Of a stretch of 64,000 nucleotides of DNA, positions 1 through 64,000 are shown one piece after another. Every line of letters starts with the position of its first letter. The stretch's first letter is position 1. The stretch is from a virus. The notes beneath the pieces were generated by a model that was given only the letters and a program-made list of their open reading frames with translations, was not told where the DNA came from and searched no databases. Location of the stretch: IMG/VR virus record IMGVR_UViG_2922401287_000005, positions 29,641 to 93,640 of that record, one strand, 5' to 3'. Made by a program: the position numbers and the translations under genes.

Positions 1-311
1 AGCGTATTGAGGTCTGCCGACAGTGCGCCGATGCCGACGATCGGGGTGGTCGAGAAGCTGATCTTCCCCGTCGTACCGAGCGAGTTAGCCAGCACAATCT
101 GGCGGCCGAGCGTCGTGCCCGACCACGTTCCGATGCCGATCTCCCACAGGGTGAGATCGGCGCTTTCGGCGCGGTAGCTGTAGCTCGCGCTGGTGATGGC
201 GCCAGCGGTGCTCGGGGTCTGGTAGCCGGCAAGCGCGCTTCCGACGGTGAAGTCCGCGGTTCCGGCCACGCCGGAGATGAACCGGCAGACGTCGAGGAAG
301 GAACTTGCCAT
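1..311 (-). CDS. Virion structural protein, partial (runs off the left edge)
   Basis: ATG at 311 reads MASSFLDVCRFISGVAGTADFTVGSALAGYQ... with no stop to the edge; Ala/Thr/Gly-rich; downstream of the capsid gene. Confidence 0.7.
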   Translation of the reverse strand, partial: MASSFLDVCRFISGVAGTADFTVGSALAGYQTPSTAGAITSASYSYRAESADLTLWEIGIGTWSGTTLGRQIVLANSLGTTGKISFSTTPIVGIGALSADLNT

Positions 312-330
312 CGGGTGAGCCTGTGCGGGC

Positions 331-1185
331 TCAGGCCACGCTGAGCGTCATGCTGGATGCGGAGAACGACGCCGTGATGCCGCCGGGCAGCGACTGCGAT
401 GCGACCTTGCGTACCGAGCCCGAGCCCGACGCCGAGGTGTTGACGCCGGTGACGTTGAAGGTGTCGGCGGTGACGCCGGCGACCGTCTGCAGGCCGGTGT
501 AGCTGCCGGCCGAGAAGGTCGGCGCGGTGCCGCCGTACTCGGTCGAGAAGATGAAGCTGTCGCCGTTGGCGTAGCCGTGCGCCTTCGCGGTGATGACGCC
601 GGGAGATGCAGCCGTGACGGTCGCGGGCAGCCAGCTGAACTGGCCCATGTAGTCCCAGAACGTCAGGTTGCCCGCGCTCGATGCGTCGAAGAGCCCCCAC
701 GCAATCAGCGTGCCCCAGCCGGTGGACGTCGAGGCCGCAAACGTGACCTGCGCACCGTTCGATGCGAGGACCGGCGCCGAGCCGGTCGCATCCGGGAAGG
801 CCGAATAGGTGATGCTGTCGCCGGACGAGATGGCGAACGCCGCGTTTGCGGTCAGGGTGACCGTGGTGGCGCCGACCAACTGCACCGTCCCGACGACATT
901 GCCGGTCGTAGCGTCGCGCGCCTGCATTCCGACGGTGATCCAGGAGGGCACCGCCGAATGCGTGATGGTCGGGCTCGCGGTGGTGGTGGCTGCCGTCGTT
1001 GCGACGGAGCCAGCCACCTGCACGCGCGCGTAGCCGTTGCCCGCGACCTCGGTGAAGCCGGTGCCTGCGTCGGTACCGACCGCCGTGAACAGCGCGAGCC
1101 AGACACCGGTGAGAGCCGGCATGGCCTTCGCGCCGGTCAGATAGTTCAGGGCGTTCTTGGCGGAGTAGTCGGTAAAGCCGGTCAT
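331..1185 (-). CDS. Virion structural protein (Ala/Thr/Gly-rich, beta-rich)
   Basis: 284 aa ORF in the structural module; composition typical of virion proteins. Confidence 0.75.
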   Translation of the reverse strand: MTGFTDYSAKNALNYLTGAKAMPALTGVWLALFTAVGTDAGTGFTEVAGNGYARVQVAGSVATTAATTTASPTITHSAVPSWITVGMQARDATTGNVVGTVQLVGATTVTLTANAAFAISSGDSITYSAFPDATGSAPVLASNGAQVTFAASTSTGWGTLIAWGLFDASSAGNLTFWDYMGQFSWLPATVTAASPGVITAKAHGYANGDSFIFSTEYGGTAPTFSAGSYTGLQTVAGVTADTFNVTGVNTSASGSGSVRKVASQSLPGGITASFSASSMTLSVA

Positions 1186-1236
1186 GCGATCGGTGTCCCC
1201 TACGAGGTGATACGGGTGCGCGGAGCGATCCGCGCG

Positions 1237-1575
1237 TTACTTGCCGGCGCCGTCGCCAGCGGCGCCAGTCGCGCCGGTCGCGGCCTTGGCGGGCTTCTTC
1301 TTGACCGCGGCCAGCAGCGCAGCGACGAGCTTGTCGGCGCGCATGGCCGGGTTCGCGGCGACGCCGAGCGCCTCGAGCACCGCGATCATGTCGTCGCGGC
1401 CGATCGTGATCTTCTCGGAGGGCGCGGGCGGCGCCTCGCCGGAGACGAAACCGTGCGGGATCAGATGCTCGACGACGTGCTCGGCAACCTCGACGGTGCC
1501 GTCCTCGGCAACAGTGAACTCGTGACCGGCGTGCGAGAACGAGTTGACGCCTTCCGGCGCAAACAGCTTGGGCAT
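1237..1575 (-). CDS. Small head-associated protein, possibly a gpFI-like packaging chaperone
   Basis: ATG 1575 with GGAG RBS (MPKLFAPEG..., 112 aa); directly after the capsid gene; C-terminal HeH-like segment RDDMIAVLEALGV...ADKLVAALL. Confidence 0.6.
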   Translation of the reverse strand: MPKLFAPEGVNSFSHAGHEFTVAEDGTVEVAEHVVEHLIPHGFVSGEAPPAPSEKITIGRDDMIAVLEALGVAANPAMRADKLVAALLAAVKKKPAKAATGATGAAGDGAGK

Positions 1576-1658
1576 TGGTAGCTCCAGTGGTGGGGGTGCA
1601 AAGGCGAGAGAGGCAGAGGCGCGCGTACGCGCCCCTGCCGACGCTGCGAGAGCGTCAA

Positions 1659-3260
1659 TTAGCCGTTGGCGATGTTCGAGATCATCGCGAAGGCGGGCGG
1701 GAAGTAGCACTGCAGCACTTCGTCGGCGTAGACGCCCGACTCGTACTTGCGGGTCCGCAGCGGCCACTCGATCTGGTAGTAGTCCTGACGGCAGCGGACC
1801 TGCAGGACGTTGGCGATACCCGAGACCGGGTACGGCAGCGACTTCGACGTCATCACGATCGTGCCCGCGGGCATGTTCGGATGGATGCGGATGTCGAGGG
1901 TCTTGGCGCCGCCCATGCTGAAACGGTTCAGATAGGTGCGGACCATGATGCCGCCGCCGAGGCTGTCGCGCTCGGAGTTGAACACGAACCGCTGGGCCGC
2001 GTTGGACGAGCCCTGCAGGATCTTCTTGGAGATGTTCAACGCCTCCTGCGAGTTCACCCAGATGGTGTCGGGCGACAGGCGGAAGTTGTCCCAGCGATCC
2101 TTCAGCGCGGCGTCGATCTCGACGATGCCGCCGGAGCCGTCCGAGGTCAGCGGCGTACCGACGCCGGCAGCGCCGGTGGCGAGACGGCCGACATAGGCAT
2201 TCGACCCGGCCTTGAGCAGCTGGGTCATGATGCCGTCGAACACGAGGCTGTTGGTCGACTGGTCGCTCGACGGCAGCGAGGCTGCGGTCTGCGTGCCGGT
2301 CGCGGCCGCCACGATGGCAACCGAATTGATCGAGGTGATCGCACCGAGCACCTCGGAGCCAGCCGCGCCCCAGAACCAAGCGTAGCCGCAGGCGCCGTTG
2401 ACCGCCGCAACGGTCGCCGTCAGCGAGCCGGTGGTGCCGCTCGCGACGGTGCCGGTGGCAGCCACCGACTTCTGCGCGGAGCCGCCGCCGAACGTGTCGG
2501 ACGAACCGTCAGCGTTGGCGCGGGTGATCGAGGCCTGGATACCGCCGGCGATCGAGCCGTTGACCATGGCATCGAACGCGAGCGCGACGCAGATCACCGA
2601 GTAGGTCGCGGCAGCCAGAACGCCGCCGGTGATCGAGGCCGCGACCGTCGGGGTCGGGGTGATGCCGAGCTGCAGCGAGGTGTTGCCACCGAGCAGCAGC
2701 GCCTCTTCGCCGATCATGGTGGCCTCGAGGCCGACCTTGGCCGCGATCGCCCGGATGTCGTCGAAGCCGCGGCCAGCGTACTCGGCCTCGAAGTCGACGT
2801 TGGTTTCCAGACCGATGCCGCGGTAAGCCGCCGCGTAGTCCTGCGTGGAGACCGCCTGCACGCCGCCGCGGTTACCGGCCGAGACGCCGATCCGCATGTT
2901 GGCGGTGTTCACGCCGGTGACCGCACGCCAAGCGGCCTGAATGCCGCCCTTGCCGGTCACGCGCGGAATTTCGTTCCGCAGCGGGGTGAGAACCGGGTAC
3001 ACGAACTTCGCGCCCAGCTCGAGGTCGTAGTAGGTCAGGCCCGTGGTGGGCGAGCCGGCCTGCTGGAACGTCGCCGACTTGGCGAACATCTCCGGGACGA
3101 AGTTGCGCGCCTCGTGCGACTTCGACATCGACGCGAGGAAGGACTGCACTTCGGCGGCGATCGCAGCGCGATCGAGGTTGCCGTTGACGGTGTAGATCGG
3201 CGCCCACGACTTCTGCAGCTCGTGCGGCAGGAAGTCGGTATACTTGACGAGAGCGTTCAT
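1659..3260 (-). CDS. Major capsid protein (HK97-like) with an internal Ala/Thr/Gly-rich insertion
   Basis: 533 aa, GGAG RBS, follows the protease/scaffold gene; N-terminal YDLE..AK..YPVLTPLRN and C-terminal EVLQCYFPPAFAMISNI resemble capsid proteins. Confidence 0.8.
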   Translation of the reverse strand: MNALVKYTDFLPHELQKSWAPIYTVNGNLDRAAIAAEVQSFLASMSKSHEARNFVPEMFAKSATFQQAGSPTTGLTYYDLELGAKFVYPVLTPLRNEIPRVTGKGGIQAAWRAVTGVNTANMRIGVSAGNRGGVQAVSTQDYAAAYRGIGLETNVDFEAEYAGRGFDDIRAIAAKVGLEATMIGEEALLLGGNTSLQLGITPTPTVAASITGGVLAAATYSVICVALAFDAMVNGSIAGGIQASITRANADGSSDTFGGGSAQKSVAATGTVASGTTGSLTATVAAVNGACGYAWFWGAAGSEVLGAITSINSVAIVAAATGTQTAASLPSSDQSTNSLVFDGIMTQLLKAGSNAYVGRLATGAAGVGTPLTSDGSGGIVEIDAALKDRWDNFRLSPDTIWVNSQEALNISKKILQGSSNAAQRFVFNSERDSLGGGIMVRTYLNRFSMGGAKTLDIRIHPNMPAGTIVMTSKSLPYPVSGIANVLQVRCRQDYYQIEWPLRTRKYESGVYADEVLQCYFPPAFAMISNIANG

Positions 3261-3302
3261 CGCTCAAGACTCCAAAACTGGTGATTGCGGGGTGTGGTGG
3301 GT

Positions 3303-3428
3303 GCGCCGTGGTGCCGTCCCCGGCAGGCGCGAGCAGACGCGCGACGTCGTTCCCGCAGTGACCGTCCCCGGCCCGGGTTCTCGTCGCGATGAAGGCTGCG
3401 GCGCCCTACCCGTCCCCGGGTGGGCGCC
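3303..3428 (-). promoter_or_regulatory. Three CCG-GGGA-CGG stem-loops in the capsid 5' leader
   Basis: CCGTCCCCGG (+ strand) at 3314, 3362 and 3410; the flanking stems differ in sequence but each pairs. Confidence 0.7.
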
Positions 3429-3449
3429 TAGCCGAATTTCAGGAAGTGA

Positions 3450-6413
3450 TCAGACCTGGCCGCGCGTCGGCATCTGCCGACGCATGGACGCCTCGGTGGC
3501 TCGGGTGTTGAGCTCCTCGGACGTGATCTTCGCCAGATCACTGGTCACCATGTCGATGGCCTTCTCCGCGACGCGGTAGGGACCGTTCGGCACGGCGGCC
3601 GGATAGAGCGAGACCTCGGCGACACGCTTGGTGAGGTCGCCGTTCTGGGTGGTCAGGGTCGCGATCTCCTCGCGGAGCGGGCCCGTGGCCTTGGCGACCT
3701 CGTCGCTGATCTTCAGCGCGATGCCGGCCTCGATGTCCTTGAACAGCTGGGCCTGCGCGGCCGAAGCGGCAGCGACCTGCGCCTTGAGCAGATCGTTCGC
3801 CTCGATCGCCTTGCCGAGATCGTCGCCGGCGGCCTTCTCCGCAGCACCGCAGCAGCCCTTGTCGAGCTTGACCATGGTGTCGTGGATCTCCTTGATCGCG
3901 GCGCGATCCTTGGCGCTGTGCCGCGCGCCGCGCTTGAGGAGATCGGCCAGCGGAGCTGCGCGCGTCAGCGCCTCGCTCTGCTCTTCGGCCTTGATGTGGG
4001 TCAGCACGGTGTCGAGCACGGCGGCGACGATGTCGCCGAGGTCGACCAGCGCGGTACCGAAGCGGTCGCGCAGCTCCTTCGGCACCTCGATGCCCCACTC
4101 GCCCTCGGTCATGTTCTCGCACGCCTGAACGCACGCGAGCATGTTGGTGAGGTCGCCCATCATGTAGAGGCCGGCGCCCTTGGCGAGCTCGTCGCCCTCG
4201 ATCGCCTCGCCCTTGAACACGAGTCCCTCGGGCAGCTTGTCGACGAGCGACAGCGCACGGGCGGCCTTGACCAGCTCGCGGGTCTCCACGTGGGAGGCGT
4301 TCAATGCGTCGAACAGCGTGATCGCCTTCTCGACGCCCTCGGCGGTGGTGAGGTCAGCCTTCTCGACGGTCGCGGTCTCGCCTTCGGGCTTCGCATCGCC
4401 CTCGGCACCCTTGGCGACCTCGGCGGGCTTTTCGCCGGTCTTGAGCGCATCGAGCACGGGAGCGGCCGCCTTGGCGACCGCGTCCTTGGCTTCGAGCTCG
4501 GCGAGCGCCTTCAGCAGATCGCCCTTCTTGGCGAAGGTCTGGTTCGGCAGGCGCGGCGACGCCCAGACCTGGGCGACGTCGTCGGGAGTGGTCTTGGTCA
4601 AATCGACGCCCTCGGTTGCGGTGTTTTCGATCGTGCCGCCGGCTTCGACGGTGGCGGTGGCGCCCTTGGCGACCTCGGCAGCGGCCGCCTCAGCGGCGAC
4701 CGGCTCAGCAGCGGGCTGCTCAACGGGAGCGGCCTTCTTGGCGGCGGCCTCGTCCTCGAGCGCCTTGCGGGCGTCGGCGATGTGCACCAGCCAGTCGCCA
4801 CCCTTCTCGGTCGCGATCTCGGTGGCGCGCTTGGCGACCATGTCGTTGGTGATGACGATCTCCTCGGTGGTCTCCGGCTTGGAGGCCTCGCCGCCGGCGA
4901 ACTTGCGCATCTCCTCGGTGCCGTCCGCCTTGATCATGGAGAACGTGGCGGAGGGGCCGCACGGCAGGTCGACCAGCGAAATCTCGGAGGGCGCGGCGGT
5001 GTAGCGCTTTGCGTCACCGTCCTGCCAGCGCTTCAGATAGCGGCCGCCGATGGAGAAGCCGGTGTAGACGCCCTCCTCGACCTTCTTCCACTCATTGTCG
5101 TCGACGACCTTGGCGGCGATGTCGATCGCCTTGCGCGCATCGTCGAAGCCGATGTCGGTCAGCTTGCCGGCCGCGATCGCCGAGTGCATCGAGCGCACGT
5201 TGCCGAAACTCTTGCCGTCGGTCACCTTCGCGATGTCGCCCGACCACCTCTCGAAGTGCGGCTTCGAGGTCGCGTAGTCGAAGATCTCGTTGGCGCGATC
5301 GACTTCCTCGACCACTGCGGTGCCGTAAACGATGCGCTTGGCGGCATCGACCTTCGCGATTTGCACGAAGAGCGAAAGATTATCCATGTCCAGTTCTCCT
5401 GCGTCGCGTTTTTCGACGACGGTTGACATCCAGTTTTCTTTGATCTCGGCCCACTGCTCGGGTCCGAACTCAAGCACGCCGTCGAACGGCGCCATCTCGT
5501 CGATGACGATGTCCGCTCCCTGATAGGTGAGCGTGACGTGCGATTTGAAGTCAGGCCACCGCCAGACGGCGCCTGCGTCGTGGATCTCGCGATGACGCGA
5601 GGCGAGCTCGTCGGAGTGGAAGCGAAGCACGAGGGCTTCACCTTCCTTGCCGAGGCGCTCGAGGTGACGCTCACCGCCTTCGACCCGGAAGATCGGCACG
5701 CTGGAGCGCGGCACGCCGGACCATTCGACCGGCTCTTTCGAGTAGGCGATGGTGACGTGGAAATCGTCGATGGGCAGCGTGACCGGGAAGCCGTTGGCTG
5801 CGGCCCAGCTCTTGAGTGCCTCGCCGTTGCGAAGGCTGCGCTTGATGTAGAGCGTGCGCTTGTCGCCCTTGGCGAAGCGCATCGGGCCGCCCTCGACGAC
5901 GGAAATGACGAGCGGCAGCGAAGCGCGGACGCCAGGATGCAGCGGCTCGGGCGGCGCGCGCAGATATTCCCAGCGCGCCTCGGTGTGCTCGTCGTTCAGC
6001 TTGACGGCGAGCTTCTCCTCGACGCGCTGAACGAAGGTGGTGAAGTCGACCCGGCCGGTTGCGATCTGGCAGACCTGGCCGCGGATACCCGCAGGGTCGA
6101 GCGTGATGCCGGCCTCTTCGAGCGTCTCGCGGATCGCGGCCTCTTCGGCCGTCTCGCCCGCGTCGATGCCCCCACCCGGGAAATTCCACTCGCCGCCGTG
6201 GTCCCCGCCCGGAGCCCGCTTCATGAACAGCGCGCGCCCATCCGGGGTCACGATGGCGATGCCGGCCGCCTGATGGCGGCCTGCGTCCGGATCGACGGCC
6301 GCCTTGGTGGCGTCCTTCTTCTTTTTCTTCTTCTGGCCCTCGAGGTCGTAGCCCTGAAGGCCGGACGTTGCCGACGCCGGCGCGGCGAAGGTCGATTTCT
6401 CCGCCGCGGTCAT
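3450..6413 (-). CDS. Fusion protein: Nudix hydrolase + Acb1-like 2H phosphoesterase + prohead protease + scaffold
   Basis: Likely start 6413 (GGAG RBS); Nudix box GGIDAGETAEEAAIRETLEEAG; HVTIAYS and HVTLTY motifs; protease-like AKVD...RIVYG...NVRSMH...EISLVD; Ala/Glu/Lys-rich C-terminus. Confidence 0.85.
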   Translation of the reverse strand: MTAAEKSTFAAPASATSGLQGYDLEGQKKKKKKDATKAAVDPDAGRHQAAGIAIVTPDGRALFMKRAPGGDHGGEWNFPGGGIDAGETAEEAAIRETLEEAGITLDPAGIRGQVCQIATGRVDFTTFVQRVEEKLAVKLNDEHTEARWEYLRAPPEPLHPGVRASLPLVISVVEGGPMRFAKGDKRTLYIKRSLRNGEALKSWAAANGFPVTLPIDDFHVTIAYSKEPVEWSGVPRSSVPIFRVEGGERHLERLGKEGEALVLRFHSDELASRHREIHDAGAVWRWPDFKSHVTLTYQGADIVIDEMAPFDGVLEFGPEQWAEIKENWMSTVVEKRDAGELDMDNLSLFVQIAKVDAAKRIVYGTAVVEEVDRANEIFDYATSKPHFERWSGDIAKVTDGKSFGNVRSMHSAIAAGKLTDIGFDDARKAIDIAAKVVDDNEWKKVEEGVYTGFSIGGRYLKRWQDGDAKRYTAAPSEISLVDLPCGPSATFSMIKADGTEEMRKFAGGEASKPETTEEIVITNDMVAKRATEIATEKGGDWLVHIADARKALEDEAAAKKAAPVEQPAAEPVAAEAAAAEVAKGATATVEAGGTIENTATEGVDLTKTTPDDVAQVWASPRLPNQTFAKKGDLLKALAELEAKDAVAKAAAPVLDALKTGEKPAEVAKGAEGDAKPEGETATVEKADLTTAEGVEKAITLFDALNASHVETRELVKAARALSLVDKLPEGLVFKGEAIEGDELAKGAGLYMMGDLTNMLACVQACENMTEGEWGIEVPKELRDRFGTALVDLGDIVAAVLDTVLTHIKAEEQSEALTRAAPLADLLKRGARHSAKDRAAIKEIHDTMVKLDKGCCGAAEKAAGDDLGKAIEANDLLKAQVAAASAAQAQLFKDIEAGIALKISDEVAKATGPLREEIATLTTQNGDLTKRVAEVSLYPAAVPNGPYRVAEKAIDMVTSDLAKITSEELNTRATEASMRRQMPTRGQV

Positions 6414-6435
6414 GGCGTCTCCGGGAGCTGGGGGA

Positions 6436-7644
6436 TCAGGTGAGCGTGTTGGCCCACGCCGTGATGGTCGGCGTGATGTTCGTGTTGCCAAGCGCGTTCG
6501 GGTGAATGCCGTCGGCGGTGAGAACGCCGCCCGAGACCTTCCACTTGCCGGGGTTGGCCGGATCTTCGACCACCGCGGCGACGTCGATGACGCCGTCGAT
6601 GGTCACGCCGACCTGCGTCAGCAGCCATGCGTTGAACAGGCCGCGGATGCCGGTGCTTTCGTAGTTGGCAACGACGGTCTGGCCGCCCGTCGTGGTGAAG
6701 CCGTCCGACGAGGTGCAGCGCGGCAGCAGCGTGCATTGGTAGACCTTGAGGCCCCGCGCCTTCGCCGACTTCCAGTTCGCGAGGGCCAACGTCTGCATGC
6801 TGGCGAGCGAGACGCCGCCGGCAGGGTCGTTGTTGCCCATGTCGGTGACGTAGTGGGTGGCGAAGTCCATCAGGCTGTCGCGCCGCCAGCCGTGCCCGAT
6901 CGCGCCCTCGCCCTGCAGGCTGTCGCCGGCACGCGCGAGGTTCATGAACGGGATCGCGCCGCCGGAGGCTGCGATCAGGCCGCGCTCGAGGAAGCCGTTG
7001 GCGCCGACGTTGTTGTTCACGTCAGCCACGCCGACCGCGATGCTGTCACCGCGGATCACGACGGCGGGCGTCGGCGTCAGCGGGTAGCCGAGCACTGCGA
7101 GGGGGCCATACCCCTTCGAGACCAGCACGCCGCCGTTCCCGACCATGGCGCCGGTGACGCCGAGCACCTGGCTGCTGCCGGAGGTGTTCTCGACGAACGT
7201 GTCGGCGGTGGTCAGCGTCAGCACGCCGTACTGCACGAATTGACCGGCAGACGCGACGGTGACGCCCGTCCGGATGGCGAAATCGGTCGAGGGCGCGAAG
7301 TCCGCGCCGATCTTGTCCGTGATGAAGTAGTGGGCGCCGGCGGAGAGCAGCCGGTTGACCTGGCCGCCGAAGAACGCTCGGCGCGTGAACACGCCAGTCA
7401 GCGATTCCAGCGCCGCCTCCACCGTGATGTCGTTCGGCGCGTCAGCGTCCGAGCTGGTCGCGTTGGCAAGGAAGTTGCCGTACAGGAGGCAGATGTCGCG
7501 CACATAGACCGGCGCCGAGCGCATCTTGATGCGGCTCTCGAACCGGGTCGCGGTGCCGCCGCCCTGCGTGTAGTCGCCCATGACGCGGCCGCGCGTGGCG
7601 ACGACCTGCAGCTTGCGCGGGGAGATGCGTTGGAAGTCGGTCAT
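6436..7644 (-). CDS. SGNH/GDSL hydrolase domain protein
   Basis: GDSI (block I), GNND (block III) and DGIHP (block V) motifs. Confidence 0.85.
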   Translation of the reverse strand: MTDFQRISPRKLQVVATRGRVMGDYTQGGGTATRFESRIKMRSAPVYVRDICLLYGNFLANATSSDADAPNDITVEAALESLTGVFTRRAFFGGQVNRLLSAGAHYFITDKIGADFAPSTDFAIRTGVTVASAGQFVQYGVLTLTTADTFVENTSGSSQVLGVTGAMVGNGGVLVSKGYGPLAVLGYPLTPTPAVVIRGDSIAVGVADVNNNVGANGFLERGLIAASGGAIPFMNLARAGDSLQGEGAIGHGWRRDSLMDFATHYVTDMGNNDPAGGVSLASMQTLALANWKSAKARGLKVYQCTLLPRCTSSDGFTTTGGQTVVANYESTGIRGLFNAWLLTQVGVTIDGVIDVAAVVEDPANPGKWKVSGGVLTADGIHPNALGNTNITPTITAWANTLT

Positions 7645-7648
7645 CGGT

Positions 7649-7864
7649 TCACATCCTTACGAGCGTGACGACGGGCTCGGCTGCGGAGCGCGAGGTCGCA
7701 GCGGTCACGCGCTGCCCGTTGAAGGTGACGAAATCCCAGCGAGTGCCGGCCGGTGCGGCCACGCCACCGGCGTAGGAGGCGGCGACCCGCACCGACGAGG
7801 CGGTGCGGTCGAGTGTCGCCCGGCGCGCGATCGACGCGCGGCGGGCCAGCTGCAGCCGGCTCAC
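7649..7864 (-). CDS. Hypothetical protein (71 aa)
   Basis: GTG at 7864 overlaps the upstream stop; its 3' end supplies the AAGGA RBS of the next gene. Confidence 0.55.
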   Translation of the reverse strand: MSRLQLARRASIARRATLDRTASSVRVAASYAGGVAAPAGTRWDFVTFNGQRVTAATSRSAAEPVVTLVRM

Positions 7865-8193
7865 GCCGCGATCCACGCAATCTTGTCGCCGGCGTCGACC
7901 AGAATATCGACGGCGCCGAAGCTCGGATCGAAGTAGCGCAGCGGACCCACGTTGGTGTCCGCGTTCGGGCCGACGGTGTAGAAGATCGCGGCCGAGGCGT
8001 TGATCGTCAGCATCGGCAGCAGCAGCTGCGCGTTCGGCAGAACGCTGCCGGCCTGCGCCGCGATGGAGGACTGCCCGGGGTTCGCCATCAGCTGCGACCC
8101 GGTCGCGCCGTAAGGCAGCGCGACATGGGGCACGCCACCGGCAAAGCCGACGTTGCAGTATCCGAAAGTGATGTGAACGCCAGACAGAGCCAT
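7861..8193 (-). CDS. Hypothetical virion-module protein (110 aa)
   Basis: ORF in operon with typical codon use. Confidence 0.65.
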   Translation of the reverse strand: MALSGVHITFGYCNVGFAGGVPHVALPYGATGSQLMANPGQSSIAAQAGSVLPNAQLLLPMLTINASAAIFYTVGPNADTNVGPLRYFDPSFGAVDILVDAGDKIAWIAA

Positions 8194-8233
8194 GGAGGTG
8201 TCCTACCGGTTGAGCGCGGTTGAGGGCGTGAGA

Positions 8234-8554
8234 TCAGGCGGTGGCGCCCGTCTCGTTCTTCCAGTTCTTGCCGTCCCAGATCACCAGGTGGTTGATCGTG
8301 GTGTCGTAGAAGCGGAAGCCGATGAGCAGCGGATGAGTGCCGAGCGCCGAGGTCGGCCGCGCGGTGGTCGGGCCGGACGGCGCCAGCAGCATCCAGCCGT
8401 TGGCCTGCAGCCCTGCCGAGTCGAACTCGGGCACGTCCTGCACTCCGCCCGCCGGATCGAAGGTGCGACCGTTGACGGTGACCTTGCGGCCGTTCGCGGG
8501 CGGGATCAGACGGTGGGTGGTGATGGTGGAGTTGATGGTCACGGCGTTACCCAT
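8234..8554 (-). CDS. Small structural protein
   Basis: Start MGNAVT at 8554; GPTTARP...FYDTT...WDG..W motif typical of small virion modules. Confidence 0.7.
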   Translation of the reverse strand: MGNAVTINSTITTHRLIPPANGRKVTVNGRTFDPAGGVQDVPEFDSAGLQANGWMLLAPSGPTTARPTSALGTHPLLIGFRFYDTTINHLVIWDGKNWKNETGATA

Positions 8555-8747
8555 TGAATTTGTCCCCCAAGGGTTCGAGCTCGCCGACCGAGACATACTT
8601 GTCCGGTCGCGCGAGCTGAGCGGCCGCCGCGTTGCGGTGGGCCATCTCGTTGATCCGGCGAAGCTCGGCGAGCGTCAGCATCTGCTGGCCGCTCTCCTTC
8701 GCCTCGTTGCGGCGAGCGCCGCGGTATGATCCGGCTGGTCGGGCCAT
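8547..8747 (-). CDS. Hypothetical basic protein (66 aa)
   Basis: ATG overlaps the portal stop; stop overlaps the next start. Confidence 0.55.
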   Translation of the reverse strand: MARPAGSYRGARRNEAKESGQQMLTLAELRRINEMAHRNAAAAQLARPDKYVSVGELEPLGDKFNG

Positions 8748-10432
8748 CACTTGTCCTTCTTGGTCGGCGGCTTGGAGCCGTCGACCTTGGTTGAGGGGGT
8801 CTTTGTGGAGGGGGTTTTGGTGGAGCCCGGCTCGGGCGCCGTGGGCTGCGGGACGGCTTGCGCCATCGCCTTCGCCTCGGCCACCTTGTTGTCGAGCAGG
8901 TTGGCGTCGATCGGCACAAGGCCGCTCGGCGTCATGACCATCAGCATGTTGGCGGCCGGGCTCGGGTCCGGCTCTTCGCCGATCCGGTCGCGCACCTGAT
9001 TGATGGTCAGGTTGCCGCTCTCTTGGTAGCCGCGCAGGATGGTCGACTGCTTCTCCGGGTCGATCTCCTGCTCTTCCGCCCACGCGAACTCGAGCTCGTC
9101 GTCGGAGAACTCGCGCATCAGCACGTCGTTGAGGGTCTCGGCGACCCACTGCTTCATGGGCTCGATGCCCTCCTCCTCGGCCTGCTTCTCGTGCTGCTCG
9201 GCGATCGAGCGGTTCGAGAGCGAGACGAAGGCGGCCGGCGGATAGGAGAACGCGAAGCAGACGATGCGGACCAGCCACTCGTCGAACTCGTTCTTGAGCG
9301 GCGGCTCCTTGAGCGGCGTGTAGGCGTTGCCGGAGCCGGTCGGGATGAACTTCATCCGGCGACGGTTGGCGAGGTTGCCCGAGAACAGATCGTCCCAATA
9401 CTGCTGGAAGCGCTGGGTCTGGTCCGGCGTCCACTCGGCGGGCAGCGAATACACCGCGTCCGGCTGGTTGCCTTCGCGGAAGTATTCGAGCTGCGCCAGC
9501 GAGCGGTGCAGCGCGATCGAGATGGTCATCACGACCTGCTCGACCGGCGAATAGCCATAGACCCGGTTGGGGCGCAGATTGAGCGGCCGATAGATCAGGT
9601 CCGCCGTGGTGTAGTTCACTGCCGGGAGACCTTTCAGCACCTGCTGGTAGGCCGGAGGCAGCATCGCGAACTTCGGCGGCTTCATGCCGATCGGCGTCTG
9701 ATGCGCGATCATGGAGCCGGGCACCAGCCGGAAACCGAAGGTTCGGTGGTTCTCCAGCGTGATGGTGTCGCCGTTCCACGTGAAGTCCTGCCCGGTGAAC
9801 GGGATGGGCTCCGGGGTGCGGCCCCAATCGTCGATCACCCGCTTGATGGTGCCGCCGTCGACGTAGCGCAGGCCGATCAGCCCGCCGCCACGGTTGCGCT
9901 CGCAGAAGATCGACGGGGCGTCGATCACGAGCAGATCCTCGAGGATCGCGCGCAGCCAGGATCGGAAGGTCATCTCCCGGTCGGGCCGCTTGAAGAAGCG
10001 CGTGATCTCCTTGATGCGGTTCTGCTGAGCCGCAGGCAGCTCGGAGATCGCCGGCCGCTTCTTCTTGCTGGTGTCCTCGTGCTTGACGCGGATGGTCCAC
10101 GGCAGGCGGCACATCTGATCCTTGCGCCGCTCGATGACGAGCCGCATCGGATCGTAGCTGTCGGCGAGGTTGCGCAGCGCCGGGAACGAGATTTCCTCGT
10201 AGGTGCGCGGCGTGGTGGCGAGGTTGTAGCCCGGGATGAAATCCCAGACGCGGCCTGCGACCTCGGGCGGGGCAATCGGCTGGATCGGGTTGAGAGGTCC
10301 GAACCAGTCGGCGCCCTGCGCGGTGCCGTAGCCCGCGCCCGGCGTGACCGGGCGCCCCTGCGACGACACGCTGACGTCGTAGGGAGAGAGCGACCGCATC
10401 GAGCGGCCTTCTCCGCGAGGGGTGGACACCAT
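8747..10432 (-). CDS. Phage portal protein
   Basis: 561 aa directly after terminase; WLRAILEDLLVIDA, YGYSPVEQ and DEWLVRIVCFAF are portal-like motifs. Confidence 0.88.
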   Translation of the reverse strand: MVSTPRGEGRSMRSLSPYDVSVSSQGRPVTPGAGYGTAQGADWFGPLNPIQPIAPPEVAGRVWDFIPGYNLATTPRTYEEISFPALRNLADSYDPMRLVIERRKDQMCRLPWTIRVKHEDTSKKKRPAISELPAAQQNRIKEITRFFKRPDREMTFRSWLRAILEDLLVIDAPSIFCERNRGGGLIGLRYVDGGTIKRVIDDWGRTPEPIPFTGQDFTWNGDTITLENHRTFGFRLVPGSMIAHQTPIGMKPPKFAMLPPAYQQVLKGLPAVNYTTADLIYRPLNLRPNRVYGYSPVEQVVMTISIALHRSLAQLEYFREGNQPDAVYSLPAEWTPDQTQRFQQYWDDLFSGNLANRRRMKFIPTGSGNAYTPLKEPPLKNEFDEWLVRIVCFAFSYPPAAFVSLSNRSIAEQHEKQAEEEGIEPMKQWVAETLNDVLMREFSDDELEFAWAEEQEIDPEKQSTILRGYQESGNLTINQVRDRIGEEPDPSPAANMLMVMTPSGLVPIDANLLDNKVAEAKAMAQAVPQPTAPEPGSTKTPSTKTPSTKVDGSKPPTKKDK

Positions 10433-10448
10433 CCTGCAGCTTCCGTTT

Positions 10449-12158
10449 TTACGTTGTGGGCCCCGCTTGAGGCGTTGGCGCGGGCAGCGGGACGCGCTCC
10501 CAGCCCCGTTGCATGAAGGCTGAGGCGTCGTCCTTGCTGACGGCGATGATGCGGTTGGCCGGCGGGTATGCTGCCGTGCCGTCCATCAGGTAGACGGTCG
10601 AGACGTCGTCCGGCACGCGGATCAGCACCTTGTCGCGCGGAGGCGTGGCCGGTGTGATCTCGAAGCCGAACTGGGGACCTTCCGGAGGCGGGGCGCTTGC
10701 GGCCCCGCTGTGCTGCTGCGCGCCCTCGGCGAGCCGCTTGTAATACTCGATCCAGCTGTTGGCGCCGGAAGCGAGAGCCAGGTCGTTCACCGCCCAGATC
10801 CATGCGTCGGCCCGGTCGGGAGACTTGGGCCCCGTGTAGCCGAGCGTGGTGAAGGCGGTGAGCTGGTCCTCCAGCTCGTTGAAGCGTCCGACGTGGCGCA
10901 CCCCGTTGCGGGTATACAGCGTGGAGATCGGCTCGGCGCGGACGTGCTTGCCCTTGCCTGCATGGACCACGCGCACCGGGACGGCGCCGTCCAGCGAGCG
11001 GATGACGTAGGCGACCATGTCGCCGCCGTAGTTGATCTCGGCGATGATGTGGTCGGCACCGTAGGCGTGGTAGGCGGCGATTGCCGCCTTGCCCCAGTTC
11101 TCGGGACCGCCGACGATCGACAGGTCGGCGCGCAGATAGACGCGGTTGTCCTTGCCAAGCGAGGCGACAACGATGCCGATCTCGTCGTTCTTCGGCTTCT
11201 GCTCGACGTCGGTCTTGTCGCCGGGCTCGGATGCGCCGGACGGGTCGATCGAGACCACGGTCTGCACATATTCCGGCTCGTCGCCGACGGCGACGCGGCA
11301 GCTCTCGATCAGCTCGGTGGTCCAGAGCGCACCGGCGTTCTCGTCGATGTAGGAGCCTTCCCAGAACCGCTTGCGATAGTTGCCGGTCGAGTTTTCGAGC
11401 TCCTTGATGTAGCCAGCGTCAAGGTTCGCCATGTTGTCAGCGGGATTGATGAACATCCGCTGGTAGTTCTCGGGGTCGTTGATCGCGACCTTGGTCTCGG
11501 GGTCCTTGAGGTCGCCGAACAGGACGTTGGTCCAGTGCGACTTGCCGACCGGGTTGATGTCGTAGAACATCCGCTGCCGGCAGCCGTCGACGACCTGGGC
11601 GAGACGCGAGCGGACCAGCTTGGCGGTGTACCAGCTGATCTGCGAGCACTCGTTGAGGAAGATGGTGCAGTATTCGGCACCGAGGATCTTGTCGGCGCGC
11701 GACGCATCGTCGAGGCCGCCGATCCAGATTTCCGACCCGTTCGGGAAGCGCACCACGTTGTGCGGGTGGCGCGAGTGCTTGTACTTGGTCCCTGGGAAGA
11801 AGAGCTTCATCACCTTCGGCAGGGTGTCGAGACCCACCGAGGCGTCGGCATGGACCGCGCGGTTACGCAAGATCACATGGCGGGAGCCCGGGAAGCGGAG
11901 CGCGCGCAGCACGATGGTGCGGACGAGCGTCGTGGTCTTACCGGAGCGGGCGCCGCCGACCAGACAGGTGTGGCGCTGATCGCCACCGAGCAGGATGGTG
12001 GCCTTCTCCTGCGCCGGCGTCGCGCCCTTCTCGCCCCATGACGAGAGCGGCGGGCCGCCGTTGTGCCCGATCTTCGTCGCGCCCTTCTCGCCGACAACGA
12101 CGAACAAGGGGCCCCGGCTGGAGGCCTTTTTCTGCCGCTTGCCCTTAGAGCTTGGCAT
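10449..12158 (-). CDS. terL: Terminase large subunit with C-terminal extension
   Basis: Walker A GGARSGKT; nuclease motifs VSIDPSG, DEIGIVV and SPDRADA. Confidence 0.92.
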   Translation of the reverse strand: MPSSKGKRQKKASSRGPLFVVVGEKGATKIGHNGGPPLSSWGEKGATPAQEKATILLGGDQRHTCLVGGARSGKTTTLVRTIVLRALRFPGSRHVILRNRAVHADASVGLDTLPKVMKLFFPGTKYKHSRHPHNVVRFPNGSEIWIGGLDDASRADKILGAEYCTIFLNECSQISWYTAKLVRSRLAQVVDGCRQRMFYDINPVGKSHWTNVLFGDLKDPETKVAINDPENYQRMFINPADNMANLDAGYIKELENSTGNYRKRFWEGSYIDENAGALWTTELIESCRVAVGDEPEYVQTVVSIDPSGASEPGDKTDVEQKPKNDEIGIVVASLGKDNRVYLRADLSIVGGPENWGKAAIAAYHAYGADHIIAEINYGGDMVAYVIRSLDGAVPVRVVHAGKGKHVRAEPISTLYTRNGVRHVGRFNELEDQLTAFTTLGYTGPKSPDRADAWIWAVNDLALASGANSWIEYYKRLAEGAQQHSGAASAPPPEGPQFGFEITPATPPRDKVLIRVPDDVSTVYLMDGTAAYPPANRIIAVSKDDASAFMQRGWERVPLPAPTPQAGPTT

Positions 12159-12633
12159 CAGCCGCCGAGATCACGAACACGGGCTGGGCCCCGCCCGCGA
12201 CCTCGCCGGAGTGCTCGACCTTCTGCGGCGCGTAGAGCCCGAGCAGCTTGGCCTGAAACTCCATGGTGCGACGCGCCTGATCCATTCGCTCGCTGTCGCC
12301 CTCGAAGGCGTCGGCGAGCGTTGCGGTCAGCATCATCTCGAGGCGCGCGGCCATAAGGCTGCGCAGCTCTTCGACGCCCTCGATCGGCTGGCTCTCCATC
12401 GCGTAGCGGACGAGCTTGTAGGCGTAGGTGCGATTGACCTTCAGCTCCTCGCCGATCTGCTGGAACGTGTAGCCCTGCAGGCGATACTGAACGGCCTCCT
12501 CGGCCTTGCGCTTGAACGCCGCGGTGACCGCGATCTCGCGGGGCGACGTCGATGAGTTCTTGACGGTTTTCTTGCCCTTCTTCCTGCGACGGTCCTTGCC
12601 GTCCGACTGGGCTGCGACTGCTTTGTTGGGCAT
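12145..12633 (-). CDS. Terminase small subunit
   Basis: HTH-like YTFQQIGEELKV...AYKLV; C-terminal LLGLYAPQKVEHSG; overlaps terL; start uncertain (12633 or 12690). Confidence 0.75.
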   Translation of the reverse strand: MPNKAVAAQSDGKDRRRKKGKKTVKNSSTSPREIAVTAAFKRKAEEAVQYRLQGYTFQQIGEELKVNRTYAYKLVRYAMESQPIEGVEELRSLMAARLEMMLTATLADAFEGDSERMDQARRTMEFQAKLLGLYAPQKVEHSGEVAGGAQPVFVISAADAKL

Positions 12634-12696
12634 GGGGACACTGAATTTCGCTGGTCTCGTTGGTCTCAATGGTCGGGTGGCGGATGCCACAAAGAG

Positions 12697-12727
12697 AAAG
12701 GGGCCGCCCTGCGAAGGCGACCCCTTT
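12697..12727 (-). promoter_or_regulatory. TTCGCAG-loop hairpin followed by a T-rich tract, upstream of terminase
   Basis: AAAGGGGTCGCC-TTCGCAG-GGCGGCCCCTTT on the minus strand. Confidence 0.65.
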
Positions 12728-12768
12728 CCCTGTCACTCCTCATGGGAGCGACGAACGTCGGCTAGAGC

Positions 12769-12849
12769 TTAGCTCTTGCCCGACTGCTTCTTCTTGTTCT
12801 TGGACTTTTTGGCCGACTTCTTCGTGGCCTTCTTCGCCTTCTTCGCCAT
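12769..12849 (-). CDS. Lysine-rich micropeptide (26 aa)
   Basis: GGAG RBS; MAKKAKKATKKSAKKSKNKKKQSGKS; shorter than the ORF-track cutoff. Confidence 0.7.
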   Translation of the reverse strand: MAKKAKKATKKSAKKSKNKKKQSGKS

Positions 12850-12874
12850 GATGGCTGCTCCGTCGTGTGTTGCG

Positions 12875-13447
12875 TCAGTTTAAAGCGCTGCCGCTACGCC
12901 TTTTGTCCTCCCGCCGGGAGAACGCAGTCACCAGCCGCTCATACGATTTTTGCGGCGGGCGACTCTTCTGTAGACGAACTTTCGGCTTTGGCAAGTCGAA
13001 GCCCATCGACTCCGCAAGGATGTGGCCGTCGATGTACGTCAGCTCCTTGTCGAAGTAGCCGATCTTTTCCATGAACGCCTCGGCGCTCGCGCCGTCGGCG
13101 AACACGATCACCTTGTAATAGTCGGTCTTGCCCTGCTCCTCGTAGGCCTTGCCCTGACGCTTCAGGTCGGCCTTCATGGTCGAGGTCTGCGCGTCGTCGC
13201 CCTCGGCGGGCTCCGCACTCGGAGGCACCTTGCCGTTGAGCACGAGGTCGAGGCGCGCGATGCGCTCTTCGTTCTCCTGCTCGGGATCGAGCTCCTCGGG
13301 GATCTCGCCGATCGGATCGGTCTGGCGCTCCACGAAGTCGAGCGCCTTGGCGGCCTCTCGACGTTTCTTCATCGCGTTGGGGTCGAGCTTGCGCAGGCCC
13401 CCGCCTTCCCGCTTCTTGATACCGAGGGTGAGCTTTTTCAGCGCCAT
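12875..13447 (-). CDS. Hypothetical protein (190 aa)
   Basis: Charged N-terminus; C-terminal DYYKVIVFAD...YIDGHILAESMG motif. Confidence 0.75.
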   Translation of the reverse strand: MALKKLTLGIKKREGGGLRKLDPNAMKKRREAAKALDFVERQTDPIGEIPEELDPEQENEERIARLDLVLNGKVPPSAEPAEGDDAQTSTMKADLKRQGKAYEEQGKTDYYKVIVFADGASAEAFMEKIGYFDKELTYIDGHILAESMGFDLPKPKVRLQKSRPPQKSYERLVTAFSRREDKRRSGSALN

Positions 13448-13453
13448 GGCGCG

Positions 13454-14122
13454 TCACCTCTGGATCGGCTGTCCGGTGGGCGTCGCGAAATACGGCGTCC
13501 GGTACAGCCCGAAGCGATCGAGCTTGATCTTCTTGTCGTTGTAGAGCGCGATGAAGCGATCCTGTCCGGCAGCATCGAGGTGCTGGAAGTAGAACTTCAG
13601 GTGCGCGATGCCCGAGCGCGGCTGGAATTTGACGTACTTGCCGATGTACTCGGTGCGCTCGTACGACGACAGGCCGTGTTGATCGCACAGCGCCTCGGTG
13701 AGCTCCTCGCCGCCGTCGTACGGGTGCGAGGAGATCGACGTGACGTGCACCTGGCCGGCGAGCGGCGACGGCACGTCACAGTAGATCTTGTAGTTCTTGT
13801 CGGTGCCGATCACGAGCGCGCCGGCCTCGATCTGGGCGAACAGATCGTCGGGGTGCATCGAGCCGCAATGCGAGCAGGCGCGGTGCCCATCCCGGGTCAT
13901 CCACCAGTCATTGGACTTGTCCTGTGGGAGGAACGGCACTTCGAGGCGCCGCGGACAGCGGTGCCCCTCCGTGGGGTGCTTCTCGTCGACGTGCCCACGC
14001 AGTTTCCAGTAGGCGTTCGAGCCGCACTCCTCGTTCCCTGCACGGACGCCGAGGGGGCTGTCAGCGTCCTCGCCCCACTTGAACACCGAGGGGCAGTACG
14101 GACAGGCGTGATCGCTCGACAT
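13454..14122 (-). CDS. Cys/His-rich hypothetical protein
   Basis: 222 aa; CPYC and CSHCGSMHP motifs. Confidence 0.7.
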   Translation of the reverse strand: MSSDHACPYCPSVFKWGEDADSPLGVRAGNEECGSNAYWKLRGHVDEKHPTEGHRCPRRLEVPFLPQDKSNDWWMTRDGHRACSHCGSMHPDDLFAQIEAGALVIGTDKNYKIYCDVPSPLAGQVHVTSISSHPYDGGEELTEALCDQHGLSSYERTEYIGKYVKFQPRSGIAHLKFYFQHLDAAGQDRFIALYNDKKIKLDRFGLYRTPYFATPTGQPIQR

Positions 14123-14132
14123 GAGTGCTCCT

Positions 14133-14644
14133 TTAGTCGTCGCCGCCGAAGTCGATGTCGATGCCGTCGCCGCCGAAGAAGCCGCCGTCGTCGACGATGT
14201 CGACGTCGATGCCGCTACCCACGATGACCGGGTCGACGTAGAGCGGGTCCACGATCATCGGCGCGGCGTAGACGTGAGGACCTGCCAGTGCGCTGCCGAT
14301 CATCGCACCGGCCATGCCGGCGACCAGCACGTCGCCTGCGGAGGCACCGTGGTCGACGTGATGCACAACGGTCTGAGTTGGAGCGGCTGCGTAGACAGGC
14401 TGCGGAGCTGCGGCAGGAGCCGGGCCGGGTGACGGCGGCGTCGGGCGCGGCGCGTAGGCCGCGCCGCCCCACGGGTCGCCCTGCAACCCGCCAATCGAGC
14501 GGCGGACATCGCCGTAGGTCGACCGCCGGCGCTCGGTGTTCTGCTCGCGCAGCGAGAGGATGAACCAGAAGCAGCCGAACAGGATCGCAAGGACGAACAA
14601 CGCAAACAGAACAGGGCAAAGCCGGAGATGTGCACGTGGTGCAT
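14133..14644 (-). CDS. Membrane-anchored hypothetical protein with an apparent 1-nt frameshift near 14610
   Basis: MHHVHISGFALF frame joins the LFALFVLAILFG frame if one C is added; acidic Gly-rich tail. Confidence 0.5.
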
Positions 14645-14683
14645 GGCGTGGGGAGCCTATGGTTGGGGGACGGAGGTGGTTGG

Positions 14684-14782
14684 TCAGAGCCGCGATGCGA
14701 GCAGCAGCACCAGCAGCAGGATCAGGACGGCGTTCACCGCGTGGTCGAGCGCGAGAAGCCAGAAGAAGGAGCGGCGCCGCAT
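14684..14782 (-). CDS. Small membrane peptide (32 aa)
   Basis: MRRRSFFWLLALDHAVNAVLILLLVLLLASRL; start overlaps the upstream stop. Confidence 0.5.
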   Translation of the reverse strand: MRRRSFFWLLALDHAVNAVLILLLVLLLASRL

Positions 14783-14973
14783 CAGAGCATCGCCTGCACG
14801 GCGGTCACCAGCGTGTGGACCGAGGAGATCAGCATCGCGACCAGGCCGACGAGCAGCGAGGTCTCCATGATGGGGTCCTTCGAGAAGGCCTTGTCATGCC
14901 ACCATGCCGAGATCAGGCACACCAGCAGGCAGCCCGAAGCAAGGGTCGCTACAACGCCGACGAAGATCATCAC
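14782..14973 (-). CDS. Small two-TM membrane protein
   Basis: 63 aa with two hydrophobic stretches; overlapping start/stop. Confidence 0.55.
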   Translation of the reverse strand: MMIFVGVVATLASGCLLVCLISAWWHDKAFSKDPIMETSLLVGLVAMLISSVHTLVTAVQAML

Positions 14974-15155
14974 TGCCTCTGGAACATCCGGAATACATCG
15001 AGCCGGGTCACGCCGATCTCGTCGGCGACTTCCTGCATCGTCTTGCCACGGGCGCGCAGCTGCAGCGCCTTCTTGATGAGTGCATCTTGGACGGCGTGGC
15101 TGACAGTCTGCATGGACACCTTCGGTTCAAGGTCGCGGGGGATGGAGCGGCTCAT
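14970..15155 (-). CDS. Small HTH DNA-binding protein
   Basis: ALQLRARGKTMQEVADEIGVTRLDVFRMF. Confidence 0.7.
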   Translation of the reverse strand: MSRSIPRDLEPKVSMQTVSHAVQDALIKKALQLRARGKTMQEVADEIGVTRLDVFRMFQRQ

Positions 15156-15877
15156 GCGGTGAGCCGCTGGTTGATCTCGTAACGATGGATTTCCGCCTCA
15201 GCGAGCGGCATCCACTCGATGATCCGCGCATAGTCCTGCGGATAGTGCTCACGCAGCGGGATCAGGTAGAGGTACGACCAGCCGTCGAGCGAGCGCGGCA
15301 GGAACGTGTAGTCGGCCGGCAGCGAGATGCCCGACGCTTCGATATTGTCGAGCAGCTCCTTCTTCGACCAGTGCCAGATCGGAGCCCAGTTGCCCGCGGA
15401 GGGCCGGATCGGCCCGTGCTTGCGGATCGACATGAAGCGGATGGCGTTGTCGAGCGCCCGGATGCCGGTGGCCGAGAGGATGTCGCCCTCGATGCCTTCC
15501 TGCTTCTTGACCATCTTGACGACGTCCGCGTGGTTGATGCGCGGGATCGGGGCGGCGCCGAGGATCTCGGCGCGCCGCATCGGCTGGAACAGCCCGTCGG
15601 TCAGCTGCTTGTAGAAGGTCGGGTGCGGCATCCGTAGGATTTTGCGGCCGAACAGCGTGCGCTCGTAATAGTCGAGGCTCTCGTCGACGAACTGCAGGCC
15701 GGGGATGTCGTCGTAGTAGAACGGGATCATCTCGATCTTGTCGCGCAGCGCAATCGCGGTGGCGATCGAGTCCTTGCCGCGCGAGAAGGCAATCAGCGTC
15801 TTGTCGCCGTACCGTTCCTTGTATTCGGCGATCAGCGCGTCGCCCCGGGGGTGATTGATCTTGTCGAGGCCGCTCAC
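15152..15877 (-). CDS. PP-loop (PAPS reductase-like) protein
   Basis: LIAFSRGKDS PP-loop; TGIRALD and WAPIWHW motifs. Confidence 0.8.
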   Translation of the reverse strand: MSGLDKINHPRGDALIAEYKERYGDKTLIAFSRGKDSIATAIALRDKIEMIPFYYDDIPGLQFVDESLDYYERTLFGRKILRMPHPTFYKQLTDGLFQPMRRAEILGAAPIPRINHADVVKMVKKQEGIEGDILSATGIRALDNAIRFMSIRKHGPIRPSAGNWAPIWHWSKKELLDNIEASGISLPADYTFLPRSLDGWSYLYLIPLREHYPQDYARIIEWMPLAEAEIHRYEINQRLTA

Positions 15878-16095
15878 TGCCGTGGCCTCCGAAGTGTCAG
15901 CTTGGCGTGCATCCGGTTCGGATCATCGGGGTCGCGCCAGCACTCGATCTCCGGCTTGGGCATCAGGATGTCCATGAACGGCCGGATGACCTCGGAGAGC
16001 TCGGCGCGGGTGAGGACGCCGTCCCCTGCCCGTTCCATGATCTCGGCGTGGATGATCTCGCCGACGAGGTCGAGCTTCGGAAGCTGCGCTGTCAC
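15874..16095 (-). CDS. Hypothetical protein (73 aa)
   Basis: Coupled start/stop overlaps. Confidence 0.55.
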   Translation of the reverse strand: MTAQLPKLDLVGEIIHAEIMERAGDGVLTRAELSEVIRPFMDILMPKPEIECWRDPDDPNRMHAKLTLRRPRQ

Positions 16096-16334
16096 TTCTT
16101 GCGAGCCTTGAGCTGGCGTACGGCGGAGGCGAGTTCGCCTGCCTCGATGTCGAGCTTCTTGATGTGCGCGTCACGCATCTCGAGCTCGCGCGTGGCGGAC
16201 CGGCGAAGGTCCGCCAGCGCCGATTTGAGGAAATCGTTCTCGTCCTTCAGCGCGCGGACCTGCCGGCGCAGCTTGACGAACGAGTTGTCCGGGGCTGAGC
16301 CCGTGCTGACCTTGACGATGTAGGGCTGCTTCAC
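16092..16334 (-). CDS. Coiled-coil hypothetical protein
   Basis: GTG 16334 overlaps the upstream stop; heptad-like LRRQVRALKDENDFLKSAL. Confidence 0.55.
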   Translation of the reverse strand: MKQPYIVKVSTGSAPDNSFVKLRRQVRALKDENDFLKSALADLRRSATRELEMRDAHIKKLDIEAGELASAVRQLKARKK

Positions 16335-16765
16335 GAGGCGAGCGCCCGCAGATACTCGAGCACCTGGCTCGACGTGCCTTGGAAGTGGCCCATTGCGGTG
16401 GCGCGCTCCTGATAGGTGCGCTGCCGTGTGAGGTGCCCGGCAGGGAGCTCCCTGCCCTCGCGCGCCCAGTAGCGCTGACGGATCACCTCGGGGTGCTCCT
16501 GAATGAACACCGGCGTGACGTGGAAGCCGACATGCTCCAGCGGCGCGACGATCTGCGACATCGAGAACGGCGTCTCGATCAGCAGCGGCCGCTTCGCGGT
16601 GTGCGACTGCCGGCAAATCTCGGCGGTGTAGGAGGCGCCCGGCGCCGCCTTGAACTGATCGTGCGGCACGTAGTGGTAGAGGCCGGCGAGCTGGCCGCAG
16701 ACCCATGACTTGCCCGAGCCCGGGCAGCCGACGACCAAGAACGCGGTGAGGTTCGCCGGGATCAT
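16331..16765 (-). CDS. P-loop kinase-like protein
   Basis: VVGCPGSGKS Walker A near the N-terminus, 144 aa. Confidence 0.75.
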   Translation of the reverse strand: MIPANLTAFLVVGCPGSGKSWVCGQLAGLYHYVPHDQFKAAPGASYTAEICRQSHTAKRPLLIETPFSMSQIVAPLEHVGFHVTPVFIQEHPEVIRQRYWAREGRELPAGHLTRQRTYQERATAMGHFQGTSSQVLEYLRALAS

Positions 16766-17106
16766 CAGGCGACCCCGCTCAGCAGCGCGCAGAACCAGAT
16801 GGCCTTGCACGTGACGTGGAGACCCTGGTCGGCGCTGTAGCCGATGCGGCCCGAGCACTTGGTGAAGTCGATCACCGCGTGGGCGACCAGCTCCGCCCCT
16901 GCGAGGAGCCACGAACCGGTGGCGAGCTTGACGGCTCCGGCGTGGATCGCGGCGTGCGAGAGCATCGCGCCCGGCCAGATCACCTCGCCGGAGACCAGCG
17001 AGAGCGTGTGGTTCTTGGCCTTCGACAGCCAGTCGCCCTGCAGCGGATAGTCCGCTACCGCGTGGCAGATCAGCATCCAGAACAGAGGGCCGAGGGCGTC
17101 CAGCAT
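16765..17106 (-). CDS. DUF3307-like membrane protein
   Basis: HAVADYPLQ, HAAIH, HAVID and DQGLH motifs. Confidence 0.75.
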   Translation of the reverse strand: MLDALGPLFWMLICHAVADYPLQGDWLSKAKNHTLSLVSGEVIWPGAMLSHAAIHAGAVKLATGSWLLAGAELVAHAVIDFTKCSGRIGYSADQGLHVTCKAIWFCALLSGVA

Positions 17107-17107
17107 G

Positions 17108-17317
17108 TCAGGCGGCCTTCTGCTCGCGGGTGCCGAGCTGGCACTTCCAGCCGGCGAGGCGCTCGGCGGGATGCTGCTTCATCCACTCGGCGATCGCCGG
17201 CAGACCGACCATGCACTGGGTCATGGTCATCGGCTGGAAGTCGGAGTTGGTCACGGTGACCTCGTGGCAGTCCGCGGGGGCCGCGAGGCTGCACAGGGTC
17301 GCGATGATCTTGATCAT
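17108..17317 (-). CDS. Hypothetical protein (69 aa)
   Basis: ORF in operon; conserved-looking Cys pattern. Confidence 0.6.
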   Translation of the reverse strand: MIKIIATLCSLAAPADCHEVTVTNSDFQPMTMTQCMVGLPAIAEWMKQHPAERLAGWKCQLGTREQKAA

Positions 17318-17496
17318 TGGGGGTCCTTGCGGTGCGCCGCGAGCAGCGCGTCGATGAATGGCGCGGACTTCGCCGCCATCTCGGCGGAGAGCTTCTTCTT
17401 CCAGTCGGGGCCGTACTTGGCCTTCTGGATCGCGACGAACTCGGCGATGATCGCCTTCACCTCGGGTGATGGCTCCGGGCGGGGTCTATCGCTCAC
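17314..17496 (-). CDS. Hypothetical protein (60 aa)
   Basis: GTG 17496 overlaps the upstream stop. Confidence 0.5.
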   Translation of the reverse strand: MSDRPRPEPSPEVKAIIAEFVAIQKAKYGPDWKKKLSAEMAAKSAPFIDALLAAHRKDPQ

Positions 17497-17693
17497 GGCG
17501 CCTCGCCGAACTTGTCGATCAGATGCGCCTTCGCGACGTACCAGCCCTCGAAGTAGCCGACCAGCACGGCGACGTAGCCGATGATCCACGCGAGATACGG
17601 GTAGTGGCTCTCCGCCAGTGCGAGGCAGATGCAGATCAGGATGACCTCGGCGACCGTCAGGACGCCGATGATGACGTGGGTCTCGTCGACCAT
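17493..17693 (-). CDS. Small membrane protein
   Basis: MVDETHVIIGV...; two hydrophobic segments. Confidence 0.55.
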   Translation of the reverse strand: MVDETHVIIGVLTVAEVILICICLALAESHYPYLAWIIGYVAVLVGYFEGWYVAKAHLIDKFGEAP

Positions 17694-18019
17694 CACGCCA
17701 CCGGCGCCGCGAGGCGAGCCATGTGGGTGCGACCGACCTTCTTCGGGCCCCGGTAGGGCTCCGGGTTCTCGACAGGCTCGCAGAGCGCGGGGCACTTGCC
17801 GTGGCGCCCGAGCGGTGCGCTGCAGTTCGAGCAGCGCCCGGCCGCCTTGAGGTCGGCCGGGCCAGCCTCGACGAACCGCGTGATGCTGAAGGGCCGCTCG
17901 AAACCGGTCAGGTGATAGTTGCCGTCGCGGTGGTTGGCGATCCAGACCTCGTAGAGGCGGCCAACGGTGAGTTCGTCACGCGCAAGCGTGTTGTCGATGC
18001 ACTTCACGAAGAGGGGCAT
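17693..18019 (-). CDS. Hypothetical protein with C-terminal Cys motifs
   Basis: 108 aa; CSNC and CPALC. Confidence 0.6.
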   Translation of the reverse strand: MPLFVKCIDNTLARDELTVGRLYEVWIANHRDGNYHLTGFERPFSITRFVEAGPADLKAAGRCSNCSAPLGRHGKCPALCEPVENPEPYRGPKKVGRTHMARLAAPVA

Positions 18020-18080
18020 GGTGGATGGTCTCCGGGGTGTGGCCCGCGTCGATGGTCAGTCGGTGCGGGAAGTCAGGCGA

Positions 18081-18458
18081 TCAGAGCAGCGGCACCAGCA
18101 CGTTCACCTCGTCGACCTGCAACAGGCCGGCGCGTGATGGATGCGGGTCATGGGCTAGCTTGCCGTCGCGATAGACCACTGCGTGGAGCACGCCCCGCTC
18201 GGCGGGGCCGTAGGCGAGATAGTGGACGCCAGAGGTGCGCAGCCAGTAGTCGAAGTCGCCGTTGCGCAGGGCCAGGATCGCCATGCCGCGCGAACGCACG
18301 AAGTTGTGAAAGCCGGCCCAGAAGCCCTCTTCGCAATCGTGGAAGTTTGGTACCTGATGGAGCGGAAGCTCCAAGATCGAGGCGACGGCGGCCTGCTGGC
18401 AGTTGCCGCGAGCGCCGGTCTCCTTGTCGTGGAATTTGTCTTGGTCGACAGGCTTCAT
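18081..18458 (-). CDS. Phage hypothetical protein
   Basis: MKPVDQ...GNCQQAAVASILEL...HAVVYRDG.LAHDPHP; peptidase-like Cys/His pattern. Confidence 0.65.
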   Translation of the reverse strand: MKPVDQDKFHDKETGARGNCQQAAVASILELPLHQVPNFHDCEEGFWAGFHNFVRSRGMAILALRNGDFDYWLRTSGVHYLAYGPAERGVLHAVVYRDGKLAHDPHPSRAGLLQVDEVNVLVPLL

Positions 18459-18548
18459 GGAGCTCTCGATCCCGATGCTGATCTGTGGTTTAACCCGCGC
18501 CTCGATACCCCTGTGGGGCGATTCCACGCGAAGCCAAGCAGTGCCAAG

Positions 18549-18767
18549 ATGGACGAACACTTCAAAATCATACGAAACGGCGTCGGCGAGAACGCACGAC
18601 CGACCGGCCTAATCCGCATCAAGCAGCTCAACCTCAAGGAGGGCCGCCTCCAGTATCAGTGGCGCGGATCGAAGGGAGCGGCGTGGATCGACGTTCCGTA
18701 TGTGGACGTGAACGGCAAGGAGGTCAGTCCCCTCCACTTCATGCTTCCGTCCGGTGGGAAGAACTGA
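18549..18767 (+). CDS. Counter-oriented hypothetical protein (72 aa), moron-like
   Basis: MDEHFKIIRNG... in a gap of the minus-strand operon; lower GC. Confidence 0.5.
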   Translation: MDEHFKIIRNGVGENARPTGLIRIKQLNLKEGRLQYQWRGSKGAAWIDVPYVDVNGKEVSPLHFMLPSGGKN

Positions 18768-18770
18768 AGC

Positions 18771-19004
18771 TCAGCGCGTCACGGCTCCGACGACGCGCTC
18801 GCATGCGTCGCACATGAAGTACGGCTCATCGAAGCGACAGAGCTTGCCGCAGGTCGTGCATTCGACCGCCGGCAGGAACGTGATGTGCGTCGGCTTGACC
18901 GTGATCGGCCGGTTGATCTGCTTGAGGAGCTGCAGCAGGCTCTCCTCAGTGAGCGGCTTGGCCTCGTCGGCCGGATTGCGCAGCGGCCCGATGTCGATCT
19001 TCAC
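18771..19004 (-). CDS. Small Zn-finger protein
   Basis: CTTC and CDAC; GTG 19004. Confidence 0.55.
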   Translation of the reverse strand: MKIDIGPLRNPADEAKPLTEESLLQLLKQINRPITVKPTHITFLPAVECTTCGKLCRFDEPYFMCDACERVVGAVTR

Positions 19005-19132
19005 AGCTCGACGCCTCGCCGTTCGAGCTCGTCCTCGACCGCGGTGAAGGCGCCCTCGAGGGGCGCGAGCATCATCGCCATCGTGGCGATCATGGCGTTG
19101 CGCCATGCGAGCAGGAACAGCGTCGGGATCAT
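19001..19132 (-). CDS. Small hypothetical protein (43 aa)
   Basis: MIPTLFLLAWRN...; coupled overlaps on both sides. Confidence 0.45.
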   Translation of the reverse strand: MIPTLFLLAWRNAMIATMAMMLAPLEGAFTAVEDELERRGVEL

Positions 19133-19530
19133 CACAGCTCCTGCAGTGCGGGCTTGGATCGCGGCGGGATGACCGACAGGTCGATCTCGCCGATGAAGCC
19201 GCCGTGCACCAGCGTGTAGGCGACGCGGCCGTGCGGCTTCCTGCCGAAGTTCTCATCCGAGTTGGCCTTGCCGAGGATGTGGCAGCGGCCGAGCAGGCCG
19301 TCTGCCGAGAGCGCCTCGCAGATCGCCATGACGAGATCGCCGTGCGAGGACGCCTCCTCGGTCCACGCCACCGCGATCAGGTCGATGTCGCGGGCGAGGC
19401 TGCCGTGCACAGCGACCGCGTAGCCGCGGTCGCGCGCCACCGTCCGGATCGTCGGCAGCATGCTGTCGAGCAGCGACTGGCAGAACGCGCCGGTCGCGAA
19501 GCGGACGGCTACGGGCTGGGTGTCTTTCAT
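19132..19530 (-). CDS. Hypothetical protein, possible minimal nucleotidyltransferase
   Basis: VAVHGSLARDIDLIAV (GS..DxD pattern). Confidence 0.55.
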   Translation of the reverse strand: MKDTQPVAVRFATGAFCQSLLDSMLPTIRTVARDRGYAVAVHGSLARDIDLIAVAWTEEASSHGDLVMAICEALSADGLLGRCHILGKANSDENFGRKPHGRVAYTLVHGGFIGEIDLSVIPPRSKPALQEL

Positions 19531-19745
19531 GATGCCCTCTTCAGTCGACACGCAGGAAACCAGCCGCTCTTTGGTCCGCTGTAGGAGGCGAAATACGCCA
19601 CCTGAAACGAGAGCCCTTCCGGGTTGACGGCAATCGCGACGACCTTGCCTACGACGCCCACGTCGATCATGACGGCGTCGCCAAGATCGAACGGCATATC
19701 GAGGATGGCGCCGTTCTCGTCCATCGTGAGGATGCGGGCGATCAC
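19527..19745 (-). CDS. Hypothetical protein (72 aa, SH3-like)
   Basis: FDLGDAV...GKVVAI...YQVAY pattern. Confidence 0.55.
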   Translation of the reverse strand: MIARILTMDENGAILDMPFDLGDAVMIDVGVVGKVVAIAVNPEGLSFQVAYFASYSGPKSGWFPACRLKRAS

Positions 19746-20161
19746 TTGCTCTTGCCCGTCGGCGCCATCGGGAACAGGCTGGCCGCCACCTTGATCTCGA
19801 AGGTGCTGTCGTCGATCTTGCGGACCACGCCGCGCTCGTCGTCGAACATCTCGTCGCCCAGGCGGGGGACGTAGCCGAACGAGAACACGAAGGCGTGCAT
19901 CAGCTCGCGCGGCTTGATCGCGGCCTCCGACGTGGAGCCGGTGATGCGGATCTTGCCGAGGTCGTCGCCGGTCCCGAGCTGAAGGACGTAGCGCTCCGCC
20001 TTGGCGGCGCCGCAGACCGTGGTCGGGATCGTGACCAGCAGCTGCGGCTCGGTGCCCGGCTTGGACTGCCCGGTGCCGCGCACCTTGGGACGCATGTAGG
20101 TCAGCTTCGCCGTCGGCGGCTGATTGGTCTTGGTGACCGTCTCGATCTCTTCAAAGGCCAT
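19742..20161 (-). CDS. Hypothetical protein (139 aa)
   Basis: Start MAFEEIE at 20161; strong GC3 bias. Confidence 0.65.
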   Translation of the reverse strand: MAFEEIETVTKTNQPPTAKLTYMRPKVRGTGQSKPGTEPQLLVTIPTTVCGAAKAERYVLQLGTGDDLGKIRITGSTSEAAIKPRELMHAFVFSFGYVPRLGDEMFDDERGVVRKIDDSTFEIKVAASLFPMAPTGKSK

Positions 20162-20211
20162 TGGTCTGGTCCTTGGGGTGATGCAGTGGGGGACTGCGGG
20201 GATGCAGCCGC

Positions 20212-20391
20212 TCAGCGGCGGCTGAAGTCGAATTGCTCGTCGCGCACCGGCTGGGGACGCGAGAGCATCCACGACCATTCGGTGAAGGACATCGAGAGCA
20301 GCAGCTTGCCGTCCTTCTCGATGTAGATCCGCTCGTGCTTGGCGGACTGGTAGATTTGGTAGGGGTTGGAGGGCACCGCCGGGACGCTCAT
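20212..20391 (-). CDS. Hypothetical protein (59 aa)
   Basis: MSVPAVPSNPYQ...; overlaps the upstream stop. Confidence 0.5.
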   Translation of the reverse strand: MSVPAVPSNPYQIYQSAKHERIYIEKDGKLLLSMSFTEWSWMLSRPQPVRDEQFDFSRR

Positions 20392-20594
20392 GCGTGTGCG
20401 GTCACCTTGTGCAGCGACTTGACGAGCAGCTCCCCGTGATGGAGCCGCCGCTTCAGGTCGAACCACATCACCTTGACGAACTTGTCGCCGGGGATGGTGA
20501 CGGTGAGCGGCACGTAGGGCTGCCCCTTGATCGCAACGACGTCGCCGACAGCCAGGTCGGCGCCGTTCTCGATGTCAACGCGAACCTCGGCCAT
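20388..20594 (-). CDS. YodC/DUF2158-like small protein
   Basis: LAVGDVVAIKG...LTVT...VKVMWFD. Confidence 0.6.
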   Translation of the reverse strand: MAEVRVDIENGADLAVGDVVAIKGQPYVPLTVTIPGDKFVKVMWFDLKRRLHHGELLVKSLHKVTAHA

Positions 20595-20776
20595 CAGCGC
20601 GAGCCCTTCGGCACGCAGACGAAGTAGAGCGTCGAGGCCCAGCCGTCGAACTTCTCCTTGGCCGCGCGCGCCGCTTGAACGCAGGAGCGCTCGTCGGCGA
20701 ACTCGGCGGTGGTGATCGAGCCGGCGCTGTGCGCCGACCCGACGTACATCAGTGCGATCAGGATGTAGGCGGGCAT
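20594..20776 (-). CDS. Small exported or membrane protein
   Basis: Hydrophobic N-terminus; F...SC.AA...CVPK motif. Confidence 0.6.
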   Translation of the reverse strand: MPAYILIALMYVGSAHSAGSITTAEFADERSCVQAARAAKEKFDGWASTLYFVCVPKGSR

Positions 20777-21213
20777 GGGGGACCGTGGGGATTGTTGTGG
20801 AGGCTTGCAGACCCCCGACGATGTTTCGCCCCATCGCCTTACAGCGGGCTGGTTTGGTCGCCGGTTTCTTTGCCTTCAGTCGGGACGTGCCTTTCTCCGA
20901 CTTCCGCTGTGGAGGGTATCTCTCCCCCGCTCCGGGCACGTGGCTCCCCGGTCAGCGCGGCTTGCATGGCGGGGTCCGTTGACCGAGCCGTTGCCACGGC
21001 AGTCTCGGGCGGATACCCCTGGGTGTGTGAAGTGAAACGCGACAGCCCGCCCTATACGGCGTCCCGACCGCGCACGGGCGCGGCGGGCGGGCTTGTGTGG
21101 GCGAGAGAGCCGGGCGCTCGTTTGACACTTGGCGTCAACGAAGCGACGGACGGCGCCCTGCTCTCTCGGATCGTCGGGGCTACGCGATACAAGCGCCCCT
21201 ATCTCGTAGAAAA

Positions 21214-21474
21214 CTAGGTGTACTCGAGGTGCTCGATCGTTGCGATCAGCAGGTTCGAGCGGCAGATGTCTTGGTTCATGTTGAACCAAACGACCGCCGC
21301 GATGTGACCCTCGATGTGCTCGATGGTGACCGGCACCTCGTCGCCCTTGGTCATGACGACGTCGCCGACCTTGAAGTCGTGCTCCGGCACCGTCCACGGA
21401 TCGGCCTCGACGCGCTCGCCGAACTTCTCTTCGGTCTCGACGGTCTCATTGATAGTCTGATCGCCAGTGGTCAC
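21214..21474 (-). CDS. YodC/DUF2158-like small protein
   Basis: FKVGDVVMTKG...VTIE...VVWF; GTG start with AAGGA RBS. Confidence 0.6.
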   Translation of the reverse strand: MTTGDQTINETVETEEKFGERVEADPWTVPEHDFKVGDVVMTKGDEVPVTIEHIEGHIAAVVWFNMNQDICRSNLLIATIEHLEYT

Positions 21475-21833
21475 TGGGTGGGGTCCTTCGCAGTGTGGGG
21501 GTGGACGTGTGGGGGTGGAATTGGCTTCAGTGATGCCCGCATCGCGCGCGCATCCAACGGCGGCTGTCGCCCCGATCCCGCAAGCCTTGGGCCCGGCCAC
21601 GGGTCTCCGCTGAGTCCTCGGCCAGTCCGCGATTGGGTTGCTGGCGCACAGGGGATCTGGACCGTTCAACGAAGGCCGCTTGCGGTACCTGAAACGCTGA
21701 CCTGACCAGCGGCCCGTAGCGCCCACCTTCGTTGAACGGATTGATGCGGCGGTGTTTTCGGCGAACCTCTGCCTACCATTAAGCGCCCCGCAAACGGCGC
21801 ACCGCGAGAGGGCCCATCTAGGGGCCCTTTGAA

Positions 21834-22139
21834 CTAGATGACCTTGAAGTACTCGCGCCCGAAGAACACCGGGTGGCGACCGCGCCATGTCGAGCCGCGG
21901 CGAAGCCAGCGCCTCAGATGCTGCGGGCTGCGGAAGCGGTAGACGATCCTGGCCGTCCAGTTGCCGTATCCGTAGATGCGCTTGATGCCATCGAGCAGCG
22001 CGAGCCGGCTGGCCTCAGCCTCTTCGCCGCCGCGCGCGATATGCGGCGTGGTCTCGTCGACCACGATGTCACCGTACTCCGCGTCCTCGTCGACGTTGAA
22101 GCACTCGATCACGACCAGCTCGTTGCGGCGGCGCTTCAT
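21834..22139 (-). CDS. Hypothetical protein (101 aa)
   Basis: MKRRRNELVVIECF...; coding-like GC3. Confidence 0.55.
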   Translation of the reverse strand: MKRRRNELVVIECFNVDEDAEYGDIVVDETTPHIARGGEEAEASRLALLDGIKRIYGYGNWTARIVYRFRSPQHLRRWLRRGSTWRGRHPVFFGREYFKVI

Positions 22140-22147
22140 GAGGACCT

Positions 22148-22642
22148 TCAGAATGGGAGCGCGGCTGCCGGGCAGATGCCGGCCAAGTAGCGCAGCGCAC
22201 GGACAGCCAGATCGAGCTCGGTCGGCGGCTGCGCGTCGACGAACAGCGTCATCGCGAGCTGGTCGGAGCAGCGCTTGGTCGAGCCCCTGATCTCGCACAC
22301 GGCGCCGGCGCGACCCGGGACGGTGAGAGCGGCGTACTTGGCGCCGCGCGAAACGCGGCGCTCGTCGGACAGCCTGTCGAACGAGATCGTCTCGACGATG
22401 GGCCCATCCCGGTGCCGCAGCGTGAAGGTGCACTTCTCGCCGGGAGCGTGGTTCACCTCGAACTTCTCGCCGATGTGCCCCTCGTCCTCGTCGTGGACGC
22501 CGATCTGGTCCTGCAGGTTGTTCTCGAGGGCGAAGATCCGCGCAGCGGCTGCGACCGGCTTCATGGCCTCGGGGATGTCGCCGGCCGCGACCGGCGAGAG
22601 CAATGCTGCGAGCGCAGCGGCGGCGATCCTGGCGGTCCACAT
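22148..22642 (-). CDS. Secreted hypothetical protein
   Basis: Signal peptide MWTARIAAAALAALLSPVAAG. Confidence 0.65.
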   Translation of the reverse strand: MWTARIAAAALAALLSPVAAGDIPEAMKPVAAAARIFALENNLQDQIGVHDEDEGHIGEKFEVNHAPGEKCTFTLRHRDGPIVETISFDRLSDERRVSRGAKYAALTVPGRAGAVCEIRGSTKRCSDQLAMTLFVDAQPPTELDLAVRALRYLAGICPAAALPF

Positions 22643-22670
22643 GGAGCCGACGCATATCACCGGCCGCGAT

Positions 22671-22746
22671 TGGTGCCAAGGGATGGGGTCGAACCACCGA
22701 CGCCCGCGCCTTCAACGCGGCGCTCTACCGGCTGAGCTACCTTGGC
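22671..22746 (-). tRNA. tRNA-Phe (GAA)
   Basis: 76-nt cloverleaf: GCCAAGG/CCTTGGC acceptor, GCTC/GAGC D-stem, CCGCG-TTGAAGG-CGCGG anticodon arm, TTCGA T-loop, encoded CCA. Confidence 0.92.
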
Positions 22747-23289
22747 GAATTGGAAGCGCCTGACGGAGGTTTTCCGGAATCCCCCGCTCACACCGTCGAA
22801 CGGGCGACGGCGACCCGGCGACACCAGACCGGATTGCGGTGCTACTTGCCTTCCGTGGCTGTTCGGCACCTATCTCGAAACGATTGCAGGCGGGCCGACA
22901 TGCCCTGACCCCTTCGGCGCCGCAGACGTGCAGCGCACCTGCACTGCGAGACCCCACAGGGTGGCACCCCACTGAGCCCCGCGAATGAGCAGCCCTGCCC
23001 CCGGCGCGACCGGGTTCAATCGAACCGCCGCTGCGTATTGCCATGGTGCGCAGCGGCGACAAGATCGGGAGGCGTCCTGAGACGCGCAGGGCATGAAACT
23101 GACTGAGGGACCGCCTCCGACAGAGACGGCCCCTCGATAGTCGGTCACGACGAACTGACAAACAATGCGCGAAGGAGCGGTACGAGCACCTCGTTGCATC
23201 GGGGGCGCGTATAGCGCGCCCCGCCAGCACGATGGAAGAAAAATCTTGGTCTCACGATCAGTAATTCGTGAGTGCCCGGCGTGGAGACT

Positions 23290-23541
23290 TCACCACCACG
23301 CATCCACGATCTGGTCTTGCGGTACGAAGGCCTTACCGCCGTCGAGCACGTAGACGCGGGCGCCCATCTCGGGGACGATCACCTTGGTGATCACTCGCGG
23401 CGTGTTCGGGAAGCACTTGGTGCGGACCGTCATGCCGGCGCGGTAGCCGCGCACGTGATCGAAGGCGCGTTCAGTGGCGGTCCGCGCAGGACCGAGGGCG
23501 CGGAAGCCATCGCGGAACGTGACGCTTCCCACCGGGGTCAC
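23290..23541 (-). CDS. Hypothetical protein (83 aa)
   Basis: GTG 23541 overlaps the upstream stop. Confidence 0.45.
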   Translation of the reverse strand: MTPVGSVTFRDGFRALGPARTATERAFDHVRGYRAGMTVRTKCFPNTPRVITKVIVPEMGARVYVLDGGKAFVPQDQIVDAWW

Positions 23542-23747
23542 GCGCGCACCAGACCGTTGGCCTCGGTGAGCGAGCCCGCCTCGATCTGGCGGAGCCGCCG
23601 CGCCACTGCGCGGGGACCGTTGAGACCGTTCTTGTAGTAGGCGGCGGTGCGCTGACCGCGTGTGAGCCGGCGGGTGTAGCGGCGGGAGACATAGCTGCCG
23701 GCGGCCGCCGCTTGAGCAGCTGCCGCTGAGAGTGCACGTTTGAACAT
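23538..23747 (-). CDS. Small basic hypothetical protein
   Basis: 69 aa, Arg-rich, GPRAVARRLRQI. Confidence 0.6.
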   Translation of the reverse strand: MFKRALSAAAAQAAAAGSYVSRRYTRRLTRGQRTAAYYKNGLNGPRAVARRLRQIEAGSLTEANGLVRA

Positions 23748-23961
23748 GGTGGGGACCTGCGTGGGTGCTTGACATGGAAATGCCCGGGCTGGGCCCGGGC
23801 ATGATGGTTGCCGCTGTTCTCAAAGCCGGATGCGCCCCCACGGACATCACAGCGAGGGCCCGACGGGAGACCAATCTCGTCGGCTAGGCACGCGGCTCTC
23901 CCCATGGCCTAGAGGTGGCCCCGCCCCTGTTGGTCCAGAGGCGAGGCCGTTGTTGTGGTCG

Positions 23962-24474
23962 TTACCGCGCGGCGGGAGCCGCAGGAGCCGCAGCAGCGGC
24001 AGGGTCAGCAGCAGGAGCAGCGGCCGGTGCCTGAGTGGCGTCGGTCGGGGCGGCAGCGGGAGCCTCGCCGGCGCCGGAAGCCGGGCCGCTGTTCATGTCA
24101 CCGGTCGGAGCCGACGCCACCGGCGGATTGAGCACGGTGTTGGCGGTGGCGACCAGCGACGTCAGCGTGTTCACGACGCTGTCGATGTTGGCCGCGGAGG
24201 CTTCGACGACATGCGGGTCGACGCCCGGCGCTTGGCTCGCGACGCTGGCGAGCTTCTGGGTCTCGGTCTGGATGACGCCGATGACCTGCGGCAGCAGGTT
24301 GAGCAACGCGGCGACGGCGGTGGTGAGATGATCCTGTTCAGCGGACATATGCTGCAGCTCCAGTTCAAGGTGAGCCATCCGCTCCTCCATGGAGAGGTGC
24401 GAAGGACGAGATGCGCGGCGCTGATTGCGCTTGGCGCGGTGGATGTTGATGAGGTCGAGTAGTTCAGCGAACAT
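23962..24474 (-). CDS. Coiled-coil protein with Ala/Pro-rich tail
   Basis: 170 aa ORF. Confidence 0.65.
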   Translation of the reverse strand: MFAELLDLINIHRAKRNQRRASRPSHLSMEERMAHLELELQHMSAEQDHLTTAVAALLNLLPQVIGVIQTETQKLASVASQAPGVDPHVVEASAANIDSVVNTLTSLVATANTVLNPPVASAPTGDMNSGPASGAGEAPAAAPTDATQAPAAAPAADPAAAAAPAAPAAR

Positions 24475-24656
24475 CAGGCGATCTCCGGTGGGGCGCCTTC
24501 TTTGGCGAAACCGATCAGGTCGATGAGCGCGTCGCGCTCGCGCTGCTGGCGCGAGCCGATCAGCGGCGCGGCTGGCGGGAGAGAGCGCGTGAAGCGCTCG
24601 ATCTCGTGCTACAGCCGCAGATACTGAAACGTGGTGAAGGGAACGACGTTGGACAC
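24474..24656 (-). pseudogene. Small gene interrupted by an in-frame TAG
   Basis: VSNVVPFTTFQYLRL*HEIERFTRSL...PEIA; TAG at 24609-24611; final TGA overlaps the next start. Confidence 0.5.
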
Positions 24657-24658
24657 CG

Positions 24659-25075
24659 TCAGAGCCCCGTCTGGATCGCCGGGAAGTCGGGGTGCCCCGG
24701 ATGGGGCCGCGACTGGGTGGGAAGCCCGAGCTTGGCGCGGACCTTGATCTTGTTCGCGGTGTCCATCGCGTACCCGCCGTCGACCACGGTGCGGAACGTG
24801 ATGCCGTGACCCTTCAGCGTCTTGCGCAGCTTGCTGAGGTGGACGTCCACCGTCTTGTCGCACGGCAGATCGCAGTCCGGCCGGTGGCCGTACAGCATCG
24901 CGTAGAGCGCGTCGTGGGTGACGAAGGAGCGGTTCAGCAGCATGCCGAGGATCTTCGGCTGCGTGGCACCGGTGAGGCCGAAGGCCAGGCGCAGCTGCAC
25001 GAGGAACGGCTCGTCGACGCCGAGGATCGCCTCCAGCTGGGCAACGCGATCGCGCAGCGCTTCGAGCTCAGTCAT
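24659..25075 (-). CDS. Winged-helix (OmpR C-terminal-like) DNA-binding protein
   Basis: KTVDVHLSKLRKTL...RTVVDGGY; no receiver domain. Confidence 0.8.
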   Translation of the reverse strand: MTELEALRDRVAQLEAILGVDEPFLVQLRLAFGLTGATQPKILGMLLNRSFVTHDALYAMLYGHRPDCDLPCDKTVDVHLSKLRKTLKGHGITFRTVVDGGYAMDTANKIKVRAKLGLPTQSRPHPGHPDFPAIQTGL

Positions 25076-25421
25076 GCGTCCCCGCTTCGGCGCCGTTGAA
25101 ATGCACGCATAGCGGATCGGAGCCGGCCTCGAAGGATCGGCACACGTCCGGACGGTCCTCGTAGATCGTGCAGCGGCCGTCGGCGCCGAGCTTCGGGCAC
25201 GTCCACTCGAAGGTGGCGTAAGACCGCCCGCTCTCCGGATCGACGTAGCTCGACAGCGGCGCGATGGGCTCGAACGGCAGACCGTGCGCGCGCGCCTGCG
25301 CGCTCACGTCCTTGTCGGTCCAGACCGTCAGCGGCTCGCCGTTCTGCGACAGATGCATCACCCGGCAGCACTGACCGGGCGCGTAGCAGCGATCACAGAG
25401 GCTCACCGCGACTTTTCCCAC
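25068..25421 (-). CDS. YkgJ-family cysteine cluster protein
   Basis: CxxC...CC and CPKLGADGRCTIYEDRPDVCRSF. Confidence 0.8.
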   Translation of the reverse strand: MGKVAVSLCDRCYAPGQCCRVMHLSQNGEPLTVWTDKDVSAQARAHGLPFEPIAPLSSYVDPESGRSYATFEWTCPKLGADGRCTIYEDRPDVCRSFEAGSDPLCVHFNGAEAGTHD

Positions 25422-25822
25422 TCTCGCTCGCGATACTCGCGCAGCTCGATGCGATAGCTGTCGGCTTCCTCATAGACCCGGACCGGGATCACCCGGCTCT
25501 CGGTATCCTTGTGAGTGTCCTTCAGCAGTTCGACCGCCTCGGCCTTGGTCCACCGGATGGTGTCGCCCCAGATGCCTTGGCAGTCGTTGGCGAGGGCCCA
25601 CGCCTCGGTGCCGCCGTGCAACTGGATATTGCAGGCCGGGCACCTCGGGCCGAACTCGTCGGTGTTGAGGACGGACGCGCGCGGGTCAGCCGCGTCGAAG
25701 AAGTGCTCGCACTCCTCGCAGACCAGCCGGAGGTCCGGCTGCGCGGGCGCCTTGCAGCTGTCCTTGATGCAGGCTGCGAGCGTGAAGCAGCTCTCGGAGC
25801 AGTGCAGCGGGAAGCTCTTCAT
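25403..25822 (-). CDS. Zn-ribbon hypothetical protein
   Basis: CEEC and CPAC. Confidence 0.6.
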   Translation of the reverse strand: MKSFPLHCSESCFTLAACIKDSCKAPAQPDLRLVCEECEHFFDAADPRASVLNTDEFGPRCPACNIQLHGGTEAWALANDCQGIWGDTIRWTKAEAVELLKDTHKDTESRVIPVRVYEEADSYRIELREYREREWEKSR

Positions 25823-26070
25823 CAGATCGGCCTGTAGTTCGCCGGGTGCGCGAAGTAGAGCTCGAGGTCGGCGACCTTGAAGTGCGCGACGACGAGATAC
25901 TCGGGCACGCCCAGCTGATGCTTCAGCTCGTGCACCTTGGCGACCGCCTTCTCCCGGGTGGAGGCCGCGACGAACCAGCAGGACCGGTTGTCGTCGCAGT
26001 AGGCGATCGCCATAAACGGGTTGAGCCTGATCTCGTCGAGCGAGAGGAAGCCGGTGCCGCCGTTAGCCAC
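25822..26070 (-). CDS. Hypothetical protein (82 aa)
   Basis: ORF in operon with coupled overlaps. Confidence 0.55.
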   Translation of the reverse strand: MANGGTGFLSLDEIRLNPFMAIAYCDDNRSCWFVAASTREKAVAKVHELKHQLGVPEYLVVAHFKVADLELYFAHPANYRPI

Positions 26071-26629
26071 GTCGGGCGCGCTCGGCCAGCATCAGCTCGG
26101 CGACGTCGTAAGCGGTCGAGGCCAGGTCGCGATGATCGACGACGCAGGAGGCCAACAGCCCGGACATCGCATGAGCCGCGAACACGTCGCGCATGTAGGC
26201 GACGGCTTCGGGGTCCAGCTCGGGAGCTTTGGTGGTGGACCCCGGAGGGGCGACCAGAAGGTCGCTAAGGTCAGCGCCCGTGCCGGGGCCCGGCTTCGCT
26301 TGAGCTGCGCCGGTCCCGACCATCGTCTCCACCCCGGAGGCCGCGGCCTGACCGAGTACCGCCGGGTCGAGGACCTTGAACACATCCTCGGAGCGGTACC
26401 GCGAGAGCGGGTCGGGCGCCTGACGGCCAGCGATGATGTCGGGCGGAGCGACGCCATCCAGCGGACGGTTGAAGTTGCCGAAGGGCGGAGTGTGAAAGAC
26501 GACCCCGGGCGGGACCTCGATGGTCGGCGTGTCCCCGAACAGGACGCGCGACAGCTCCTCGACCGTGCGAGGCGCGTTGTTGCGAGCCGGCTCGAACACG
26601 ATCGAGCCGACGGTGAGGTCTTTCGACAT
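26063..26629 (-). CDS. Phage hypothetical protein
   Basis: C-terminal MRDVFAAHAMSGLL...AYDVAELMLAER motif common in phage proteins. Confidence 0.65.
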   Translation of the reverse strand: MSKDLTVGSIVFEPARNNAPRTVEELSRVLFGDTPTIEVPPGVVFHTPPFGNFNRPLDGVAPPDIIAGRQAPDPLSRYRSEDVFKVLDPAVLGQAAASGVETMVGTGAAQAKPGPGTGADLSDLLVAPPGSTTKAPELDPEAVAYMRDVFAAHAMSGLLASCVVDHRDLASTAYDVAELMLAERARRG

Positions 26630-27154
26630 CGAGGGGTCCAACGATGGGGGCTGAGCGGAACTGGACGGGGACGTCCAATGGTGTTTCCCCACCTCCCCCT
26701 TCCCGGCCAGGATGGGCGGGGTCGGGACGGAAGCGGGGGCGGAAAGCGACGGAGGCCAGCGTCAGCCGTGCCTAGGAGGGCTGGCGCTGACCTCACGTGA
26801 CCGGCTATCGGAGGGCCGGATCGGGGGAAACTGGTTGGGGACTACGAGGGACGTCGTCGCGGGGTGACGCGGGACCATCGGGACCGCGCGGTCTCCGGTC
26901 CGGGTGACCGGGCGCAGCTTCCCGTTAGGAGGTACCCTCATGGATACCTTCCCCCAAATCTGACGATGTTCCTGAGTGAACGGCACACCCTCGCTTGATG
27001 CTCGGGGTGCCTCATGACGCAGTGGTGGCCGCGCCCGGGCGTGTGTAGGCCACGGTTTTGACAGAAAAAACAAGATTAATTTGCGTTTACGACTTGGAAC
27101 AGAGGGTCGATGCACCGGCTAAACGGCTTGAAGCATCGACAGGATCGGCTCTGA

Positions 27155-27976
27155 TCACGTTTTCGTGAAATGCACCATGCTGGTGCACGATGAAAGCTCG
27201 GAGCCGAGGCGTTTGACCAGCCACTCGGTGTAGCTGACAGCTGATTCGTCGAGAGGGACATCCGACAATGTCCCATTGTCCCCTGATTGTCCCGTCGAAT
27301 GTCCCTGCGATCTGGCGCCCTGCCCGGGCTCCTTGACGATGGCCTTGGCGAACCTCTCCCCAAGGAAGGCCGACCACGACAGCTTGGGCGATCCCTCCTT
27401 GCGCGACTTGTACTCGGCCTTGAGGCGGTCGCGATCTACGCGGTCGAGCCCGCTGTAGAGCTCGGTCAGCGCGTCATAGGCCTCGCGGTTCTCATGGGTG
27501 CGGTGGACCCGGTCCTTGAGCTGGGTGTACTCGCGGTTGATCCGCTTCATGGTGCCGTCGCGCTGCCAGCGGGCGAGCGCCTCCTCCACCCTCCGGGCAA
27601 CGCTGGCGAAGGTCGTGGTGACGTCGCAGTCCTCGATCGGGGTGATGCCGGCGCAGAACGCCGTGCCTCGGACCAGCTCCACCACGGCGTCGACCTCGGC
27701 CGCGACCATCAGGCCATCCCTCGACTGCTGGATCTGGCGGTTGGCCTCGAACAGCTGCTTCAGGACGGCTGCGGCCTCGCGCTCGGTCCGGAACCAGACC
27801 TTGGTGCCGCGCGCCTTCATGGCGGCGATGCACCGGCTCACCATGCGCGTCTTGGACGCGCCCGGCAGCCGGTCGATCAGGATGCAGGTCAGGCCCAAGC
27901 GCTCCAGGAAATCCTCGGCGAGACGGGGGGCGGGACCTTTGGGAGAGGAGATCGACACGCTGTGAAGCATGGACAT
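27155..27976 (-). CDS. Hypothetical protein (273 aa) with GGGACA repeats near the 3' end
   Basis: Long ORF with strong GC3 bias; first gene of the leftward unit. Confidence 0.65.
   Translation of the reverse strand: MSMLHSVSISSPKGPAPRLAEDFLERLGLTCILIDRLPGASKTRMVSRCIAAMKARGTKVWFRTEREAAAVLKQLFEANRQIQQSRDGLMVAAEVDAVVELVRGTAFCAGITPIEDCDVTTTFASVARRVEEALARWQRDGTMKRINREYTQLKDRVHRTHENREAYDALTELYSGLDRVDRDRLKAEYKSRKEGSPKLSWSAFLGERFAKAIVKEPGQGARSQGHSTGQSGDNGTLSDVPLDESAVSYTEWLVKRLGSELSSCTSMVHFTKT
27171..27187. promoter_or_regulatory. Operator-like palindrome TGCACC-N5-GGTGCA
   Basis: TGCACC atgct GGTGCA; same consensus as the site between cro and cI. Confidence 0.65.
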
Positions 27977-28136
27977 CTCGCTTATCTGCTTCGCAGAATC
28001 CTCGACAACGACCTTTCGTCTATCACCGTAATTGTACGGAACCGTAAAGCCGCGCGGGATGCCAGCACACCCGAAGGGACATGCTTAGGGGACATTGGGT
28101 GGACAGTGAACATTGATGGATGCCCCTTGTTTCACG

Positions 28137-28153
28137 TGCAACACTCTGGTGCA
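28137..28153. promoter_or_regulatory. Operator-like palindrome (1 mismatch)
   Basis: TGCAAC actct GGTGCA upstream of both 27976(-) and 28205(+). Confidence 0.55.
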
Positions 28154-28204
28154 GAGGCGGCACGGGGTTTGACGCGGAGGCGCTCACGCGGGTATTGTTG
28201 CGAC

Positions 28205-28384
28205 ATGCCCAGACCCCGCAAGCCAGATGGCGCCGTGACCGGCAGCGAGAGCCGATCGCGCACCCTCCCGGCAACGTGGACCGACGGCTCCCGCGTGCTG
28301 GCATCCGATCTCCAGCCGGGCGCGACCTACGAGCTTGACCCGGAGACCGGCGCGATCCGCCGATCCCAGCAGCCGGTCCGATAG
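28205..28384 (+). CDS. Small hypothetical protein (59 aa)
   Basis: MPRPRKPDGAVTG...; AT-hook-like start. Confidence 0.5.
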   Translation: MPRPRKPDGAVTGSESRSRTLPATWTDGSRVLASDLQPGATYELDPETGAIRRSQQPVR

Positions 28385-28479
28385 CCCCGCTCACGCGACG
28401 GCCAGGTTCGACGCCCTTTCCCGATCTCAGCGCCTCACGTGAAGGCGACGGCCTAGCCGTCATCAGGCTGCGATGGGAT

Positions 28480-28850
28480 GGGCCGGGGCCGGTTTTTTCG
28501 GCTTTTCAGACATTTTTGGCCGTTTTCGGCCCTTTGGGGCCCGTTTTGGGGCCCTTCCCGGGCCTCCCTGCCCGTGATTCGGGGGCCCGGGGTCCGTCCA
28601 TCTCTCCCGGGGGCCGGGCCGGGCTTCCTGCCCGCCCGGCGCCCGTTGCCGGGCCCTCTACCGGGCTTTCCCTGCCCGGGGCCCGATTCGGGGCCCTCCC
28701 GGGGCCGGCTCCGGGCCCTTTGCCGTTTCCCGGGCTTCCGGGGCCCTGCTAGGGCCCTCCCGTTTCCGGGCTTCCCAAGGTCCAGCCGGGGCCGGTTCCC
28801 TAATCAGCGGCGTTTCTAGGGGCCCGATTCCCGGGCTTTGGGGGGCCCGC
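28480..28850. repeat. A-poor region dense in GGGCCC/CCCGGG/CCGG palindromes
   Basis: Visible low complexity; shares 14-nt and 12-nt motifs with 53806-53832. Confidence 0.6.
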
Positions 28851-28886
28851 ACATTCGCGTTTCCGGTGCACCCGCAGGGGTCTATT

Positions 28887-28903
28887 TGCACCTGTTAGGT
28901 GCA
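28887..28903. promoter_or_regulatory. Operator-like palindrome TGCACC-N5-GGTGCA
   Basis: TGCACC tgtta GGTGCA. Confidence 0.65.
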
Positions 28904-29028
28904 TTGCCAGCCCTGCCATGGGGCCGCAGAATCCCGGTTCCGGCCCTCAACAGCCAATTAACGCGCGTTTTCAATAGGTTAACCGGTGCATCAATTCGCC
29001 CTTCCGGCGCATTTTACTCTTTACTATA

Positions 29029-29045
29029 TGCACCGGTCCGGTGCA
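29029..29045. promoter_or_regulatory. Operator-like palindrome TGCACC-N5-GGTGCA
   Basis: TGCACC ggtcc GGTGCA next to an AT-rich promoter-like tract. Confidence 0.65.
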
Positions 29046-29545
29046 TTATGTGTCCGGGGCCCTCCCGGGGCCCCACGGCACACCCGGCCAAGCAGCCCCC
29101 CATCTTTGGGCAATAGGGTCTTTCGGCAGCTAGTGCCGTTAGCCTTGGAGAGTCCCGACAATGGATCGGGCCCCGCACAAGCCCGTCATATACGGGCCCG
29201 TGGGGCCGGTGCCCGGAGTCACAGTGGCTTTCCCTCTCCGCGCGCAGCGTCGCCATGGGGGCAGGGTTATCGGCATGGTCTAGGCTTGTCGGGTGGCGGT
29301 TTGGCCCAATAGGTCGTTGCGCACGCATTCACAGGCGCATGCAAGTCAAACCAATGCCGGTCTCCCGCGCCAATCGTAACCCGCCCGGTTCCATTCATTT
29401 GGCCGTGTTAGGTAGCCAAGCGCGCAGCATCCAGCCGCGCGCAAGGTAATCAGCGAAAGCCCCCGGGGGCCGTCATATACCGCCCCCGGGGCTTTGCTTA
29501 GTACGGCGCATGTCCGCCGCACCAATCAAAGCCCCATCTTTCATC

Positions 29546-29571
29546 GCCCGCGCCAACAGCGCGGGCTTTTT
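29546..29571 (+). terminator. Intrinsic terminator in the leader of the plus-strand operon
   Basis: GCCCGCGC-CAACA-GCGCGGGC-TTTTT just upstream of the first RBS. Confidence 0.6.
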
Positions 29572-29597
29572 GTTGCCCCAAACCAAAGGAGACCACG

Positions 29598-29963
29598 ATG
29601 ACCAAGTTCACCGCTTACCTTCACTGGTTCAACGCCGATGGCGAGTTCGAGTGCCACGTCCCAGTCGGACGCGGCCGGCCCCCCCCCCCCCCGCGAGGAG
29701 AACGCGCCCTTCGCTCGCGACGGCGTCCCCTTCACCAAATGTTTCGTGCGCATCTTCGGCGACGGCCGCATGGTCAAGCGTTTCGACGCCTGCAAGACCA
29801 AGGGCTGGCGCGTCGCCGCCTGATCCGCCCGCGTCCCACCGACTGGGTGCTGACGCTCGCTGACGGCACCACTAAGACCGTCACCATCTACGACAACCGC
29901 CATCTCCGCGAGGAGATGGCACGGCTCGGCGCCAAGCGCGCCGAGCCCACCGAGACCATCTGA
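29598..29963 (+). CDS. First operon gene(s); frame set by a C14 tract
   Basis: AAAGGAGACC RBS; C run at 29679-29692; the +1 frame REENAPF...VAA ends at 29823. Confidence 0.5.
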   Translation: MTKFTAYLHWFNADGEFECHVPVGRGRPPPPPRGERALRSRRRPLHQMFRAHLRRRPHGQAFRRLQDQGLARRRLIRPRPTDWVLTLADGTTKTVTIYDNRHLREEMARLGAKRAEPTETI

Positions 29964-30006
29964 CCCCAACCGCCGTTTCGCAGACGGCACTCAAGGAGAC
30001 CATCCC

Positions 30007-30183
30007 ATGAAGTCCATCGTCCCGAACTACCCGATGCCCTCGCAGTCGATCCTCGTCCCCAACGAGACCGATGTCCGCGTCCGCCTCTGGGCGACGTCCT
30101 CCGTAACCATCTCGTGGGTCGAGATGGGCATGATCCTGGCCGCGCACGTTTGCCTCGGCTTCCTTCTCGGCCTCGCACTCTGA
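30007..30183 (+). CDS. Small membrane protein (58 aa)
   Basis: AAGGAGACC RBS; MKSIVPNYP...LGFLLGLAL. Confidence 0.6.
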   Translation: MKSIVPNYPMPSQSILVPNETDVRVRLWATSSVTISWVEMGMILAAHVCLGFLLGLAL

Positions 30184-30193
30184 GGAGGATCAC

Positions 30194-30436
30194 ATGCCCT
30201 GCCAACACCGAGACGACGGCCGCGGTCGCTGCATCGACTGCGATGAAGCGATCCCCGAGCCGCAGCTCAAGAAATACACGGTCACCATCCGGGAGACTGC
30301 CGTCTACCGGGTCGAGGTCGAGGTCGCGAACCGCGGCGAAGCCGAGGAGGCCGCGCTCGCGATCTTCCTCGACGCCGAGGACACCAACACGTTCTTCGAT
30401 CATGTCGAGCAACGCGACGCCGACGTCACCGGATAA
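30194..30436 (+). CDS. DpnD/PcfM-like small protein
   Basis: KKYTVTIRETAVYRVEVEVANRGEAEEAA; GAGGAG RBS. Confidence 0.6.
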   Translation: MPCQHRDDGRGRCIDCDEAIPEPQLKKYTVTIRETAVYRVEVEVANRGEAEEAALAIFLDAEDTNTFFDHVEQRDADVTG

Positions 30437-30480
30437 ACCCACCCGCCGCCTTCGCAGGACGGCATCACAAGGAGACCATC

Positions 30481-30834
30481 ATGGAACAATTCGTGACGAA
30501 GCTCGGCAAGACCCGGGCTGGAGACCGCACGCGCATCTGGATCGAGGGCAAACGCCTCACCGAACACGGCTTCAAGGTCGGCGACCTGTTCGCCAAGCAT
30601 TGGAACGAGAAGCATCGCGAGCTGGTGCTGTCGAAGATCCATCCGCGCACCACCGAGATGATGAAGCGCGAGAGCTACGGCAAGGTGTCCGGCAAGGGCG
30701 AGAAGCCGATCATCGACATCACTGGCGCCAAGATGCAGGCGACGTTCGGCCTGTTCGAGAGCGTCGTCGTTACCTACGACCGTGGCTCGATCCGGATCGA
30801 GTTGGGGACCGCGATCAAGGTCGGGAGGGTCTGA
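30481..30834 (+). CDS. Hypothetical protein (117 aa)
   Basis: Hairpin + AAGGAGACC RBS. Confidence 0.75.
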   Translation: MEQFVTKLGKTRAGDRTRIWIEGKRLTEHGFKVGDLFAKHWNEKHRELVLSKIHPRTTEMMKRESYGKVSGKGEKPIIDITGAKMQATFGLFESVVVTYDRGSIRIELGTAIKVGRV

Positions 30835-31103
30835 TGAGCACCACCCACCTGATCGCCATCAACGGCGACCTGCTCTCGCGCATCAACGACGACCCGGCGG
30901 CATTCGCCGACGCCGTCGTTGCGATCTGCTCGCGCTCCGGCGGATCGCCGGCGGACCGAGAGCACCTCCAGCAGTTCGGAGCGAAGTATCTCAACGCCAG
31001 CATGAACGGCGCCGACGCCGCCCTTCGAGCGTTCCTCGCAGCTGACTGGGAGCTCTTCACCGGGCATCCGCCCTGTCAGTACGTCGCACCTCGCGACAAG
31101 TAA
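30834..31103 (+). CDS. Hypothetical protein ending in a methyltransferase-like motif
   Basis: MSTTHLIAING...ADWELFTGHPPCQY. Confidence 0.6.
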   Translation: MSTTHLIAINGDLLSRINDDPAAFADAVVAICSRSGGSPADREHLQQFGAKYLNASMNGADAALRAFLAADWELFTGHPPCQYVAPRDK

Positions 31104-31149
31104 CCCACTCACGCCCGTTCGCAGCGGGCTCAACAAGGAGACCACCATC

Positions 31150-31359
31150 ATGACGAACGAAGATCGCCGACAGCACGGCCGCGCCGTGCTGCAGACTTAC
31201 GAGGCCCTGCCGGGCGTCGAGACCCGCGCCGATGGCGCGCCGCTCGATCAGGTCCTGACCGACCTGCTTACCGACCTCCGCCACACCGTGTCGATGGACG
31301 TGTTCGCGAAAGCGGTTAGCCTGTCGGAGACGCACTTCCATGCCGAGGCAGGCCGATGA
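31150..31359 (+). CDS. Hypothetical protein (69 aa)
   Basis: Hairpin + RBS; DLLTDLRH motif. Confidence 0.7.
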   Translation: MTNEDRRQHGRAVLQTYEALPGVETRADGAPLDQVLTDLLTDLRHTVSMDVFAKAVSLSETHFHAEAGR

Positions 31360-31403
31360 GGAAAACATCCCCAATATTGTACCTTACGGACCCAGAGGCT
31401 ACC

Positions 31404-32261
31404 ATGAGTGACGCCGGGAATCCTTTCACACCCGGCAGGCCTCGGAGCCTGTGGGAAATGATAAACTGCTCGGTTATGGCGATTTGTTCGATTGGGTCTC
31501 AATTCATGCTCGAACAGCTTATGCGTGAGGATGATTTACCCGGGCCATTGTCTCTTGAAGAGTCCATGAAGCAATTAACAAGTGAGGAAGCGTTCAAAAT
31601 CGGGAAATGGATGGATGAAGCCGAGTCTATATCGAAAGATTTTGAATGCACCGCCGCGTTAGAGCGAATTGCGATCATCCGTAAATCCCTTGCTCGGGGA
31701 ATGACGCATCGTGTTCTTTGTGTGGAACTCCGGGTATTGCGAGAGACCATAGACAGCGGCCTGAACAATCAGTTGATCTATCGATATCCAGCCGAAAAAG
31801 CCCGGGTATTTGGCAACTGGAAATCGGATTGGGAAAAAGTCATCGTGGCCTTCCCGTCCGCAAAAAAGGATATTCTAGAATGCGTTGACCTTTGGGCTAT
31901 GGCTCATCCCACAGCTAGCGTATTTCACGCCATGCGCATCCTTGAGCATGGACTCCGCGCGCTGGCTAAGCACGTTGGCAAGACCTTCGATATTCAGAAT
32001 TGGCAAAACATAATCGATGAAATCGAAAGCGGGATTCGAGATCGAGCCAAAAAAATGCCGAGAGGGAGCGACAAGAACGAAAAGTTGAAATTCCTGTCAG
32101 AGGCCGCGAAGGAATTTACCTATTTCAAAGACGGATGGCGCAATTACGTTTCGCACAATCGATCCGACTATGATGAGCATCAGGCCCGGAGTGTGTACGA
32201 ACATGTGCGCACGTTCATGACCGTACTTTCTTCGCAGATGGGCGAGGTGACGACCCGATAA
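31404..32261 (+). CDS. HEPN-domain protein in a low-GC insert
   Basis: ASVFHAMRILEHGLR helix and WRNYVSH (Rx4H) motif; AT-richer than its flanks. Confidence 0.75.
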   Translation: MSDAGNPFTPGRPRSLWEMINCSVMAICSIGSQFMLEQLMREDDLPGPLSLEESMKQLTSEEAFKIGKWMDEAESISKDFECTAALERIAIIRKSLARGMTHRVLCVELRVLRETIDSGLNNQLIYRYPAEKARVFGNWKSDWEKVIVAFPSAKKDILECVDLWAMAHPTASVFHAMRILEHGLRALAKHVGKTFDIQNWQNIIDEIESGIRDRAKKMPRGSDKNEKLKFLSEAAKEFTYFKDGWRNYVSHNRSDYDEHQARSVYEHVRTFMTVLSSQMGEVTTR

Positions 32262-32273
32262 TCCGATCTAGAG

Positions 32274-33000
32274 TGCGGTCAAATTCTTTCCCGGTTTCAT
32301 CCACGCCAAGGTCCTGATCGCCTGCGAGTACACCGGCCCCGTGCGACGCGCATTCGCCGCACGGGGCCATGATGTCTGGTCCTGCGACCTGCTTCCCTCG
32401 CCCGATGGCAGCAACCGCCACATCGCCGACGACGTCCGCAACGTGCTCGACGACGACTGGGACTTCCTCACACCCGCCGTGCACCAGGCTCGCGAACAGC
32501 GGCGTGCGCTGGCTCGACGAGCCGCCCGGTCGACTGACGGCCGAGCACTACTCGGCGAAGGAGATCGCCGCCTACGCCACGATGAACCGGCGCGAGCGCC
32601 TGGACTTCATCTGGTTCAAGCTCGAGGAAGGCGCCAAGCTGTTCTCCACGCTCTGGGACGCGAAGATACCGCGCAAGGTGCTAACCCGGTGATGCACAAG
32701 CACGCCAAGAAACGCATCCGCCGCTACCGCGAGTTTTCGCAGTCGATCCAGCCGTGGATGTTCGGCGACTTCGAGACCAAGCGGACGTGCTTCTGGACCG
32801 ACTTCGAGGGCGAGGACGCGCCGCCGCTCAAGCCCACCTACCGGACGATGGAAGAGTGCCGCAAGGCGCTCGACCTGCCGAGAGGTGCGAAGCCCGTCGA
32901 CCGCGTCCACAAGGCAGCCCCCGGCCCGAAGCGATGGGCCGAGCGCAGCAAGTTCTTCCCGAAGGTGGCGGAGCAACTCGCCATTCAATACGCAGGATAG
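32274..33000 (+). pseudogene. C5-cytosine methyltransferase-like gene, interrupted and frameshifted
   Basis: KVLIACE...GHDVWSCDL, HPPCTRLANSG, (E)NPVMH, IQPWMFG and KRTCFW lie in different frames; first two codons displaced to 31356. Confidence 0.8.
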
Positions 33001-33006
33001 GACGCC

Positions 33007-33246
33007 ATGACAGCGTTCATCTACAGCGATGCGATCGGCCGCTCCGGCGACTGGACCAAACAGGCGCACCCTCGGATGCACAAGTTCGATCAGTACTATC
33101 ACGAGGGCAAGAACGCCTACCTCAGCGTCATGAAGGACGGATCGTGGGAGCTGTTCCTGCCCGTCGAGGTCGCCGGCATCGAATGTTTCCCCAGTGCGCC
33201 AACGCACCGGGGCACGACCGAGCAGGAGCTCGTCCCCTACCTGTAA
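33007..33246 (+). CDS. Hypothetical protein (79 aa)
   Basis: ORF with AGGA RBS. Confidence 0.6.
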   Translation: MTAFIYSDAIGRSGDWTKQAHPRMHKFDQYYHEGKNAYLSVMKDGSWELFLPVEVAGIECFPSAPTHRGTTEQELVPYL

Positions 33247-33290
33247 CCCTGCCCCGTTTCGCAGACGGGCAACTCAAGGAGACCAACCAC

Positions 33291-33548
33291 ATGAGAACAC
33301 TCTATCAATACACCGACCCGAAGATCGGCGCGAAGATCAAGCTGGTCGAGCGGACCACGCTCGTGCCCGCCACGCCGTTCCAGCGGGCGACCGAGCGCAA
33401 GGCCTTCGCCGTCACCCTCGACATCCCCGGCGAGTACGCGACGTTCGAGAGGTACGACGACGTCGAGTACGCCGCCGGCGCCTTCATCAACACGTGCGAG
33501 ATGTTCGGCGACGTGATGATGCGCAATCACGTGGTGTTCCTGCCATGA
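33291..33548 (+). CDS. Hypothetical protein (85 aa)
   Basis: Hairpin + RBS; MRTLYQYTDP... Confidence 0.7.
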   Translation: MRTLYQYTDPKIGAKIKLVERTTLVPATPFQRATERKAFAVTLDIPGEYATFERYDDVEYAAGAFINTCEMFGDVMMRNHVVFLP

Positions 33549-33850
33549 GAAAGAGCAACGTCGGACCGCTGGTCGACGAGCTGGGCCTGCTGGAGGCCAG
33601 GATCGCCGACATCGAGATCATGGCCCAGCCGCTCCGTGACCAGATCAAGGCGATGGGCGCCGGAGCCTACGAGGGCGAGCTGTTCCGGGCGGTCGTCTCC
33701 GAATACGACCGCAAGAACCTCAACATGAAGGCGGTGAAGCAGAAGCTCTCCCCGCAGTTCATCCGCGCCCACACCAAATACACGCCGACCACGAGCCTCA
33801 CCGTCAAGGGGCGCAACGCGATCGACGTGACCACCGAGGGCGACGACTAG
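33545..33850 (+). CDS. Hypothetical protein (101 aa)
   Basis: ATG overlaps the upstream stop; MRKSNVGPLVDELG... Confidence 0.65.
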   Translation: MRKSNVGPLVDELGLLEARIADIEIMAQPLRDQIKAMGAGAYEGELFRAVVSEYDRKNLNMKAVKQKLSPQFIRAHTKYTPTTSLTVKGRNAIDVTTEGDD

Positions 33851-33928
33851 TCGCCTTCCACGACCCGGCACCGGGCCTTCGCAGGGCCCGGGCCGGAGAC
33901 CTGCAACCTCAAACAAGGAGACCATCCC

Positions 33929-34615
33929 ATGAGAACCATCACGATCGAGCTATTCCAGTTCGACGAATTGAGCGACGCCGCCAAGGTGAAGGCGCGCGAC
34001 TGGTATCGCGAGGCGAGCGCCGGCGACATCGACTTCGCCGACAGCATCTACGAGGACGCGAGCGAGATCGCCACGCGGCTCGGCATCACGTTCAAGCTCC
34101 GGACCTGCCAGACGGTCGGCGGCCGAACCTTCACGCAGCCCTGCATCTGGTGGAGCGGCTTCTCGTCTCAGGGCGATGGCGCCTGCTTCGAGGGTGGCTA
34201 CGGCGCACCGGAGGCCAGAGAAGGCAAGGAAGCGTGGGCATCGTTGAGCGCGCTGGATCGCGTGAAGGAGTACGCCCCGACCGACGAGGTGCTGCACGGC
34301 ATCGCCGGCAGGCTGGACGCCTTGCAGGCGAAGTGCTCGCAGCGCCTCACCGCGATCATCACCCACCGGGGCAACTACTACCACGCCCTCACGATGGACG
34401 TGGACGCCGAGCTGCTCAATGCGGACAGCGAGGCGATCGACATCGCGGAGGATGACGAGAAGGAGCTGCGCGAATGCTTCGTTGCCTTCGCCAACTGGAT
34501 TTACCGCGAGCTTGAGGAGGAGAACACCTACCGGAACACGGACGAGTACGTGGACGACACCATCCGCGCCAACGAGTACGAGTTCCACGCCGACGGCCGG
34601 AGGGATCGCACATGA
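33929..34615 (+). CDS. Conserved mobile-element protein (family often labelled antitoxin of TA stability system)
   Basis: FQFDELSDAAKVKARDWYR and WSGFSSQGDGACFEG motifs. Confidence 0.7.
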   Translation: MRTITIELFQFDELSDAAKVKARDWYREASAGDIDFADSIYEDASEIATRLGITFKLRTCQTVGGRTFTQPCIWWSGFSSQGDGACFEGGYGAPEAREGKEAWASLSALDRVKEYAPTDEVLHGIAGRLDALQAKCSQRLTAIITHRGNYYHALTMDVDAELLNADSEAIDIAEDDEKELRECFVAFANWIYRELEEENTYRNTDEYVDDTIRANEYEFHADGRRDRT

Positions 34616-34836
34616 GCATCCAGATCGCCCGCGATTCCTTCGCCCGTCAGGACCTGTGCCGCGAGGTCGTCGCAACCTCGCAGGACTGCGATTGGTGCGG
34701 CGGCTTCCGCTATCGCAGCGGCCGCAAGCTGCAGGCCCTGTTCCGCTACAGCACCGAGACCGACGGCGGCCGCACGCACGATCATCGCGGCCTGTTCTGC
34801 TCGAAGGGCTGTCACGACAGCTACCACGACCAATGA
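34612..34836 (+). CDS. Small Zn-finger protein
   Basis: CDWC and FCSKGC. Confidence 0.65.
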   Translation: MSIQIARDSFARQDLCREVVATSQDCDWCGGFRYRSGRKLQALFRYSTETDGGRTHDHRGLFCSKGCHDSYHDQ

Positions 34837-34985
34837 GCAAGCCCGTCTACATGGTGCTGCGCCGGGCGGAGCCCGGCACACACTACGTGCTTGCGACCCA
34901 TCGCAAGTTCTATCGCTACAGCGAGGCCGCCCTGTTCACCCAGAGCCTCGCTGTTTCCTGCAACCCCATCATCCTGATGATCTGA
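34833..34985 (+). CDS. Small hypothetical protein (50 aa)
   Basis: ATG overlaps the upstream stop. Confidence 0.5.
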   Translation: MSKPVYMVLRRAEPGTHYVLATHRKFYRYSEAALFTQSLAVSCNPIILMI

Positions 34986-34999
34986 CAAGGAGACCAACC

Positions 35000-35437
35000 G
35001 TGATCCGCAATACCCCCACCTTCCGCTTTAAGTGCGCCTACATGGGCTGCGTCGAGTACGAGGTCTGCGACGAGAGCGGACACTACCTCGTCGAGATCAG
35101 GGAGCGCAGCCCGGACGCCTACGCCCTGTCGATCGCCAACGGCGACGGCGTCCGCTCCGAATGGAAGTCGTCGGTCGGTATCCTTCGCCGCGCCTCCGGC
35201 TGGAGCAAAGGCGAGAACGGCCGCTACTCGTTCGAGGTCGCGCCCGACACGGTGGACGCCTTCAACGAGTGGCGCATGGAGGAGCACCTCGCCGCGATCG
35301 CCAAGATCGAGGCGCAGCCCGAGCGCTACGGCGTTCTCACCGCTGACGATCCGATCCGCCGTCCGCCTCCGCTGGCGCGCGGCGGCGACTACCGGTTCGG
35401 TGAGTATGTCTGGGACGTCACCCATGCCCTCGCCTGA
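35000..35437 (+). CDS. Hypothetical protein (145 aa)
   Basis: AAGGAGACC RBS, GTG start. Confidence 0.7.
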   Translation: MIRNTPTFRFKCAYMGCVEYEVCDESGHYLVEIRERSPDAYALSIANGDGVRSEWKSSVGILRRASGWSKGENGRYSFEVAPDTVDAFNEWRMEEHLAAIAKIEAQPERYGVLTADDPIRRPPPLARGGDYRFGEYVWDVTHALA

Positions 35438-35441
35438 TCGC

Positions 35442-35666
35442 ATGACGCACGACTGGCAGCCGCTTCCCGCCGCCGATGGCTGCGCGACCAAGGGGAAATG
35501 GGAGCACGTCCCCGGCAAGCCGGTCTGCCTCGTGCGGACCGAGCCGACGCCGCAGGGGTTTCTGTGGCAGCACGGCAAGCAATACGGCTTCGGCAAGACC
35601 CTTGCCGAGGCCAAGGAGTGGGCGGAGGCAGCCAGAGAGTTCTGGCCGCGTCATCTGCCCGGATAA
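35442..35666 (+). CDS. Hypothetical protein (74 aa)
   Basis: MTHDWQP...; TLAEAKEWAE motif. Confidence 0.55.
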   Translation: MTHDWQPLPAADGCATKGKWEHVPGKPVCLVRTEPTPQGFLWQHGKQYGFGKTLAEAKEWAEAAREFWPRHLPG

Positions 35667-35744
35667 CGACGACCCCGCGCGACCGATTTCGCAGATCGCC
35701 GCGCGGGCCCCACCCGGATCACCTCACACAAGGAGACCATCACC

Positions 35745-36697
35745 ATGGGTTACACCCACTACTGGACGCAGAAGCGCGACTTCACCAAGACGCAGTGGAC
35801 CGAGATCACCGCCGACATCAAGGCGATCCTGGCCCACGCCCAGCACGTCGAGGGCATCGTGCTCGCCGGCGCCGGCGGCGAAGGCAAGACCTCCCCGCAG
35901 TTTGACGCCGACGCGATCATGTTCAACGGCCTCGGCGACGACAGCCACGAGACGTTCGTCGTTCACCGCAAGCGGCCGCCGCTGGAGGAGTGGCAGACTC
36001 CGGACCGCCGCGGTTGGGACTTCTGCAAGACCGCCCGCAAGCCATACGACCGCGCCGTGGTCGCCTGCCTGTGCTACCTCGCGACCGTGACGCGGAAGGA
36101 GGACCCGACGACCCACGAGCCGATCATCGGCAGCGAGGCGTTCTCGGTGTCGTCGGATGGCGACACCGCCGACTTCCTCGCCGGCCTCGACATGGCGCGG
36201 GTGGCGTTGCCGCAGTATGGCAACGTCCTCGACCTGCCGCTCACGCTGATGGAGAACGACCGCTGGTGCGCGCCGTGGATTTACCTGCGAAGCAACAAGC
36301 CGAAGCACGAGGTGCACTTCTGCATCGACGGTCACGGCTATGTGCTCAAGGGCAAACAGAGCTACCGCTTCGAGACGCACGAGGCGCTGGCCCGATGGCT
36401 GGAGAGCACCAAGGCGGCCCGGATGCACGGCTGGAAGGCGGCCGATACCGGCTGGGGCACTTATCCGTCGCATGAGCCCGACATCTGGAACGCGAGCGGA
36501 TCGTTCGACAACGTGCGCACCAGCGCATTGCGAAGGCGCAAGAGGTCGCGCTCGCAACGCTGTTTCCGGTGCCCGCTGCCAACGCGCATCAGCCGCCGGC
36601 ATTCGTTCGCCCCGGCCAGATGCCGGAGAACGGCGGACGCGAGTTCTGCTACAGCGTCACCGAGCTGCTCGACCGCCTGTCGGTGAAGGCGGCCTGA
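35745..36697 (+). CDS. Hypothetical protein with an apparent 1-nt frameshift near 36509
   Basis: MGYTHYW...FCKTARKPYD motif; the alternative frame continues QRAHQRIAKAQ...VKAA to TGA at 36697. Confidence 0.65.
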
Positions 36698-36769
36698 TAC
36701 CCGATACCGCGCGACGGCTTTCGCAGAGCCGCCGCGCGCCCCATCCCCATCATCATCAAGGAGACCAAC

Positions 36770-37039
36770 ATGACCCGCATTATCCTCAAGTGCTATCCCG
36801 CCTCCCGCGTTGACGGCAACGTCCAGATCGCGGTGACCTCCGACGGCCCGCACCCGCAGCGGACCGTGGAGATCGTCCGCGCGGCCGAAGCCGAGGCCGA
36901 GTTCAAGGCCTACTGCGCGGAGGTCGAGGCCACCGGCAAGGGCGCGGCCGTCTCGATGTCGCTCGGCCGGGGCGAGCGCGCACCGAACGGCTTTCACAAG
37001 CTGCCCGGCGCCAAGACCTTCCACCCCGTCAACATCTGA
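36770..37039 (+). CDS. Hypothetical protein (89 aa)
   Basis: Hairpin + RBS. Confidence 0.7.
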   Translation: MTRIILKCYPASRVDGNVQIAVTSDGPHPQRTVEIVRAAEAEAEFKAYCAEVEATGKGAAVSMSLGRGERAPNGFHKLPGAKTFHPVNI

Positions 37040-37097
37040 CGACCAACGGCGCCGCTTCGCAGGCGGCGCCCTTCCCCATCACAAGGAGACCAGATCA

Positions 37098-38453
37098 ATG
37101 AACGCTCACGTCAAGATCGGGCAAGAGATCGCCCGCCAACGCAGCCTGCCCGAGATCATCGCCGAATACGAGGCGAAGGCGCAGGCCATTGCCGACGGCC
37201 TGCGCGCCTGCGGCAAGGCGCAACTCGACCTGCAGACGACGGCAACGCTTGCCGGCGTCTACGGCAACAGCCACCTCGACTTCAAACTGCCGTCCGAGCG
37301 AGACCTGCACCAGCACCTGCTCAGGTCCGCGTGGCTGCACGCCTACGCTGGCTGCAACATCGAACTCCTGTCGTCGCCGACCGACAAGAGCCTGTGGAAG
37401 CAGCAACTGGAGAAGCTTCCGCCCTTCACGCTGGAGAACATCCGCGAGCTGTTCGGAAAGTTCCTGATCGACCCCCGCGCCAGTATGCTGCGCGGGCTCG
37501 CCGAAGTGTTCTGTGGCCTGGACCAAGCCTTCAAGAGCCACGACGTCGTGAAGATCGGCGTCAAGGGTCTGCCGAAGCGCATCATCATGTCGGGCTTCTC
37601 CAAGTATTCGACCTACGGCCGGGAAAAGCTGGAGACGGTCCTCAATGCGCTGGCTGCCTATCAGGGCAAGCCATTGGTCGATCACGTCGAGCTGAGCGCC
37701 ATCTTCGACAACGAGGACGCGCTGCTCAAGGCAGGGACGCTGACGAAGTACGACAAGACCACGATCGAGCACCCTGCCCGTGGCGTCCGCCTGCGCACAT
37801 TCGACAACGGCAACGGTCACCTGTTCTTTGAGCCCGACACGCTCAAGGACGTGAACCTGGCCCTCGCCGAGTTCTACGGCGACGTGCTGCCCGACACCCC
37901 GGACGAGAACCCGGTCAAGGCGAAGTCGACCGCGGTCTCCAAGGACCTGCAGTATTACCCGACGCCGGTGAAGGTGGTCGAGGCGATCTTCGATCGCATG
38001 TACCGCAACTTCGAGGGCGAGCGGGTGCTGGAGCCATCGTGCGGCGACGGCCGCATTCTGGACGCCCTCGTCAAGCGCAAGGCCATCGTCTACGGCATCG
38101 AGGTCGATCCGATGCGCGCCGTGCAGTCCCGCGCCAAGGGACACTCGGTGCTGATCGCCAACTTCCTCGAGTGCGCGCCGAACCCGATCTACGACCGGGT
38201 GGTGATGAACCCGCCCTTCTACGGCACGCACTGGGCCAAGCACGTCCGCCACGCCTATGACTTCCTCAAGGCCGGCGGCACGCTGACGGCGATCCTGCCG
38301 GTAACGGCGCGCGATAGCGGCCTGATCGACGATCTGGTCGGCAAGGACCGCTACAACGATCCGTGGCACGACCTCCCGGTCGGGTCGTTCTCCGAGAGCG
38401 GCACCAACATCAACACGGTGTGCGTCAGCATCCACAAACCGGGAAAGAGGTGA
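37098..38453 (+). CDS. DUF4942-type N6-adenine DNA methyltransferase
   Basis: QYYPTP, VLEPSCGDG (SAM binding), VMNPPF (catalytic), FSESGTNI. Confidence 0.85.
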   Translation: MNAHVKIGQEIARQRSLPEIIAEYEAKAQAIADGLRACGKAQLDLQTTATLAGVYGNSHLDFKLPSERDLHQHLLRSAWLHAYAGCNIELLSSPTDKSLWKQQLEKLPPFTLENIRELFGKFLIDPRASMLRGLAEVFCGLDQAFKSHDVVKIGVKGLPKRIIMSGFSKYSTYGREKLETVLNALAAYQGKPLVDHVELSAIFDNEDALLKAGTLTKYDKTTIEHPARGVRLRTFDNGNGHLFFEPDTLKDVNLALAEFYGDVLPDTPDENPVKAKSTAVSKDLQYYPTPVKVVEAIFDRMYRNFEGERVLEPSCGDGRILDALVKRKAIVYGIEVDPMRAVQSRAKGHSVLIANFLECAPNPIYDRVVMNPPFYGTHWAKHVRHAYDFLKAGGTLTAILPVTARDSGLIDDLVGKDRYNDPWHDLPVGSFSESGTNINTVCVSIHKPGKR

Positions 38454-38456
38454 GCC

Positions 38457-38702
38457 ATGACAAATCTCGGACCACTGCAGCGCTACCGTGATGCGCTGGT
38501 CGACGTCGACCAGCCCGCAGCAACCTACGCGGTCGCCCTCGTCAACATCCTGAAACGGATGGCGGAGATCGAGAGACGGAGCGTCACCAAGAGCCACTAC
38601 CGGGACCTCGGCCCCGATGAACAGGACGAACCGCCGACCGGCGACACCTACAATGAGCTGTGGGACGCCGTGCTCGACGAGATCAAGGCCGTCACCACCT
38701 AG
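38457..38702 (+). CDS. Hypothetical protein (81 aa)
   Basis: GAGG RBS. Confidence 0.6.
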   Translation: MTNLGPLQRYRDALVDVDQPAATYAVALVNILKRMAEIERRSVTKSHYRDLGPDEQDEPPTGDTYNELWDAVLDEIKAVTT

Positions 38703-38744
38703 AGCCCCGGGCTTTCGCAGGCCCATCACAAGGAGACCAAGACT

Positions 38745-39341
38745 ATGCCTGATACCACATGGACCACGATGCACGTCGGCGGCGCGCTGCCGTCCGACAA
38801 GATCGAAGCGTTCCTCGAAGCAATCGAGAACGACTTCTCCTACGAATGTCAGGAGGCGCCCGACGACGAAGAGGATCTTCGTGCGATCGTCGCCAAGGGC
38901 GAGAGCGTCAAGCTGCAGGCGCACGTCTACGGCAACCCGGATAGGGTCGTCGCCTTCTGCAAGGAGAACGGCCTGCCGTTCTGGATGCACTGCGAGGCTG
39001 GCTACGAGTGGGACGCCTTCATCTCGATCTGGGCGCCCGGCATGGCGAAGGAGGAAGAGTGCCCGGCCTCCGGGCAGGGCTACACACCGCAGGTCGATCT
39101 ATCGACCCTGCGAACGTGGGCCGGCAACGGCATCCTGATGCTCATAAGGGATGTCGAGCGGTTCGAGAGCGAGCGCGTCCCGCCGCTGACCATCACAGAG
39201 ATGGTTGAGACGGGCGAGCCGATCGGCGCCATCACGCCGTCGGGTGATCGCCTCGATCACTGGGACGAGCGGCTGCGCGCCGCCGACTGCACCCTGATCT
39301 ACCGCATGGTGCCGAAGGTGGAGGAGAAGTCCAATGTCTGA
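38745..39341 (+). CDS. Hypothetical protein (198 aa)
   Basis: Hairpin + RBS; acidic. Confidence 0.7.
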   Translation: MPDTTWTTMHVGGALPSDKIEAFLEAIENDFSYECQEAPDDEEDLRAIVAKGESVKLQAHVYGNPDRVVAFCKENGLPFWMHCEAGYEWDAFISIWAPGMAKEEECPASGQGYTPQVDLSTLRTWAGNGILMLIRDVERFESERVPPLTITEMVETGEPIGAITPSGDRLDHWDERLRAADCTLIYRMVPKVEEKSNV

Positions 39342-39714
39342 TGAACTCGTCGTCACCATCATCGTCAAGGACGGGTGCGTGATCGACGCCCTCGTCCCGG
39401 ACGGCGTCCGCGTCATCGTCAAGGACTACGACGTGCAGGACGCTGACCCCGATCACCTGCGCGACGACCGCGGCCCTTTCACCCAAGACGAATGGACCCA
39501 CCGCCGCCTCAAGTCGCCGGGCTGCGAGCATCAGCATGAAGGCGAGCCGCACTGTCAGCCCGCCTTCCTCAACAGCTACCACTGCGACGCGTGTGACGTG
39601 TCGTGGGAGGACCAGCACTCCTGCGGGTGCGATGACGAGTGCCCGGAGTGCGGGACCGCCATCAGCCCGGAAACCTCGGAGGTGATCGCAGCATGCGCTT
39701 GCGAAAGCCTCTGA
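39334..39714 (+). CDS. Zn-ribbon hypothetical protein
   Basis: YHCDAC...W.D.HSCGCDDECPECG. Confidence 0.7.
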   Translation: MSDELVVTIIVKDGCVIDALVPDGVRVIVKDYDVQDADPDHLRDDRGPFTQDEWTHRRLKSPGCEHQHEGEPHCQPAFLNSYHCDACDVSWEDQHSCGCDDECPECGTAISPETSEVIAACACESL

Positions 39715-39843
39715 GCACATTCGACCGAGACCTCACGTTCTTCATGATCGGCGCCGCTGTCGGCGCCCTCATGGCGATCGGGTGGCAGCTTCACTAACCA
39801 ATCCCAACGGGCTTCGCAGGCCCATCATCAAGGAGACCAGACT

Positions 39844-41082
39844 ATGAGTCATTTCACCGTTCTCGTGATCTCGCCGAGCGAGCTTACCGACGACGCCCTC
39901 GAGCCGATCCTGGCCCCGTGGCATGAGTTCGAGAGCACCGGCGTCGACGATCAGTATGTCGTCGATGTCGACAAGACCGAGGAGGTCCTCGCCGAATATC
40001 GCGAGCAGACTCGCTCGATGATCCGTTCCCCTGACGGCATTCAGGTCGCGGCCCACGACGATCGGTTCTACCGCAACCCGACCGAGCAGGAGCAGCAGAT
40101 CATGGGCAAAGTCCCGGGCACGGGAAGTCGCGGCGATTTGTCGTGGACGAGCAAGGACTGGGGTGACGGCCGGGGCTATCGCGGCAAGGTGCACTTCGTG
40201 CCTGACGGATATAGCAAGGTGGAAGTGCCGTGCAGTGAGGTCATGACCATCGCCGAGTTTATCGACTGGTGGCACAGCGGCAAGATCGTTCGCAGCGAGG
40301 CCGAGATCGACCGGAAGGGCGAGCACAAATACGGCCACGCGCTCGTTGCCGAGAACGGCGACCTGATCCGGATGATCGACCGCACCAACCCGAACCGGAA
40401 GTGGGATGGTTGGACGGTCGGCGGCCGCTGGTCGGGCATGTTCGCCGCTCCCGGCTACGATCCCGAGAAGGACCCGGCCAATCAGGAGACCTGCACCCTG
40501 TGTGGCGGTTCCGGCCAGCGTACGTTTCGGGCGGAGGAGATCGTCTGCAACAAGTGCGATGGCAAGGGCACTGCGGTCAAGTGGCCGAGCAGCTGGGTCG
40601 ACATCGGCAACCGCGCCCAGCTCAAGGACATCCCGCTGGAGGCGATCCGCAACCACGCCGAGATCGAGGCGCTCAAGCTCCACGACAAGGCGCAGGAGGT
40701 GATCGCCGGCCGGGGCTTCAAACGGTGGGACGAGGTCAAGGCCGACAATGGCGGCGACATCGACAAGACCCGCGAGGCCTACCGCGGCCAGCAAGTGCTC
40801 AAGGACCTCGAGGAAGCCAAGCTGGTCAGCTTCTTCGATGACGACGAGATCATCGGACTGTTCTGGATGTCACGCGCAGATCGGGCCACCCGCGCTCGCA
40901 ACAACGCGCTTCGCACCTTCGCCGTCGTCAAGGACGGTCAGTGGTACGAGCGCGGCGAGATGGGCTGGTTCGGCTGCGTCGCTGACGAGAAGGACTCCGA
41001 ACAATGGTCGCGCGAGTTCGCGGCCCTGCTCGACGGCCTGCCGCCCGAGACCTGGCTCGCCGTCGTCGACTGCCACATCTGA
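39844..41082 (+). CDS. Phage protein with a DnaJ-like Zn-finger insert
   Basis: MSHFTVLVI start; NPNRKWDGWTVGGRWSG; CTLCGGSG/CNKCDGKG; ends AVVDCHI. Confidence 0.75.
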   Translation: MSHFTVLVISPSELTDDALEPILAPWHEFESTGVDDQYVVDVDKTEEVLAEYREQTRSMIRSPDGIQVAAHDDRFYRNPTEQEQQIMGKVPGTGSRGDLSWTSKDWGDGRGYRGKVHFVPDGYSKVEVPCSEVMTIAEFIDWWHSGKIVRSEAEIDRKGEHKYGHALVAENGDLIRMIDRTNPNRKWDGWTVGGRWSGMFAAPGYDPEKDPANQETCTLCGGSGQRTFRAEEIVCNKCDGKGTAVKWPSSWVDIGNRAQLKDIPLEAIRNHAEIEALKLHDKAQEVIAGRGFKRWDEVKADNGGDIDKTREAYRGQQVLKDLEEAKLVSFFDDDEIIGLFWMSRADRATRARNNALRTFAVVKDGQWYERGEMGWFGCVADEKDSEQWSREFAALLDGLPPETWLAVVDCHI

Positions 41083-41143
41083 TCTGAAACCCCAACCGGG
41101 GCCGCTTCGCAGGCGGCCCCATCATTCCACAAGGAGACCAACT

Positions 41144-43105
41144 ATGACTGACATCACCATCAACGGCCTGACCCGCGCCGACATCAAGGCGGGCGAGAGC
41201 TACGAGTTCCGCATGGGCGGCAGCATCCAGAGTATCGAGGTGCGCGCCGTCGGCGACGACGGCTTCATGACCCAGTTCGGCCCGATGCCGTGGAGCAACG
41301 CCGGAATGTTGACCCGGCCGACCCCGGCGACGACCATGGATACGCCGGAGATCAAGGCGATGGTCGCGGAGGCGGCCGCCGATGCCGAGGCCGCGGCCCC
41401 GAAGGGCCGCAGGACCAAGGCCAAGGCCGAAGCCAAGGCCGAGGTCGCGGCCGAGCTGCCCGCCACGGCGCCCGACCCGGAGCCCGCAGCGGTCCCGGCT
41501 CCCGCCAAGAAACCGAGCCTGACCCGGAGCCAAGAGATCGCCGCCGACGTGGCGGCGCTGCTCCGCGCTCGCAATCCGCTGTTGTGGATCGTGACCCGGG
41601 AGGAGGCCCGGGCGGAGCGCTACCTCGTGAGCGCCGCCGCCGCTGCTGGCTTCGTCCCGCGCATGTGGGATTGCGGTCAGGGCGTCACCGATGTCGCGGC
41701 CAAGGTCGAGAGCATCGGCTCCAACGACATCGGTGAGACGCTCGGCGCGATCCGCGCCCGGGCCGACGCCAAGTCCGACCGCGGCGCGTGGGTCATGCGC
41801 GATCTGCCGCCGTGGCTGGTTGGCCCCGCCGGCATGGTGACGTGCCGACAGGTGCGCAACCTGGCCCGCTTCCTGCCGGGCGTAGAGCGCGATGGCGCGC
41901 AGGCGCTGATCGTGCTGTCTCCGTCGGGCGATGTCCCGCCGGAGCTCGCCAACCACGCCACGGTGATCGAGTGGCCGATGCCGGATCGCGCCGAGATCGC
42001 CAGCCTGCTGGACGACACGATCAACGGCCTGCCCGACGAGATGCGGGAGTCGGCCGCGCCCAACGGCACCCGGGAGGCGGCGATCGACTCCGCGATCGGG
42101 CTCACCGGCGAGGAAGCGCAGGCCTGCTACTCGAAGTCGCTTGTGCAGCTGCGCAAGATCGACCCGACCGCCGTGTCGAGGGAGAAAAAGCGCGTCATCG
42201 CTCGCGAGAAGGTCCTCGAATGGTTCGACCCGATCCCCGGCGGCCTTGCGGCCGTCGGCGGTCTCGGCAACCTCAAGGACTGGCTGATGCAGCGTAAGCT
42301 CGCCTACTCCCCGGCCGCGCGCGCCTACGGCCTGCCGGCGCCGAAGGGCTGCTTCCTCGTCGGCATCCCGGGCTGCGGCAAGTCGCTGATCTCGAAGGCG
42401 ACCGCCACCGCCTTCGATGCGCCGCTGCTCAAGCTCGACCTGGGCGCGCTCAAGGGCAAGTTCGTCGGCGAGAGCGAGGCCAACATGCGCAAGGCGCTTC
42501 GGACCATCGAAGCGATCGGCCGCTGTGTGGTCTGGATCGACGAGATCGAGAAGGCCCTGACCGGGGCCACCGCCGGCGGCTCGGACGGCGGCGTCTCGTC
42601 GGACCAGCTCGGCGCGCTGCTGCAGTGGATGCAGGAGCGCACCAGCGAGTCTTTCGTGATCGCCACCGCCAACTCGGTGGCGACCCTGCCGCCGGAGCTG
42701 CTCCGCAAGGGCCGGTTCGACGAGTTCTGGTTCGTCGACCTGCCGAACCCGAACGAGCGGGTTGAGATCCTCAACGCAGGGCTCAAGGCGCACGGCCGCA
42801 GCTTCTCGGACATCAAGGCCGAGGAGATCGCCAACGTGGTCGCCGCGACCGACGGCTTCACCGGCTCGGAGATCGCAGCCATCGTCCCGGACGCCCTGTT
42901 CGCAGCGTTCGCAGACGGCGGCCGTCAGATCACCTGTGTCGATCTGGAGAAGGCGGCGAAGGCCGTGACCCCGCTCTCGGTCACCGCGAAGGACAAGATC
43001 GCGGAGCTGCGCAACTGGGCTGCTGGCAAGGCCCGTCGCGCCACCGACGAGTGGACCGCGGAGACGGCAAAGGTTCGCTCAACCGGCCGCGCCCTCGACA
43101 TCTGA
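41144..43105 (+). CDS. Ycf46-like AAA+ ATPase
   Basis: VGGLGNLKDWL, PKGCFLVGIPGCGKS (Walker A), VWIDEIEK (Walker B), PPELLRKGRFDE; start 41144 after hairpin + RBS. Confidence 0.88.
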   Translation: MTDITINGLTRADIKAGESYEFRMGGSIQSIEVRAVGDDGFMTQFGPMPWSNAGMLTRPTPATTMDTPEIKAMVAEAAADAEAAAPKGRRTKAKAEAKAEVAAELPATAPDPEPAAVPAPAKKPSLTRSQEIAADVAALLRARNPLLWIVTREEARAERYLVSAAAAAGFVPRMWDCGQGVTDVAAKVESIGSNDIGETLGAIRARADAKSDRGAWVMRDLPPWLVGPAGMVTCRQVRNLARFLPGVERDGAQALIVLSPSGDVPPELANHATVIEWPMPDRAEIASLLDDTINGLPDEMRESAAPNGTREAAIDSAIGLTGEEAQACYSKSLVQLRKIDPTAVSREKKRVIAREKVLEWFDPIPGGLAAVGGLGNLKDWLMQRKLAYSPAARAYGLPAPKGCFLVGIPGCGKSLISKATATAFDAPLLKLDLGALKGKFVGESEANMRKALRTIEAIGRCVVWIDEIEKALTGATAGGSDGGVSSDQLGALLQWMQERTSESFVIATANSVATLPPELLRKGRFDEFWFVDLPNPNERVEILNAGLKAHGRSFSDIKAEEIANVVAATDGFTGSEIAAIVPDALFAAFADGGRQITCVDLEKAAKAVTPLSVTAKDKIAELRNWAAGKARRATDEWTAETAKVRSTGRALDI

Positions 43106-43216
43106 TCCACAACCGCATGAGACCCGCACTGTTACGACAGTGCGGGAAGCGTCCATCCCGTGTACTATCAAACCGCGGTTTCGCAGACCGCACATTCCAG
43201 CAAGGAGACCCACACT

Positions 43217-44056
43217 ATGTCGATCATCAACACCACCATCCGTCCGGGCCGCATCGTTGTACTTCGGACCACGATCACCGGGAACGTCAACTACACCAAG
43301 TCGGTCATCGAGGCCGAGCGCGTCGAGGCGGACGGCGCCAAGCGCGCCAAATGGGAGACCGAGCGCGTCGTCATCAACCCGGACGAATACGAGGAGGCCA
43401 CCACGCTGCGCGACAAGGTCCGGCAGACCATCGCCGGCCTGTGCATCAAGACCACCTTCGGCCTGCTCTGCTCGGAGGAGAAGGTCGAGAAGCTCGAGGC
43501 CGCGTTCACCGAGGCGCGCCGGCTCGCCGACGAGTTCAACGGCCGCGCCTCCACGACCCAGATCAACGTGTTCGTGATCGCGGGCCGGGTGGCAGCCGAT
43601 GACGTCGAGGCGATGCGGGCGATCAACTCGGAGGTCCGCGAGCTGATGCAGGACATGGAGACCGGCCTGCAGAACCTCGATGCGAAGGCGGTGCGCGATG
43701 CCGCCAAGAAAGCGCGGCTGCTCGGCTCGATGCTCTCCGACGACGCATCGGAGCGGGTCAAGCAGGCCATCGAGACCGCCCGCAAGGCGGCCAACGACAT
43801 GGTCAAGGCCGCTGAGACGAGCTCGGCCGAGATCGACCTGCAGGCGATCCGCAAGATCACGGAGAGCCGCACCGCGTTCCTCGACATCACCGGCGACAAC
43901 GTCGAGATCGCGGCTCCCGTGCACGGCGCTCGCGCGCTCGACTTCGAGCCGACCGAGGGCCAGGCGCCCGCGTCCGCGCCCGAGGTCGACGAGGAGGTCG
44001 CGCCGATCGCTCCGGCTGCTCCTGCCGTCAAGGCGCCCCAGCTCGAGATGGACTAA
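43217..44056 (+). CDS. Helical hypothetical protein, partner of the AAA ATPase
   Basis: Hairpin + RBS; 279 aa, coiled-coil rich. Confidence 0.75.
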   Translation: MSIINTTIRPGRIVVLRTTITGNVNYTKSVIEAERVEADGAKRAKWETERVVINPDEYEEATTLRDKVRQTIAGLCIKTTFGLLCSEEKVEKLEAAFTEARRLADEFNGRASTTQINVFVIAGRVAADDVEAMRAINSEVRELMQDMETGLQNLDAKAVRDAAKKARLLGSMLSDDASERVKQAIETARKAANDMVKAAETSSAEIDLQAIRKITESRTAFLDITGDNVEIAAPVHGARALDFEPTEGQAPASAPEVDEEVAPIAPAAPAVKAPQLEMD

Positions 44057-44125
44057 CGACAACGACCCGGCGGGCTTTGCAGGCCCGCCGGCTTCGCTTC
44101 AACCCCAACATTCAAGGAGACCAAC

Positions 44126-44470
44126 ATGGCTTGTGACACATGGCGTGCCAACGAGAAGCAGACCCTTACCGAGCGCAAGGAAGAGATCAAGCGCGTGATC
44201 GACCTCGTCGCGCAGGAGATCGTCAAGGGGCGCGTTAAGCCCAAGGTGGGCGCGCAGGGCGCGATCACCTTCGAGGGACTGGACGCGGTCACCGACCGGC
44301 GCGGCGTCACCGACGCTTGCGTCTATCGCCGGATCATGTCGACCGGATCGGCAATGGCGAAGCAGCAGCTCGCCCGCGCCGAGCAACTGGCCGGACGCCG
44401 CGTCGAGGCGCGGGCGCTGGCCGGCGGCCACCACTCTCACGATGGAGGCACGACATGGCACAAGCACTAA
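44126..44470 (+). CDS. Hypothetical protein (114 aa)
   Basis: Hairpin + RBS. Confidence 0.75.
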   Translation: MACDTWRANEKQTLTERKEEIKRVIDLVAQEIVKGRVKPKVGAQGAITFEGLDAVTDRRGVTDACVYRRIMSTGSAMAKQQLARAEQLAGRRVEARALAGGHHSHDGGTTWHKH

Positions 44471-44619
44471 CGCCAAGGAGCCGGCTTCACTACGAGGCCG
44501 AGCTCTACACCCAATGCAATCGCTGGGACGACATCCACGTCGCCATCCGCGTGATGTGGCCGCATGGCGGCTGGATCGTCTGGAACTGGGACCTCTGCCG
44601 CTGGGATGACTGCGGATGA
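44455..44619 (+). CDS. Small Trp-rich hypothetical protein
   Basis: GGAGG RBS, MAQALTP... Confidence 0.45.
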   Translation: MAQALTPRSRLHYEAELYTQCNRWDDIHVAIRVMWPHGGWIVWNWDLCRWDDCG

Positions 44620-44870
44620 AGATGGCGAAAACCAAGCAAGTCTACATCTCGGTGTGCGTCGGAAGCGAAGGCGACACCGAATGCTTCCTGTTGACCAAGC
44701 GTCAGTTCAACGGGATGTCGAACGCCTCGGACCCCCTGCAGTGGATCATCGACGGCGGCGAGAAGCGCGACAAAGGGTTGAAGAAATTCGACTCGGTCAA
44801 GGACCTCTTCGCACATATCCGGGCCAACAATCTGGAGGTCGTCGAAGAGATCAACGGCCTTTTGTACTGA
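44616..44870 (+). CDS. Hypothetical protein (84 aa)
   Basis: Coupled ORF. Confidence 0.6.
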   Translation: MKMAKTKQVYISVCVGSEGDTECFLLTKRQFNGMSNASDPLQWIIDGGEKRDKGLKKFDSVKDLFAHIRANNLEVVEEINGLLY

Positions 44871-44889
44871 CCACCACAAGGAGACCAAC

Positions 44890-45129
44890 ATGAGCAAGAT
44901 GGTTAGAGTTTTACTCGACGACGAGACCGAGCGCCGGCTCGGCATCATTGCCAAAGCCCTCGACCGCAAGGAAGGCGACCTGATCGACTCGGCAGTGTCC
45001 GAGGCGATCAACGACTACTGGAAGAATTTCCAGTGCGGCTTGGGTGCGCTGGTGAACACCGCCAGTCACGCCGATCTGGATAACTGGGCGAGCGATGGAG
45101 GTCGACGTGAAGCTGTCGAAAGCCATTGA
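44890..45129 (+). CDS. Ribbon-helix-helix (CopG-like) protein
   Basis: MVRVLLDDETERRLGIIAKALDRKEGDLIDSAV. Confidence 0.65.
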   Translation: MSKMVRVLLDDETERRLGIIAKALDRKEGDLIDSAVSEAINDYWKNFQCGLGALVNTASHADLDNWASDGGRREAVESH

Positions 45130-45355
45130 ACAGCTTCAAGCGATCCAGGCCCGCTTCGGCGACCTCGACATCGTCGGCGGCTTCCTGCAGGACGACACGC
45201 CACTCGGTAACATATGTGTCGTCAACAGCGAGGGCATGGAGATCTTTGTCAATCGGCGTTTGACTGGGCCCCCCTATCGGCCTGCCGAAACACAGAGATC
45301 TTCCCCAAAGACCCGAACGGCGTCGGTCAGGCTGACGTCGAAGGCGTGTTTCTAA
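45107..45355 (+). CDS. Hypothetical protein
   Basis: GGAGG RBS, VKLSKAIEQLQ...; 3' part looks degenerate. Confidence 0.4.
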   Translation: MKLSKAIEQLQAIQARFGDLDIVGGFLQDDTPLGNICVVNSEGMEIFVNRRLTGPPYRPAETQRSSPKTRTASVRLTSKACF

Positions 45356-45398
45356 CCCCCTAGCCTGTTCGCAGCAGGCGCATTCAAGGAGACCATCA

Positions 45399-45865
45399 AT
45401 GTCTGACGTAAGCTACGGCCCGTCTACGAGCAGGAGGAGAAGCGCAACGACGCCATCGCCTGCGCCAAGGAGTGGGCTCGCATCTTCAAGGTCGACGGCG
45501 CCGATCTGTGGACCCGGACGATGCCGCAGGCGCTGTTCGACACGCTGGAGGGCTTCTCGCCGCAATGCGCCATCGTTGCGGCCGAGGCGTTCCTCAAGCA
45601 GTTCGGATGGAAGATCGAGCGGCCGGGCGACGAGACGCGCGCCGACGCCGTGCACGAGGCTCTCACCGGCCTCGTCGACGAGGTGGAGAAGCTCTACCAC
45701 CGCGCTCCGCGCCCTAGCGACCTGCCCCATGAGCCCGGCGTCTACGCCGCCAACATGCCGGACAGCCAGCGATGGTCCTGCCCGTACCACCCGAACGAGA
45801 TCGCCGAGCACATCCGCTCGAAGATCGACGACATCGTCGAGATCGCCGTCAATCCCGTTCGCTGA
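45399..45865 (+). CDS. Hypothetical protein with an apparent 1-nt frameshift at ~45420
   Basis: MSDVSYG joins PVYEQEEKRNDAIAC...NPVR if one C is added to a C run. Confidence 0.6.
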
Positions 45866-45993
45866 AACAAGGTGGGGCTGGAGTTCGCAGCTCCAGCCCC
45901 GGCTCAAGGGAGGTAAACCGCCAAGGAGACCATCCACGGGGTCCATCAACCAAGAGCATCCACATCACCTAACACAAACAAGGAGACCTTCAA

Positions 45994-46287
45994 GTGACCA
46001 ACACCGAAACGGTGCAAGAACATCTCGTCTCAGCTGGGGATACTGTCTGGGTCCTCGTGATCGACAACCGAAGCGGAACCCATGTCGACGCCTTCAAGAC
46101 GAAGGAGGCCGCCGACGCCGCGCTGTTCGATTATTGCGACGAGTGGTGGGATCAGGAGTTTGGCGCTCATAGCCGGCCGGCCGATGACCAGCTCGTCAAG
46201 ACCTACTGGGAGCGAGAGAGCGCGCGCGGCGAGGAATGGCACGTTCTGCAGGAGAGCCGGGTCAAGCAGCTCGCGGTCCCCGCGTAG
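45994..46287 (+). CDS. Hypothetical protein (97 aa)
   Basis: AAGGAGACC RBS, GTG start. Confidence 0.65.
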   Translation: MTNTETVQEHLVSAGDTVWVLVIDNRSGTHVDAFKTKEAADAALFDYCDEWWDQEFGAHSRPADDQLVKTYWERESARGEEWHVLQESRVKQLAVPA

Positions 46288-46430
46288 GACCCCGCAAAGG
46301 AATTGGGCGCGGCGACTTCGCAGGTCACCGCGCCGATCGTCGGCGCTGCCGTTTCAAGGAGACCATCCGAGAAGAAGGTGGCGCGCATCAACTACAACCA
46401 ACGTAGGACCACATGCATGGATAATCAACG

Positions 46431-46811
46431 ATGACGAGACAGGTTTCGATACAGGAGCTGCTGCGCGCCGTGTTGAAGCTGCCACCCACCTCGTTCGAGA
46501 GCGAGTTCCTGTTCAAGAGCGGGTACGACACGCATCAGGATCACTGGAAGGCGTGGCTGGAGCAATACAACAGCCCCGGCTACTACGGCCGCAGCGACAC
46601 CACGATCAGCGATGCCCGCACAGTCTACGTGAGGCTGAACTGCGGCCCGATGATCATCTGGTTGAACGAGGCGGCCGGCGAGAGCGGCTCAGTGATCCAG
46701 GCCGCGGCGCGTGACATGCGGCTCAACGGGAAGGGCCGCGCCCAGACCGAAGCCAAGATCGTCCGATCCCATCTACCATGGGAGCGGGCGTCCCTGCTCC
46801 TGTTTCGCTAG
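46431..46811 (+). CDS. Hypothetical protein (126 aa)
   Basis: HWKAWLEQYNSPGYYGR motif; its stop is the IS1182 target site. Confidence 0.7.
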   Translation: MTRQVSIQELLRAVLKLPPTSFESEFLFKSGYDTHQDHWKAWLEQYNSPGYYGRSDTTISDARTVYVRLNCGPMIIWLNEAAGESGSVIQAAARDMRLNGKGRAQTEAKIVRSHLPWERASLLLFR

Positions 46812-48255
46812 GAGCTTGTCTGGATAGTCGCTGTTCAAATCTGGTCGGGTCTGATTCAACATTGGGCGATGAGCAAGTATTTTCGGCCTTGGAACATCGA
46901 TCAGACGCTGCTTCTGCCGCCGAATGTGCAGGACTTCGTGCCGAAAGGCCATGTCTCGCGGTTTATGGTTGATCTGGTGCGGGAGAGCCTCGATCTCAGG
47001 GAGATCATGGGCAGCTATGTGAGCGGGCTTGGGCAGCCGCCGTTTGATCCGCGGATGATGGTGGCGCTGCTGCTGCATAGCTATGCGAGTGGGCTGTATT
47101 CGTCGCGTCGGATTGCCAAGGCCTGCCGGGAGCGGAACGATTTTGTGATGATCGTGGCGCTGGATGCGCCGGATTTTCGGACGATCAGCGACTTTCGCAA
47201 GCGACATTTGAAGGCGCTCGGCGCGCTATTCGTGCAGGTTCTGAAGTTGTGCGAGACGGCCGGGCTGGTCAAGCTCGGTCATGTCGCGCTGGATGGTACG
47301 AAGATCAAGGCGAACGCGTCGAAACACAAGGCGATGAGTTATGAGCGCATGAAGAAGCGCGAGGCGGAATTGAAGGCCGAGGTCGCTCGCATGCTGGCGG
47401 CCGCCGAGGCGGCGGATGCCTCGGAGGATGAGACTTTCGGCAACAGCGACGAACTGCCGGACTGGACCGTCGACAAGCAGAAACGGCTGGCGAAGATCCA
47501 GCAAGCGATGGCGGCGCTGGAAGCGGACGCCAAACTGGCGGCGGAGGAAGAGCGCCGCATCGAGGCCGAAAAGGAACAGCAGCGCCAGGCCGAAGGCCGC
47601 AAGAAGCCGGGCAAACCGGCGGCGCTGCCATCGGAGGAACCCAATCCCAAGGCGCAACGCAACTTCACCGATCCGGAAAGCCGCATCATGAAGTCGAAGG
47701 ATGGCTTCGTTCAGGCCTATAATGCCCAGGCGGCCGTCGATGCACATGCCCAGATCATTGTCGCGCAAGAACTGACCCAGCACGGCAGCGATCAGGGCCA
47801 GTTGGTGCCCCTGATCGAGGCCATCGAGAGCAATCTTGGCCGCAAGCCGCGGCAGGCCTCAGCGGATTCCGGCTACTGCAGCGAAGCCAATCTCGAAGCG
47901 CTCGACACACGCAGCATCGATGGCTATGTCGCGCCCGGACGCGCCAAACACCCGACAGTAGCGAACGGAAAAGTCGGCGGCCCGCTGACACAGGCCATGC
48001 GAAAGAAGATCGACGATGGCGGCTTCGAAACACCCTACCGATTGCGAAAGCAAGTGGTGGAGCCGGTGTTCGGGCAGATCAAACAGGCAAGAGGCTTCCG
48101 CCAGTTCCTGTTGCGGGGCATCGAGAAAGTGCGCGCCGAGTGGACAATGATCTGCACCGTCCATAACCTCCTCAAGCTGTTCAACCTCGCAAACGCAGCC
48201 TGAGCCTGCTACTCTACAACAAATGCCCGTCACGAAAACATATCTGGACGGGCTC
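46812..48255 (+). mobile_element. IS1182-family insertion sequence
   Basis: Imperfect IRs GAGCTTGTCTGGATA / TATCTGGACGGGCTC; CTAG duplicated at 46808-46811 and 48256-48259. Confidence 0.88.
46869..48203 (+). CDS. IS1182 transposase
   Basis: PPFDPRMMVALL, PDFRTISDFRK, VALDGTKIKANAS, YRLRKQVVEPVFGQIK. Confidence 0.92.
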   Translation: MSKYFRPWNIDQTLLLPPNVQDFVPKGHVSRFMVDLVRESLDLREIMGSYVSGLGQPPFDPRMMVALLLHSYASGLYSSRRIAKACRERNDFVMIVALDAPDFRTISDFRKRHLKALGALFVQVLKLCETAGLVKLGHVALDGTKIKANASKHKAMSYERMKKREAELKAEVARMLAAAEAADASEDETFGNSDELPDWTVDKQKRLAKIQQAMAALEADAKLAAEEERRIEAEKEQQRQAEGRKKPGKPAALPSEEPNPKAQRNFTDPESRIMKSKDGFVQAYNAQAAVDAHAQIIVAQELTQHGSDQGQLVPLIEAIESNLGRKPRQASADSGYCSEANLEALDTRSIDGYVAPGRAKHPTVANGKVGGPLTQAMRKKIDDGGFETPYRLRKQVVEPVFGQIKQARGFRQFLLRGIEKVRAEWTMICTVHNLLKLFNLANAA

Positions 48256-48273
48256 CTAGACGCTGAAAAAGCC

Positions 48274-48316
48274 AAGGGCCCCGGCGGGTTAGTCCCTGCC
48301 GGGGCCCTTTTTCTTT
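48274..48316 (+). terminator. Intrinsic terminator of the plus-strand operon
   Basis: AAGGGCCCCGGC...GCCGGGGCCCTT stem followed by a T-rich tract. Confidence 0.75.
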
Positions 48317-48510
48317 GCTCACTTGGCGGTATTTAGGTATTGTCCCGTTTCGGTCCTATAGGGCCGTTTTAAGGGCCGTACAGGGCCCCGGGGCCGGGCC
48401 CGGGTAGTGGGTCAGTTTGAAAACTGCCCCCGAAAGAAATCTCTTGGTTAACTCGGGGAACGCCTTCCTATGACTCGCCCAACAGGGGAACCCGCGCCTA
48501 AATTCGCGGC

Positions 48511-49083
48511 ATGCGATGGCTCATCGATAAGATTCTTGGCGGCATCATCGGCAAGATCGCCGGCGTCATCCTGTCTGCGGTTTTCCTGATGTGGGGAATC
48601 GCACCGGAAACCTGGTTCGCGGAAATTCTGCAAAACCCACCTCATTGGGTCTTGAACCCATGGACTAGATTGGGCGTGGTCATCGTTGGCGTGATTGTAG
48701 CGCTCGCCGTCATGATAGTGAGATTTAGATCGAGACCGGATCTCTCCAAGGGCGAGAAGCCGAGCGGACATACGCTCACCCAGTACTCGCCTCCAGTTCC
48801 ATCCGGCCTGTACACAAGGCAATGGGTTCTAGTCTACAACCCATCAAATCCTAAGGGCCGCAAGAACATCTCATTCAATGAAGACGGCACCATTGGAGAA
48901 GGCAGAAATCACAACGAATGGCGATGGAGCTACACCAACGATCATCTAGACGTCTGGATGAAGGACAATCGCCTGCACAATCGTTTCAAGTATGACCCTC
49001 CTAGCGGTAGATTCCATTCCACAAATGATTTGGAAATGCACGGGATGGTAAAAAACCAAGTGATTTATCAAGGAAAGGTCTAG
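48511..49083 (+). CDS. Membrane-anchored passenger protein
   Basis: Two N-terminal TM helices and a soluble beta-rich C-terminus; lower GC. Confidence 0.7.
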   Translation: MRWLIDKILGGIIGKIAGVILSAVFLMWGIAPETWFAEILQNPPHWVLNPWTRLGVVIVGVIVALAVMIVRFRSRPDLSKGEKPSGHTLTQYSPPVPSGLYTRQWVLVYNPSNPKGRKNISFNEDGTIGEGRNHNEWRWSYTNDHLDVWMKDNRLHNRFKYDPPSGRFHSTNDLEMHGMVKNQVIYQGKV

Positions 49084-50717
49084 CCCGTCTTATTCGTCAG
49101 AGTGCGCCTGAGAGGCTGGCGAGCGTGGTGTAAAGCGCTGATGCGGCGTAGGATTCGGTTGCGAAGCCAACCCCATCACCTCAACCGCGAACGCCACGCC
49201 CGCCATGACCGATGATACGATTCTGCCCTTCTCGTTTCCAGCCGTTCACGCCAAGAAAGTCACAGCTGCCTTCGATGGCGGTCGGCTGACCTCGAACGGG
49301 GGCGTGATGCTTCTGGCGATGGCCGAGCGGCGTCTCGGCTTGGCCGACAATTTGGCCCGGGTGTTCCCGGATCGGCGCGATCCGACGCGGGTCGTGCACA
49401 GCCTTGTCGATATGTTCCGCGCGCGCATGTTCGCGATCTGCTGCGGCTACGAGGACGCCGACGACCTCGATCATCTGCGGTCCGATCCCGCATTCAAGCT
49501 GGCCTGCGGACGGCTGCCGGACACGGGTCGCGATCTGTGTTCCCAACCGACGCTGTCGCGGCTGGAGAATGCTCCGCGCCTGCGCGACGTGATCCGACTG
49601 ACCTACACTTTGGTCGACGCATGGATGGATAGCTACCCGCGCGAGCCGGCATCCGTCACGCTCGACATCGATGATACCTGCGATGTCGTCCACGGCCATC
49701 AGCAGCTCTCGCTGTTCAACGCTCATTATGACGAACGCTGCTTCCTGCCGATCCACGTCTACGACACGGAGAAGAGCCGGCCCGTGGCGGTCGTGCTGCG
49801 GCCCGGCAAGACGCCGGGCGGCGTCGAGGTGCGTGCCCACCTGCGCCGCCTGATCCGGCATATCCGGACGCGGTGGCACAACACGCGAATTACGTTCCGT
49901 GGCGACGGGCACTATGCCCGGCCGGAGGCAATGGCGTGGTGCGAGACCAACGGCATCGACTACATCTTCGGTCTGTCCGGCACCAAGCCGCTCGCCAGAA
50001 AACTCGACGAGGCCGCCGACGACATCCGCACGCGACGCGCCATCGAGAACCTGCCGGTTCTGCGCGGCTATACCGAGACGCGCCACAAGGCCAAGTCCTG
50101 GGATCGCGAACGGCGTACCGTCGCCCGTATTGAGGCGACGATGCTCGGCCTCGACATCCGTTTCGTCGTCACCAGCCTCGATGTCGGCTCGGCCGAGTGG
50201 ATCTACGACAGCCTGTATTGCGCACGCGGCCAAGCCGAGAATCTGATCAAGCTGCATAAGACACAGCTCGCCTCCGATCGCACCAGCTGCCGTTCGGCGC
50301 TCGCCAATCAAGTCCGCCTCGTTCTCCACACCGCCGCTTATTGGCTGATGCTGACCGTGCGCGACGCGATTCCCAAAGCCCGGGAATTGGCCACAGCCGA
50401 GTTCGCGACGCTGCGTCTTCGTCTCTTGAAACTCGCTGCCCGTGTCGTCGAGACCACGAGCCGCATTCGCCTTGCGTTTGCCGCGGCATGTCCCGAAGCC
50501 GACCTGATCCGCGGCTTGCCAGGCGCGCTGCTGCCGCTCGGTCCTTGACCGGCGGGGCGTCCGCCCCCCCCGTTCGCCCAACCCATCCCTCAAGCGCGTT
50601 GCAAAGTACCGGTCGTCAGGCGGTGAAAAGCCGAAGGCAATCCTGTGCGCCTCGTCAGAGCAGATGTGCGGCCACATCAATCGGACTAAAAAAAAGCACT
50701 CTCACGAATAGGACGGG
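49084..50717 (+). mobile_element. IS1380-family insertion sequence nested in the IS1 element
   Basis: IR CCCGTCTTATTCGTCAGAG vs CCCGTCCTATTCGTGAGAG; CTAG duplicated at 49080-49083 and 50718-50721. Confidence 0.9.
49205..50548 (+). CDS. IS1380 transposase
   Basis: FDGGRLTSNGG, SQPTLSRLEN, TLDIDDT, RGDG, YCARGQAENLIK. Confidence 0.93.
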   Translation: MTDDTILPFSFPAVHAKKVTAAFDGGRLTSNGGVMLLAMAERRLGLADNLARVFPDRRDPTRVVHSLVDMFRARMFAICCGYEDADDLDHLRSDPAFKLACGRLPDTGRDLCSQPTLSRLENAPRLRDVIRLTYTLVDAWMDSYPREPASVTLDIDDTCDVVHGHQQLSLFNAHYDERCFLPIHVYDTEKSRPVAVVLRPGKTPGGVEVRAHLRRLIRHIRTRWHNTRITFRGDGHYARPEAMAWCETNGIDYIFGLSGTKPLARKLDEAADDIRTRRAIENLPVLRGYTETRHKAKSWDRERRTVARIEATMLGLDIRFVVTSLDVGSAEWIYDSLYCARGQAENLIKLHKTQLASDRTSCRSALANQVRLVLHTAAYWLMLTVRDAIPKARELATAEFATLRLRLLKLAARVVETTSRIRLAFAAACPEADLIRGLPGALLPLGP

Positions 50718-51788
50718 CTAGTTCTTTTTTCCATTCTCAATGAGCCACGCGCGCGACTTATCCTTGATCCATTCGAGCGCTTCATTCTCGCTCTGGAAAC
50801 CAAAGACGCTATCCACTTCTCCGCCGCGCCACATGACGCTAACCGAATGTCCCTTGCCGATGGCGTACTGGCGAACGACGAACTGACACTCCGGCTTGAA
50901 GTTCGCCAGCTCCCACTGCTCCAGCATCACAACCAAGTCTTCCATCTCCCAAAGCTTGTCAGTCACGCCAGCGGCCATTGCTGGCGTCACCTTGAGGGTC
51001 TGATGAATGCGCACGAAGTTGTAGTACATCGTATGCAGCGCAATCGCTGCGGCGTGGTTCTCAACCTTCTTTGAGAAGGCGTTCGTCAATCGCGTGAAGC
51101 GGCGCATGTGCATGCGCATGGTCAGGTTGCTGCGCTCGGCATAGGACGTGCTGATATGCTTCCACTCCGGGTTGCCGCTCTTGGGCTCTTTGCGAGCGCC
51201 AATGCACTTGGCCGGGCTGTAGCGGACTTCCGCCTCCGGGGCCGCGCCATACAGCTTGATGAGCATGGCGTAATCCACCTCGCCGCCAAACGCAGCATCA
51301 ACGGCTTGCAGGTAAGGTGCATGCCCATCGCTCGTTAACTGGACCCGGTTGGCGATCCTGCTTTCAAGATCATGGGTGAACGCCATAGCCGCGTCCAGAT
51401 CGCGAGCACCAAGCAGCCAACTAACAATCAGCTTTGTATCGGCATCGATGGCGGTCCACGTCCAAACGTCGCCAGCGCTCGCCGGGGCCGCTTTAGCGCC
51501 CTTCACGTTCGCGGCCTTGGCGTAAACGAACGACCAGATTTCATCCATCTGGACACGCTTGCAGGTCAGATTGCGCAGCGTCTTGTCCTGATAGGCGGCG
51601 CAGGCGTGGCCGGCGTCTACCAACAGCTTTGCGACGGTGTTCTTGCTGGCGCCTGTCAGGCGGGTAATGGCGCGGATCGACTGCCCTTCGCAGAGGAGGT
51701 GCAGGATTTGGGCGCGCGCCTTTCGGTCCAGTTTGTTCATGGCTGGACTATATGACCCTTTATGCTTAGCGTCAAGTATAACTGTCAA
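50718..51788 (-). CDS. IS1-family transposase with a C-terminal extension
   Basis: N-terminal HTH; QMDEIWSFV, LTSDG, STSYAERSNLTMRM, RFTRLTNAFSKK. Confidence 0.88.
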   Translation of the reverse strand: MTVILDAKHKGSYSPAMNKLDRKARAQILHLLCEGQSIRAITRLTGASKNTVAKLLVDAGHACAAYQDKTLRNLTCKRVQMDEIWSFVYAKAANVKGAKAAPASAGDVWTWTAIDADTKLIVSWLLGARDLDAAMAFTHDLESRIANRVQLTSDGHAPYLQAVDAAFGGEVDYAMLIKLYGAAPEAEVRYSPAKCIGARKEPKSGNPEWKHISTSYAERSNLTMRMHMRRFTRLTNAFSKKVENHAAAIALHTMYYNFVRIHQTLKVTPAMAAGVTDKLWEMEDLVVMLEQWELANFKPECQFVVRQYAIGKGHSVSVMWRGGEVDSVFGFQSENEALEWIKDKSRAWLIENGKKN

Positions 51789-51855
51789 GTAGACGACTGG
51801 AGGGTTCCCAGTTTACCTTGGGTTGAGTGAGTCAGAACGTCACACCTAATTTGGC

Positions 51856-52389
51856 TTGACATATATGTCAATTCGTTCCCATATCAAAGAGCTGGTTAAG
51901 TCGGAGCGGCTCGTTCCTTGGAGGCCACCCGGGCAACCGGCCAAGCGGCGTCTGCTTCTCACCAAAGATGCGGTGCGTGACTTGGGCACAGGTGGAGTGG
52001 TTGGCATCATGGGGCTCCGTGGTGACACAGAGGCTGGACTTAAGCGATGGGTACACGGCGGATCGGTTTATGTTGGCCTCGACGGCAAACCACGATTCCT
52101 AAAACCACTTTGCCCGCCACCTCCAGGAATCTGGGAGCTTCGCTTCACTGATCCGCGCGTTCAGCTAAGGCTATTTTGCCGGTTCGCTGAGCCAGACACT
52201 CTGATAGGAACGAAATTTCACACTAGGGCAATATTGGGTGACAAGGGGTCCAGAAGTTGGAAAAACGCACTCGACCAATGCGAAGCGACATGGGGAGAAC
52301 TGTTTCCAAGCTTTAGTCCGTTTTCAGCGACAACTATCCATAAGTATGTGACGGAGAACTGCGATGCCTTCCAAGTCTGCAACAATTGA
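51856..52389 (+). CDS. Putative RelE/HigB-like toxin
   Basis: GIWELRF...QLRLFCRF pattern; directly upstream of an HTH gene. Confidence 0.55.
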   Translation: MTYMSIRSHIKELVKSERLVPWRPPGQPAKRRLLLTKDAVRDLGTGGVVGIMGLRGDTEAGLKRWVHGGSVYVGLDGKPRFLKPLCPPPPGIWELRFTDPRVQLRLFCRFAEPDTLIGTKFHTRAILGDKGSRSWKNALDQCEATWGELFPSFSPFSATTIHKYVTENCDAFQVCNN

Positions 52390-52801
52390 GCCGATGACGC
52401 CGAAGGACCGTGCTAGGTACGGCGCGGCTGTTGCCAAGGATGCCGCATTCGACGCAGTACACGAACTGTGGCGCCGGCGTCATGCTGAGGGTTTAACGCA
52501 GAGGGAAGCGGCCAATTCAATCGGTGCCGATGAAGGTTGGTTTTCGAAGCAATTCAACGGCCCAAGAAATTGGACGATGGAGAGCTTTGGCGCGCTAGTA
52601 CAGTCCTTGAACGGTAGCGTTGAAATAGTGGTTCGCGCCATAGAGGACGTAGTGAAAACGAACCTCACAAATTACGACGCATATGATGAAATGGACGATC
52701 TGCCGCCACATAACCCAAAGCAGTGGAACCCGAAGGAATTGAAGCCATCAACTGAAACGAAAGGCACTGTAAAGGCCAATCCGCATTTTGAAGGCGCGTG
52801 A
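52364..52801 (+). CDS. XRE HTH antitoxin-like protein with a C-terminal tail
   Basis: LTQREAANSIGADEGWFSKQFNG..NWTM; polar tail of about 45 aa. Confidence 0.7.
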   Translation: MPSKSATIEPMTPKDRARYGAAVAKDAAFDAVHELWRRRHAEGLTQREAANSIGADEGWFSKQFNGPRNWTMESFGALVQSLNGSVEIVVRAIEDVVKTNLTNYDAYDEMDDLPPHNPKQWNPKELKPSTETKGTVKANPHFEGA

Positions 52802-53238
52802 TGAGCGACTTGAAAGTCAAGTTTGCATTCGTTTGCGACGACGCTCGCAGAGAAGACAACGGCAAGCTGATTTTTATTGGCGTCTACGCTGGAAGCATCC
52901 TCGTTCAATCCCTGCCCGCGAATTTGGTTCTTTGCTTGGTCATGAGTATCCAAACCGACAGGCAAATAGAAACTCCGATAGTTTTTCAAATACATTTTGA
53001 TGGGGAGAGCGCCACTGAAGGCGCTACGGTAATAACCCTGCAAAAGGGAGATAACTTCTCAATTTTCCCCGGCATCCCGGTGGCAGCAACCCAACCCTGC
53101 CGCCTCTCGATTCGAGTAAAATTCGGAGAGGAGGAATGGCAAGAGGTAGTGTCCGCCGAAGTTCTCACTCTTCCCTCTGCGACCACCGCTTCTCAGCCGC
53201 CCGCCGAGCAATCTCGGCGCGACGCTCGGGACTCATAG
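52798..53238 (+). CDS. DUF6941-like beta-sandwich protein
   Basis: FVCDDARREDNGKLIFIGVY motif; overlaps the antitoxin stop. Confidence 0.6.
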   Translation: MMSDLKVKFAFVCDDARREDNGKLIFIGVYAGSILVQSLPANLVLCLVMSIQTDRQIETPIVFQIHFDGESATEGATVITLQKGDNFSIFPGIPVAATQPCRLSIRVKFGEEEWQEVVSAEVLTLPSATTASQPPAEQSRRDARDS

Positions 53239-53398
53239 CGTCCGCGCGCGCCTTCCCGCCCTTTCGGCCCAACTCGACCGCAGCCGGGTCTTTGCCCTCT
53301 TCCTCTGGCGTAGGATCGCGGTCGGGCGTTTCGCCTGTAGCGATATCAATGATTCGCTTGGCGAGCTGGTTGGGGTCTCTGGGGCGTTTGGGGGTCAT
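53165..53398 (-). CDS. Small KGG-motif protein typical of these IS1 elements
   Basis: KRPRDPNQLAK...AVELGRKGGKARA..MSPERR.EIA. Confidence 0.75.
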   Translation of the reverse strand: MTPKRPRDPNQLAKRIIDIATGETPDRDPTPEEEGKDPAAVELGRKGGKARADAMSPERRAEIARRAAEKRWSQREE

Positions 53399-53583
53399 TT
53401 CGCATAACCCTGCGATCTGAGCCAAATTATCTTGCGGTTCCCATCTATCCACGCGCGGGCGTCCTCGTTGCTTGTGAGGCCGTCGATGATTCTGATCTCC
53501 GCCCCCGGGACGCTGGCTTCAATTTGCCAATTGCCCTCGGCGATCCGCTTGGGAGTAAAGGTGACACGAGGAGATTTGCTCAT
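53395..53583 (-). CDS. Small hypothetical protein (62 aa)
   Basis: Coupled to the KGG gene; resembles the transposase C-terminal extension. Confidence 0.6.
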   Translation of the reverse strand: MSKSPRVTFTPKRIAEGNWQIEASVPGAEIRIIDGLTSNEDARAWIDGNRKIIWLRSQGYAK

Positions 53584-53731
53584 GCCACCAATATGGCTTG
53601 CAAACTGTCAACATTCCACCCAGGAACTTCGCCACAATTAAACTGACCCACTACCCGGGCCCGGCCCCTTGGTAGCACCGGGCCTGTTTTAACGCGCCCT
53701 TGCCTGCCCTCCCGGCCACGGTTCCGGGGCC

Positions 53732-54043
53732 CTAAAGTAAGGCTAGCTGCCATTCCGGGGCCCCGGCCCCCGGGGCCGGTTCCTGCCCGGTTCCATAGGG
53801 GCCCGGGGGCCGGTTCCCTGCCCGTTTCCGGGCCCTGCCCGGGCCCCCTACGGGGGCCGGGGGCCGGTCCGGTTCTGCCAATGCTTCCCGGCCCTGTACC
53901 GTGATTCCATACCGCCGATATTTGGCGATGTGCACCAATCCCCGACGACACAGGTCCGAGCCGACGCGAAGGCCCATCGCGATGGTGGCGCCTTCCGGCA
54001 GCAACAGCGTGAGGAAGCGACGCTCGCGCGGTGTCAGCTTCAT
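53732..54043 (-). CDS. Hypothetical wHTH-like protein
   Basis: MKLTPRERRFL...LCRRGLV...ITVQGREAL; ATG overlaps the upstream stop. Confidence 0.55.
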   Translation of the reverse strand: MKLTPRERRFLTLLLPEGATIAMGLRVGSDLCRRGLVHIAKYRRYGITVQGREALAEPDRPPAPVGGPGRARKRAGNRPPGPYGTGQEPAPGAGAPEWQLALL

Positions 54044-54297
54044 CCGATCCCTCCCGCCGCTTCGATTGCACTCCGCTTGAGACGATCCCAGACGCGCCAC
54101 CAACGCGCGTCGAAGTGGACGCCGGCCTCGGGGCCGTATCGCCGCCACTGACGACGCAGCCGGCCCCAGACGCGGCGCTGGGCCAGCGGGACCGCCTTCC
54201 AGTGTTTGCCGCAGATCCACTGCACGTCGACACCGTTTCGACCTGGCTTCGTTGTGCGCCGGCAGAACGGCACAAGGCATCGCACCCGATCCGTCAT
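54040..54297 (-). CDS. Zn-finger hypothetical protein
   Basis: CLVPFC...ICGKHW. Confidence 0.65.
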   Translation of the reverse strand: MTDRVRCLVPFCRRTTKPGRNGVDVQWICGKHWKAVPLAQRRVWGRLRRQWRRYGPEAGVHFDARWWRVWDRLKRSAIEAAGGIG

Positions 54298-54563
54298 GGC
54301 ACGATGCCCTCCGCGATCAGCCGCTCGCGCACCTGCGGCCAGGACCAACCCTGCGGATGGCCGCGCCGGTGCCAGTTCGCGTAGGAGAGCTGCAGCTCCC
54401 GGTTGACGCGGACGCCGTACCAGCGCCGCTTCTGCTCCTTGACGCAGGTCTTGCAGCGGAGGCGGATGCCGCCGCGGGTCTCGCGGCAGCGTTCCTCGCG
54501 AACGTTGTCACCGATCAGCGGATGGCCCTTGCGACACATTGCCGGCATCAGCTGATGACCCAT
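54294..54563 (-). CDS. Small Cys/His protein
   Basis: CRKGH...N...CKTC pattern. Confidence 0.6.
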   Translation of the reverse strand: MGHQLMPAMCRKGHPLIGDNVREERCRETRGGIRLRCKTCVKEQKRRWYGVRVNRELQLSYANWHRRGHPQGWSWPQVRERLIAEGIVP

Positions 54564-54790
54564 TCCGCGCCGGTCCAGATGATGCGGACCATCTCGGTCG
54601 GCAGCATCGCGCCCGGGTCGCCCGGCAATGGCCCCCACCCGATGATGTAGCGCCACTCGCCGACAACCGGGATGCGAGCCATGTCGACTGACCGCATCTC
54701 GTAGGTCACGGCGCGCTCACCGCTGTTGAGCGCCTTGATCTGATCGGCTGCGGTGATGGCGTCGCCGACACGCTCCAACAGCGTTGTCAT
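54548..54790 (-). CDS. Hypothetical protein (80 aa)
   Basis: MTTLLERVGD...; overlaps the thyX stop. Confidence 0.55.
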   Translation of the reverse strand: MTTLLERVGDAITAADQIKALNSGERAVTYEMRSVDMARIPVVGEWRYIIGWGPLPGDPGAMLPTEMVRIIWTGAEWVIS

Positions 54791-55500
54791 GCCACGCTCT
54801 CCTTCCACGCCTTCACGCACTCCGGCACGATCGGCTCGATCAGCTGCAGCATCGCCTCGGCATAGACCCGGATCTCGTATTGAGAATGCGAGTGATGGCG
54901 CAGCGTGAGGAACTTCATCAGGTTCAGCAGGTCAACGCTCGCGAACTGGTGCGAGTATGTCGCGAACGGGAGAATGATCCGCGCGAGCTCGCGCGGCATC
55001 CCCTCGGCCAGGTGCTTGCGGTAGAGCGCGAAGCCTTGCTCCATGTAGGAGCGCTGCTCATCCTCCCAGCGCAGAAATTTTTGCCACTCCTCCGCCGAAT
55101 ACCCGTCGACGCCACCGATGTCGCGGACCTGCTTGTTCACCTTGCTCTGCGTGCCGTAATGCTCCGGCTTCGGCACATAGAACTCCTCGGGGAGCTCGGT
55201 GTACCGGGCGGACACTTCGTTGTATGACCACGTGCGATGCCGGTGCCATTGCCGGAACACGAAGATCGGCGCCTTCACCTCGAAGGTGAACGTCACCGCC
55301 TCGAACGGCGAGGTGTGGTGGTTGCGCCAGAGATAGCGGATCAGCCGATGGTCACTGCCGGTGTCCTCGCCGGCGCGCCATGCCGCGTCGTAAGACACGC
55401 GGGCGGCGCGGACCACGGACAGGTCGCTGCCCATGCTGTCGACCAGGCGCGCGTAGCCATGGTCGAGGACGTCGATCTTATTGGACGGATTGTCGTTCAC
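54787..55500 (-). CDS. thyX: FAD-dependent thymidylate synthase
   Basis: RHRTWSYNEVSARY (RHRx7SxR), AARVSY, HTSPFE, ELARIILP; GTG start after AAGGAGACC. Confidence 0.95.
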   Translation of the reverse strand: MNDNPSNKIDVLDHGYARLVDSMGSDLSVVRAARVSYDAAWRAGEDTGSDHRLIRYLWRNHHTSPFEAVTFTFEVKAPIFVFRQWHRHRTWSYNEVSARYTELPEEFYVPKPEHYGTQSKVNKQVRDIGGVDGYSAEEWQKFLRWEDEQRSYMEQGFALYRKHLAEGMPRELARIILPFATYSHQFASVDLLNLMKFLTLRHHSHSQYEIRVYAEAMLQLIEPIVPECVKAWKESVA

Positions 55501-55756
55501 TGTTGGTCTCCTTGGTTTTGGTCTTGCCAAACTGGCCGTGCGAAGCGCCCCGTTTGGCAGGTTCTGCGTATTCGAGAGTGGTCCAGCGGAAGCCGCAGCC
55601 GAGACATTCCCGGCGGCGGCGCATCGTGCGGGTCCGCGTCGAGCGTCCATTGACGAGGACGTGCGAATGGATCACGCGAGATTCGATGACGCGGGACGGG
55701 ACCAGCTTGCGCGGTCCCGGCTTGCTCGGCTTGCAGCGCATGCAGATGATCGACAT
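55478..55756 (-). CDS. NrdR-like Zn-ribbon protein without an ATP cone
   Basis: CMRC...VIESR...MRRRRECLGCGFRWTTLE. Confidence 0.7.
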   Translation of the reverse strand: MSIICMRCKPSKPGPRKLVPSRVIESRVIHSHVLVNGRSTRTRTMRRRRECLGCGFRWTTLEYAEPAKRGASHGQFGKTKTKETNSERQSVQ

Positions 55757-56121
55757 CAGAAGTCGCTCTGCTCCGCCTCCTCGGCCTCAATCCGAGTGAT
55801 CGCCCACTTGAGATAGTTGGCGAGGTCGAGCGCCTCCTCGTAGGCGTGCTGCAGCCGGCCGCGGAGCGAGAAGTTCGGCTGCTCGCCGAGCGTCTTGCCG
55901 TACTTGGCGATGCCGAGCTGGGAGCGCTGCAGCAGGTCGGTGCGGACCGCGTCGATGACGCTGTCGCGCCGCGCCTCGACGTGACCGCACTCGTTGCGAA
56001 CCAGCACGCCGTCGACGACGATGGTGAGCGGGAGATTGTAGGAGTTCTCACGCTCTTTGATGATGCGGCCGTTCTCGATGACGAGGTCGGCGCTGTTGTA
56101 TAGTTGGGTATTGCCTCTCAT
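55756..56121 (-). CDS. MazG/HisE-like all-alpha pyrophosphohydrolase-like protein
   Basis: RSQLGIAKYG...LQHAYEEALDLANY. Confidence 0.6.
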   Translation of the reverse strand: MRGNTQLYNSADLVIENGRIIKERENSYNLPLTIVVDGVLVRNECGHVEARRDSVIDAVRTDLLQRSQLGIAKYGKTLGEQPNFSLRGRLQHAYEEALDLANYLKWAITRIEAEEAEQSDF

Positions 56122-56137
56122 TCTGGTCTCCTTGGGG

Positions 56138-56392
56138 TTAGACGTTGATCGGGCCGTTCGCGATCGCCCGGGCCCATCTCGGGTCGGTGTCGCGACAGCT
56201 GGGCCGCCCGCGCTTCTCGGGCCTGCGAAGCCCGAGGACGGAGGCGGAGGTGGCGGCATAGCGGGGGTGCAATCCCTCCGCCCTGCATGCTTCAGCGGAG
56301 GCCGCTGGCCCCTGCTCCATGTGGATCGCGACGAGCTCGAGCTCGCGCTTGAGCGAGACCTTGCGGCGTCGATTGTGTCCGGTCTGGACCAT
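56138..56392 (-). CDS. Hypothetical protein
   Basis: Hairpin + AAGGAGACC RBS at the start; a second hairpin inside makes the 3' half doubtful. Confidence 0.4.
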   Translation of the reverse strand: MVQTGHNRRRKVSLKRELELVAIHMEQGPAASAEACRAEGLHPRYAATSASVLGLRRPEKRGRPSCRDTDPRWARAIANGPINV

Positions 56393-56442
56393 GATCGGTC
56401 TCCTTGTGCTGCCCTGCTGCGAACAGGGGGTTGGGTGAGGCG

Positions 56443-57129
56443 TTAGCGGGGATCTCCCTTGATCTCGATGGCGCCAATCGGCCCACCTGGCTGGTCGTCA
56501 TCGAATACGCCGACGACCAGCCGGCCAGTGTGATAGGCGCGGGTGTCGAGGTTGGTGCGGCCCTTGAAGAGCTTGGGGCCGTCCTCGAAGTAATCGTGGC
56601 CGTGCACGACGTGGAGGTCGCGATAGCCGTCCTCGGCGCCAACCGGATAGCGCGACCAGAGCAGCAACTCGGTGCCCTGCTGCTCCAGCGGCACGCCCTG
56701 CTTGACGTAGGCGTGCACGAACACGCGGTGCGCGTCGACGTGATACAGCGGCAGCTGGTCCATCCAGTCGATGTGCGCCTCCGGTACGACGGTCGGGTCG
56801 TAGTCGCCGTACCTCACATGACCGTACGACATCAGCGTGGTGCCGCCGCCATTGGTGATCCACCAGTTGTGATCCAGCGGCTTGCGCAGGGTCTGGACCA
56901 TCATGTCCTCGTGGTTGCCCTTGAGGCAGATGAATGGCAGGCCGCGCGCCTGCGCCTCCATCAGCGTCTCGATGATGCCTTTGCTCTGCGGGCCACGGTC
57001 GATGTAGTCGCCGAGCGTGATGATCTTGTGCTTCACGCCCTTGGCGTGGGCCTTGATGGACCACAGGGCGCGCTCGAGAAGATCGTAGCGGCCGTGCAGG
57101 TCCGCGATTGCATAGGTCCTTGACGTCAT
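56443..57129 (-). CDS. Metallophosphoesterase (NinI-like Ser/Thr phosphatase)
   Basis: DLHG, GDYIDRG, GNHE, FVHA and HGH motifs. Confidence 0.92.
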   Translation of the reverse strand: MTSRTYAIADLHGRYDLLERALWSIKAHAKGVKHKIITLGDYIDRGPQSKGIIETLMEAQARGLPFICLKGNHEDMMVQTLRKPLDHNWWITNGGGTTLMSYGHVRYGDYDPTVVPEAHIDWMDQLPLYHVDAHRVFVHAYVKQGVPLEQQGTELLLWSRYPVGAEDGYRDLHVVHGHDYFEDGPKLFKGRTNLDTRAYHTGRLVVGVFDDDQPGGPIGAIEIKGDPR

Positions 57130-57130
57130 T

Positions 57131-57583
57131 TCAACCCCTCACCCGAACACGATCGCGGCGCAGGCCGCGCGAGATGATCTTGAGGCCGTACAGCACCCAT
57201 TGCGGGATTTCAGCCTCGTCGATGGAATAGGTCTTGGCGGCCCAGAAGCCGACGGACTGGGCCACGTCGTCCGGCTCGTGCTTGAAGTAGCGCGGCATCC
57301 AGCCGAGCGCCTCCTCGCACAACTCGATCTCGATGCCGGACGGCGGGATGCGCTGGCGGTTCTGCTCGCGCTCCCATGCCTCCAGCTGCCCGGCCTCCTG
57401 CAGCTCGCGCTTGAACGCGAACAGCTCCGCCGCCGTCATCGCCTCGAAGCGCGGCCAGGCCGTGCCGAACTGCTTCGGCCAGATCCGCATCGGCGTGCGG
57501 CGCACGACCGAGGCGGCCTCGATCAACCGGCTGCCAACCAGACCATAATGCCAGACCCGCTCATGAAGGTTCAGGTTCACCAT
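57131..57583 (-). CDS. Phage hypothetical protein
   Basis: RLIEAA...P...IELCEEALGW motif; ATG overlaps the primase stop. Confidence 0.65.
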   Translation of the reverse strand: MVNLNLHERVWHYGLVGSRLIEAASVVRRTPMRIWPKQFGTAWPRFEAMTAAELFAFKRELQEAGQLEAWEREQNRQRIPPSGIEIELCEEALGWMPRYFKHEPDDVAQSVGFWAAKTYSIDEAEIPQWVLYGLKIISRGLRRDRVRVRG

Positions 57584-59973
57584 CACTCGCTCGCTCCCTC
57601 CAGCTCCGGCTCGCCGACGCTCTGCCCGGTCTCCTGCCCGGGCACGGGCTCCATCAGCTCCATCTCCGGCTCGACCAGCGGCGCATCGTCGCCGTCGAAC
57701 TGCTCCCAATTGGTTTCGTTCTGATCGACCGGATCGCCCTCGTCGACCGGCGCCGCCTGCGGCGCGGTCTCCTGCTCGGGTGCCGCGATCATGCGCGCCT
57801 CGCCGCGAACCCGCTTGCCGGTGATCCAGACCCACGGATTGTCGCGACCGATCACGCCGGAGCGGATCAGGAAGTCGTTGGCGCGCTGCAGCGCCTTCTT
57901 GACGGCGTCCTCGCTGTCATCCTCGGCATAGTATTTCCGGTAGGCGGCGAACCAATAGCTGCGGTTGACGACGCGGGTGATCGCCTTGGGCAGCCGCAGG
58001 CTCGGCGGCGCCGCGATGCCGCTCTCCTCCATCGCCCGGAGCAGCGCGCGATAGACGTTGGCGCGCTGGTCGGTGAGCTGCACACCGCTCTCTTGCACGG
58101 TCTTGTCGGCCTCGCGGCTCTTCGGCGTGTCGATCCATTCGACCACGGCGCCCGGGATGATCTCGTTGTCCTCGTCGTAGCCGCAGATCACGCCGCGCAG
58201 GTAGAAGTCCGTGACTTCGCCATCCTCGCCCTCGCGCTGCTTGGACATCCGGGTGAAGCGACGGTCGCGCAGGTTGTTGCCGTCCTTGATCCTGGGCGGC
58301 GCGTCCTTCTCGGTGTGGTCGTAGCGGCCGACATGGATGGCAGTCTCGAAGGCGGCGTAGAGTGAGGTGTGGCCGCGCGGCCCGGTGCCGGATGCGTTCA
58401 TGTGATGGACGAGCCACAGCCCGGTGTTCAGCTCCTCGCGGATGCGGTCGAGCCGCGACATCACGAGGCCGACCTCCTTGCCGTTGATCTCGTCCATCGC
58501 GGGCGTGACCTTGTTCAGCGTGTCGATCACGACCGCTTCGAGCTCGACCTGATCGTTCGGATAGGTCGCGTTCCACCACGCGACCCAGTATTTGCACTCG
58601 GCGATCAGCTCGGTGACCTGCTGGTCGTTGCCGAATAGGTCGAACTTCTTGGTCAGGCAGATGAACGGCAGATACACATCGTCAGGCAGACCCTTGCCCG
58701 CCGCATAGCCCGCGAACCGCTTGTAGACGAAGCCGGAGCCCGCCTCCGCCGCGCAATAGATCACGAGCCCGCGACGCACCTTGCGGCCGAGGTATTCCCC
58801 GCCCTGCGAGACCGCCATCGCCATGTCCTGGGTGAAGAAGCTCTTGCCCGACTGCGACGCGCCGTAGATCAGCACGGTCTCCCGGCGGGGGATCAGACCC
58901 TTGATGATGTATTCATACTTCTGCTGCGCGGTGCGCGGCTCGCCCCACACCACGGCGCCGAACTTCGACTTGAAGTTCTTGCTGAGCCACGCGAGGTCGA
59001 GCGCGGCGGTGTATTCGGCCGCCGTGCACGACTTCTCGTCGACCAGCCGGTAGAGCGCCTCCGAGGTGCCGCCGGCGGCGATCCAGTCCGAGGTGTCGCC
59101 CTTCTCCGGCAGGTCGGGCAGCGACAGGATGCGAATGCTTTCGGCGGCGCCCTCCAGCTTGGAGGCGACCAGCTTGACGTGATCCTGGCCGGGCAACACC
59201 GGGCGTCCATCGGGATGGAAGCGCGGTTCACCGGTGCGCGGGTTCTTGGCCTGCGGATCGTTGTCGGGCGGGATAACGACGTTGGCGCCCCTGAAATACT
59301 GCGTCAGCTCCTCGGGCCACTTCCCGGCGCCGCCTGCGTTGCAGGTCGCGGGAACGCCCATGGCCCACAGATTGTCGACGTCCTTCTCGCCCTCGACGAC
59401 GAAGATGGTGCGCTCGTCGGCGATCGCCTCCAACAGCTCGGGCAGCCGGTACGGGACCTGCGGCTTGACGTCCTGCTTCCAGACCCAGCCGTTCTTGATG
59501 TCGTTCGGGTCGTCATCCTTGCGCGGCTTGCGGCGCTGCAGGAAATTCTTCGGCTCCATACGGACGACCTGAAACAGGAACTCGCCGCTGGCGTCGACAT
59601 AGTCGTAGGTCTTGACGATCTTGGGCTTCGGACCGTCCTGCTTTGGCTTCGCCGGCGCCGGAGCCGGACGCTCGCGCTGATCGCGCTGATCGCGTCGCTC
59701 AGACCGCTGCTCGGGTGCGCGATCCTCGATCTCCAGCTTCAGCTCGGTCCGCATCCACTCGATGGCGTCCTTGCCCTCGAGTCCCATCTCGCGCTTGATC
59801 AGCGCGAGCGTGCCGCCGCCCTCGCCGGATTCGAAGTCATCCCAGAAGCCGGTGTCGGTGTTGACGCGGAGCGAGCCGCGCTTGCCGTAGCGCAACTCGT
59901 CCTTCTTGCTGGACGTCGGCTTGCCGAACAGAGCGTCGGCGACCGTTTCGATATTTTTACCCCAGTCGTCCAT
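57583..59973 (-). CDS. Primase-helicase (Toprim + RepA-like AAA_25 helicase)
   Basis: VVEGEKDVD, PDND, GDTSDW; Walker A YGASQSGKSF; VIDTL; HHMN...PRGHTSL. Confidence 0.9.
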   Translation of the reverse strand: MDDWGKNIETVADALFGKPTSSKKDELRYGKRGSLRVNTDTGFWDDFESGEGGGTLALIKREMGLEGKDAIEWMRTELKLEIEDRAPEQRSERRDQRDQRERPAPAPAKPKQDGPKPKIVKTYDYVDASGEFLFQVVRMEPKNFLQRRKPRKDDDPNDIKNGWVWKQDVKPQVPYRLPELLEAIADERTIFVVEGEKDVDNLWAMGVPATCNAGGAGKWPEELTQYFRGANVVIPPDNDPQAKNPRTGEPRFHPDGRPVLPGQDHVKLVASKLEGAAESIRILSLPDLPEKGDTSDWIAAGGTSEALYRLVDEKSCTAAEYTAALDLAWLSKNFKSKFGAVVWGEPRTAQQKYEYIIKGLIPRRETVLIYGASQSGKSFFTQDMAMAVSQGGEYLGRKVRRGLVIYCAAEAGSGFVYKRFAGYAAGKGLPDDVYLPFICLTKKFDLFGNDQQVTELIAECKYWVAWWNATYPNDQVELEAVVIDTLNKVTPAMDEINGKEVGLVMSRLDRIREELNTGLWLVHHMNASGTGPRGHTSLYAAFETAIHVGRYDHTEKDAPPRIKDGNNLRDRRFTRMSKQREGEDGEVTDFYLRGVICGYDEDNEIIPGAVVEWIDTPKSREADKTVQESGVQLTDQRANVYRALLRAMEESGIAAPPSLRLPKAITRVVNRSYWFAAYRKYYAEDDSEDAVKKALQRANDFLIRSGVIGRDNPWVWITGKRVRGEARMIAAPEQETAPQAAPVDEGDPVDQNETNWEQFDGDDAPLVEPEMELMEPVPGQETGQSVGEPELEGASE

Positions 59974-59976
59974 CTC

Positions 59977-60168
59977 TCAAATATCCAGTACGGCAGCGTA
60001 AAGGCCGTGGTTCGCAACAGCGTCGAGGATGGAGGCCGCGAACTCGTCGTATTCGACACCGCGCCTCTTTGCCTCTGCCCTCAAATCAACCGAGACGTTC
60101 GGCGTAACTCGCACCGTCAACGTCGATTTCCGCGCCTCGTCCGGCGCGACCTTCCTGCACATTCCCAA
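59977..60168 (-). CDS. Small ribbon-helix-helix-like protein
   Basis: TLTVRVTPNVSVDLRAEAKRRGV. Confidence 0.55.
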   Translation of the reverse strand: MGMCRKVAPDEARKSTLTVRVTPNVSVDLRAEAKRRGVEYDEFAASILDAVANHGLYAAVLDI

Positions 60169-60192
60169 GCCCCCGCTCCTTGTGATGCTCGA

Positions 60193-60531
60193 TCAGGCGT
60201 GTCCGGACACCTGGCCGTCGTATCCACCGGATGGACGCCCCAAGGCCTCCCACCCGGCGTTCAGTCGTTCGCAGAACTCGATCTGCTCCTCGATCAACCC
60301 CGCCATGGCGAGGGCGTCGTCGCTGCCCTTGCCATCTGCACGGAATGCCTTGGCGATGGAGCGCGCCGCGTCTGTCGTCAGGGCATTCCACTTCCGCGAG
60401 GTCGAAAACTTTAGGACCACGCAGTAACCGCGAAGTTCATCGAACACGCGGCCGCAAACGAGTTCCTGTCCCGGCTCGATATGGATGACCCAGCCTGCGT
60501 CACCCCACTTGATTGGCGCCTCCGATGTCAT
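60193..60531 (-). CDS. Hypothetical protein (112 aa)
   Basis: MTSEAPIKWG...; coupled overlap. Confidence 0.55.
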   Translation of the reverse strand: MTSEAPIKWGDAGWVIHIEPGQELVCGRVFDELRGYCVVLKFSTSRKWNALTTDAARSIAKAFRADGKGSDDALAMAGLIEEQIEFCERLNAGWEALGRPSGGYDGQVSGHA

Positions 60532-60812
60532 GGCGCTTTCTTCCGCGTTTTCGCGTCGATGACGGCGTCCACGTCCTCCTTGTTGGTGATCAGGAAATTC
60601 AGCGCGTTGCAGATCGCCTTGCGCGCGCGCACGTCGCTCTCGCGCCGCGCGATGTCGGCCGGCGTCGCGTCGGGATTGGTGCGCGTCGCATGCAGCATGG
60701 TCTCCGCGTAGACGAAATCGTTGTAGGCAATCTCCCAGAGACCCTGCGAGGTATGCGGGACGACCTTCTGCCGGGTCGCGCTGTCGAAGTTCACTGAGTG
60801 GGTACTCACCAT
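60528..60812 (-). CDS. Hypothetical protein (94 aa)
   Basis: MVSTHSVNFD...; coupled overlap. Confidence 0.55.
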   Translation of the reverse strand: MVSTHSVNFDSATRQKVVPHTSQGLWEIAYNDFVYAETMLHATRTNPDATPADIARRESDVRARKAICNALNFLITNKEDVDAVIDAKTRKKAP

Positions 60813-61342
60813 GCGAGGACCCCCGCGGTGAACGCATCGCGTGGGACCTGGCCGTAGGGCGCGAAGGTCGAGCAGCCCCAGATCCACATGCCGCCAGCAT
60901 CGGCGGCGTTGTCGTCGACGGCGACCCAGCCGACGTTCTTGCAGTAGGCAAGCATCGCCTGCTTGGCCCCGTCGCGGCCGTGAAACTTGGCGGTGCCGAG
61001 CGCCATCGCGCGCCACGTCTGGACCGCGACCGACCAGCATTGCACGTTGCGACTGCGTGCCATGCCGCAGATGCATCCATACAATCCATGCAAGAGCTGC
61101 GTGGTGCCGTAGTTGCTCTCGCCCTTGATGTAGAAGGGCTGCTCGACCACGATCAGCGCAGGCTGATGCTTCACGATCAGATCGTCGACCGCGCGCGCGC
61201 ACCGGCCGTACACCTCGATGTCCGGGGTGTTGTCGTTGCCGAGCGTGACCGTGCCGAGTTCGGGCGTGCCCCCAATGGGGCCCGCGCCGTAGCCGAGCTT
61301 ACGCGACGGGTCGAATGTCAGGATGGACGGCTTGGTCGTCAT
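60806..61342 (-). CDS. RuvC-like Holliday junction resolvase
   Basis: ILTFDPS, IVVEQP, DDNAADA acidic motifs. Confidence 0.8.
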   Translation of the reverse strand: MTTKPSILTFDPSRKLGYGAGPIGGTPELGTVTLGNDNTPDIEVYGRCARAVDDLIVKHQPALIVVEQPFYIKGESNYGTTQLLHGLYGCICGMARSRNVQCWSVAVQTWRAMALGTAKFHGRDGAKQAMLAYCKNVGWVAVDDNAADAGGMWIWGCSTFAPYGQVPRDAFTAGVLAW

Positions 61343-61381
61343 CGCACACCGTCGGAACGAAGTGCGGTATGCGACTGATAC

Positions 61382-61942
61382 TCACGCTTCAACACCAACG
61401 GCGGCATGACTGGTCCCCTTGGAAAATCTGATCGTTCTGTCGTGGGCGATCCGGTGGTGCTGCGAACACCACGAACAGCCTTCTCCAACTACCGGTGCGC
61501 CGCAGTAGAAATACGGGGGCGTGTCGTGAAAATTGCCGAGCGGCCAATGACATTGGTCGTTGCGCAGCTCGAGCAGCGTCGGCGAACGCGGCTCGCCGCT
61601 TTCGGCGTCGACCGCGCGCTCCGTGACGGGCACGGCGGATTTCTTGTTGACTATAATCGCAGGCTCCGGCGTGGAGCCCTTGCGTGCGGCGATGACCTTG
61701 GCGACCCTTGGCGCGGTATTGACTGCACCCGGCGTAGCCGGACTCGGCCTGCGCGCCTTGGCGACGTTGGAGGGCTTGCGCCAGAACGAAAGCCCCAGCC
61801 TGTGCACCTTGCCGATGACGGCGTTGCGCGACAGCGTGTAGCCATCCGCCTTCATCGCAGCCTCCGCCTCGCCGGCGGACATCTTCTCCACCATCACGTA
61901 GTGGCGGAGCTTCTCGATCATGGTGTCGGACCAATCACCCAC
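61382..61942 (-). CDS. gcrA: GcrA-family transcriptional regulator
   Basis: SRNAVIGKVHRLGL and LLELRNDQCHWPLG...YFYCG...CSWCSQH. Confidence 0.9.
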   Translation of the reverse strand: MGDWSDTMIEKLRHYVMVEKMSAGEAEAAMKADGYTLSRNAVIGKVHRLGLSFWRKPSNVAKARRPSPATPGAVNTAPRVAKVIAARKGSTPEPAIIVNKKSAVPVTERAVDAESGEPRSPTLLELRNDQCHWPLGNFHDTPPYFYCGAPVVGEGCSWCSQHHRIAHDRTIRFSKGTSHAAVGVEA

Positions 61943-61953
61943 GATTGGTCTCC

Positions 61954-62391
61954 TCAGACTTCGCTGGTCGTCTGCGCGCCGCCAGCGTCGCCGCCCAGGA
62001 TGCGAAGCACTTCGTCAAGCGAAGCAAGAGCTTCACGGCAATGCGGCGCGGAAGAGCCCTCCAGCTTTCGGCGTGCCATCGCGACCCCGTCGAGGGCGAT
62101 GCGCCACTCGGCGGCGTCGGCTGCTTCCCGCAGCACGTCCATTTCCCATGCATCAATTCTTCGTGCTTCCCCATACCAAATGTCCCTCGCTCGCCCGTAA
62201 GCGATGCCCGTGCGTTCTGATGTTCGTGTGATTGCTGCCTTGACGTAGTCCCCCGCAGGGCATGGCTCGCTTGCGCGCTTCGCGAGATGCGCGGCGATCT
62301 CGGACGTTTTTTCCGAGCGGGAGGACGGCTTTTCTGTGCGTAAGGACTTGACGGCGCTCGAATCAACCAGCGCAATGGTTAGGTTACTCAT
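61954..62391 (-). CDS. Phage regulatory protein (cII position)
   Basis: VKAAITRTSERTGIAYGRARDIWYGEARRID; downstream of cro. Confidence 0.65.
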   Translation of the reverse strand: MSNLTIALVDSSAVKSLRTEKPSSRSEKTSEIAAHLAKRASEPCPAGDYVKAAITRTSERTGIAYGRARDIWYGEARRIDAWEMDVLREAADAAEWRIALDGVAMARRKLEGSSAPHCREALASLDEVLRILGGDAGGAQTTSEV

Positions 62392-62612
62392 GCGCGCACC
62401 TGCTGAAGCGAGTACGCGCCACCACGATCGTTTAGATCGCTGCGACCGTCGTTTAGATCATTAAGACTAAAACTATAGGCCTGTGACGCCCTCACCTTTT
62501 TTTGAGTACGAGAGTTTTTGCATGACCCAAGTTCTAAGGAAATGCTTGCGCTGGAACAGCGCAACCAGTCATAGAATTGCCGCAACTGGCGAGAAGGCCG
62601 AAAGAGCCGAGA

Positions 62613-62840
62613 ATGGTTACAGATGCTTTGGAAGTGCGCACCCTCGACAAGGATCTGCTTCAGCCGATCGAGGTGAAATACATCGACGCCGACCGCTTCG
62701 AGTTCACGTTCCGCACCCGGAACGGCACGCTTGTGAAAAGCGTGTTGAACGCAGTGGGCATGGTCCACTGCATCAACCTCGCGATGAAGGCACTCAACGA
62801 GTACCCCACGCAGGCACTGCACGATCTGCTGTCGCTGTAG
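62613..62840 (+). CDS. Counter-oriented hypothetical protein (75 aa)
   Basis: MVTDALEVRTL...; sits between cro and the cII-position gene. Confidence 0.5.
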   Translation: MVTDALEVRTLDKDLLQPIEVKYIDADRFEFTFRTRNGTLVKSVLNAVGMVHCINLAMKALNEYPTQALHDLLSL

Positions 62841-62848
62841 CCTGCCCA

Positions 62849-63142
62849 TCAGCGCTTTGCCCGTTTTTTAACCGCAGCCTTGCCTCGCTTTTGAGCGGGC
62901 TTGGAGCGTGCGGCCATGGCGGGCTGGGTCTTGGCGATCGCGGGCAGATGATCGTCCGCGGTCACGAGACCCTTGGTGGCGTGCTTGATGCGCGCCCAGA
63001 CGGTGGGCGTCGGGTAGTGCAGGAATTTTCGGTATCTGGTGACGGACCAGCGCGCGACGCCGATCTTGTCGGCGAACTGCTGGTCGGCACCCGACGGCGA
63101 AACGTCGGGATACGCAACCGCGTAGTATTCTGCGAGCGTCAT
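62849..63142 (-). CDS. Cro-like repressor
   Basis: MTLAEY...FADKIGVARWSVTRY...IKHATKGLVTADD; divergent from cI. Confidence 0.8.
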   Translation of the reverse strand: MTLAEYYAVAYPDVSPSGADQQFADKIGVARWSVTRYRKFLHYPTPTVWARIKHATKGLVTADDHLPAIAKTQPAMAARSKPAQKRGKAAVKKRAKR

Positions 63143-63185
63143 TGGCTTTCCGGTGATGGAGGTGGGCGCGTCCGTCACCGACAAA

Positions 63186-63244
63186 TGCACCATATAGGTG
63201 CACTGGTCAAGACGTCACACGCGGCTCCCTACACCTTTTCGGTG
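63186..63244. promoter_or_regulatory. Operator pair between cro and cI
   Basis: TGCACC atata GGTGCA (63186-63202) and CACC ttttc GGTG (63232-63244). Confidence 0.7.
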
Positions 63245-63382
63245 AAATGACACATGGCAGTACGTTTGGTACCGAACAGCGTGACTCAAAAAATACTTCA
63301 AGCGCACGGAATAGTCCCCTGCCCGGGCGACTCTGTTACGACGGTTCACTCCCGGTTGAGCGAAACTTTGACTAGTACAGAG

Positions 63383-64000
63383 ATGGACATGATTGCGGAC
63401 GGCCGCAGGCGGACAGGCAGCAGTCGCCTGAAGAACCCGCCGCCGGAAAACTCGATTCGCTACTACAGACAGCGCAAGGGATTGACGCTGAAGGAGGTTG
63501 CGACTCTCCTCGGCACCACCCACCAGACCATCCAGCGACTCGAGGAGCTCAATCAGGTTCTTACCCCGGACTGGGCAATGCGAATCGGTTCGGTGCTTGG
63601 CGGTATTCCCGGCGCCCTGATCGCCTATTCAGACGACGAGGACGCCTACCCGTGGGCCGCGAGGCCCATCCCGGTGATGGGGGTGATCGACGAGCGCCGG
63701 CAAATCGAGCTCCAGCAGGAGCCGCTTTACCGCGTAGGTCTGACCAACAGGCCGACCGGCACGGTTGCGATCGAGGTGCGCGACAGGACCATGCTGCTCG
63801 ATGGCTGGCTCCTCCTCTACGACGACACCCAGGCCGAGCCGATCACCGATGACATCATCGCGCGGCAGGCCAACAACGAACGATTCGTCTGCCGCCTGAC
63901 CGACGGCACCGTCTGGGTGCGCCGAATCGTGCCTGCTGCGAACGGTCTGCACCACCTCGAAACCGACCACGCGCCGCCGATCTACGACGCGCACGTCAAA
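63383..64000 (+). CDS. CI-like repressor (XRE HTH + S24-like domain), partial
   Basis: IRYYRQRKGLTLKEVATLLGTTHQTIQRLE; PIPVMGVI...AIEVRDRTM...VRRI; open to the edge; missing from the ORF track. Confidence 0.85.
   Translation, partial: MDMIADGRRRTGSSRLKNPPPENSIRYYRQRKGLTLKEVATLLGTTHQTIQRLEELNQVLTPDWAMRIGSVLGGIPGALIAYSDDEDAYPWAARPIPVMGVIDERRQIELQQEPLYRVGLTNRPTGTVAIEVRDRTMLLDGWLLLYDDTQAEPITDDIIARQANNERFVCRLTDGTVWVRRIVPAANGLHHLETDHAPPIYDAHVK

Follow-up and report, generated by a model that had tools for sequence, protein, structure and literature searches.

We found that the leader of the major capsid protein gene in an IMG/VR provirus carries three copies of a small hairpin with the conserved core CCG-GRRA-CGG, and we are confident that this element is a real and new motif at the level of RNA. 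The provirus record is 105,413 bp long, and the window, that is the whole stretch of DNA analysed here, is 64 kb of it. The three copies in the window fit what we define in this analysis as the capsid-leader GRRA hairpin family: a sense-strand CCG-GRRA-CGG core with a paired lower stem of variable sequence, found in the leader of a phrog_13692-type capsid gene. Our tentative reading, drawn from sequence comparison, is that the hairpins may be recognition sites read by free scaffold through a mini-domain of the scaffold protein, which would couple the output of capsid mRNA to scaffold.

The head module lies on the minus strand and comprises genes for the large terminase (10452-12158), the portal (8750-10432), an esterase and a protease-scaffold fusion, then a gap of 189 nt and the capsid gene. 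The fusion gene (P0001, 3450-6413, 987 aa, probably starting at M27) joins NUDIX, Acb1-like, XkdF-type prohead protease and scaffold parts, and its N-terminal NUDIX (PF00293, 1.6e-18) and Acb1-like (PF23474, 2.7e-33) domains lie in a single frame; relatives of 520-810 aa mostly lack these two domains. The capsid gene (P0002, 1659-3260, minus strand) encodes 533 aa, and we assign it as the major capsid protein because it matches phrog_13692 at 2e-138 and is approximately 30% identical to annotated major capsid proteins of Arthrobacter phages; its identity to proteins of Brevundimonas phages is 65%. Between the scaffold TGA (3452-3450) and the capsid ATG (3260) lies the non-coding capsid leader (3261-3449, minus strand).

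A sequence scan found CCGGGGACGG on the minus (mRNA) strand at 3314-3323, 3362-3371 and 3410-3419, with start-to-start distances of 48 and 48 nt, in agreement with the original prediction. That prediction had also placed the array between the scaffold stop and the capsid ribosome site, as is the case: 3' of the third hairpin the leader continues as a C/A-rich, G-poor tract and reaches the ribosome site GGAG at 3273-3270. No further copy of CCGGGGACGG was found in the 105,413-bp record, and the reversed control gave none. Shuffles of the window contained 0.5 copies per 64 kb, with three copies in 1 of 100 shuffles, scattered and not clustered. As five host genomes contain approximately 3 copies per Mb, three copies in a gap of 189 nt are far beyond chance.

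Each copy forms the tip of a hairpin on the minus strand. Hairpin 1, the first in the mRNA (3400-3428, core CCG-GGGA-CGG at 3410-3419), has a 12-bp stem with one bulge and a folding energy of -27.5 kcal/mol; hairpin 2 (3352-3377, core 3362-3371) has a lower stem broken by an internal loop; and hairpin 3 (3303-3330, core 3314-3323) has the lower stem GCGCC/GGCGC. Their scores with our covariance model R1 were 23.1, 23.2 and 22.9 bits respectively, the next best site in the window reaching 16 bits. All three hairpins were retained in the minimum-energy fold of the leader (z = -2.6), and the differing outer stems do remain paired as had been predicted. The array is not a 48-nt tandem repeat: TRF reported none and the units are alike in the core alone. 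In the same fold, positions 3386-3397, between hairpins 1 and 2, pair with the capsid start-codon region (3252-3263, complementary at 11 of 12 positions); this pairing was not conserved in three closest relatives (L004, L084 and L085) and was taken as chance.

Other features of the window flank the array. A GAAATTC box (3434-3440, minus strand) lies approximately 6 nt before hairpin 1 and is kept as ACGAAATTC in the three closest relatives. It was considered as a promoter and rejected, since no sigma-70-like site was found and no enrichment of the box was seen in the rest of the window. Conserved single-stranded boxes preceding hairpin 1, seen in the window and in L168, L183, L221 and related leaders, are clade-specific, being ACGAAATTC in the clade of the window and AGCAACGAGGC in a Brevundimonas-like clade; a tandem G·A internal loop is likewise conserved in hairpin 1 of the latter. 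Beyond the capsid gene, a 12-bp hairpin with a UACG loop (1612-1639, minus strand) lies 19 nt past the stop codon; next come a C-rich leader and a GGAG belonging to the following gene (MPKLFAPEGV..., with its start near 1574). Post-capsid hairpins with a UACG or UUCG loop and freely variable sequence were also found in L220, L084 and L085. With the leader hairpins on one side and this hairpin on the other, the capsid cistron is bracketed by structure.

We collected relatives of the capsid from viral contigs and bacterial genomes. The bacterial hosts were mostly Hyphomicrobiales (Bradyrhizobium, Xanthobacteraceae, Beijerinckiaceae and Methylobacterium), plus one Rhodocyclaceae genome. The relatives include the cultured Brevundimonas phages Polewnik and Strzyga, whose host is B. 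pondensis LVF1 (PMC10070969). In a substantial minority of relatives CCGGGGACGG, CCGGAGACGG or CCGGGAACGG lies between the upstream gene and the capsid start, in 1-3 copies per leader, each of them in sense orientation. The leaders of homologous capsid genes, at 39-85% capsid identity, yielded 87 distinct copies, in which 9 of the 10 core bases are invariant and the second loop base alone varies, being G or A; the loops are thus GGGA or GAGA, with a GGAA variant seen separately. The lower stem of the module varies, its CCG/CGG top is invariant and the loop is a GRRA tetraloop of the GNRA type.

Several lines of evidence show that the flanks of the core pair as RNA. Each of the four base pairs flanking the core has 15-31 double-sided changes, and the covariation score was 0.310 compared with 0.142 ± 0.014 in shuffles (0/500 as high) and 0.075-0.139 in slid controls. 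Swapping the 3' flanks between copies changed the mean energy from -16.9 to -11.6 ± 0.4 kcal/mol, a cost of 5.3, and none of 300 shuffles equalled the real pairing. For the two pairs adjoining the core we counted 38 G·U against 6 A·C combinations, which indicates that pairing acts on the sense strand, that is in RNA rather than in duplex DNA. Copies of CCGGYGACGG inside coding regions had no such flank pairing. Comparison of related leaders, which had been suggested as a check, therefore bore out a multi-copy RNA-level leader element by its covarying stems, sense-strand placement and G·U pairs, while the 48-nt spacing was not kept.

Loop types agree within leaders: we counted 27 GGGA/GGGA, 12 GAGA/GAGA and 1 mixed, with 8-9 switches of loop type on the tree. 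Independent pairs had the same loop type in 4/4 cases on supported branches and 8/8 on all branches; the conservative form of the test has too few pairs for significance. That loops match within a leader despite 8-9 switches suggests that all copies answer to one partner.

The spacing of 48/48 nt, although exact in the window, is not a property of the family. Other three-copy leaders have spacings of 44/40, 54/59, 39/38, 24/23, 58/39 and 95/39, two-copy leaders mostly have 28-40 nt, and the overall range in relatives is 23-96 nt. Near-equal spacing was observed in 5/7 three-copy leaders (48/48, 44/40, 54/59, 39/38 and 24/23), which hints at regular arrays or an origin by duplication, though the leaders are in part relatives of each other. 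The distance from the end of the last hairpin to the capsid ATG is 25-123 nt, with the G-poor, C/A-rich tract and the ribosome site in between, and simple occlusion of the ribosome site is unlikely given these distances. In the closest relatives (L004, 1827-2830; L084; L085) the array is set apart from the scaffold gene by one or two additional small genes, indicating that it travels with the capsid gene. In a more distant locus (L303, 8780-8880; capsid 37% identical) two CCGGAGACGG hairpins lie just past the capsid gene, where they form part of the head-tail connector gene's leader.

The motif is specific to this setting, the capsid leaders of an extensive group of alphaproteobacterial phages. 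Paired-motif scans of IMG/VR recovered capsid-family leaders and coding repeats and nothing else consistent, most of the other paired matches in viral contigs being coding repeats, collagen-like or rich in Gly, that are spaced by multiples of 3. The motif before HK97-like capsid genes in L181 and L202 was rejected as a coding coincidence (an A-G-D-G repeat; 48 vs 45 nt spacing). Scanning host genomes with the model gave scattered matches at chance level, a few of them at ordinary terminator tips, and no host regulon. On the capsid tree the motif occurs in every deep lineage, including an outlier at 39% identity, and is missing from three derived clades and one row; since only 4 changes are needed, we consider the motif ancestral to the capsid family, with 3-4 losses. 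No gene cluster within ±3 kb tracks the motif.

The original prediction knew of no named motif matching the array, and searches of Rfam 15 were likewise empty: the leader (2800-3900, E-value mode) had no match, and no family passed its gathering threshold across 12 related loci (97,944 bases). Two further classes can be set aside, as the 10-mer is not enriched in the manner of a host REP-type repeat (192 copies vs 157 in the reversed control, five host genomes) and no intrinsic terminator was found in the window between 2900 and 3800. The closest known systems each share some features with the motif. The boxB element of lambda N and nut sites is also a short G-C stem with a loop of GNRA fold, and is a sequence-specific RNA site encoded by the phage, located in untranslated sequence and acting on targets at varying distances. 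However, boxB has a five-base (GNRNA) loop, occurs once per early operon beside boxA and is read by an arginine-rich peptide, whereas the capsid-leader motif has a true GRRA tetraloop on a fixed CCG/CGG stem, in 1-3 copies, in a late leader. In addition, the upstream boxes ACGAAATTC and AGCAACGAGGC are not boxA-like, and no N homologue was found in 20 ORFs.

Guanidine-II (mini-ykkC, RF01068) resembles the array in having two tiny tandem hairpins with an invariant tetraloop, G-C closing pairs and a variable linker in a 5' leader, ahead of a ribosome site. It differs in that its ACGR loops pair mutually around the ligand, in strictly two copies before guanidine-handling genes, while GRRA loops cannot pair with each other and occur in 1-3 copies; the loops here are GGGA, GAGA or GGAA and there was no match to RF01068. 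The coat-protein operators of MS2 and PP7 are likewise small hairpins with a fixed loop and top stem and a variable lower stem, and they are read by a virion structural protein to tune translation. Those operators overlap the start of the regulated gene, contain a bulged A and belong to RNA genomes, unlike the capsid-leader hairpins, which occur in a DNA phage and stop 25-123 nt short of the start codon. Hairpins of the Rhodobacter puf operon and of the phage T7 gene 10 leader also flank a highly expressed cistron in a polycistronic message and set relative protein yields, but there it is structure alone that is conserved, in contrast to the 9 invariant core bases of our 87 copies.

A regulatory precedent is phage P22, whose scaffolding protein is autoregulated post-transcriptionally (Casjens and Adams 1985; Wyckoff and Casjens 1985). 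As in our proposal, unassembled scaffold feeds back on head-gene mRNA and so matches the amounts of scaffold and coat. In P22, however, scaffold feeds back on its own message, neither an RNA site nor an RNA-binding domain is defined and the scaffold sequence is unrelated, whereas our comparison of sequences puts forward a specific RNA motif together with a candidate domain of the protein.

A candidate partner emerged when nine phage or prophage regions that bear the motif were compared with eight that lack it (the latter 38-80 kb), which singled out the protease-scaffold protein. Its tail after the protease domain has a median of 459 aa in motif-bearing phages, compared with a median of 178 aa and never more than 240 in motif-less ones. 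Alignment of the scaffold from all motif-bearers revealed one common segment, V.QVW..DG.TF.KKADA.AH, which in the window is encoded at 4482-4586 on the minus strand (P0001 residues ~636-670, QVW at 641). An HMM of this mini-domain matched 43/43 motif-bearing loci and 0/119 motif-less loci, although this perfect two-by-two table overstates the weight of the association, as the two features lie 0.6-1.4 kb apart and the negatives represent only 3-4 evolutionary events. The HMM also matched 15/15 independent GAGA-type loci with enough upstream DNA (including L303) and 9/9 motif-bearing phage genomes, in the scaffold gene only, compared with 0/8 motif-less prophage regions. In a short-tailed clade (L047, L108 and L115) the other middle segments of the scaffold have been lost and the mini-domain and one hairpin have been kept.

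The C-terminal 130 aa of the scaffold, which lie between the mini-domain and the leader and are retained by all, were used to build a tree. On this tree the motif label needs 4 changes, at least 3 of which are forced by supported branches. As the tree splits the motif-less clades, the hairpins and the mini-domain appear to have been lost together at least three separate times, and not as one recombinant block.

The mini-domain was predicted by AlphaFold to form a beta-hairpin plus a helix (pLDDT ~90) with invariant Q, W and K. Searches for significant Pfam, PDB-sequence or fold matches found none (best Foldseek E-value 8), and these sequence and fold searches found no known RNA-binding relative; in topology there is a weak likeness to C2H2 beta-beta-alpha units. 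An exhaustive profile search returned 264 clusters, mostly proteins of 450-1000 aa with the segment in mid-chain. Among three distant carriers with DNA available, two have CCGGAGACGG directly after the stop and one (L477) lacks the canonical motif. Surface proteins of Gram-positive bacteria (P0003, P0063, P0055 and P0067) with a signal peptide, SLH domains, an LPXTG anchor or choline-binding repeats likewise contain the core W.TSDGK.F....EA.AH, in 5-15 tandem repeats. These tandem copies at the cell surface indicate that the fold is not dedicated to RNA. The repeats look like an undescribed repeat family; P0067 is a borderline match to DUF2188 (PF09954; 23.2 bits vs a cut-off of 22) and the window segment has no Pfam match.

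The mechanism which we favour would work as follows. The late capsid mRNA would carry the hairpins in its 5' leader as cis-acting RNA modules, each a sequence-specific recognition site for a partner acting in trans. The most likely partner would be the mini-domain mid-way in the prohead protease-scaffold protein, whose gene lies close by on the upstream side. Scaffold not yet assembled would occupy the 1-3 hairpins and alter the translation or stability of the capsid cistron, scaffold built into procapsids would be withdrawn from them, and the resulting feedback would keep capsid and scaffold balanced. We infer the binding of hairpins by scaffold, the direction of the effect and the role in stoichiometry from sequence comparison; the setting of capsid:scaffold stoichiometry, which the original prediction had proposed, may draw circumstantial support from the co-occurrence of hairpins and mini-domain and from their repeated joint loss. 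The broader claim, that the scaffold of a tailed phage could itself be an RNA-binding regulator whose mini-domain reads GNRA hairpins in hundreds of alphaproteobacterial phages, we regard as somewhat unlikely. Several observations weaken the reading of scaffold as the partner: L477 has the mini-domain and no canonical motif; no residue in the capsid, scaffold, portal, neighbouring proteins or mini-domain tracks the GGGA or GAGA loop type; extra genes lie between scaffold and hairpins in L004, L084 and L085; and the hairpins of L303 follow the capsid gene.

Four other explanations were weighed, in descending order of weight a passive stabiliser, antitermination or attenuation, a host factor and DNA-level sites. 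The hairpins might shield the capsid cistron from ribonucleases and keep the G-poor region of the ribosome site unpaired, as stabilisers or insulators with no dedicated partner. Nearest-neighbour energy tables list G(GGGA)C and G(GAGA)C with the tetraloop hexamers of special stability, and in the Rhodobacter puf operon intercistronic hairpins set the stability of mRNA segments. The bracketing of the capsid cistron, with a strong UACG- or UUCG-loop hairpin past the stop in the window and three relatives, and the flexible position and copy number of the leader hairpins would fit this explanation. Yet it leaves the nine invariant bases unexplained, in contrast to the 3' hairpin with its freely variable stem and loop; equally stable tips (GAAA, UUCG or other G-C stems) are not used; and it does not account for the matched loops within leaders or for the joint loss with the scaffold mini-domain. 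We consider it unlikely. Control of transcription is rather improbable in our judgement, whether by nut/boxB-like or LoaP-type antitermination sites or by attenuators gating read-through from scaffold to capsid. The GNRA-type loop on a short G-C stem recalls boxB, position-independent action suits the behaviour of nut sites, a U-run directly follows the motif hairpin in four leaders (L040, L042, L183 and L200) and separate terminator-like hairpins are present in the leaders of L076 and L248. Terminator-like features were, however, found in just 8/42 motif-bearing compared with 38/118 motif-less leaders, and the window has none at 2900-3800. The element lies mid-way in the head operon, away from any promoter, and has no boxA-like element. 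A Pfam survey of 20 nearby ORFs (7.6-24.5 kb), which was not exhaustive, found nothing RNA-related, no candidate N protein and no N-like or NusG-like protein.

A site for a host factor, with the loop showing GGA to a regulator of the CsrA/Rsm type or serving in recognition or processing by a host ribonuclease, appears improbable to a greater degree. GGGA, GAGA and GGAA loops hold GGA or near-GGA, the multi-hairpin layout is like that of CsrA targets with a GGAG downstream, and conservation of the motif in phages of different host orders is what a conserved host factor predicts. On the other hand, GAGA loops lack GGA itself, the provirus record has no CsrA gene (PF02599) and to our knowledge CsrA is generally absent from Alphaproteobacteria. 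The lack of enrichment of the 10-mer in the five host genomes and the scatter of the top model matches also argue against a host factor, and loss in three clades alongside a phage protein domain points to a phage-encoded partner. The suggestion in the original prediction of phased DNA sites, which could be bound by terminase, an activator or a replication protein or extruded as cruciforms, is very improbable. Direct 10-mer repeats at near-equal spacing in most three-copy leaders would suit such sites, but the core is not palindromic, the flanks covary as a one-strand hairpin with the excess of G·U over A·C, the orientation is always sense to the capsid gene and spacing varies widely among relatives. 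In some leaders merely 25 nt separate the last copy from the ATG, leaving no room for a promoter. A role in pairing with tRNA was also considered and rejected, the sole phage tRNA being Phe(GAA).

How matching output of capsid, scaffold and protease is obtained from a single late transcript is poorly understood in tailed phages, and the one classic case, P22 scaffold autoregulation, lacks a defined RNA site. Our analysis defines an uncatalogued, simple (24 nt) and deeply conserved RNA motif which is present in cultured phages, and names a 35-residue protein segment as its candidate reader. If recognition by scaffold is true, the two would form a defined molecular circuit for balancing head proteins, of the kind sought since the description of P22 autoregulation in 1985; should the link to the protein not hold, the motif remains a new entry for RNA-family catalogues and a capsid-leader marker for this phage group.

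A different structured element of approximately 110 nt was observed in the capsid leader of a motif-less Xanthobacteraceae clade (L007, at 2830-2960, with L012, L014, L019, L023 and L088). It consists of an outer stem, GTCATTCCGG/CCGGAATGAC, around a CCGGAATCCATAA/TTATGGATTCCGG hairpin and smaller hairpins, and could be either a replacement element or an inserted repeat.

Follow-up and report, generated by a model that had tools for sequence, protein, structure and literature searches.

A prophage gene that joins Nudix and Acb1-type domains to a prohead protease-scaffold behind a motif shared with the capsid protein: a candidate cargo slot of the phage head

Nested or fused protease-scaffold genes are known from phage lambda (C/Nu3), phage P2 (gpO) and the herpesviruses (assemblin-scaffold). 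The internal proteins of phage T4 (IPI-III and Alt) are encoded by separate genes, carry a peptide that targets them to the scaffolding core and is removed by gp21, and are injected with the DNA. Encapsulins, which have a shell of the HK97 fold, are loaded with enzymes by a short conserved peptide, usually C-terminal, that binds a pocket of the shell. Acb1 is a soluble enzyme made during infection; since 2017 domain fusions have led to the prediction that nucleotide-signal degraders are also carried inside the phage particle, which, to our knowledge, has never been tested.

The accessible text of two papers by Iyer et al. (2017, PMC5512222; 2022, PMC9503650), which is purely computational, describes 2H domains fused to MuF or portal proteins and Nudix domains fused to MuF, portal or capsid-processing serine peptidase proteins, predicted to be injected degraders of defence nucleotides; Alt is cited in the first of them. 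The idea of head loading is thus already in print in those papers, and it is directly testable with the locus described here. As with the head-packaged "polyvalent" effectors of Iyer et al., effector domains are fused to a capsid-interior protein, and the defining feature of that class, at least two effector domains in one polypeptide fused to a head protein, is present; here both enzymes lie together on one protease-scaffold, a combination not found in the accessible text of those authors.

The window (the whole stretch of DNA analysed, 64,000 nucleotides, positions 29,641 to 93,640 of IMG/VR record IMGVR_UViG_2922401287_000005) includes the late head operon of a prophage, in which a single gene, P0001, stands with the portal gene on one side and the capsid gene on the other. 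Its product consists, in order, of a tag, a poly-lysine run, a Nudix domain, an Acb1-like 2H domain, a prohead protease and a scaffold-like tail, and the best explanation of the gene is that it encodes a head-assembly polyprotein with a cargo slot. Its features, in window coordinates, are:

3450-6413, minus strand: whole open reading frame P0001, 987 aa, translation uninterrupted (stop codon 3450-3452)
6419-6422, minus strand: Shine-Dalgarno sequence GGAG of the long isoform, 5 nt before ATG 6413 (dG -6.6)
6336-6398, minus strand: N-terminal tag, aa 6-26, KSTF..SATSGLQGYDLEG, conserved, copying a capsid-protein motif
6315-6332, minus strand: six lysines, aa 28-33, with an Arg/Lys run after the tag at the equivalent place in homologues
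5934-6278, minus strand: Nudix hydrolase domain, aa 46-160, with a complete Nudix box at aa 81-103 (6105-6173)
5424-5858, minus strand: Acb1-type 2H phosphodiesterase domain, aa 186-330, with HxT motifs at 5739-5759 and 5523-5540
5409-5420, minus strand: candidate cleavage motif VVEK (h-x-E-K), aa 332-335, at the cargo/protease border
6396-6407, 4803-4814, 4359-4370, 3834-3845 and 3561-3572, minus strand: further copies of h-x-E-K, candidate cleavage motifs
5396-5400, minus strand: internal Shine-Dalgarno sequence AGGAG, 8 nt before ATG 5387, within the rare codons GCA-GGA-GAA
5385-5387, minus strand: ATG of Met343, where cargo-less homologues start, and predicted first codon of a 645-aa protease-scaffold isoform
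4854-5387, minus strand: prohead serine protease domain, aa 343-520, with invariant His410 (5184-5186) and Ser454 (5052-5054)
3453-4853, minus strand: scaffold-like region rich in Ala, Glu, Leu and Lys, aa 521-987; the motif (F/Y)RV(V/A)EK is conserved near its C-terminus, 37 aa from the end
1659-3260, minus strand: adjoining gene of the major capsid protein
3012-3080, minus strand: capsid-protein motif, aa 61-83, KSATF..TTGLTYYDLELG, at the junction of variable leader and conserved core

An earlier note on this DNA had proposed that the enzyme domains are fused in frame to the protease, and the frame does run for 987 residues without a stop across 3450-6413 (minus strand). The fusion is not an assembly artefact, because the two enzyme domains are found together on this protease-scaffold in at least 12 homologues (44-81% identity) and the frame runs on unbroken in 10 DNA loci. 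The protease part matches the PHROG family of head maturation proteases (1.6e-9), and the top three Foldseek matches of its AF2 model (pLDDT 87.7) are T4 gp21 (5jbl, probability 1.0, TM 0.61 by target) and then herpesvirus proteases. Judged by sequence and model, it is a prohead serine protease of the T4 gp21/HK97 type with an assemblin-like fold, of which His410 and Ser454 (in GFSIGG; His68 and Ser112 of the protease), invariant in 110 sequences, form the predicted catalytic pair. Its score with Pfam Peptidase_S78_2 (XkdF-type) was 18.1 bits, below the cut-off of 24, over 27 matched residues, and its relationship to that family lies at the level of fold. The tail, helical in the AF2 model, is called scaffold-like for a position and composition that fit a P2 gpO-like layout and for its conserved C-terminal motif; it gave no match in Pfam, PHROG or NCBIfam, and no fold match. 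As in lambda C/Nu3, P2 gpO and assemblin-scaffold, protease and scaffold (here putative) share one frame, internal in-frame starts are predicted to give C-terminally identical products, and a candidate cut would be the equivalent of the removal of the short C-terminal capsid-binding tail; in those systems it is the scaffold that is nested, within the gene of the protease, whereas the nesting in P0001 adds enzyme cargo upstream of the protease.

The internal AGGAG (5396-5400), the 8-nt spacer and the ATG of Met343 (5387-5385, MDNLSLF) were found by script exactly where they had been placed before, and the idea that this start has been retained is borne out by the homologues: most of those that have no cargo start exactly at the position of Met343, and all 10 of the 10 fusion loci have preserved an ATG with a Shine-Dalgarno-like site (background fractions 0.013-0.18 each). 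The residues Ala-Gly-Glu that precede Met343 are spelled GCA-GGA-GAA, three rare codons, in four diverged genes (joint usage 0.0004-0.0017). On this conservation, Met343 and its ribosome-binding site are the ancestral start of the protease-scaffold, kept inside the longer frame. The additional suggestion that the long isoform is the minority product is unsupported, the Shine-Dalgarno sites scoring -6.6 (long) and -7.4 kcal/mol (internal). Met178 also has a Shine-Dalgarno-like site, but this methionine is not conserved in homologues and was rejected as a start.

Residues 6-26 of P0001 copy a motif of the adjoining major capsid protein, at the point where the conserved core of that protein begins, an observation new to this analysis. 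A hidden Markov model of the 22-aa N-terminal peptides, searched against 8677 open reading frames, matched only the N-termini of fusions and the capsid-protein motif, in about 70 loci, so that one signal is common to the cargo N-terminus and the leader/core junction of the capsid protein. The tag lies at the extreme N-terminus, as M-STF, in 26 of 36 cases. In capsid proteins the distance from the motif to the C-terminus is constant at 470-478 aa in most loci (up to 486), with leaders of variable length, and a Glu precedes the Lys of the motif in no more than about half of them; sequence searches found no solved structural relative of the capsid protein. It is tentatively proposed, as a possibility still to be treated with some doubt, that the 21-aa tag (STF..SATSGL..YDLEG) and the basic run are a portable capsid-interior address that copies the capsid N-terminus after the leader is cut between K and STF, and that either docks at the shell or is recognised by the protease. 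Such an address would define a plug-and-play cargo slot, filled within this phage group by Nudix, Acb1, ChaB-like, Cys-rich or unknown modules of ~165 aa. If the tag is a loading or processing signal, it would explain the swapping of head cargo across this alphaproteobacterial prophage group and offer a handle for putting foreign proteins into the phage heads of laboratory strains.

The predicted role of the tag is encapsulin-like, in that a short conserved peptide would load enzymes into a shell of the HK97 fold, but encapsulin peptides do not copy a segment of the shell protein as this tag does. By a bolder corollary of the same analogy, cargo-filled procapsids might act as porous nanoreactors that drain small alarm nucleotides in the producing cell. 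The tag can also be likened to the short N-terminal signal that ties the internal proteins of T4 to the head-maturation machinery; in T4 the protease that processes the capsid also processes cargo that is injected with the DNA, as is proposed here. The cargo of T4 comes from separate genes, whereas here it is covalently part of the protease-scaffold, and the targeting peptide of T4 is removed, whereas the tag here, resembling the start of the capsid-protein core, may be kept.

Because they are fused to the head protease-scaffold behind a tag copied from the capsid protein, the two nucleotide-cleaving enzymes are probably loaded into the head. Support for loading is indirect and comes from this tag and from the head proteins on which the nearest Acb1-like domains are mostly found. 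The favoured explanation, held with moderate confidence, is that they are a counter-defence cargo of the capsid, encoded in nested isoforms, one long and one short. Two nested products (987 aa starting at ATG 6413, 645 aa starting at ATG 5387) would both enter the procapsid by way of the protease-scaffold part, and cutting by the protease at h-x-E-K would free a Nudix-Acb1 cargo of ~36 kDa (aa 7-335), which, keeping its capsid-like N-terminus and basic run, would stay with the shell or the DNA and most likely exit with the DNA at the next infection. In the new host, the Acb1 domain would linearise cyclic di- and trinucleotide alarm signals (those of CBASS, perhaps cA3), and the target of the Nudix domain would be a diphosphate-linked nucleotide, for example a signal derived from ADP-ribose. 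The locus is a compact test case, in which the catalytic motifs of both enzymes appear intact, the Met343 start would provide a natural cargo-less control isoform, and the short tag, which also occurs in the capsid protein, could be transferred to a reporter. A literature search found no experimental paper on Acb1 with a portal fusion or maturation protease, and no paper on a Nudix acting against Thoeris.

Delivery need not be the purpose of the fusion. The activity of T4 Acb1 appears ~15 min into infection (PMC9117128); anti-CBASS function therefore does not call for an enzyme made beforehand, and what the enzymes gain from a late head gene could be timing or dosage instead. According to this rather unlikely alternative, fusion to an abundant late protease-scaffold gives a high dose just when head proteins build up and signalling defences fire, the enzymes acting in the producing cell, within the polyprotein or after self-cleavage, and encapsidated copies being a by-product. 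The position of P0001 between portal and capsid genes in the late operon is consistent with it, as is the calling of prophage Acb1 by proximity to structural genes (Hobbs et al.), and the accessible text of Iyer et al. (2022, PMC9503650) offers the related alternative that what head-linked effectors oppose is immunity directed against packaging components. Co-transcription alone, however, would give equal timing without fusion, and late action leaves unexplained the N-terminal copy of the capsid-protein motif, the keeping of a nested start that dilutes the enzyme-bearing form, and the joining of Acb1 to capsid-interior proteins (portal C-termini, MuF and three protease families). The nearest Acb1-like domains are indeed mostly on portal, MuF and prohead-protease proteins: among 73 relatives of the domain, Pfam families tallied were DUF2213 (12), S78_2 (8), S78 (2), portal families (17), Mu_F (4) and ADP-ribosyltransferases (12), and only 17 of the 144 best relatives from outside the family are of 240 aa or less. 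The best sequence match in the PDB is the C-terminus of the Pam3 portal, and Rhizobium phage RHph_TM26 has a verified portal-Acb1 fusion. Unless it is cut free, an Acb1 domain fused to a portal would remain there, and being joined to a head protein is therefore not in itself a sign of injection.

Delivered as cargo or not, the two domains might act on RNA ends, the 2H domain being a 2',3'-cyclic phosphodiesterase or RNase, and the Nudix domain either an RNA 5'-pyrophosphohydrolase or an NAD-decapping enzyme, in order to repair tRNAs cut by host anticodon nucleases or to attack host RNA. This second alternative is improbable in view of how closely the 2H domain resembles Acb1 (T4 gene 57B product; Erwinia phage FBB1, PDB 7t26/7t27). 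Residues 186-330 match Pfam Acb1 (PF23474) over profile positions 1-143 of 144, effectively full length (E = 2.5e-33, 115.2 bits, the cut-off being 27), whereas neither LigT_PEase nor 2_5_RNA_ligase2 gives a match as good as E = 1. The motifs HVTIAYS (aa 219-225, 5739-5759) and HVTLTY (aa 292-297, 5523-5540), already reported at these coordinates, were exact in a script check, and the resemblance to Acb1 that had been seen in the segment LVL..S..L..RH..GA is real, since phmmer aligns this segment to FBB1 Acb1 (7t26). The HTT and HIT of 7t26 have their counterparts in H219-V-T221 and H292-V-T294. The 2H fold and the HxT/HxT tetrad (H44, T46, H113 and T115 in Acb1 numbering; PMC9117128) are common to both proteins, with a similar spacing of 73 residues here against 69 in Acb1; both histidines are invariant in 73 relatives and both threonines nearly so. 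The AF2 model of aa 180-330 (pLDDT mostly >80, most 10-residue blocks >90) was compared by Foldseek, as the earlier note had advised, and 7t26/7t27 rank first (E = 2.9e-9, TM 0.74 by target), the best structural matches being these two Acb1 entries and a phage phosphodiesterase, with LigT, CPDases and Usb1 listed after them. The PHROG label of the 2H part is "RNA ligase", and an RNase role (Usb1-like) is one of two options given for MuF/portal 2H domains in the accessible text of Iyer et al. (2017, PMC5512222); the head module showed neither an RNA ligase nor a kinase-phosphatase as a partner. The domain is only 26-27% identical to FBB1 Acb1, and the phmmer alignment to 7t26 ends at residue 112, before the C-terminal lid that holds the adenine-contacting Glu of Acb1 (E141); the Pfam match continues to the end of the profile, and the protein has a conserved GPE..W.E..E segment. 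By sequence and model, this is an intact Acb1-type phosphodiesterase with predicted activity, differing from Acb1, a free protein of ~150 aa made during infection, in being a domain within a 987-aa head polyprotein.

The Nudix domain (PF00293, aa 46-160, E = 1.5e-18, 67.5 bits, the cut-off being 21.1) contains a complete Nudix box, conserved across homologues, of the form GX5EX7REUXEEXGU, with Thr at the first U position; the earlier note had recognised the box and had placed it at about 6115-6185, some 10 nt off the script-checked 6105-6173. The matches of the domain to RppH, MutT and NudE models, which could be taken to favour an action on RNA ends, are all weak, and no substrate-defined subfamily (NudE/ADPR, MutT or RppH) was assigned, all NCBIfam equivalog matches falling far below their cut-offs (MutT 45.5 against 97.9, NudE 23 against 169). 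The nearest PDB entry is RenU (4.4e-12). With only five sequences aligning over the Nudix part, its AF2 model is poor.

Within well-supported clades of the protease tree the order and content of the Nudix and Acb1 domains change, and it is a new observation that the two swap order or give way to other modules within these clades. Cargo has been lost repeatedly on the tree, and an Atlas search with the ~165-aa alternative module returned unnamed clusters only. It is very improbable that the fusion is neutral or decaying, an upstream accessory gene having lost its stop so that the N-terminal 342 residues are dispensable or never translated: the internal start would let the protease-scaffold be made alone, relative P0006 has Asn for the second catalytic His, and the repeated loss of cargo fits as well, but among fusions at 44-81% identity the tag, the Nudix box and the two HxT motifs have been conserved, a separate GGAG precedes the long start, the existence of both domain orders needs more than a lost stop codon, and ~78 cargo-less relatives have, within 6 kb, no free-standing upstream Nudix or Acb1 gene of the same clade.

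The release of cargo envisaged in the favoured explanation would depend on h-x-E-K, newly recognised here at domain borders as a candidate cleavage site of the protease. The motif occurs 212 times, an enrichment over the 117 +/- 11.5 of shuffles that keep composition only, though E-K is common in helical A/E/K-rich proteins, and it peaks 30-50 aa from the C-terminus as well as occurring at domain borders. The VVEK copy had been considered as part of the Acb1 lid, given that acidic residues likewise close the Acb1 domains of other architectures, a reading set aside after h-x-E-K was found to be enriched and to lie at other borders, and VVEK stays a candidate. As to host defence, CD-NTase genes are present in 31 of 151 Bradyrhizobium species genomes, in favour of the counter-defence reading, and their absence from three lysogen genomes with related prophages (n = 3) is uninformative.

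The fusion gene is read without interruption from an ATG at 6413 to a stop at 3450, giving 987 residues, and the in-frame fusion proposed in an earlier note is thereby borne out. We read it as encoding capsid-loaded counter-defence cargo with nested isoforms, which is the best reading although we consider it about equally liable to be right or wrong. The gene lies in a head module, in this order:

10449-12158, minus strand: large terminase, first in the module
8747-10432, minus strand: portal, second
between portal and esterase, minus strand: two small ORFs
6436-7644, minus strand: GDSL/SGNH esterase, 402 aa (PHROG 8480, E 2.9e-51), directly upstream of the fusion gene
3450-6413, minus strand: fusion gene, between the esterase and capsid-type genes
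1659-3260, minus strand: capsid-type protein, 533 aa (PHROG 13692, E 2e-138)
331-1185, minus strand: GP4-podophage Gp80-type fibre, last

All of the motifs listed in the earlier note were found, three at exactly the coordinates given there and the Nudix box about 10 nt away. The NUDIX domain (residues 46-160, Pfam E 1.5e-18) has a complete Nudix box, and sequence matches in the PDB and NCBIfam assigned no substrate class to it. The Acb1 domain (residues 186-330) is a full-length Pfam match (E 2.5e-33, 115 bits against a cut-off of 27) that retains both catalytic histidines; the resemblance to Acb1 stated in the note proved sound, as an alignment to the Acb1 of Erwinia phage FBB1 spans both HxT motifs and ALVL..SD.L..RH...GA, and as both FBB1 Acb1 entries rank best in a Foldseek search with the confident AlphaFold model of this part (TM 0.74 by target, for a predicted model). 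Not every cargo copy appears to be an active nuclease, because the second 2H motif of the homologue P0006 (locus L003, a Rhodocyclaceae MAG) reads NVTLTY, with asparagine in place of the catalytic histidine.

Residues 343-520 are a prohead protease (PHROG head maturation protease, E 1.6e-9), the model of which (pLDDT 88) finds T4 gp21 and then herpesvirus assemblins as its best Foldseek matches; His410 and Ser454 are invariant across 110 homologues. The match to Pfam S78_2 falls under threshold, and the protease is therefore treated as a fold-level relative rather than a member of that family. The last 467 residues are rich in Ala, Glu, Leu and Lys and start as predicted helices; Pfam and profile searches gave no family match for them, and their gene position, together with the presence of no other scaffold gene, points to a scaffold role. 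An in-frame ATG at residue 847 (window 3873-3893, minus strand), with AAGGAG ahead of it (-8.4 kcal/mol), is a possible third nested start for a 141-aa C-terminal scaffold fragment.

Most homologues without an N-terminal extension start exactly at the residue aligned to Met343 (121 homologues), and in genomic loci the equivalent ATG is preceded by a strong AAGGAG-type site. This ATG is kept in ten of ten fusion loci (approximately 40-80% protein identity), where the 15 nt before it have an anti-Shine-Dalgarno pairing energy of -5.1 to -8.5 kcal/mol, a level that just 1-18% of the in-frame positions of those genes attain. The preceding Ala-Gly-Glu is spelled GCA-GGA-GAA in the window and in three diverged relatives, although GGA accounts for only 3-6% of glycine codons in these four genes (joint codon usage 0.0004-0.0017). 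Selection thus acts on the nucleotide sequence before Met343, which supports a nested 645-aa protease-scaffold product and the internal start claimed in the note; the idea that the long isoform is a minority product found no support, since the upstream start has its own GGAG (-6.6 kcal/mol). At L008:3408-6000, an 862-codon ORF of a relative runs in frame with the protease gene and ends at a lone TGA shortly before that gene begins, the protease ATG lying two codons past the TGA; the arrangement may be coincidental (one frame in three) or represent a read-through or fusion variant.

Residues 6-26 (KSTF..SATSGLQGYDLEG), followed by six lysines, form a tag conserved in at least 36 homologues, at the extreme N-terminus (M-STF) in 26 of the 36 and between a cargo module and the protease in the other 10. 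By BLAST among head proteins, the tag matches residues 60-81 of the adjacent capsid protein; the motif is present in all seven capsid proteins examined in related loci and the tag in six of the seven fusion proteins. An HMM built from the tags alone and searched against 8677 ORFs of 88 loci recovers the N-termini of the fusions first and, after these, almost nothing but the capsid-protein motif (about 70 loci), and only two proteins of the 105-kb source provirus, fusion and capsid, contain it. The capsid leader before the motif varies in length and sequence, and the distance from the motif lysine to the C-terminus holds constant at 470-478 aa across most loci (maximum 486); we infer that the leader would be a propeptide cut off beside KSTF. 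Through the tag, cargo or protease would in that case share the N-terminus of the mature capsid protein, and the tag might serve for docking, for recognition by the protease, or for both. A sequence search found no solved structure related to the capsid protein.

The family contains 212 copies of the pattern h-x-E-K, where shuffles that preserve composition give 117 +/- 11.5, an excess that composition bias in helical regions may inflate; the frequency of the pattern peaks 30-50 residues before the C-terminus. Its occurrences in the window's protein are hypothetical cleavage sites:

residues 3-6: just ahead of STF
residues 332-335: Acb1/protease border
residues 534-537: directly after the protease domain
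residues 682-685
residues 857-860
residues 948-951: 37 residues before the end

The pattern resembles the processing programmes of herpesviruses and T4, and cuts at these sites would release a tag-Nudix-Acb1 fragment of about 36 kDa. Glutamate precedes the motif lysine in just about half of the capsid loci.

Homologues join one protease-scaffold to varied N-termini: Nudix-Acb1, Acb1-Nudix, Nudix alone, Acb1 alone, modules that are ChaB-annotated or cysteine-rich, an unannotated module of about 165 aa, a short tag only, or none. In a quick maximum-likelihood tree built from the protease domain, 18 cargo-bearing proteins fall in one clade (SH-aLRT 97%), within which the order of Nudix and Acb1 flips inside well-supported subclades; in other parts of the tree, proteins with cargo are sisters to proteins that lack it (99%). 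Among about 78 cargo-less relatives, none has a free-standing Nudix or Acb1 of this clade within 6 kb of its protease. That the fusion is neutral is very improbable, given the conserved tag and catalytic motifs and the two domain orders.

A search with the Acb1 domain among 1.84 billion representatives gave 1934 hits; only 17 of the best 144 outside the family are 240 aa or shorter, and a Pfam tally (73 of those 144) assigns as fusion partners three kinds of prohead protease, three portal families, MuF and ADP-ribosyltransferases. In the PDB, the best match by sequence is to the last 150 residues of the portal of cyanophage Pam3 (8hds chain A, 466-615), whose two motifs read HVT and HIS; the structure paper describes the portal's domains without a phosphoesterase domain, and the words "phosphoesterase" and "ligase" are absent from its text. 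In Rhizobium phage RHph_TM26 (L001:2699-4543) the portal was confirmed to be fused to Acb1, and among cultured phages Acb1-like portal C-termini occur in Pam3, RHph_TM26 and the Pseudomonas phiPSA1 group (search matches H10-H17). The main rival, that the fusion serves only late, high-dose expression in the producing cell, is possible but rather doubtful: it fits the onset of T4 Acb1 activity at 15 min (PMC9117128), but leaves unexplained both the tag and the systematic fusion to interior head proteins. A role of the enzymes in RNA-end processing is unlikely.

The proposed loading of counter-defence enzymes into the capsid extends a known theme, as effector fusions to head proteins have been predicted to act against defence nucleotides: passages of Iyer et al. 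2017 (PMC5512222) report that MuF and portal carry fused 2H domains and suggest degradation of defence nucleotides, and a passage of Iyer et al. 2022 (PMC9503650) considers 2H domains on MuF or portal likely injected enzymes against SMODS-type signals. Between them, the two papers also describe Nudix domains joined to MuF, to portal and to the capsid-processing serine peptidase, for which they predict the same role. Our literature search found no experimental papers on Acb1 fusions to portal or maturation protease; in Hobbs et al. 2022 (PMC9117128) the word "fused" is absent and both uses of "fusion" concern purification tags. The window adds a version in which two enzymes occur together and both active sites are intact, evidence at the nucleotide level for the nested start, domain-order switching, a capsid-protein look-alike tag and a candidate cleavage map.

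The closest named relatives of the fusion protein are from Bradyrhizobium, and a 99% identical protein is encoded on a 9.8-Mb contig; of 151 species genomes of Bradyrhizobium, 31 have CD-NTase genes, and the likely host genus therefore contains a CBASS target. The protease family, with 322 relatives in species-representative genomes, is common in prophages of Hyphomicrobiales (Bradyrhizobium, Methylocella, Methylobacterium, Rhodoblastus and Xanthobacteraceae; scan of genome contigs, loci L002-L081). Most of these relatives have a protease ORF of just 330-380 aa or so, and the scaffold is therefore probably a separate gene there.

The module of about 165 aa (MRDDERF...HE[ML]AE...) forms residues 1-165 of P0031, P0034, P0039, P0041, P0042 and P0062, follows a partial Acb1 domain in P0030, and usually has the STF tag and an Arg/Lys run next. 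It has no Pfam or PHROG match, and the clusters that an Atlas search returned were all unnamed, from phages and bacteria, and about 160 aa in length, with IrrE/SprT-type zincins as weak leads. The cysteine-rich module (QC..C..F..P.AC..V.G.I...G.C..Y), absent from the window's protein, lies between tag and enzymes at about residues 30-90 in P0005, P0006, P0007, P0011, P0014, P0015, P0016, P0018, P0020 and P0032, some of which carry the precomputed Pfam label ChaB. The GDSL/SGNH esterase, also kept near the portal in the relatives L082 and L083, could be a deacylase carried in the virion or some other enzyme associated with the head. These two loci have, between the fusion and capsid genes, a dGTP_diPhyd_N gene (MazG-like nucleotide pyrophosphohydrolase; L082:9108-9575, L083:8979-9446), absent from the window, as a third nucleotide-hydrolysing enzyme of the head module.

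Follow-up and report, generated by a model that had tools for sequence, protein, structure and literature searches.

Anatomy of the module array

The window (the whole 64,000-nucleotide stretch of DNA analyzed) contains a long operon of early accessory genes in which 16 hairpins lie between positions 29971 and 46345. Fifteen have the loop TTCGCAG and one has TTTGCAG, and AAGGAGACC occurs 3' of every one, exactly as an earlier note on this DNA had described. The loops start at 29977, 30451, 31118, 33258, 33878, 35688, 36720, 37056, 38714, 39813, 41106, 43180, 44076 (the TTTGCAG variant), 45368, 45884 and 46317. An ATG is located 4-7 nt past AAGGAGACC in 14 of the 16, in agreement with the proposed link to the translation starts of many small early genes; the final two have no start codon. 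TTCGCAG occurs 31 times in the window, against 14 ± 4 expected from shuffled sequences (31 was reached in 0 of 100 shuffles), and AAGGAGACC occurs 24 times against 0.4 expected. The modules and related features are as follows.

29972 to 30009, plus strand: regular module 1, with a 5-bp hairpin, TTCGCAG, CA-rich spacer, CAAGGAGACCA box and ATG at 30007
30442 to 30483, plus strand: regular module, interrupted stem GCCGcC/GaCGGC, box at 30469, ATG at 30481
31113 to 31152, plus strand: regular module, ATG at 31150; the exact point of divergence among relatives is its 5' stem base (31113/31114)
33253 to 33293, plus strand: regular module, ATG at 33291; a 79-aa gene directly 5' is present or absent among relatives
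33871 to 33931, plus strand: regular module, 7-bp stem, ATG at 33929
35684 to 35747, plus strand: regular module, inner 4-bp stem with extended outer stem, ATG at 35745
36715 to 36772, plus strand: regular module, ATG at 36770
37048 to 37100, plus strand: regular module, 8-bp stem GGCGCCGC
38709 to 38747, plus strand: chimeric module; the 5' arm equals one module of a close relative, the 3' arm and spacer the next
39809 to 39846, plus strand: regular module, ATG at 39844
41098 to 41146, plus strand: regular module before an AAA ATPase gene, ATG at 41144
43175 to 43219, plus strand: regular module, ATG at 43217
44067 to 44128, plus strand: regular module with the lone loop variant TTTGCAG; the same stem carries TTCGCAG in both close relatives
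45363 to 45401, plus strand: regular module common to three strains, whose neighboring genes differ upstream or downstream; the junctions fall at the base of the 5' stem arm and just past the ATG
45866 to 45960, minus strand: orphan module a (module 45873-45945), candidate small RNA with stem-loops SL1 and SL2; 5' end inferred
46000 to 46016, no strand assigned: degenerate operator-like TGCACC-N5-GGTGCA (minus strand CTTGCACC), about 70 nt upstream of orphan a and kept beside the orphan in G001 and G002
46296 to 46385, minus strand: orphan module b, second copy (module 46306-46370), box 46355-46368, terminator-like hairpin 46306-46334, loop CUGCGAA
56390 to 56428, minus strand: regular module of the leftward early operon, 5-bp stem, AAGGAGACC, ATG
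12693 to 12731, minus strand: hairpin with the module loop, then TTGTGG; 16-bp stem, no ribosome-site box

In regular modules the commonest stem is 5 bp and the mean is 6 bp, while over all modules stems range from 4 to 13 bp. Within the array, stems are interrupted at 30451 and 46317 and chimeric at 38714. The distance from hairpin to box is 2-51 nt, and the 14 regular modules of the array run into CA-rich spacers 3' of the hairpin. None of these 14 scored as terminator-like on the plus strand and none has a U-tract. No promoter-like site was found at any module across 28000-46600. An intrinsic terminator-like site is located at 29546-29566, ahead of the array.

The second invariant block is longer than AAGGAGACC. 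With its flanking C and A it reads CAAGGAGACCA, which goes beyond the Shine-Dalgarno sequence on both sides, a point missed by the earlier note. Its edges are sharp (C in 76 of 77 copies, A in 65 of 77), neighboring positions carry less than 0.2 bit of information, and two box variants have ACC changed to ACT. The C and ACCA of the box are unable to pair with the host 16S 3' end, GGAUCACCUCCUUUCU. The hairpin together with the ribosome-site box is best read as the standard 5' adaptor, about 45 nt long, of early accessory cistrons in this Bradyrhizobium prophage.

Three further minus-strand copies of the loop, at 12709, 56223 and 56417, had been reported. All are real, with stems of 16, 7 and 5 bp respectively, but the one at 56223 is within coding sequence and no AAGGAGACC follows that at 12709. 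The supposed TTCGCAC variant near 55538 has a stem of just 1 bp around its loop and is an unconvincing member.

Conservation and phage specificity

As a control we counted, in five related prophage or viral records, every 7-nt loop closed by at least four Watson-Crick pairs. TTCGCAG was found 86 times and the runner-up loop 8 times. Only two one-base variants accompany the 86 exact loops, and the loop is thus near-invariant even though the five carriers are only 50-70% identical in protein. The stems, by contrast, vary and covary. No stem position is conserved, each of the five inner pairs varying on both sides, and 96% of counted inner positions are paired in these hairpins, which were preselected for at least four paired bases. 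A compensatory substitution is seen among close relatives, in which the stem GGCGCCGC of the 37048 module is replaced in the ortholog by GGCCCCGC with the other arm changed to match. The base at -1 of the stem is often C (64 of 86), and apart from this no conserved box was found 5' of the stem in the 86 hairpins.

All 57 modules in same-strand gaps are co-directional with their genes. The description of a fixed-loop, free-stem, strand-specific and phage-wide code is borne out. Fourteen modules occur in this operon and 20-35 per genome, and none in the late (structural) genome halves, although each genome offers 25-30 gaps there that are 25 nt or longer. The composite motif was found 29 times in the prophage and not once in the rest of the host genome (8.5 Mb). 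Among pattern matches, 15 of 15 inside the prophage form perfect hairpins and 1 of 19 outside does so; the box has 33 copies in the approximately 115-kb prophage and 11 in the remaining 8.4 Mb of the host. The module element is conserved in relatives and essentially absent from host DNA outside the prophage, and it is under strong selection.

The code is identical in two clades, G003/G004 and G000-G002. At blastp E<1e-3 these have only a few structural proteins in common and no early protein, save for one AAA-ATPase pair with weak similarity (27% over 150 aa). No loop was over-represented in Brevundimonas phage Polewnik, the nearest relative in culture.

Orphan modules and a candidate antisense RNA

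That the array ends in two gene-less modules had also escaped the earlier note. Such orphan modules are present in all five records, in the close relatives L176 and L178 (recognized in L178 from two orthologous hairpins) and in five further metagenome contigs. Their hallmarks are a box without a start codon, an extra invariant UCC, and a second hairpin that has the box at its apex and a different lower stem in each lineage. The orphan long stem is 10-13 bp, against a mean of 6, and is preceded on its 5' side by a run of A (4-7 in 8 nt, where 89 regular hairpins average 2.6). None of those 89 has both 10 or more base pairs in the stem and 5 or more A. Because the A-run is 5' of the stem, the opposite strand carries a U-tract, which is good in G001 and G002, moderate in G000a, G003, G004, L187 and L202, and poor in L184, L194 and L206. 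Both orphans in the window scored as terminator-like, and on the minus strand only.

Read on that strand, orphan a has the -10-like sequence TGT-TAGGTG, then SL1, whose apex displays GGAUGGUCUCCUUG (the box on the plus strand is 45922-45935), then SL2 at 45873-45901 with the loop CUGCGAA, and then CCUUGUUU. The SL1 apex within GGAUGGUCUCCUUG complements CAAGGAGACCA, and the SL2 loop complements UUCGCAG. A -10-like hexamer, picked by inspection with loose criteria, ends 20-31 nt upstream of the orphan 14-mer in 10 of 12 loci, six of them with an extended TGn, and TA dinucleotides cluster in the same interval. A strict sigma-70 consensus scan returned no minus-strand promoter.

We propose that the two invariant blocks of the module may be the targets of a single trans-acting phage antisense RNA resembling C4 of phage P1, and from the sequence we give this reading a probability of roughly one half. 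The small RNA, probably 75-130 nt long with two stem-loops, would be transcribed from the opposite strand of the orphan at the far end of the array, of which the window holds two copies. The tip of SL1 would expose UGGUC inside the invariant GGAUGGUCUCCUUG, the complement of the box, and SL2, the terminator-like hairpin, would present its 7-nt loop to the module loop. Loop-loop kissing together with pairing over the ribosome site would mask that site in every cistron bearing the adaptor, and the entire accessory set could be silenced, or timed, together. Minus-strand transcription, RNA pairing and a repressive effect are what we infer here.

Complementarity alone proves nothing, since any module read in antisense will necessarily complement every module, and in this GC-rich DNA calculated duplex energies did not set module leaders cleanly apart from other leaders. 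The variants are compatible with RNA pairing in that the C to U change at 44076 and the two ACC to ACT boxes would each retain a G.U pair with the proposed RNA. The target loop begins UUCG (Y-U-N-R), fitting the YUNR U-turn motif that occurs in antisense recognition loops (PMC4485353). Comparison of the two strands gave mixed results. In six of eight folds the antisense strand gives the more stable SL1; at the base of the long stem, G.U pairs read directly from the sequences point to the sense strand in G000-G002 but to the antisense strand in G003, G004 and L202; and regular stems contain four internal G.U and five A.C mismatches. An Rfam cmscan of the whole window at the gathering score returned one tRNA and nothing else, and a permissive scan of 45750-46500 gave matches at chance level, none of them to C4.

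The earlier note had instead proposed that the loop is read by a protein. The hairpin could be an RNA signal recognized by a host factor, or by a phage protein that is small and evolves fast, and could mark cistron borders for processing, 3'-end protection or translational control; the orphans would then be special sense-strand sites, such as high-affinity or decoy sites. Such a reader would fit the invariance of the loop on stems of down to 4 bp, which without a bound ligand would be too weak to have an effect, and also the strand specificity and the fixed placement 5-7 nt ahead of the box and 5-12 nt past the upstream stop codon. The G.U pairs of the G000-G002 orphans favor the sense strand, as this explanation would have it, and a host factor would account for a code common to unrelated phages, although a host protein dedicated to this task would find nothing to read in the host genome itself, which is essentially without such hairpins. 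No candidate protein emerged: no RNA-binding or nuclease family was found by Pfam among the early proteins scanned, and the carriers lack a common early protein at the blastp threshold above. A protein reader also leaves the invariance of the box beyond Shine-Dalgarno and the A-run and extra-long stems of the orphans without explanation. An RNA reader fits better, because the last two array hairpins are gene-less and their opposite strand complements both blocks, and we consider a protein reader unlikely.

The module had also been suggested as a recombination unit, an idea that finds partial support in that some crossovers between close relatives do fall inside modules. The 38714 module is chimeric, matching two modules that bracket a 145-aa gene in a close relative, and the 45363-45401 module has different genes next to it in three strains. 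In several cases the difference between strains starts at the 5' stem base or the loop (31113, 33258 and 45363), and a 7.3-kb segment with IS elements replaces the DNA upstream of orphan b, in the direction of the RNA, starting exactly after the box at 46368. Most other strain breakpoints, however, are at plain start or stop codons with no module. Taken as the primary function, this would be a role at the DNA level, in which a structure-specific recombinase acts on extruded hairpins as at attC sites, or short shared homology is used, and the module is conserved to keep genes exchangeable. A precedent exists in the PeSL (promoter-early stem-loop) cassettes of T4-type phages (PMC2839356). Crossovers in the variable stems would, however, break the pairing that is so widely maintained, selection for future exchange cannot keep seven loop bases at 86:2, and neither a conserved stem box nor a recombinase was found. 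Expression is the function indicated by the fixed ribosome-site spacing and by the absence of modules from the late operons, themselves mosaic, and as the reason for conservation the DNA-level role seems decidedly unlikely.

It is very improbable that the modules are generic transcript hairpins causing pausing, attenuation or 3' stabilization without a specific reader, with the loop kept for intrinsic folding stability. Their location just past stop codons in long operons would suit such a role, and the terminator-like site before the array means that control of read-through may exist. Regular modules are neither terminator-like nor followed by a U-tract, however, many stems have just 4-5 bp, and the loop is not used by the host, nor is any loop over-represented in Polewnik; stability does not account for the invariance of all seven loop bases or of the adjoining box. 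Mimicry of a tRNA anticodon arm, as decoy or substrate of an anticodon-directed enzyme, is scarcely credible: the commonest stem of 5 bp, the 7-nt loop fitting Y-U-NNN-R, the identity of six of seven loop positions with the host tRNA-Ala(CGC) anticodon loop UUCGCAA, and the correspondence of the internal variant UUUGCAG to the Ala anticodon UGC speak for it, but a 6/7 match to one of about 50 tRNA loops has a chance of about 0.07 (a rough estimate), stems span 4-13 bp, the linked invariant box and the orphans are given no reason, and U-turn likeness is expected anyway for an antisense recognition loop.

If the antisense RNA is the reader, all modules must keep the same two blocks and so supply 7-30 nt of shared sequence at gene borders, and crossovers at these invariant blocks would gain, lose or swap cassettes. 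More tentatively, the accessory genes may be plug-and-play cassettes run by RNA, in which a master antisense RNA on the back of a dummy adaptor gates translation of all accessory early genes by way of their two-box adaptor, the adaptor serves as a crossover linker for gene trade among unrelated phages, and differing boxes define separate exchange-and-immunity groups. One small RNA and an adaptor of about 45 nt would, if the antisense reading is true, control dozens of unrelated accessory genes in a temperate phage, an antisense regulon far wider than the classic two-target cases of P1 and P4. Regulation would be tied directly to mosaic evolution, in that a gene acquiring the adaptor becomes both phage-controlled and exchangeable, and there would be a concrete mechanism by which accessory arrays stay silent in lysogens and are shuffled. 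The adaptor design could be reusable as a compact form of multi-gene control.

Comparison with known systems

Lambda boxB, RNase III sites, N4 promoters and attC were each considered as identities for the module, and each fails a defining feature. Like attC, the module is a folded, sequence-variable element at each cassette border, in an array co-oriented with the genes. Unlike attC, it has no R/L boxes (R''/R') or extrahelical bases, the loop is conserved instead of the stem base, and the element is 5' of the gene and fused to the ribosome site; no integron integrase was found among the proteins scanned, a partial set. Lambda nut (boxA and boxB) has a GNRA-like pentaloop and one or two sites, whereas here the loop is 7 nt, there is no conserved boxA, and at least 14 sites occur in one operon. 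The hairpin promoters of N4 have a 3-nt loop at a fixed distance from the start site and are used by a giant virion RNA polymerase; here the loop is 7 nt and the distance to the box 2-51 nt, and in the 105-kb record open frames reach about 1,000 aa at most and no polymerase family turned up.

The stoperators of mycobacteriophage L5 are tens of copies of a short asymmetric motif, intergenic and in one orientation relative to transcription, that act in genome-wide silencing. They are double-stranded DNA sites for a repressor protein and have no flanking dyad. The modules are similarly numerous, located in short intergenic gaps and co-oriented with transcription, but they need a folded single strand, since their stems covary.

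In the T4-type phages RB49 and phi1, PeSL are short repeated regulatory modules between small non-essential genes, and recombination between them leads to gene insertion, deletion and replacement (Arbiol et al. 2010, PMC2839356). Module recombination is likewise tied to the insertion, deletion or replacement of genes among the close relatives studied here. A PeSL consists of a strong sigma-70 promoter and a working terminator, neither of which the modules have; what characterizes the modules is a loop and a ribosome-site box that are both invariant, with stems that vary.

A further parallel is with the C4 RNA of P1 and P7 (immI; Rfam RF01695), an antisense RNA reportedly treated by Citron and Schuster in 1992 (a reference given in PMC8546580), and the CI RNA of satellite phage P4. 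In these systems short exposed segments pair with two target boxes, one of them at a ribosome site, and hold lytic functions down. The candidate RNA matches no Rfam family in sequence or structure, and no antirepressor gene is involved as far as we have seen. It would lie opposite a dummy target, whereas C4 lies upstream of its targets on the same strand, and one of its target boxes is itself a hairpin loop. As read from its sequence, the candidate would nonetheless share with C4 two exposed segments complementary to two short boxes, one over the ribosome site, and would address 20-35 targets per genome where C4 has two.

Setting and anatomy of the hairpin module

The provirus record is 105,413 bp long, with 64.6% G+C, and the window covers its bases 29641-93640. 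By exact protein matches it belongs to the 9.88-Mb chromosome CP088288.1, and near-identical proteins are annotated as those of Bradyrhizobium septentrionale.

Organization of the window
1-27900, minus strand: head and packaging genes and many small genes
about 27-29.5 kb: repressor-type switch
about 29.6 to 46.8 kb, plus strand: module-bearing operon
47.0-50.5 kb: IS transposases
54-62 kb: leftward operon with thyX, a helicase-type ATPase and a GcrA homologue

An earlier note had described 16 hairpins with a fixed seven-base loop at 29971-46345, each followed by a ribosome-site box, and its observation was right in every countable respect. All 16 are present and every one is followed by AAGGAGACC, with an ATG 4-7 nt past that box in 14 of them. 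TTCGCAG occurs 31 times in the window (14 +/- 4 in shuffles) and AAGGAGACC 24 times (0.4 in shuffles); the leftward operon contains more copies, as does the sequence past the right end of the window.

In a regular module, which precedes an early accessory gene, the upstream stop codon is followed by a short C/A-rich, G-poor stretch and then by the stem, the base immediately 5' of the stem being C in 64 of 86 copies. The second stem arm leads into a C/A-rich spacer, most commonly of 5-7 nt, and then into an invariant block with sharp edges, C-AAGGAGACC-A, which is wider than the earlier note had recognized (C in 76/77 copies, final A in 65/77). Only AAGGAG, out of the eleven bases of this block, can pair with the 3' end of the host 16S rRNA, and the flanking C and the ACCA therefore need another explanation. 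No promoter-like or terminator-like signals were found in regular modules.

Several other features lie near the modules. An intrinsic-terminator-like hairpin at 29546-29566 on the plus strand (8 GC pairs, then TTTTTGTTGC) separates the first AAGGAGACC of the array from the genes of the switch region, and read-through or antitermination may be required to express the whole array. The AAA ATPase at 41144-43105 on the plus strand belongs to PHROG 8638 and has 46% identity, over 78% of the length, to a Corndog-type Mycobacterium phage AAA ATPase; a 64-65% relative is encoded on a Verrucomicrobia MAG contig that does not carry the hairpin code. The phage-encoded homologue of the GcrA cell-cycle regulator at 61382-61942 on the minus strand (Pfam PF07750, E = 1e-23) has, near the 3' end of its gene, a TTCGCAG hairpin (61454-61472) with the variant box AAGGGGACC.

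Conservation and distribution of the element

When 2.9 million viral contigs, possibly without the window genome's own record, were scanned for the composite motif, only four other records had more than one copy of it and a fifth contig had one. The largest of the four are G001 (125 kb) and G002 (136 kb), the latter a prophage of Bradyrhizobium sp. Tv2a-2; both are collinear with the window genome at about 50-70% protein identity. The other two, G003 and G004, are fragmentary and of another phage type; structural proteins, few in number, and one weak AAA-ATPase match are all that they share with the first group (blastp, E<1e-3). Megablast with the operon as query gave no match among 50,697 phage records. 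The nearest cultured relative, Brevundimonas phage Polewnik (portal protein, 42% identity), has no enriched hairpin loop of any length and is the method's negative control.

Conservation of the loop in relatives, on which the earlier note had staked its reading, holds. Among seven-base loops closed by at least four Watson-Crick pairs in the five records, TTCGCAG accounts for 86 hairpins and the runner-up loop for 8, and only two one-base loop variants resemble members. The stems have 4-13 pairs (mode 5) and are nearly all different, and all five inner stem pairs vary on both sides among the 83 cores aligned; pairing was a criterion in choosing the aligned hairpins, which leaves the loop census as the real control. 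An orthologous stem compared between close relatives has changed from GGCGCCGC to GGCCCCGC with a matching change in the other arm, and the window's single TTTGCAG loop is TTCGCAG in both relatives.

The 8.5-Mb Tv2a-2 genome contains 29 copies of the composite motif, every one within the prophage. Where the GC-flank pattern surrounds the loop, perfect hairpins are formed in 15 of 15 cases in the prophage and in 1 of 19 elsewhere, and of the genome's copies of the extended ribosome-site box, 33 are in the prophage and 11 outside it. In the window genome, G001 and G002, all 57 hairpins in same-strand gaps are oriented with the genes, no hairpin lies in a gap shorter than 25 nt, and the structural halves have none, although each genome has 25-30 gaps of 25 nt or more there. 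The element is real and strongly selected. A description of it is absent from Rfam and from the papers searched, where the loop sequence retrieved primer matches only.

Modules as crossover points

The earlier note had also suggested that the element may be the recombination unit for gene swapping. We compared the operon with contigs of four public DNA runs and with the related prophages L176 and L178, which show numerous gene gains, losses and replacements. Relative to L176, module 38714 is a chimera, with a left flank and 5' arm like those of the module ahead of a 145-aa gene and a 3' arm and spacer like those of the L176 module behind that same gene; it follows that a cassette was gained or lost by crossover within GGGC(T)TTCGCAG. 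Module 45363-45401 is identical in three strains, and the genes upstream of it differ between the window and L176/L178 while those downstream differ between L178 and the others, the junctions being at the 5' stem base and immediately past the ATG. Further strain differences begin at stem bases or in the loop, at 31113, 33258 and 45363. A 7.3-kb segment replaces about 1 kb of two close relatives, and its left junction falls exactly after an orphan box (46368).

Contents of the 7.3-kb segment, 46369-53654
47007-48203: DDE transposase gene
49340-50548: DDE transposase gene
also within the segment: small toxin-antitoxin-like genes

Many of the remaining breakpoints are plain start or stop codons. 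The suggestion is supported in part. Modules serve as crossover points, though not the sole ones, and we regard this use as a consequence of the shared adaptor and not as the reason for its conservation.

Two further strain differences were seen. Between 31696 and 32269, none of the three related public runs gives any coverage, which is true of no other part of the operon and fits a strain-specific insertion. At 45399-45432 (45423 onward), the window is missing about 1.1 kb relative to L176, comprising five small genes and one module, and the first ~10 codons after module 45368 now run into the body of a 181-aa gene. The deletion does not coincide with a module.

A candidate antisense RNA from the orphan modules

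At the end of the array, hairpins 45884 and 46317 have the box CAAGGAGACCATCC and no start codon after it. These gene-less copies are the orphan modules.

Orphan modules of the window
45873-45945: first orphan; minus strand, candidate antisense RNA
46306-46370: second orphan; minus strand, candidate antisense RNA

Each of G001-G004 has one orphan and L176, like the window genome, has two; for L178 the comparison covered the hairpins, two of which are orthologous to the orphans. In the host's family, one of the 401 genomes sampled had the orphan pattern, which was found as well in five further soil-type metagenome contigs, four of which have modules on the opposite strand; the fifth, L194, shows none in its 1.2 kb of sequence. 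In the metagenome scan, 24 of 29 matches were chance occurrences without a stem. Three marine contigs of 37-42% G+C (L188, L189 and L192) have an identical chance match with the same tail, presumably a conserved gene unrelated to the hairpin element.

Orphan stems are long in all cases (7-13 pairs, mostly at least 10), the box is at the tip of a second hairpin, with a lower stem that varies by lineage, and most orphans have an A-rich run 5' of the long stem (4-7 A per 8 nt; regular-module mean 2.6). A stem of 10 or more pairs together with 5 or more A is not seen in any regular module. On the opposite strand, the orphan features would make up a conventional small-RNA gene. The first hairpin of the candidate RNA, SL1, would present UGGUC on a GGA/UCC mini-stem within the invariant GGAUGGUCUCCUUG, and the second, SL2, has the loop CUGCGAA followed by a U-tract. 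A terminator scan flagged both window orphans on the minus strand; three to five orphan loci have a weak U-tract.

Under loose motif criteria, 10 of 12 loci have a -10-like hexamer whose end lies 20-31 nt upstream of the invariant 14-mer of SL1, with an extended TGn in six, and TA dinucleotides, which are rare in the phage DNA, cluster at this distance. A strict sigma-70 scan for a small-RNA promoter gave no match in the window. Slightly further upstream, the window genome, G001 and G002 have a degenerate copy of the phage's TGCACC-N5-GGTGCA operator, CTTGCACC on the small-RNA strand. The candidate RNA matched no Rfam family.

A conserved small peptide after the orphan box can be dismissed because the frame relative to the box differs among genomes. 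In G003 (15506 region), G004 (27694 region), L184, L187, L194 and L202, the inter-hairpin spacer keeps GGACAU/GGACAC directly before a GGGGCG or GGGACC stem, which on the plus strand gives an ATG or GTG right after the hairpin, in a frame relative to the box that varies.

We propose that a trans-acting antisense RNA reads the modules and is encoded by the orphans, and judging from the sequences we give this a probability of about one half. Among RNA runs, none was found to contain the phage DNA. Recognition would involve a seven-base loop-loop contact at the module hairpin; the target loop begins UUCG, a YUNR U-turn motif of the kind typical in antisense recognition loops (PMC4485353). UGGUC:GACCA would start a second pairing that extends across AAGGAG, and the two contacts would jointly occlude the ribosome site of every adaptor-bearing cistron. 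Such an RNA would account for the frozen seven loop bases and non-Shine-Dalgarno box bases, the free variation of the stems, the sharing of the code by unrelated phages without a shared protein, its absence from the host, its restriction to early or accessory operons, and the rare variants, which are transitions that would keep a G.U pair. The packaging-side operon has a 16-bp hairpin with a TTCGCAG loop and without the ribosome-site box (12693-12731, minus strand), which could be an extra target of the RNA's loop or a terminator.

Both invariant blocks of the module have their exact complements in the two exposed parts of the candidate RNA, a complementarity that is automatic for the reverse strand of any module. 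Internal mismatches, counted for the strand of function, were 4 G.U versus 5 A.C, and sense versus antisense folding energies were mixed. When the candidate RNA was paired with all 5' leaders, every GC-rich leader scored strongly (about -36 to -38 versus -45 to -48 kcal/mol), and duplex energy consequently does not discriminate.

The earlier note had taken the hairpins as a code read by a protein. Neither an RNA-binding nor a nuclease family was found by Pfam and PHROGs among 40 early/regulatory proteins, and blastp between the two phage clades revealed no common early protein except the weak AAA-ATPase match. The loop agrees with the anticodon loop of host tRNA-Ala(CGC), UUCGCAA, at six of seven positions, a likeness that has an estimated chance of about 0.07 and that a U-turn loop would show in any case. 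Pairing of the loop with rRNA is at chance level, with one G.U-containing 7-mer match in 16S rRNA. As for N4-type promoters, boxB-type antitermination sites, attC sites and plain terminators, each has a defining feature that the element does not show.

Antisense-RNA control is most likely the logic of the element, and it is of a kind known in temperate phages, here on an unusual scale and coupled to gene exchange. The C4 RNA of P1/P7 and the CI RNA of P4 are antisense precedents (cited in PMC8546580), and the crossovers at modules resemble the PeSL cassettes of T4-type phages (PMC2839356).
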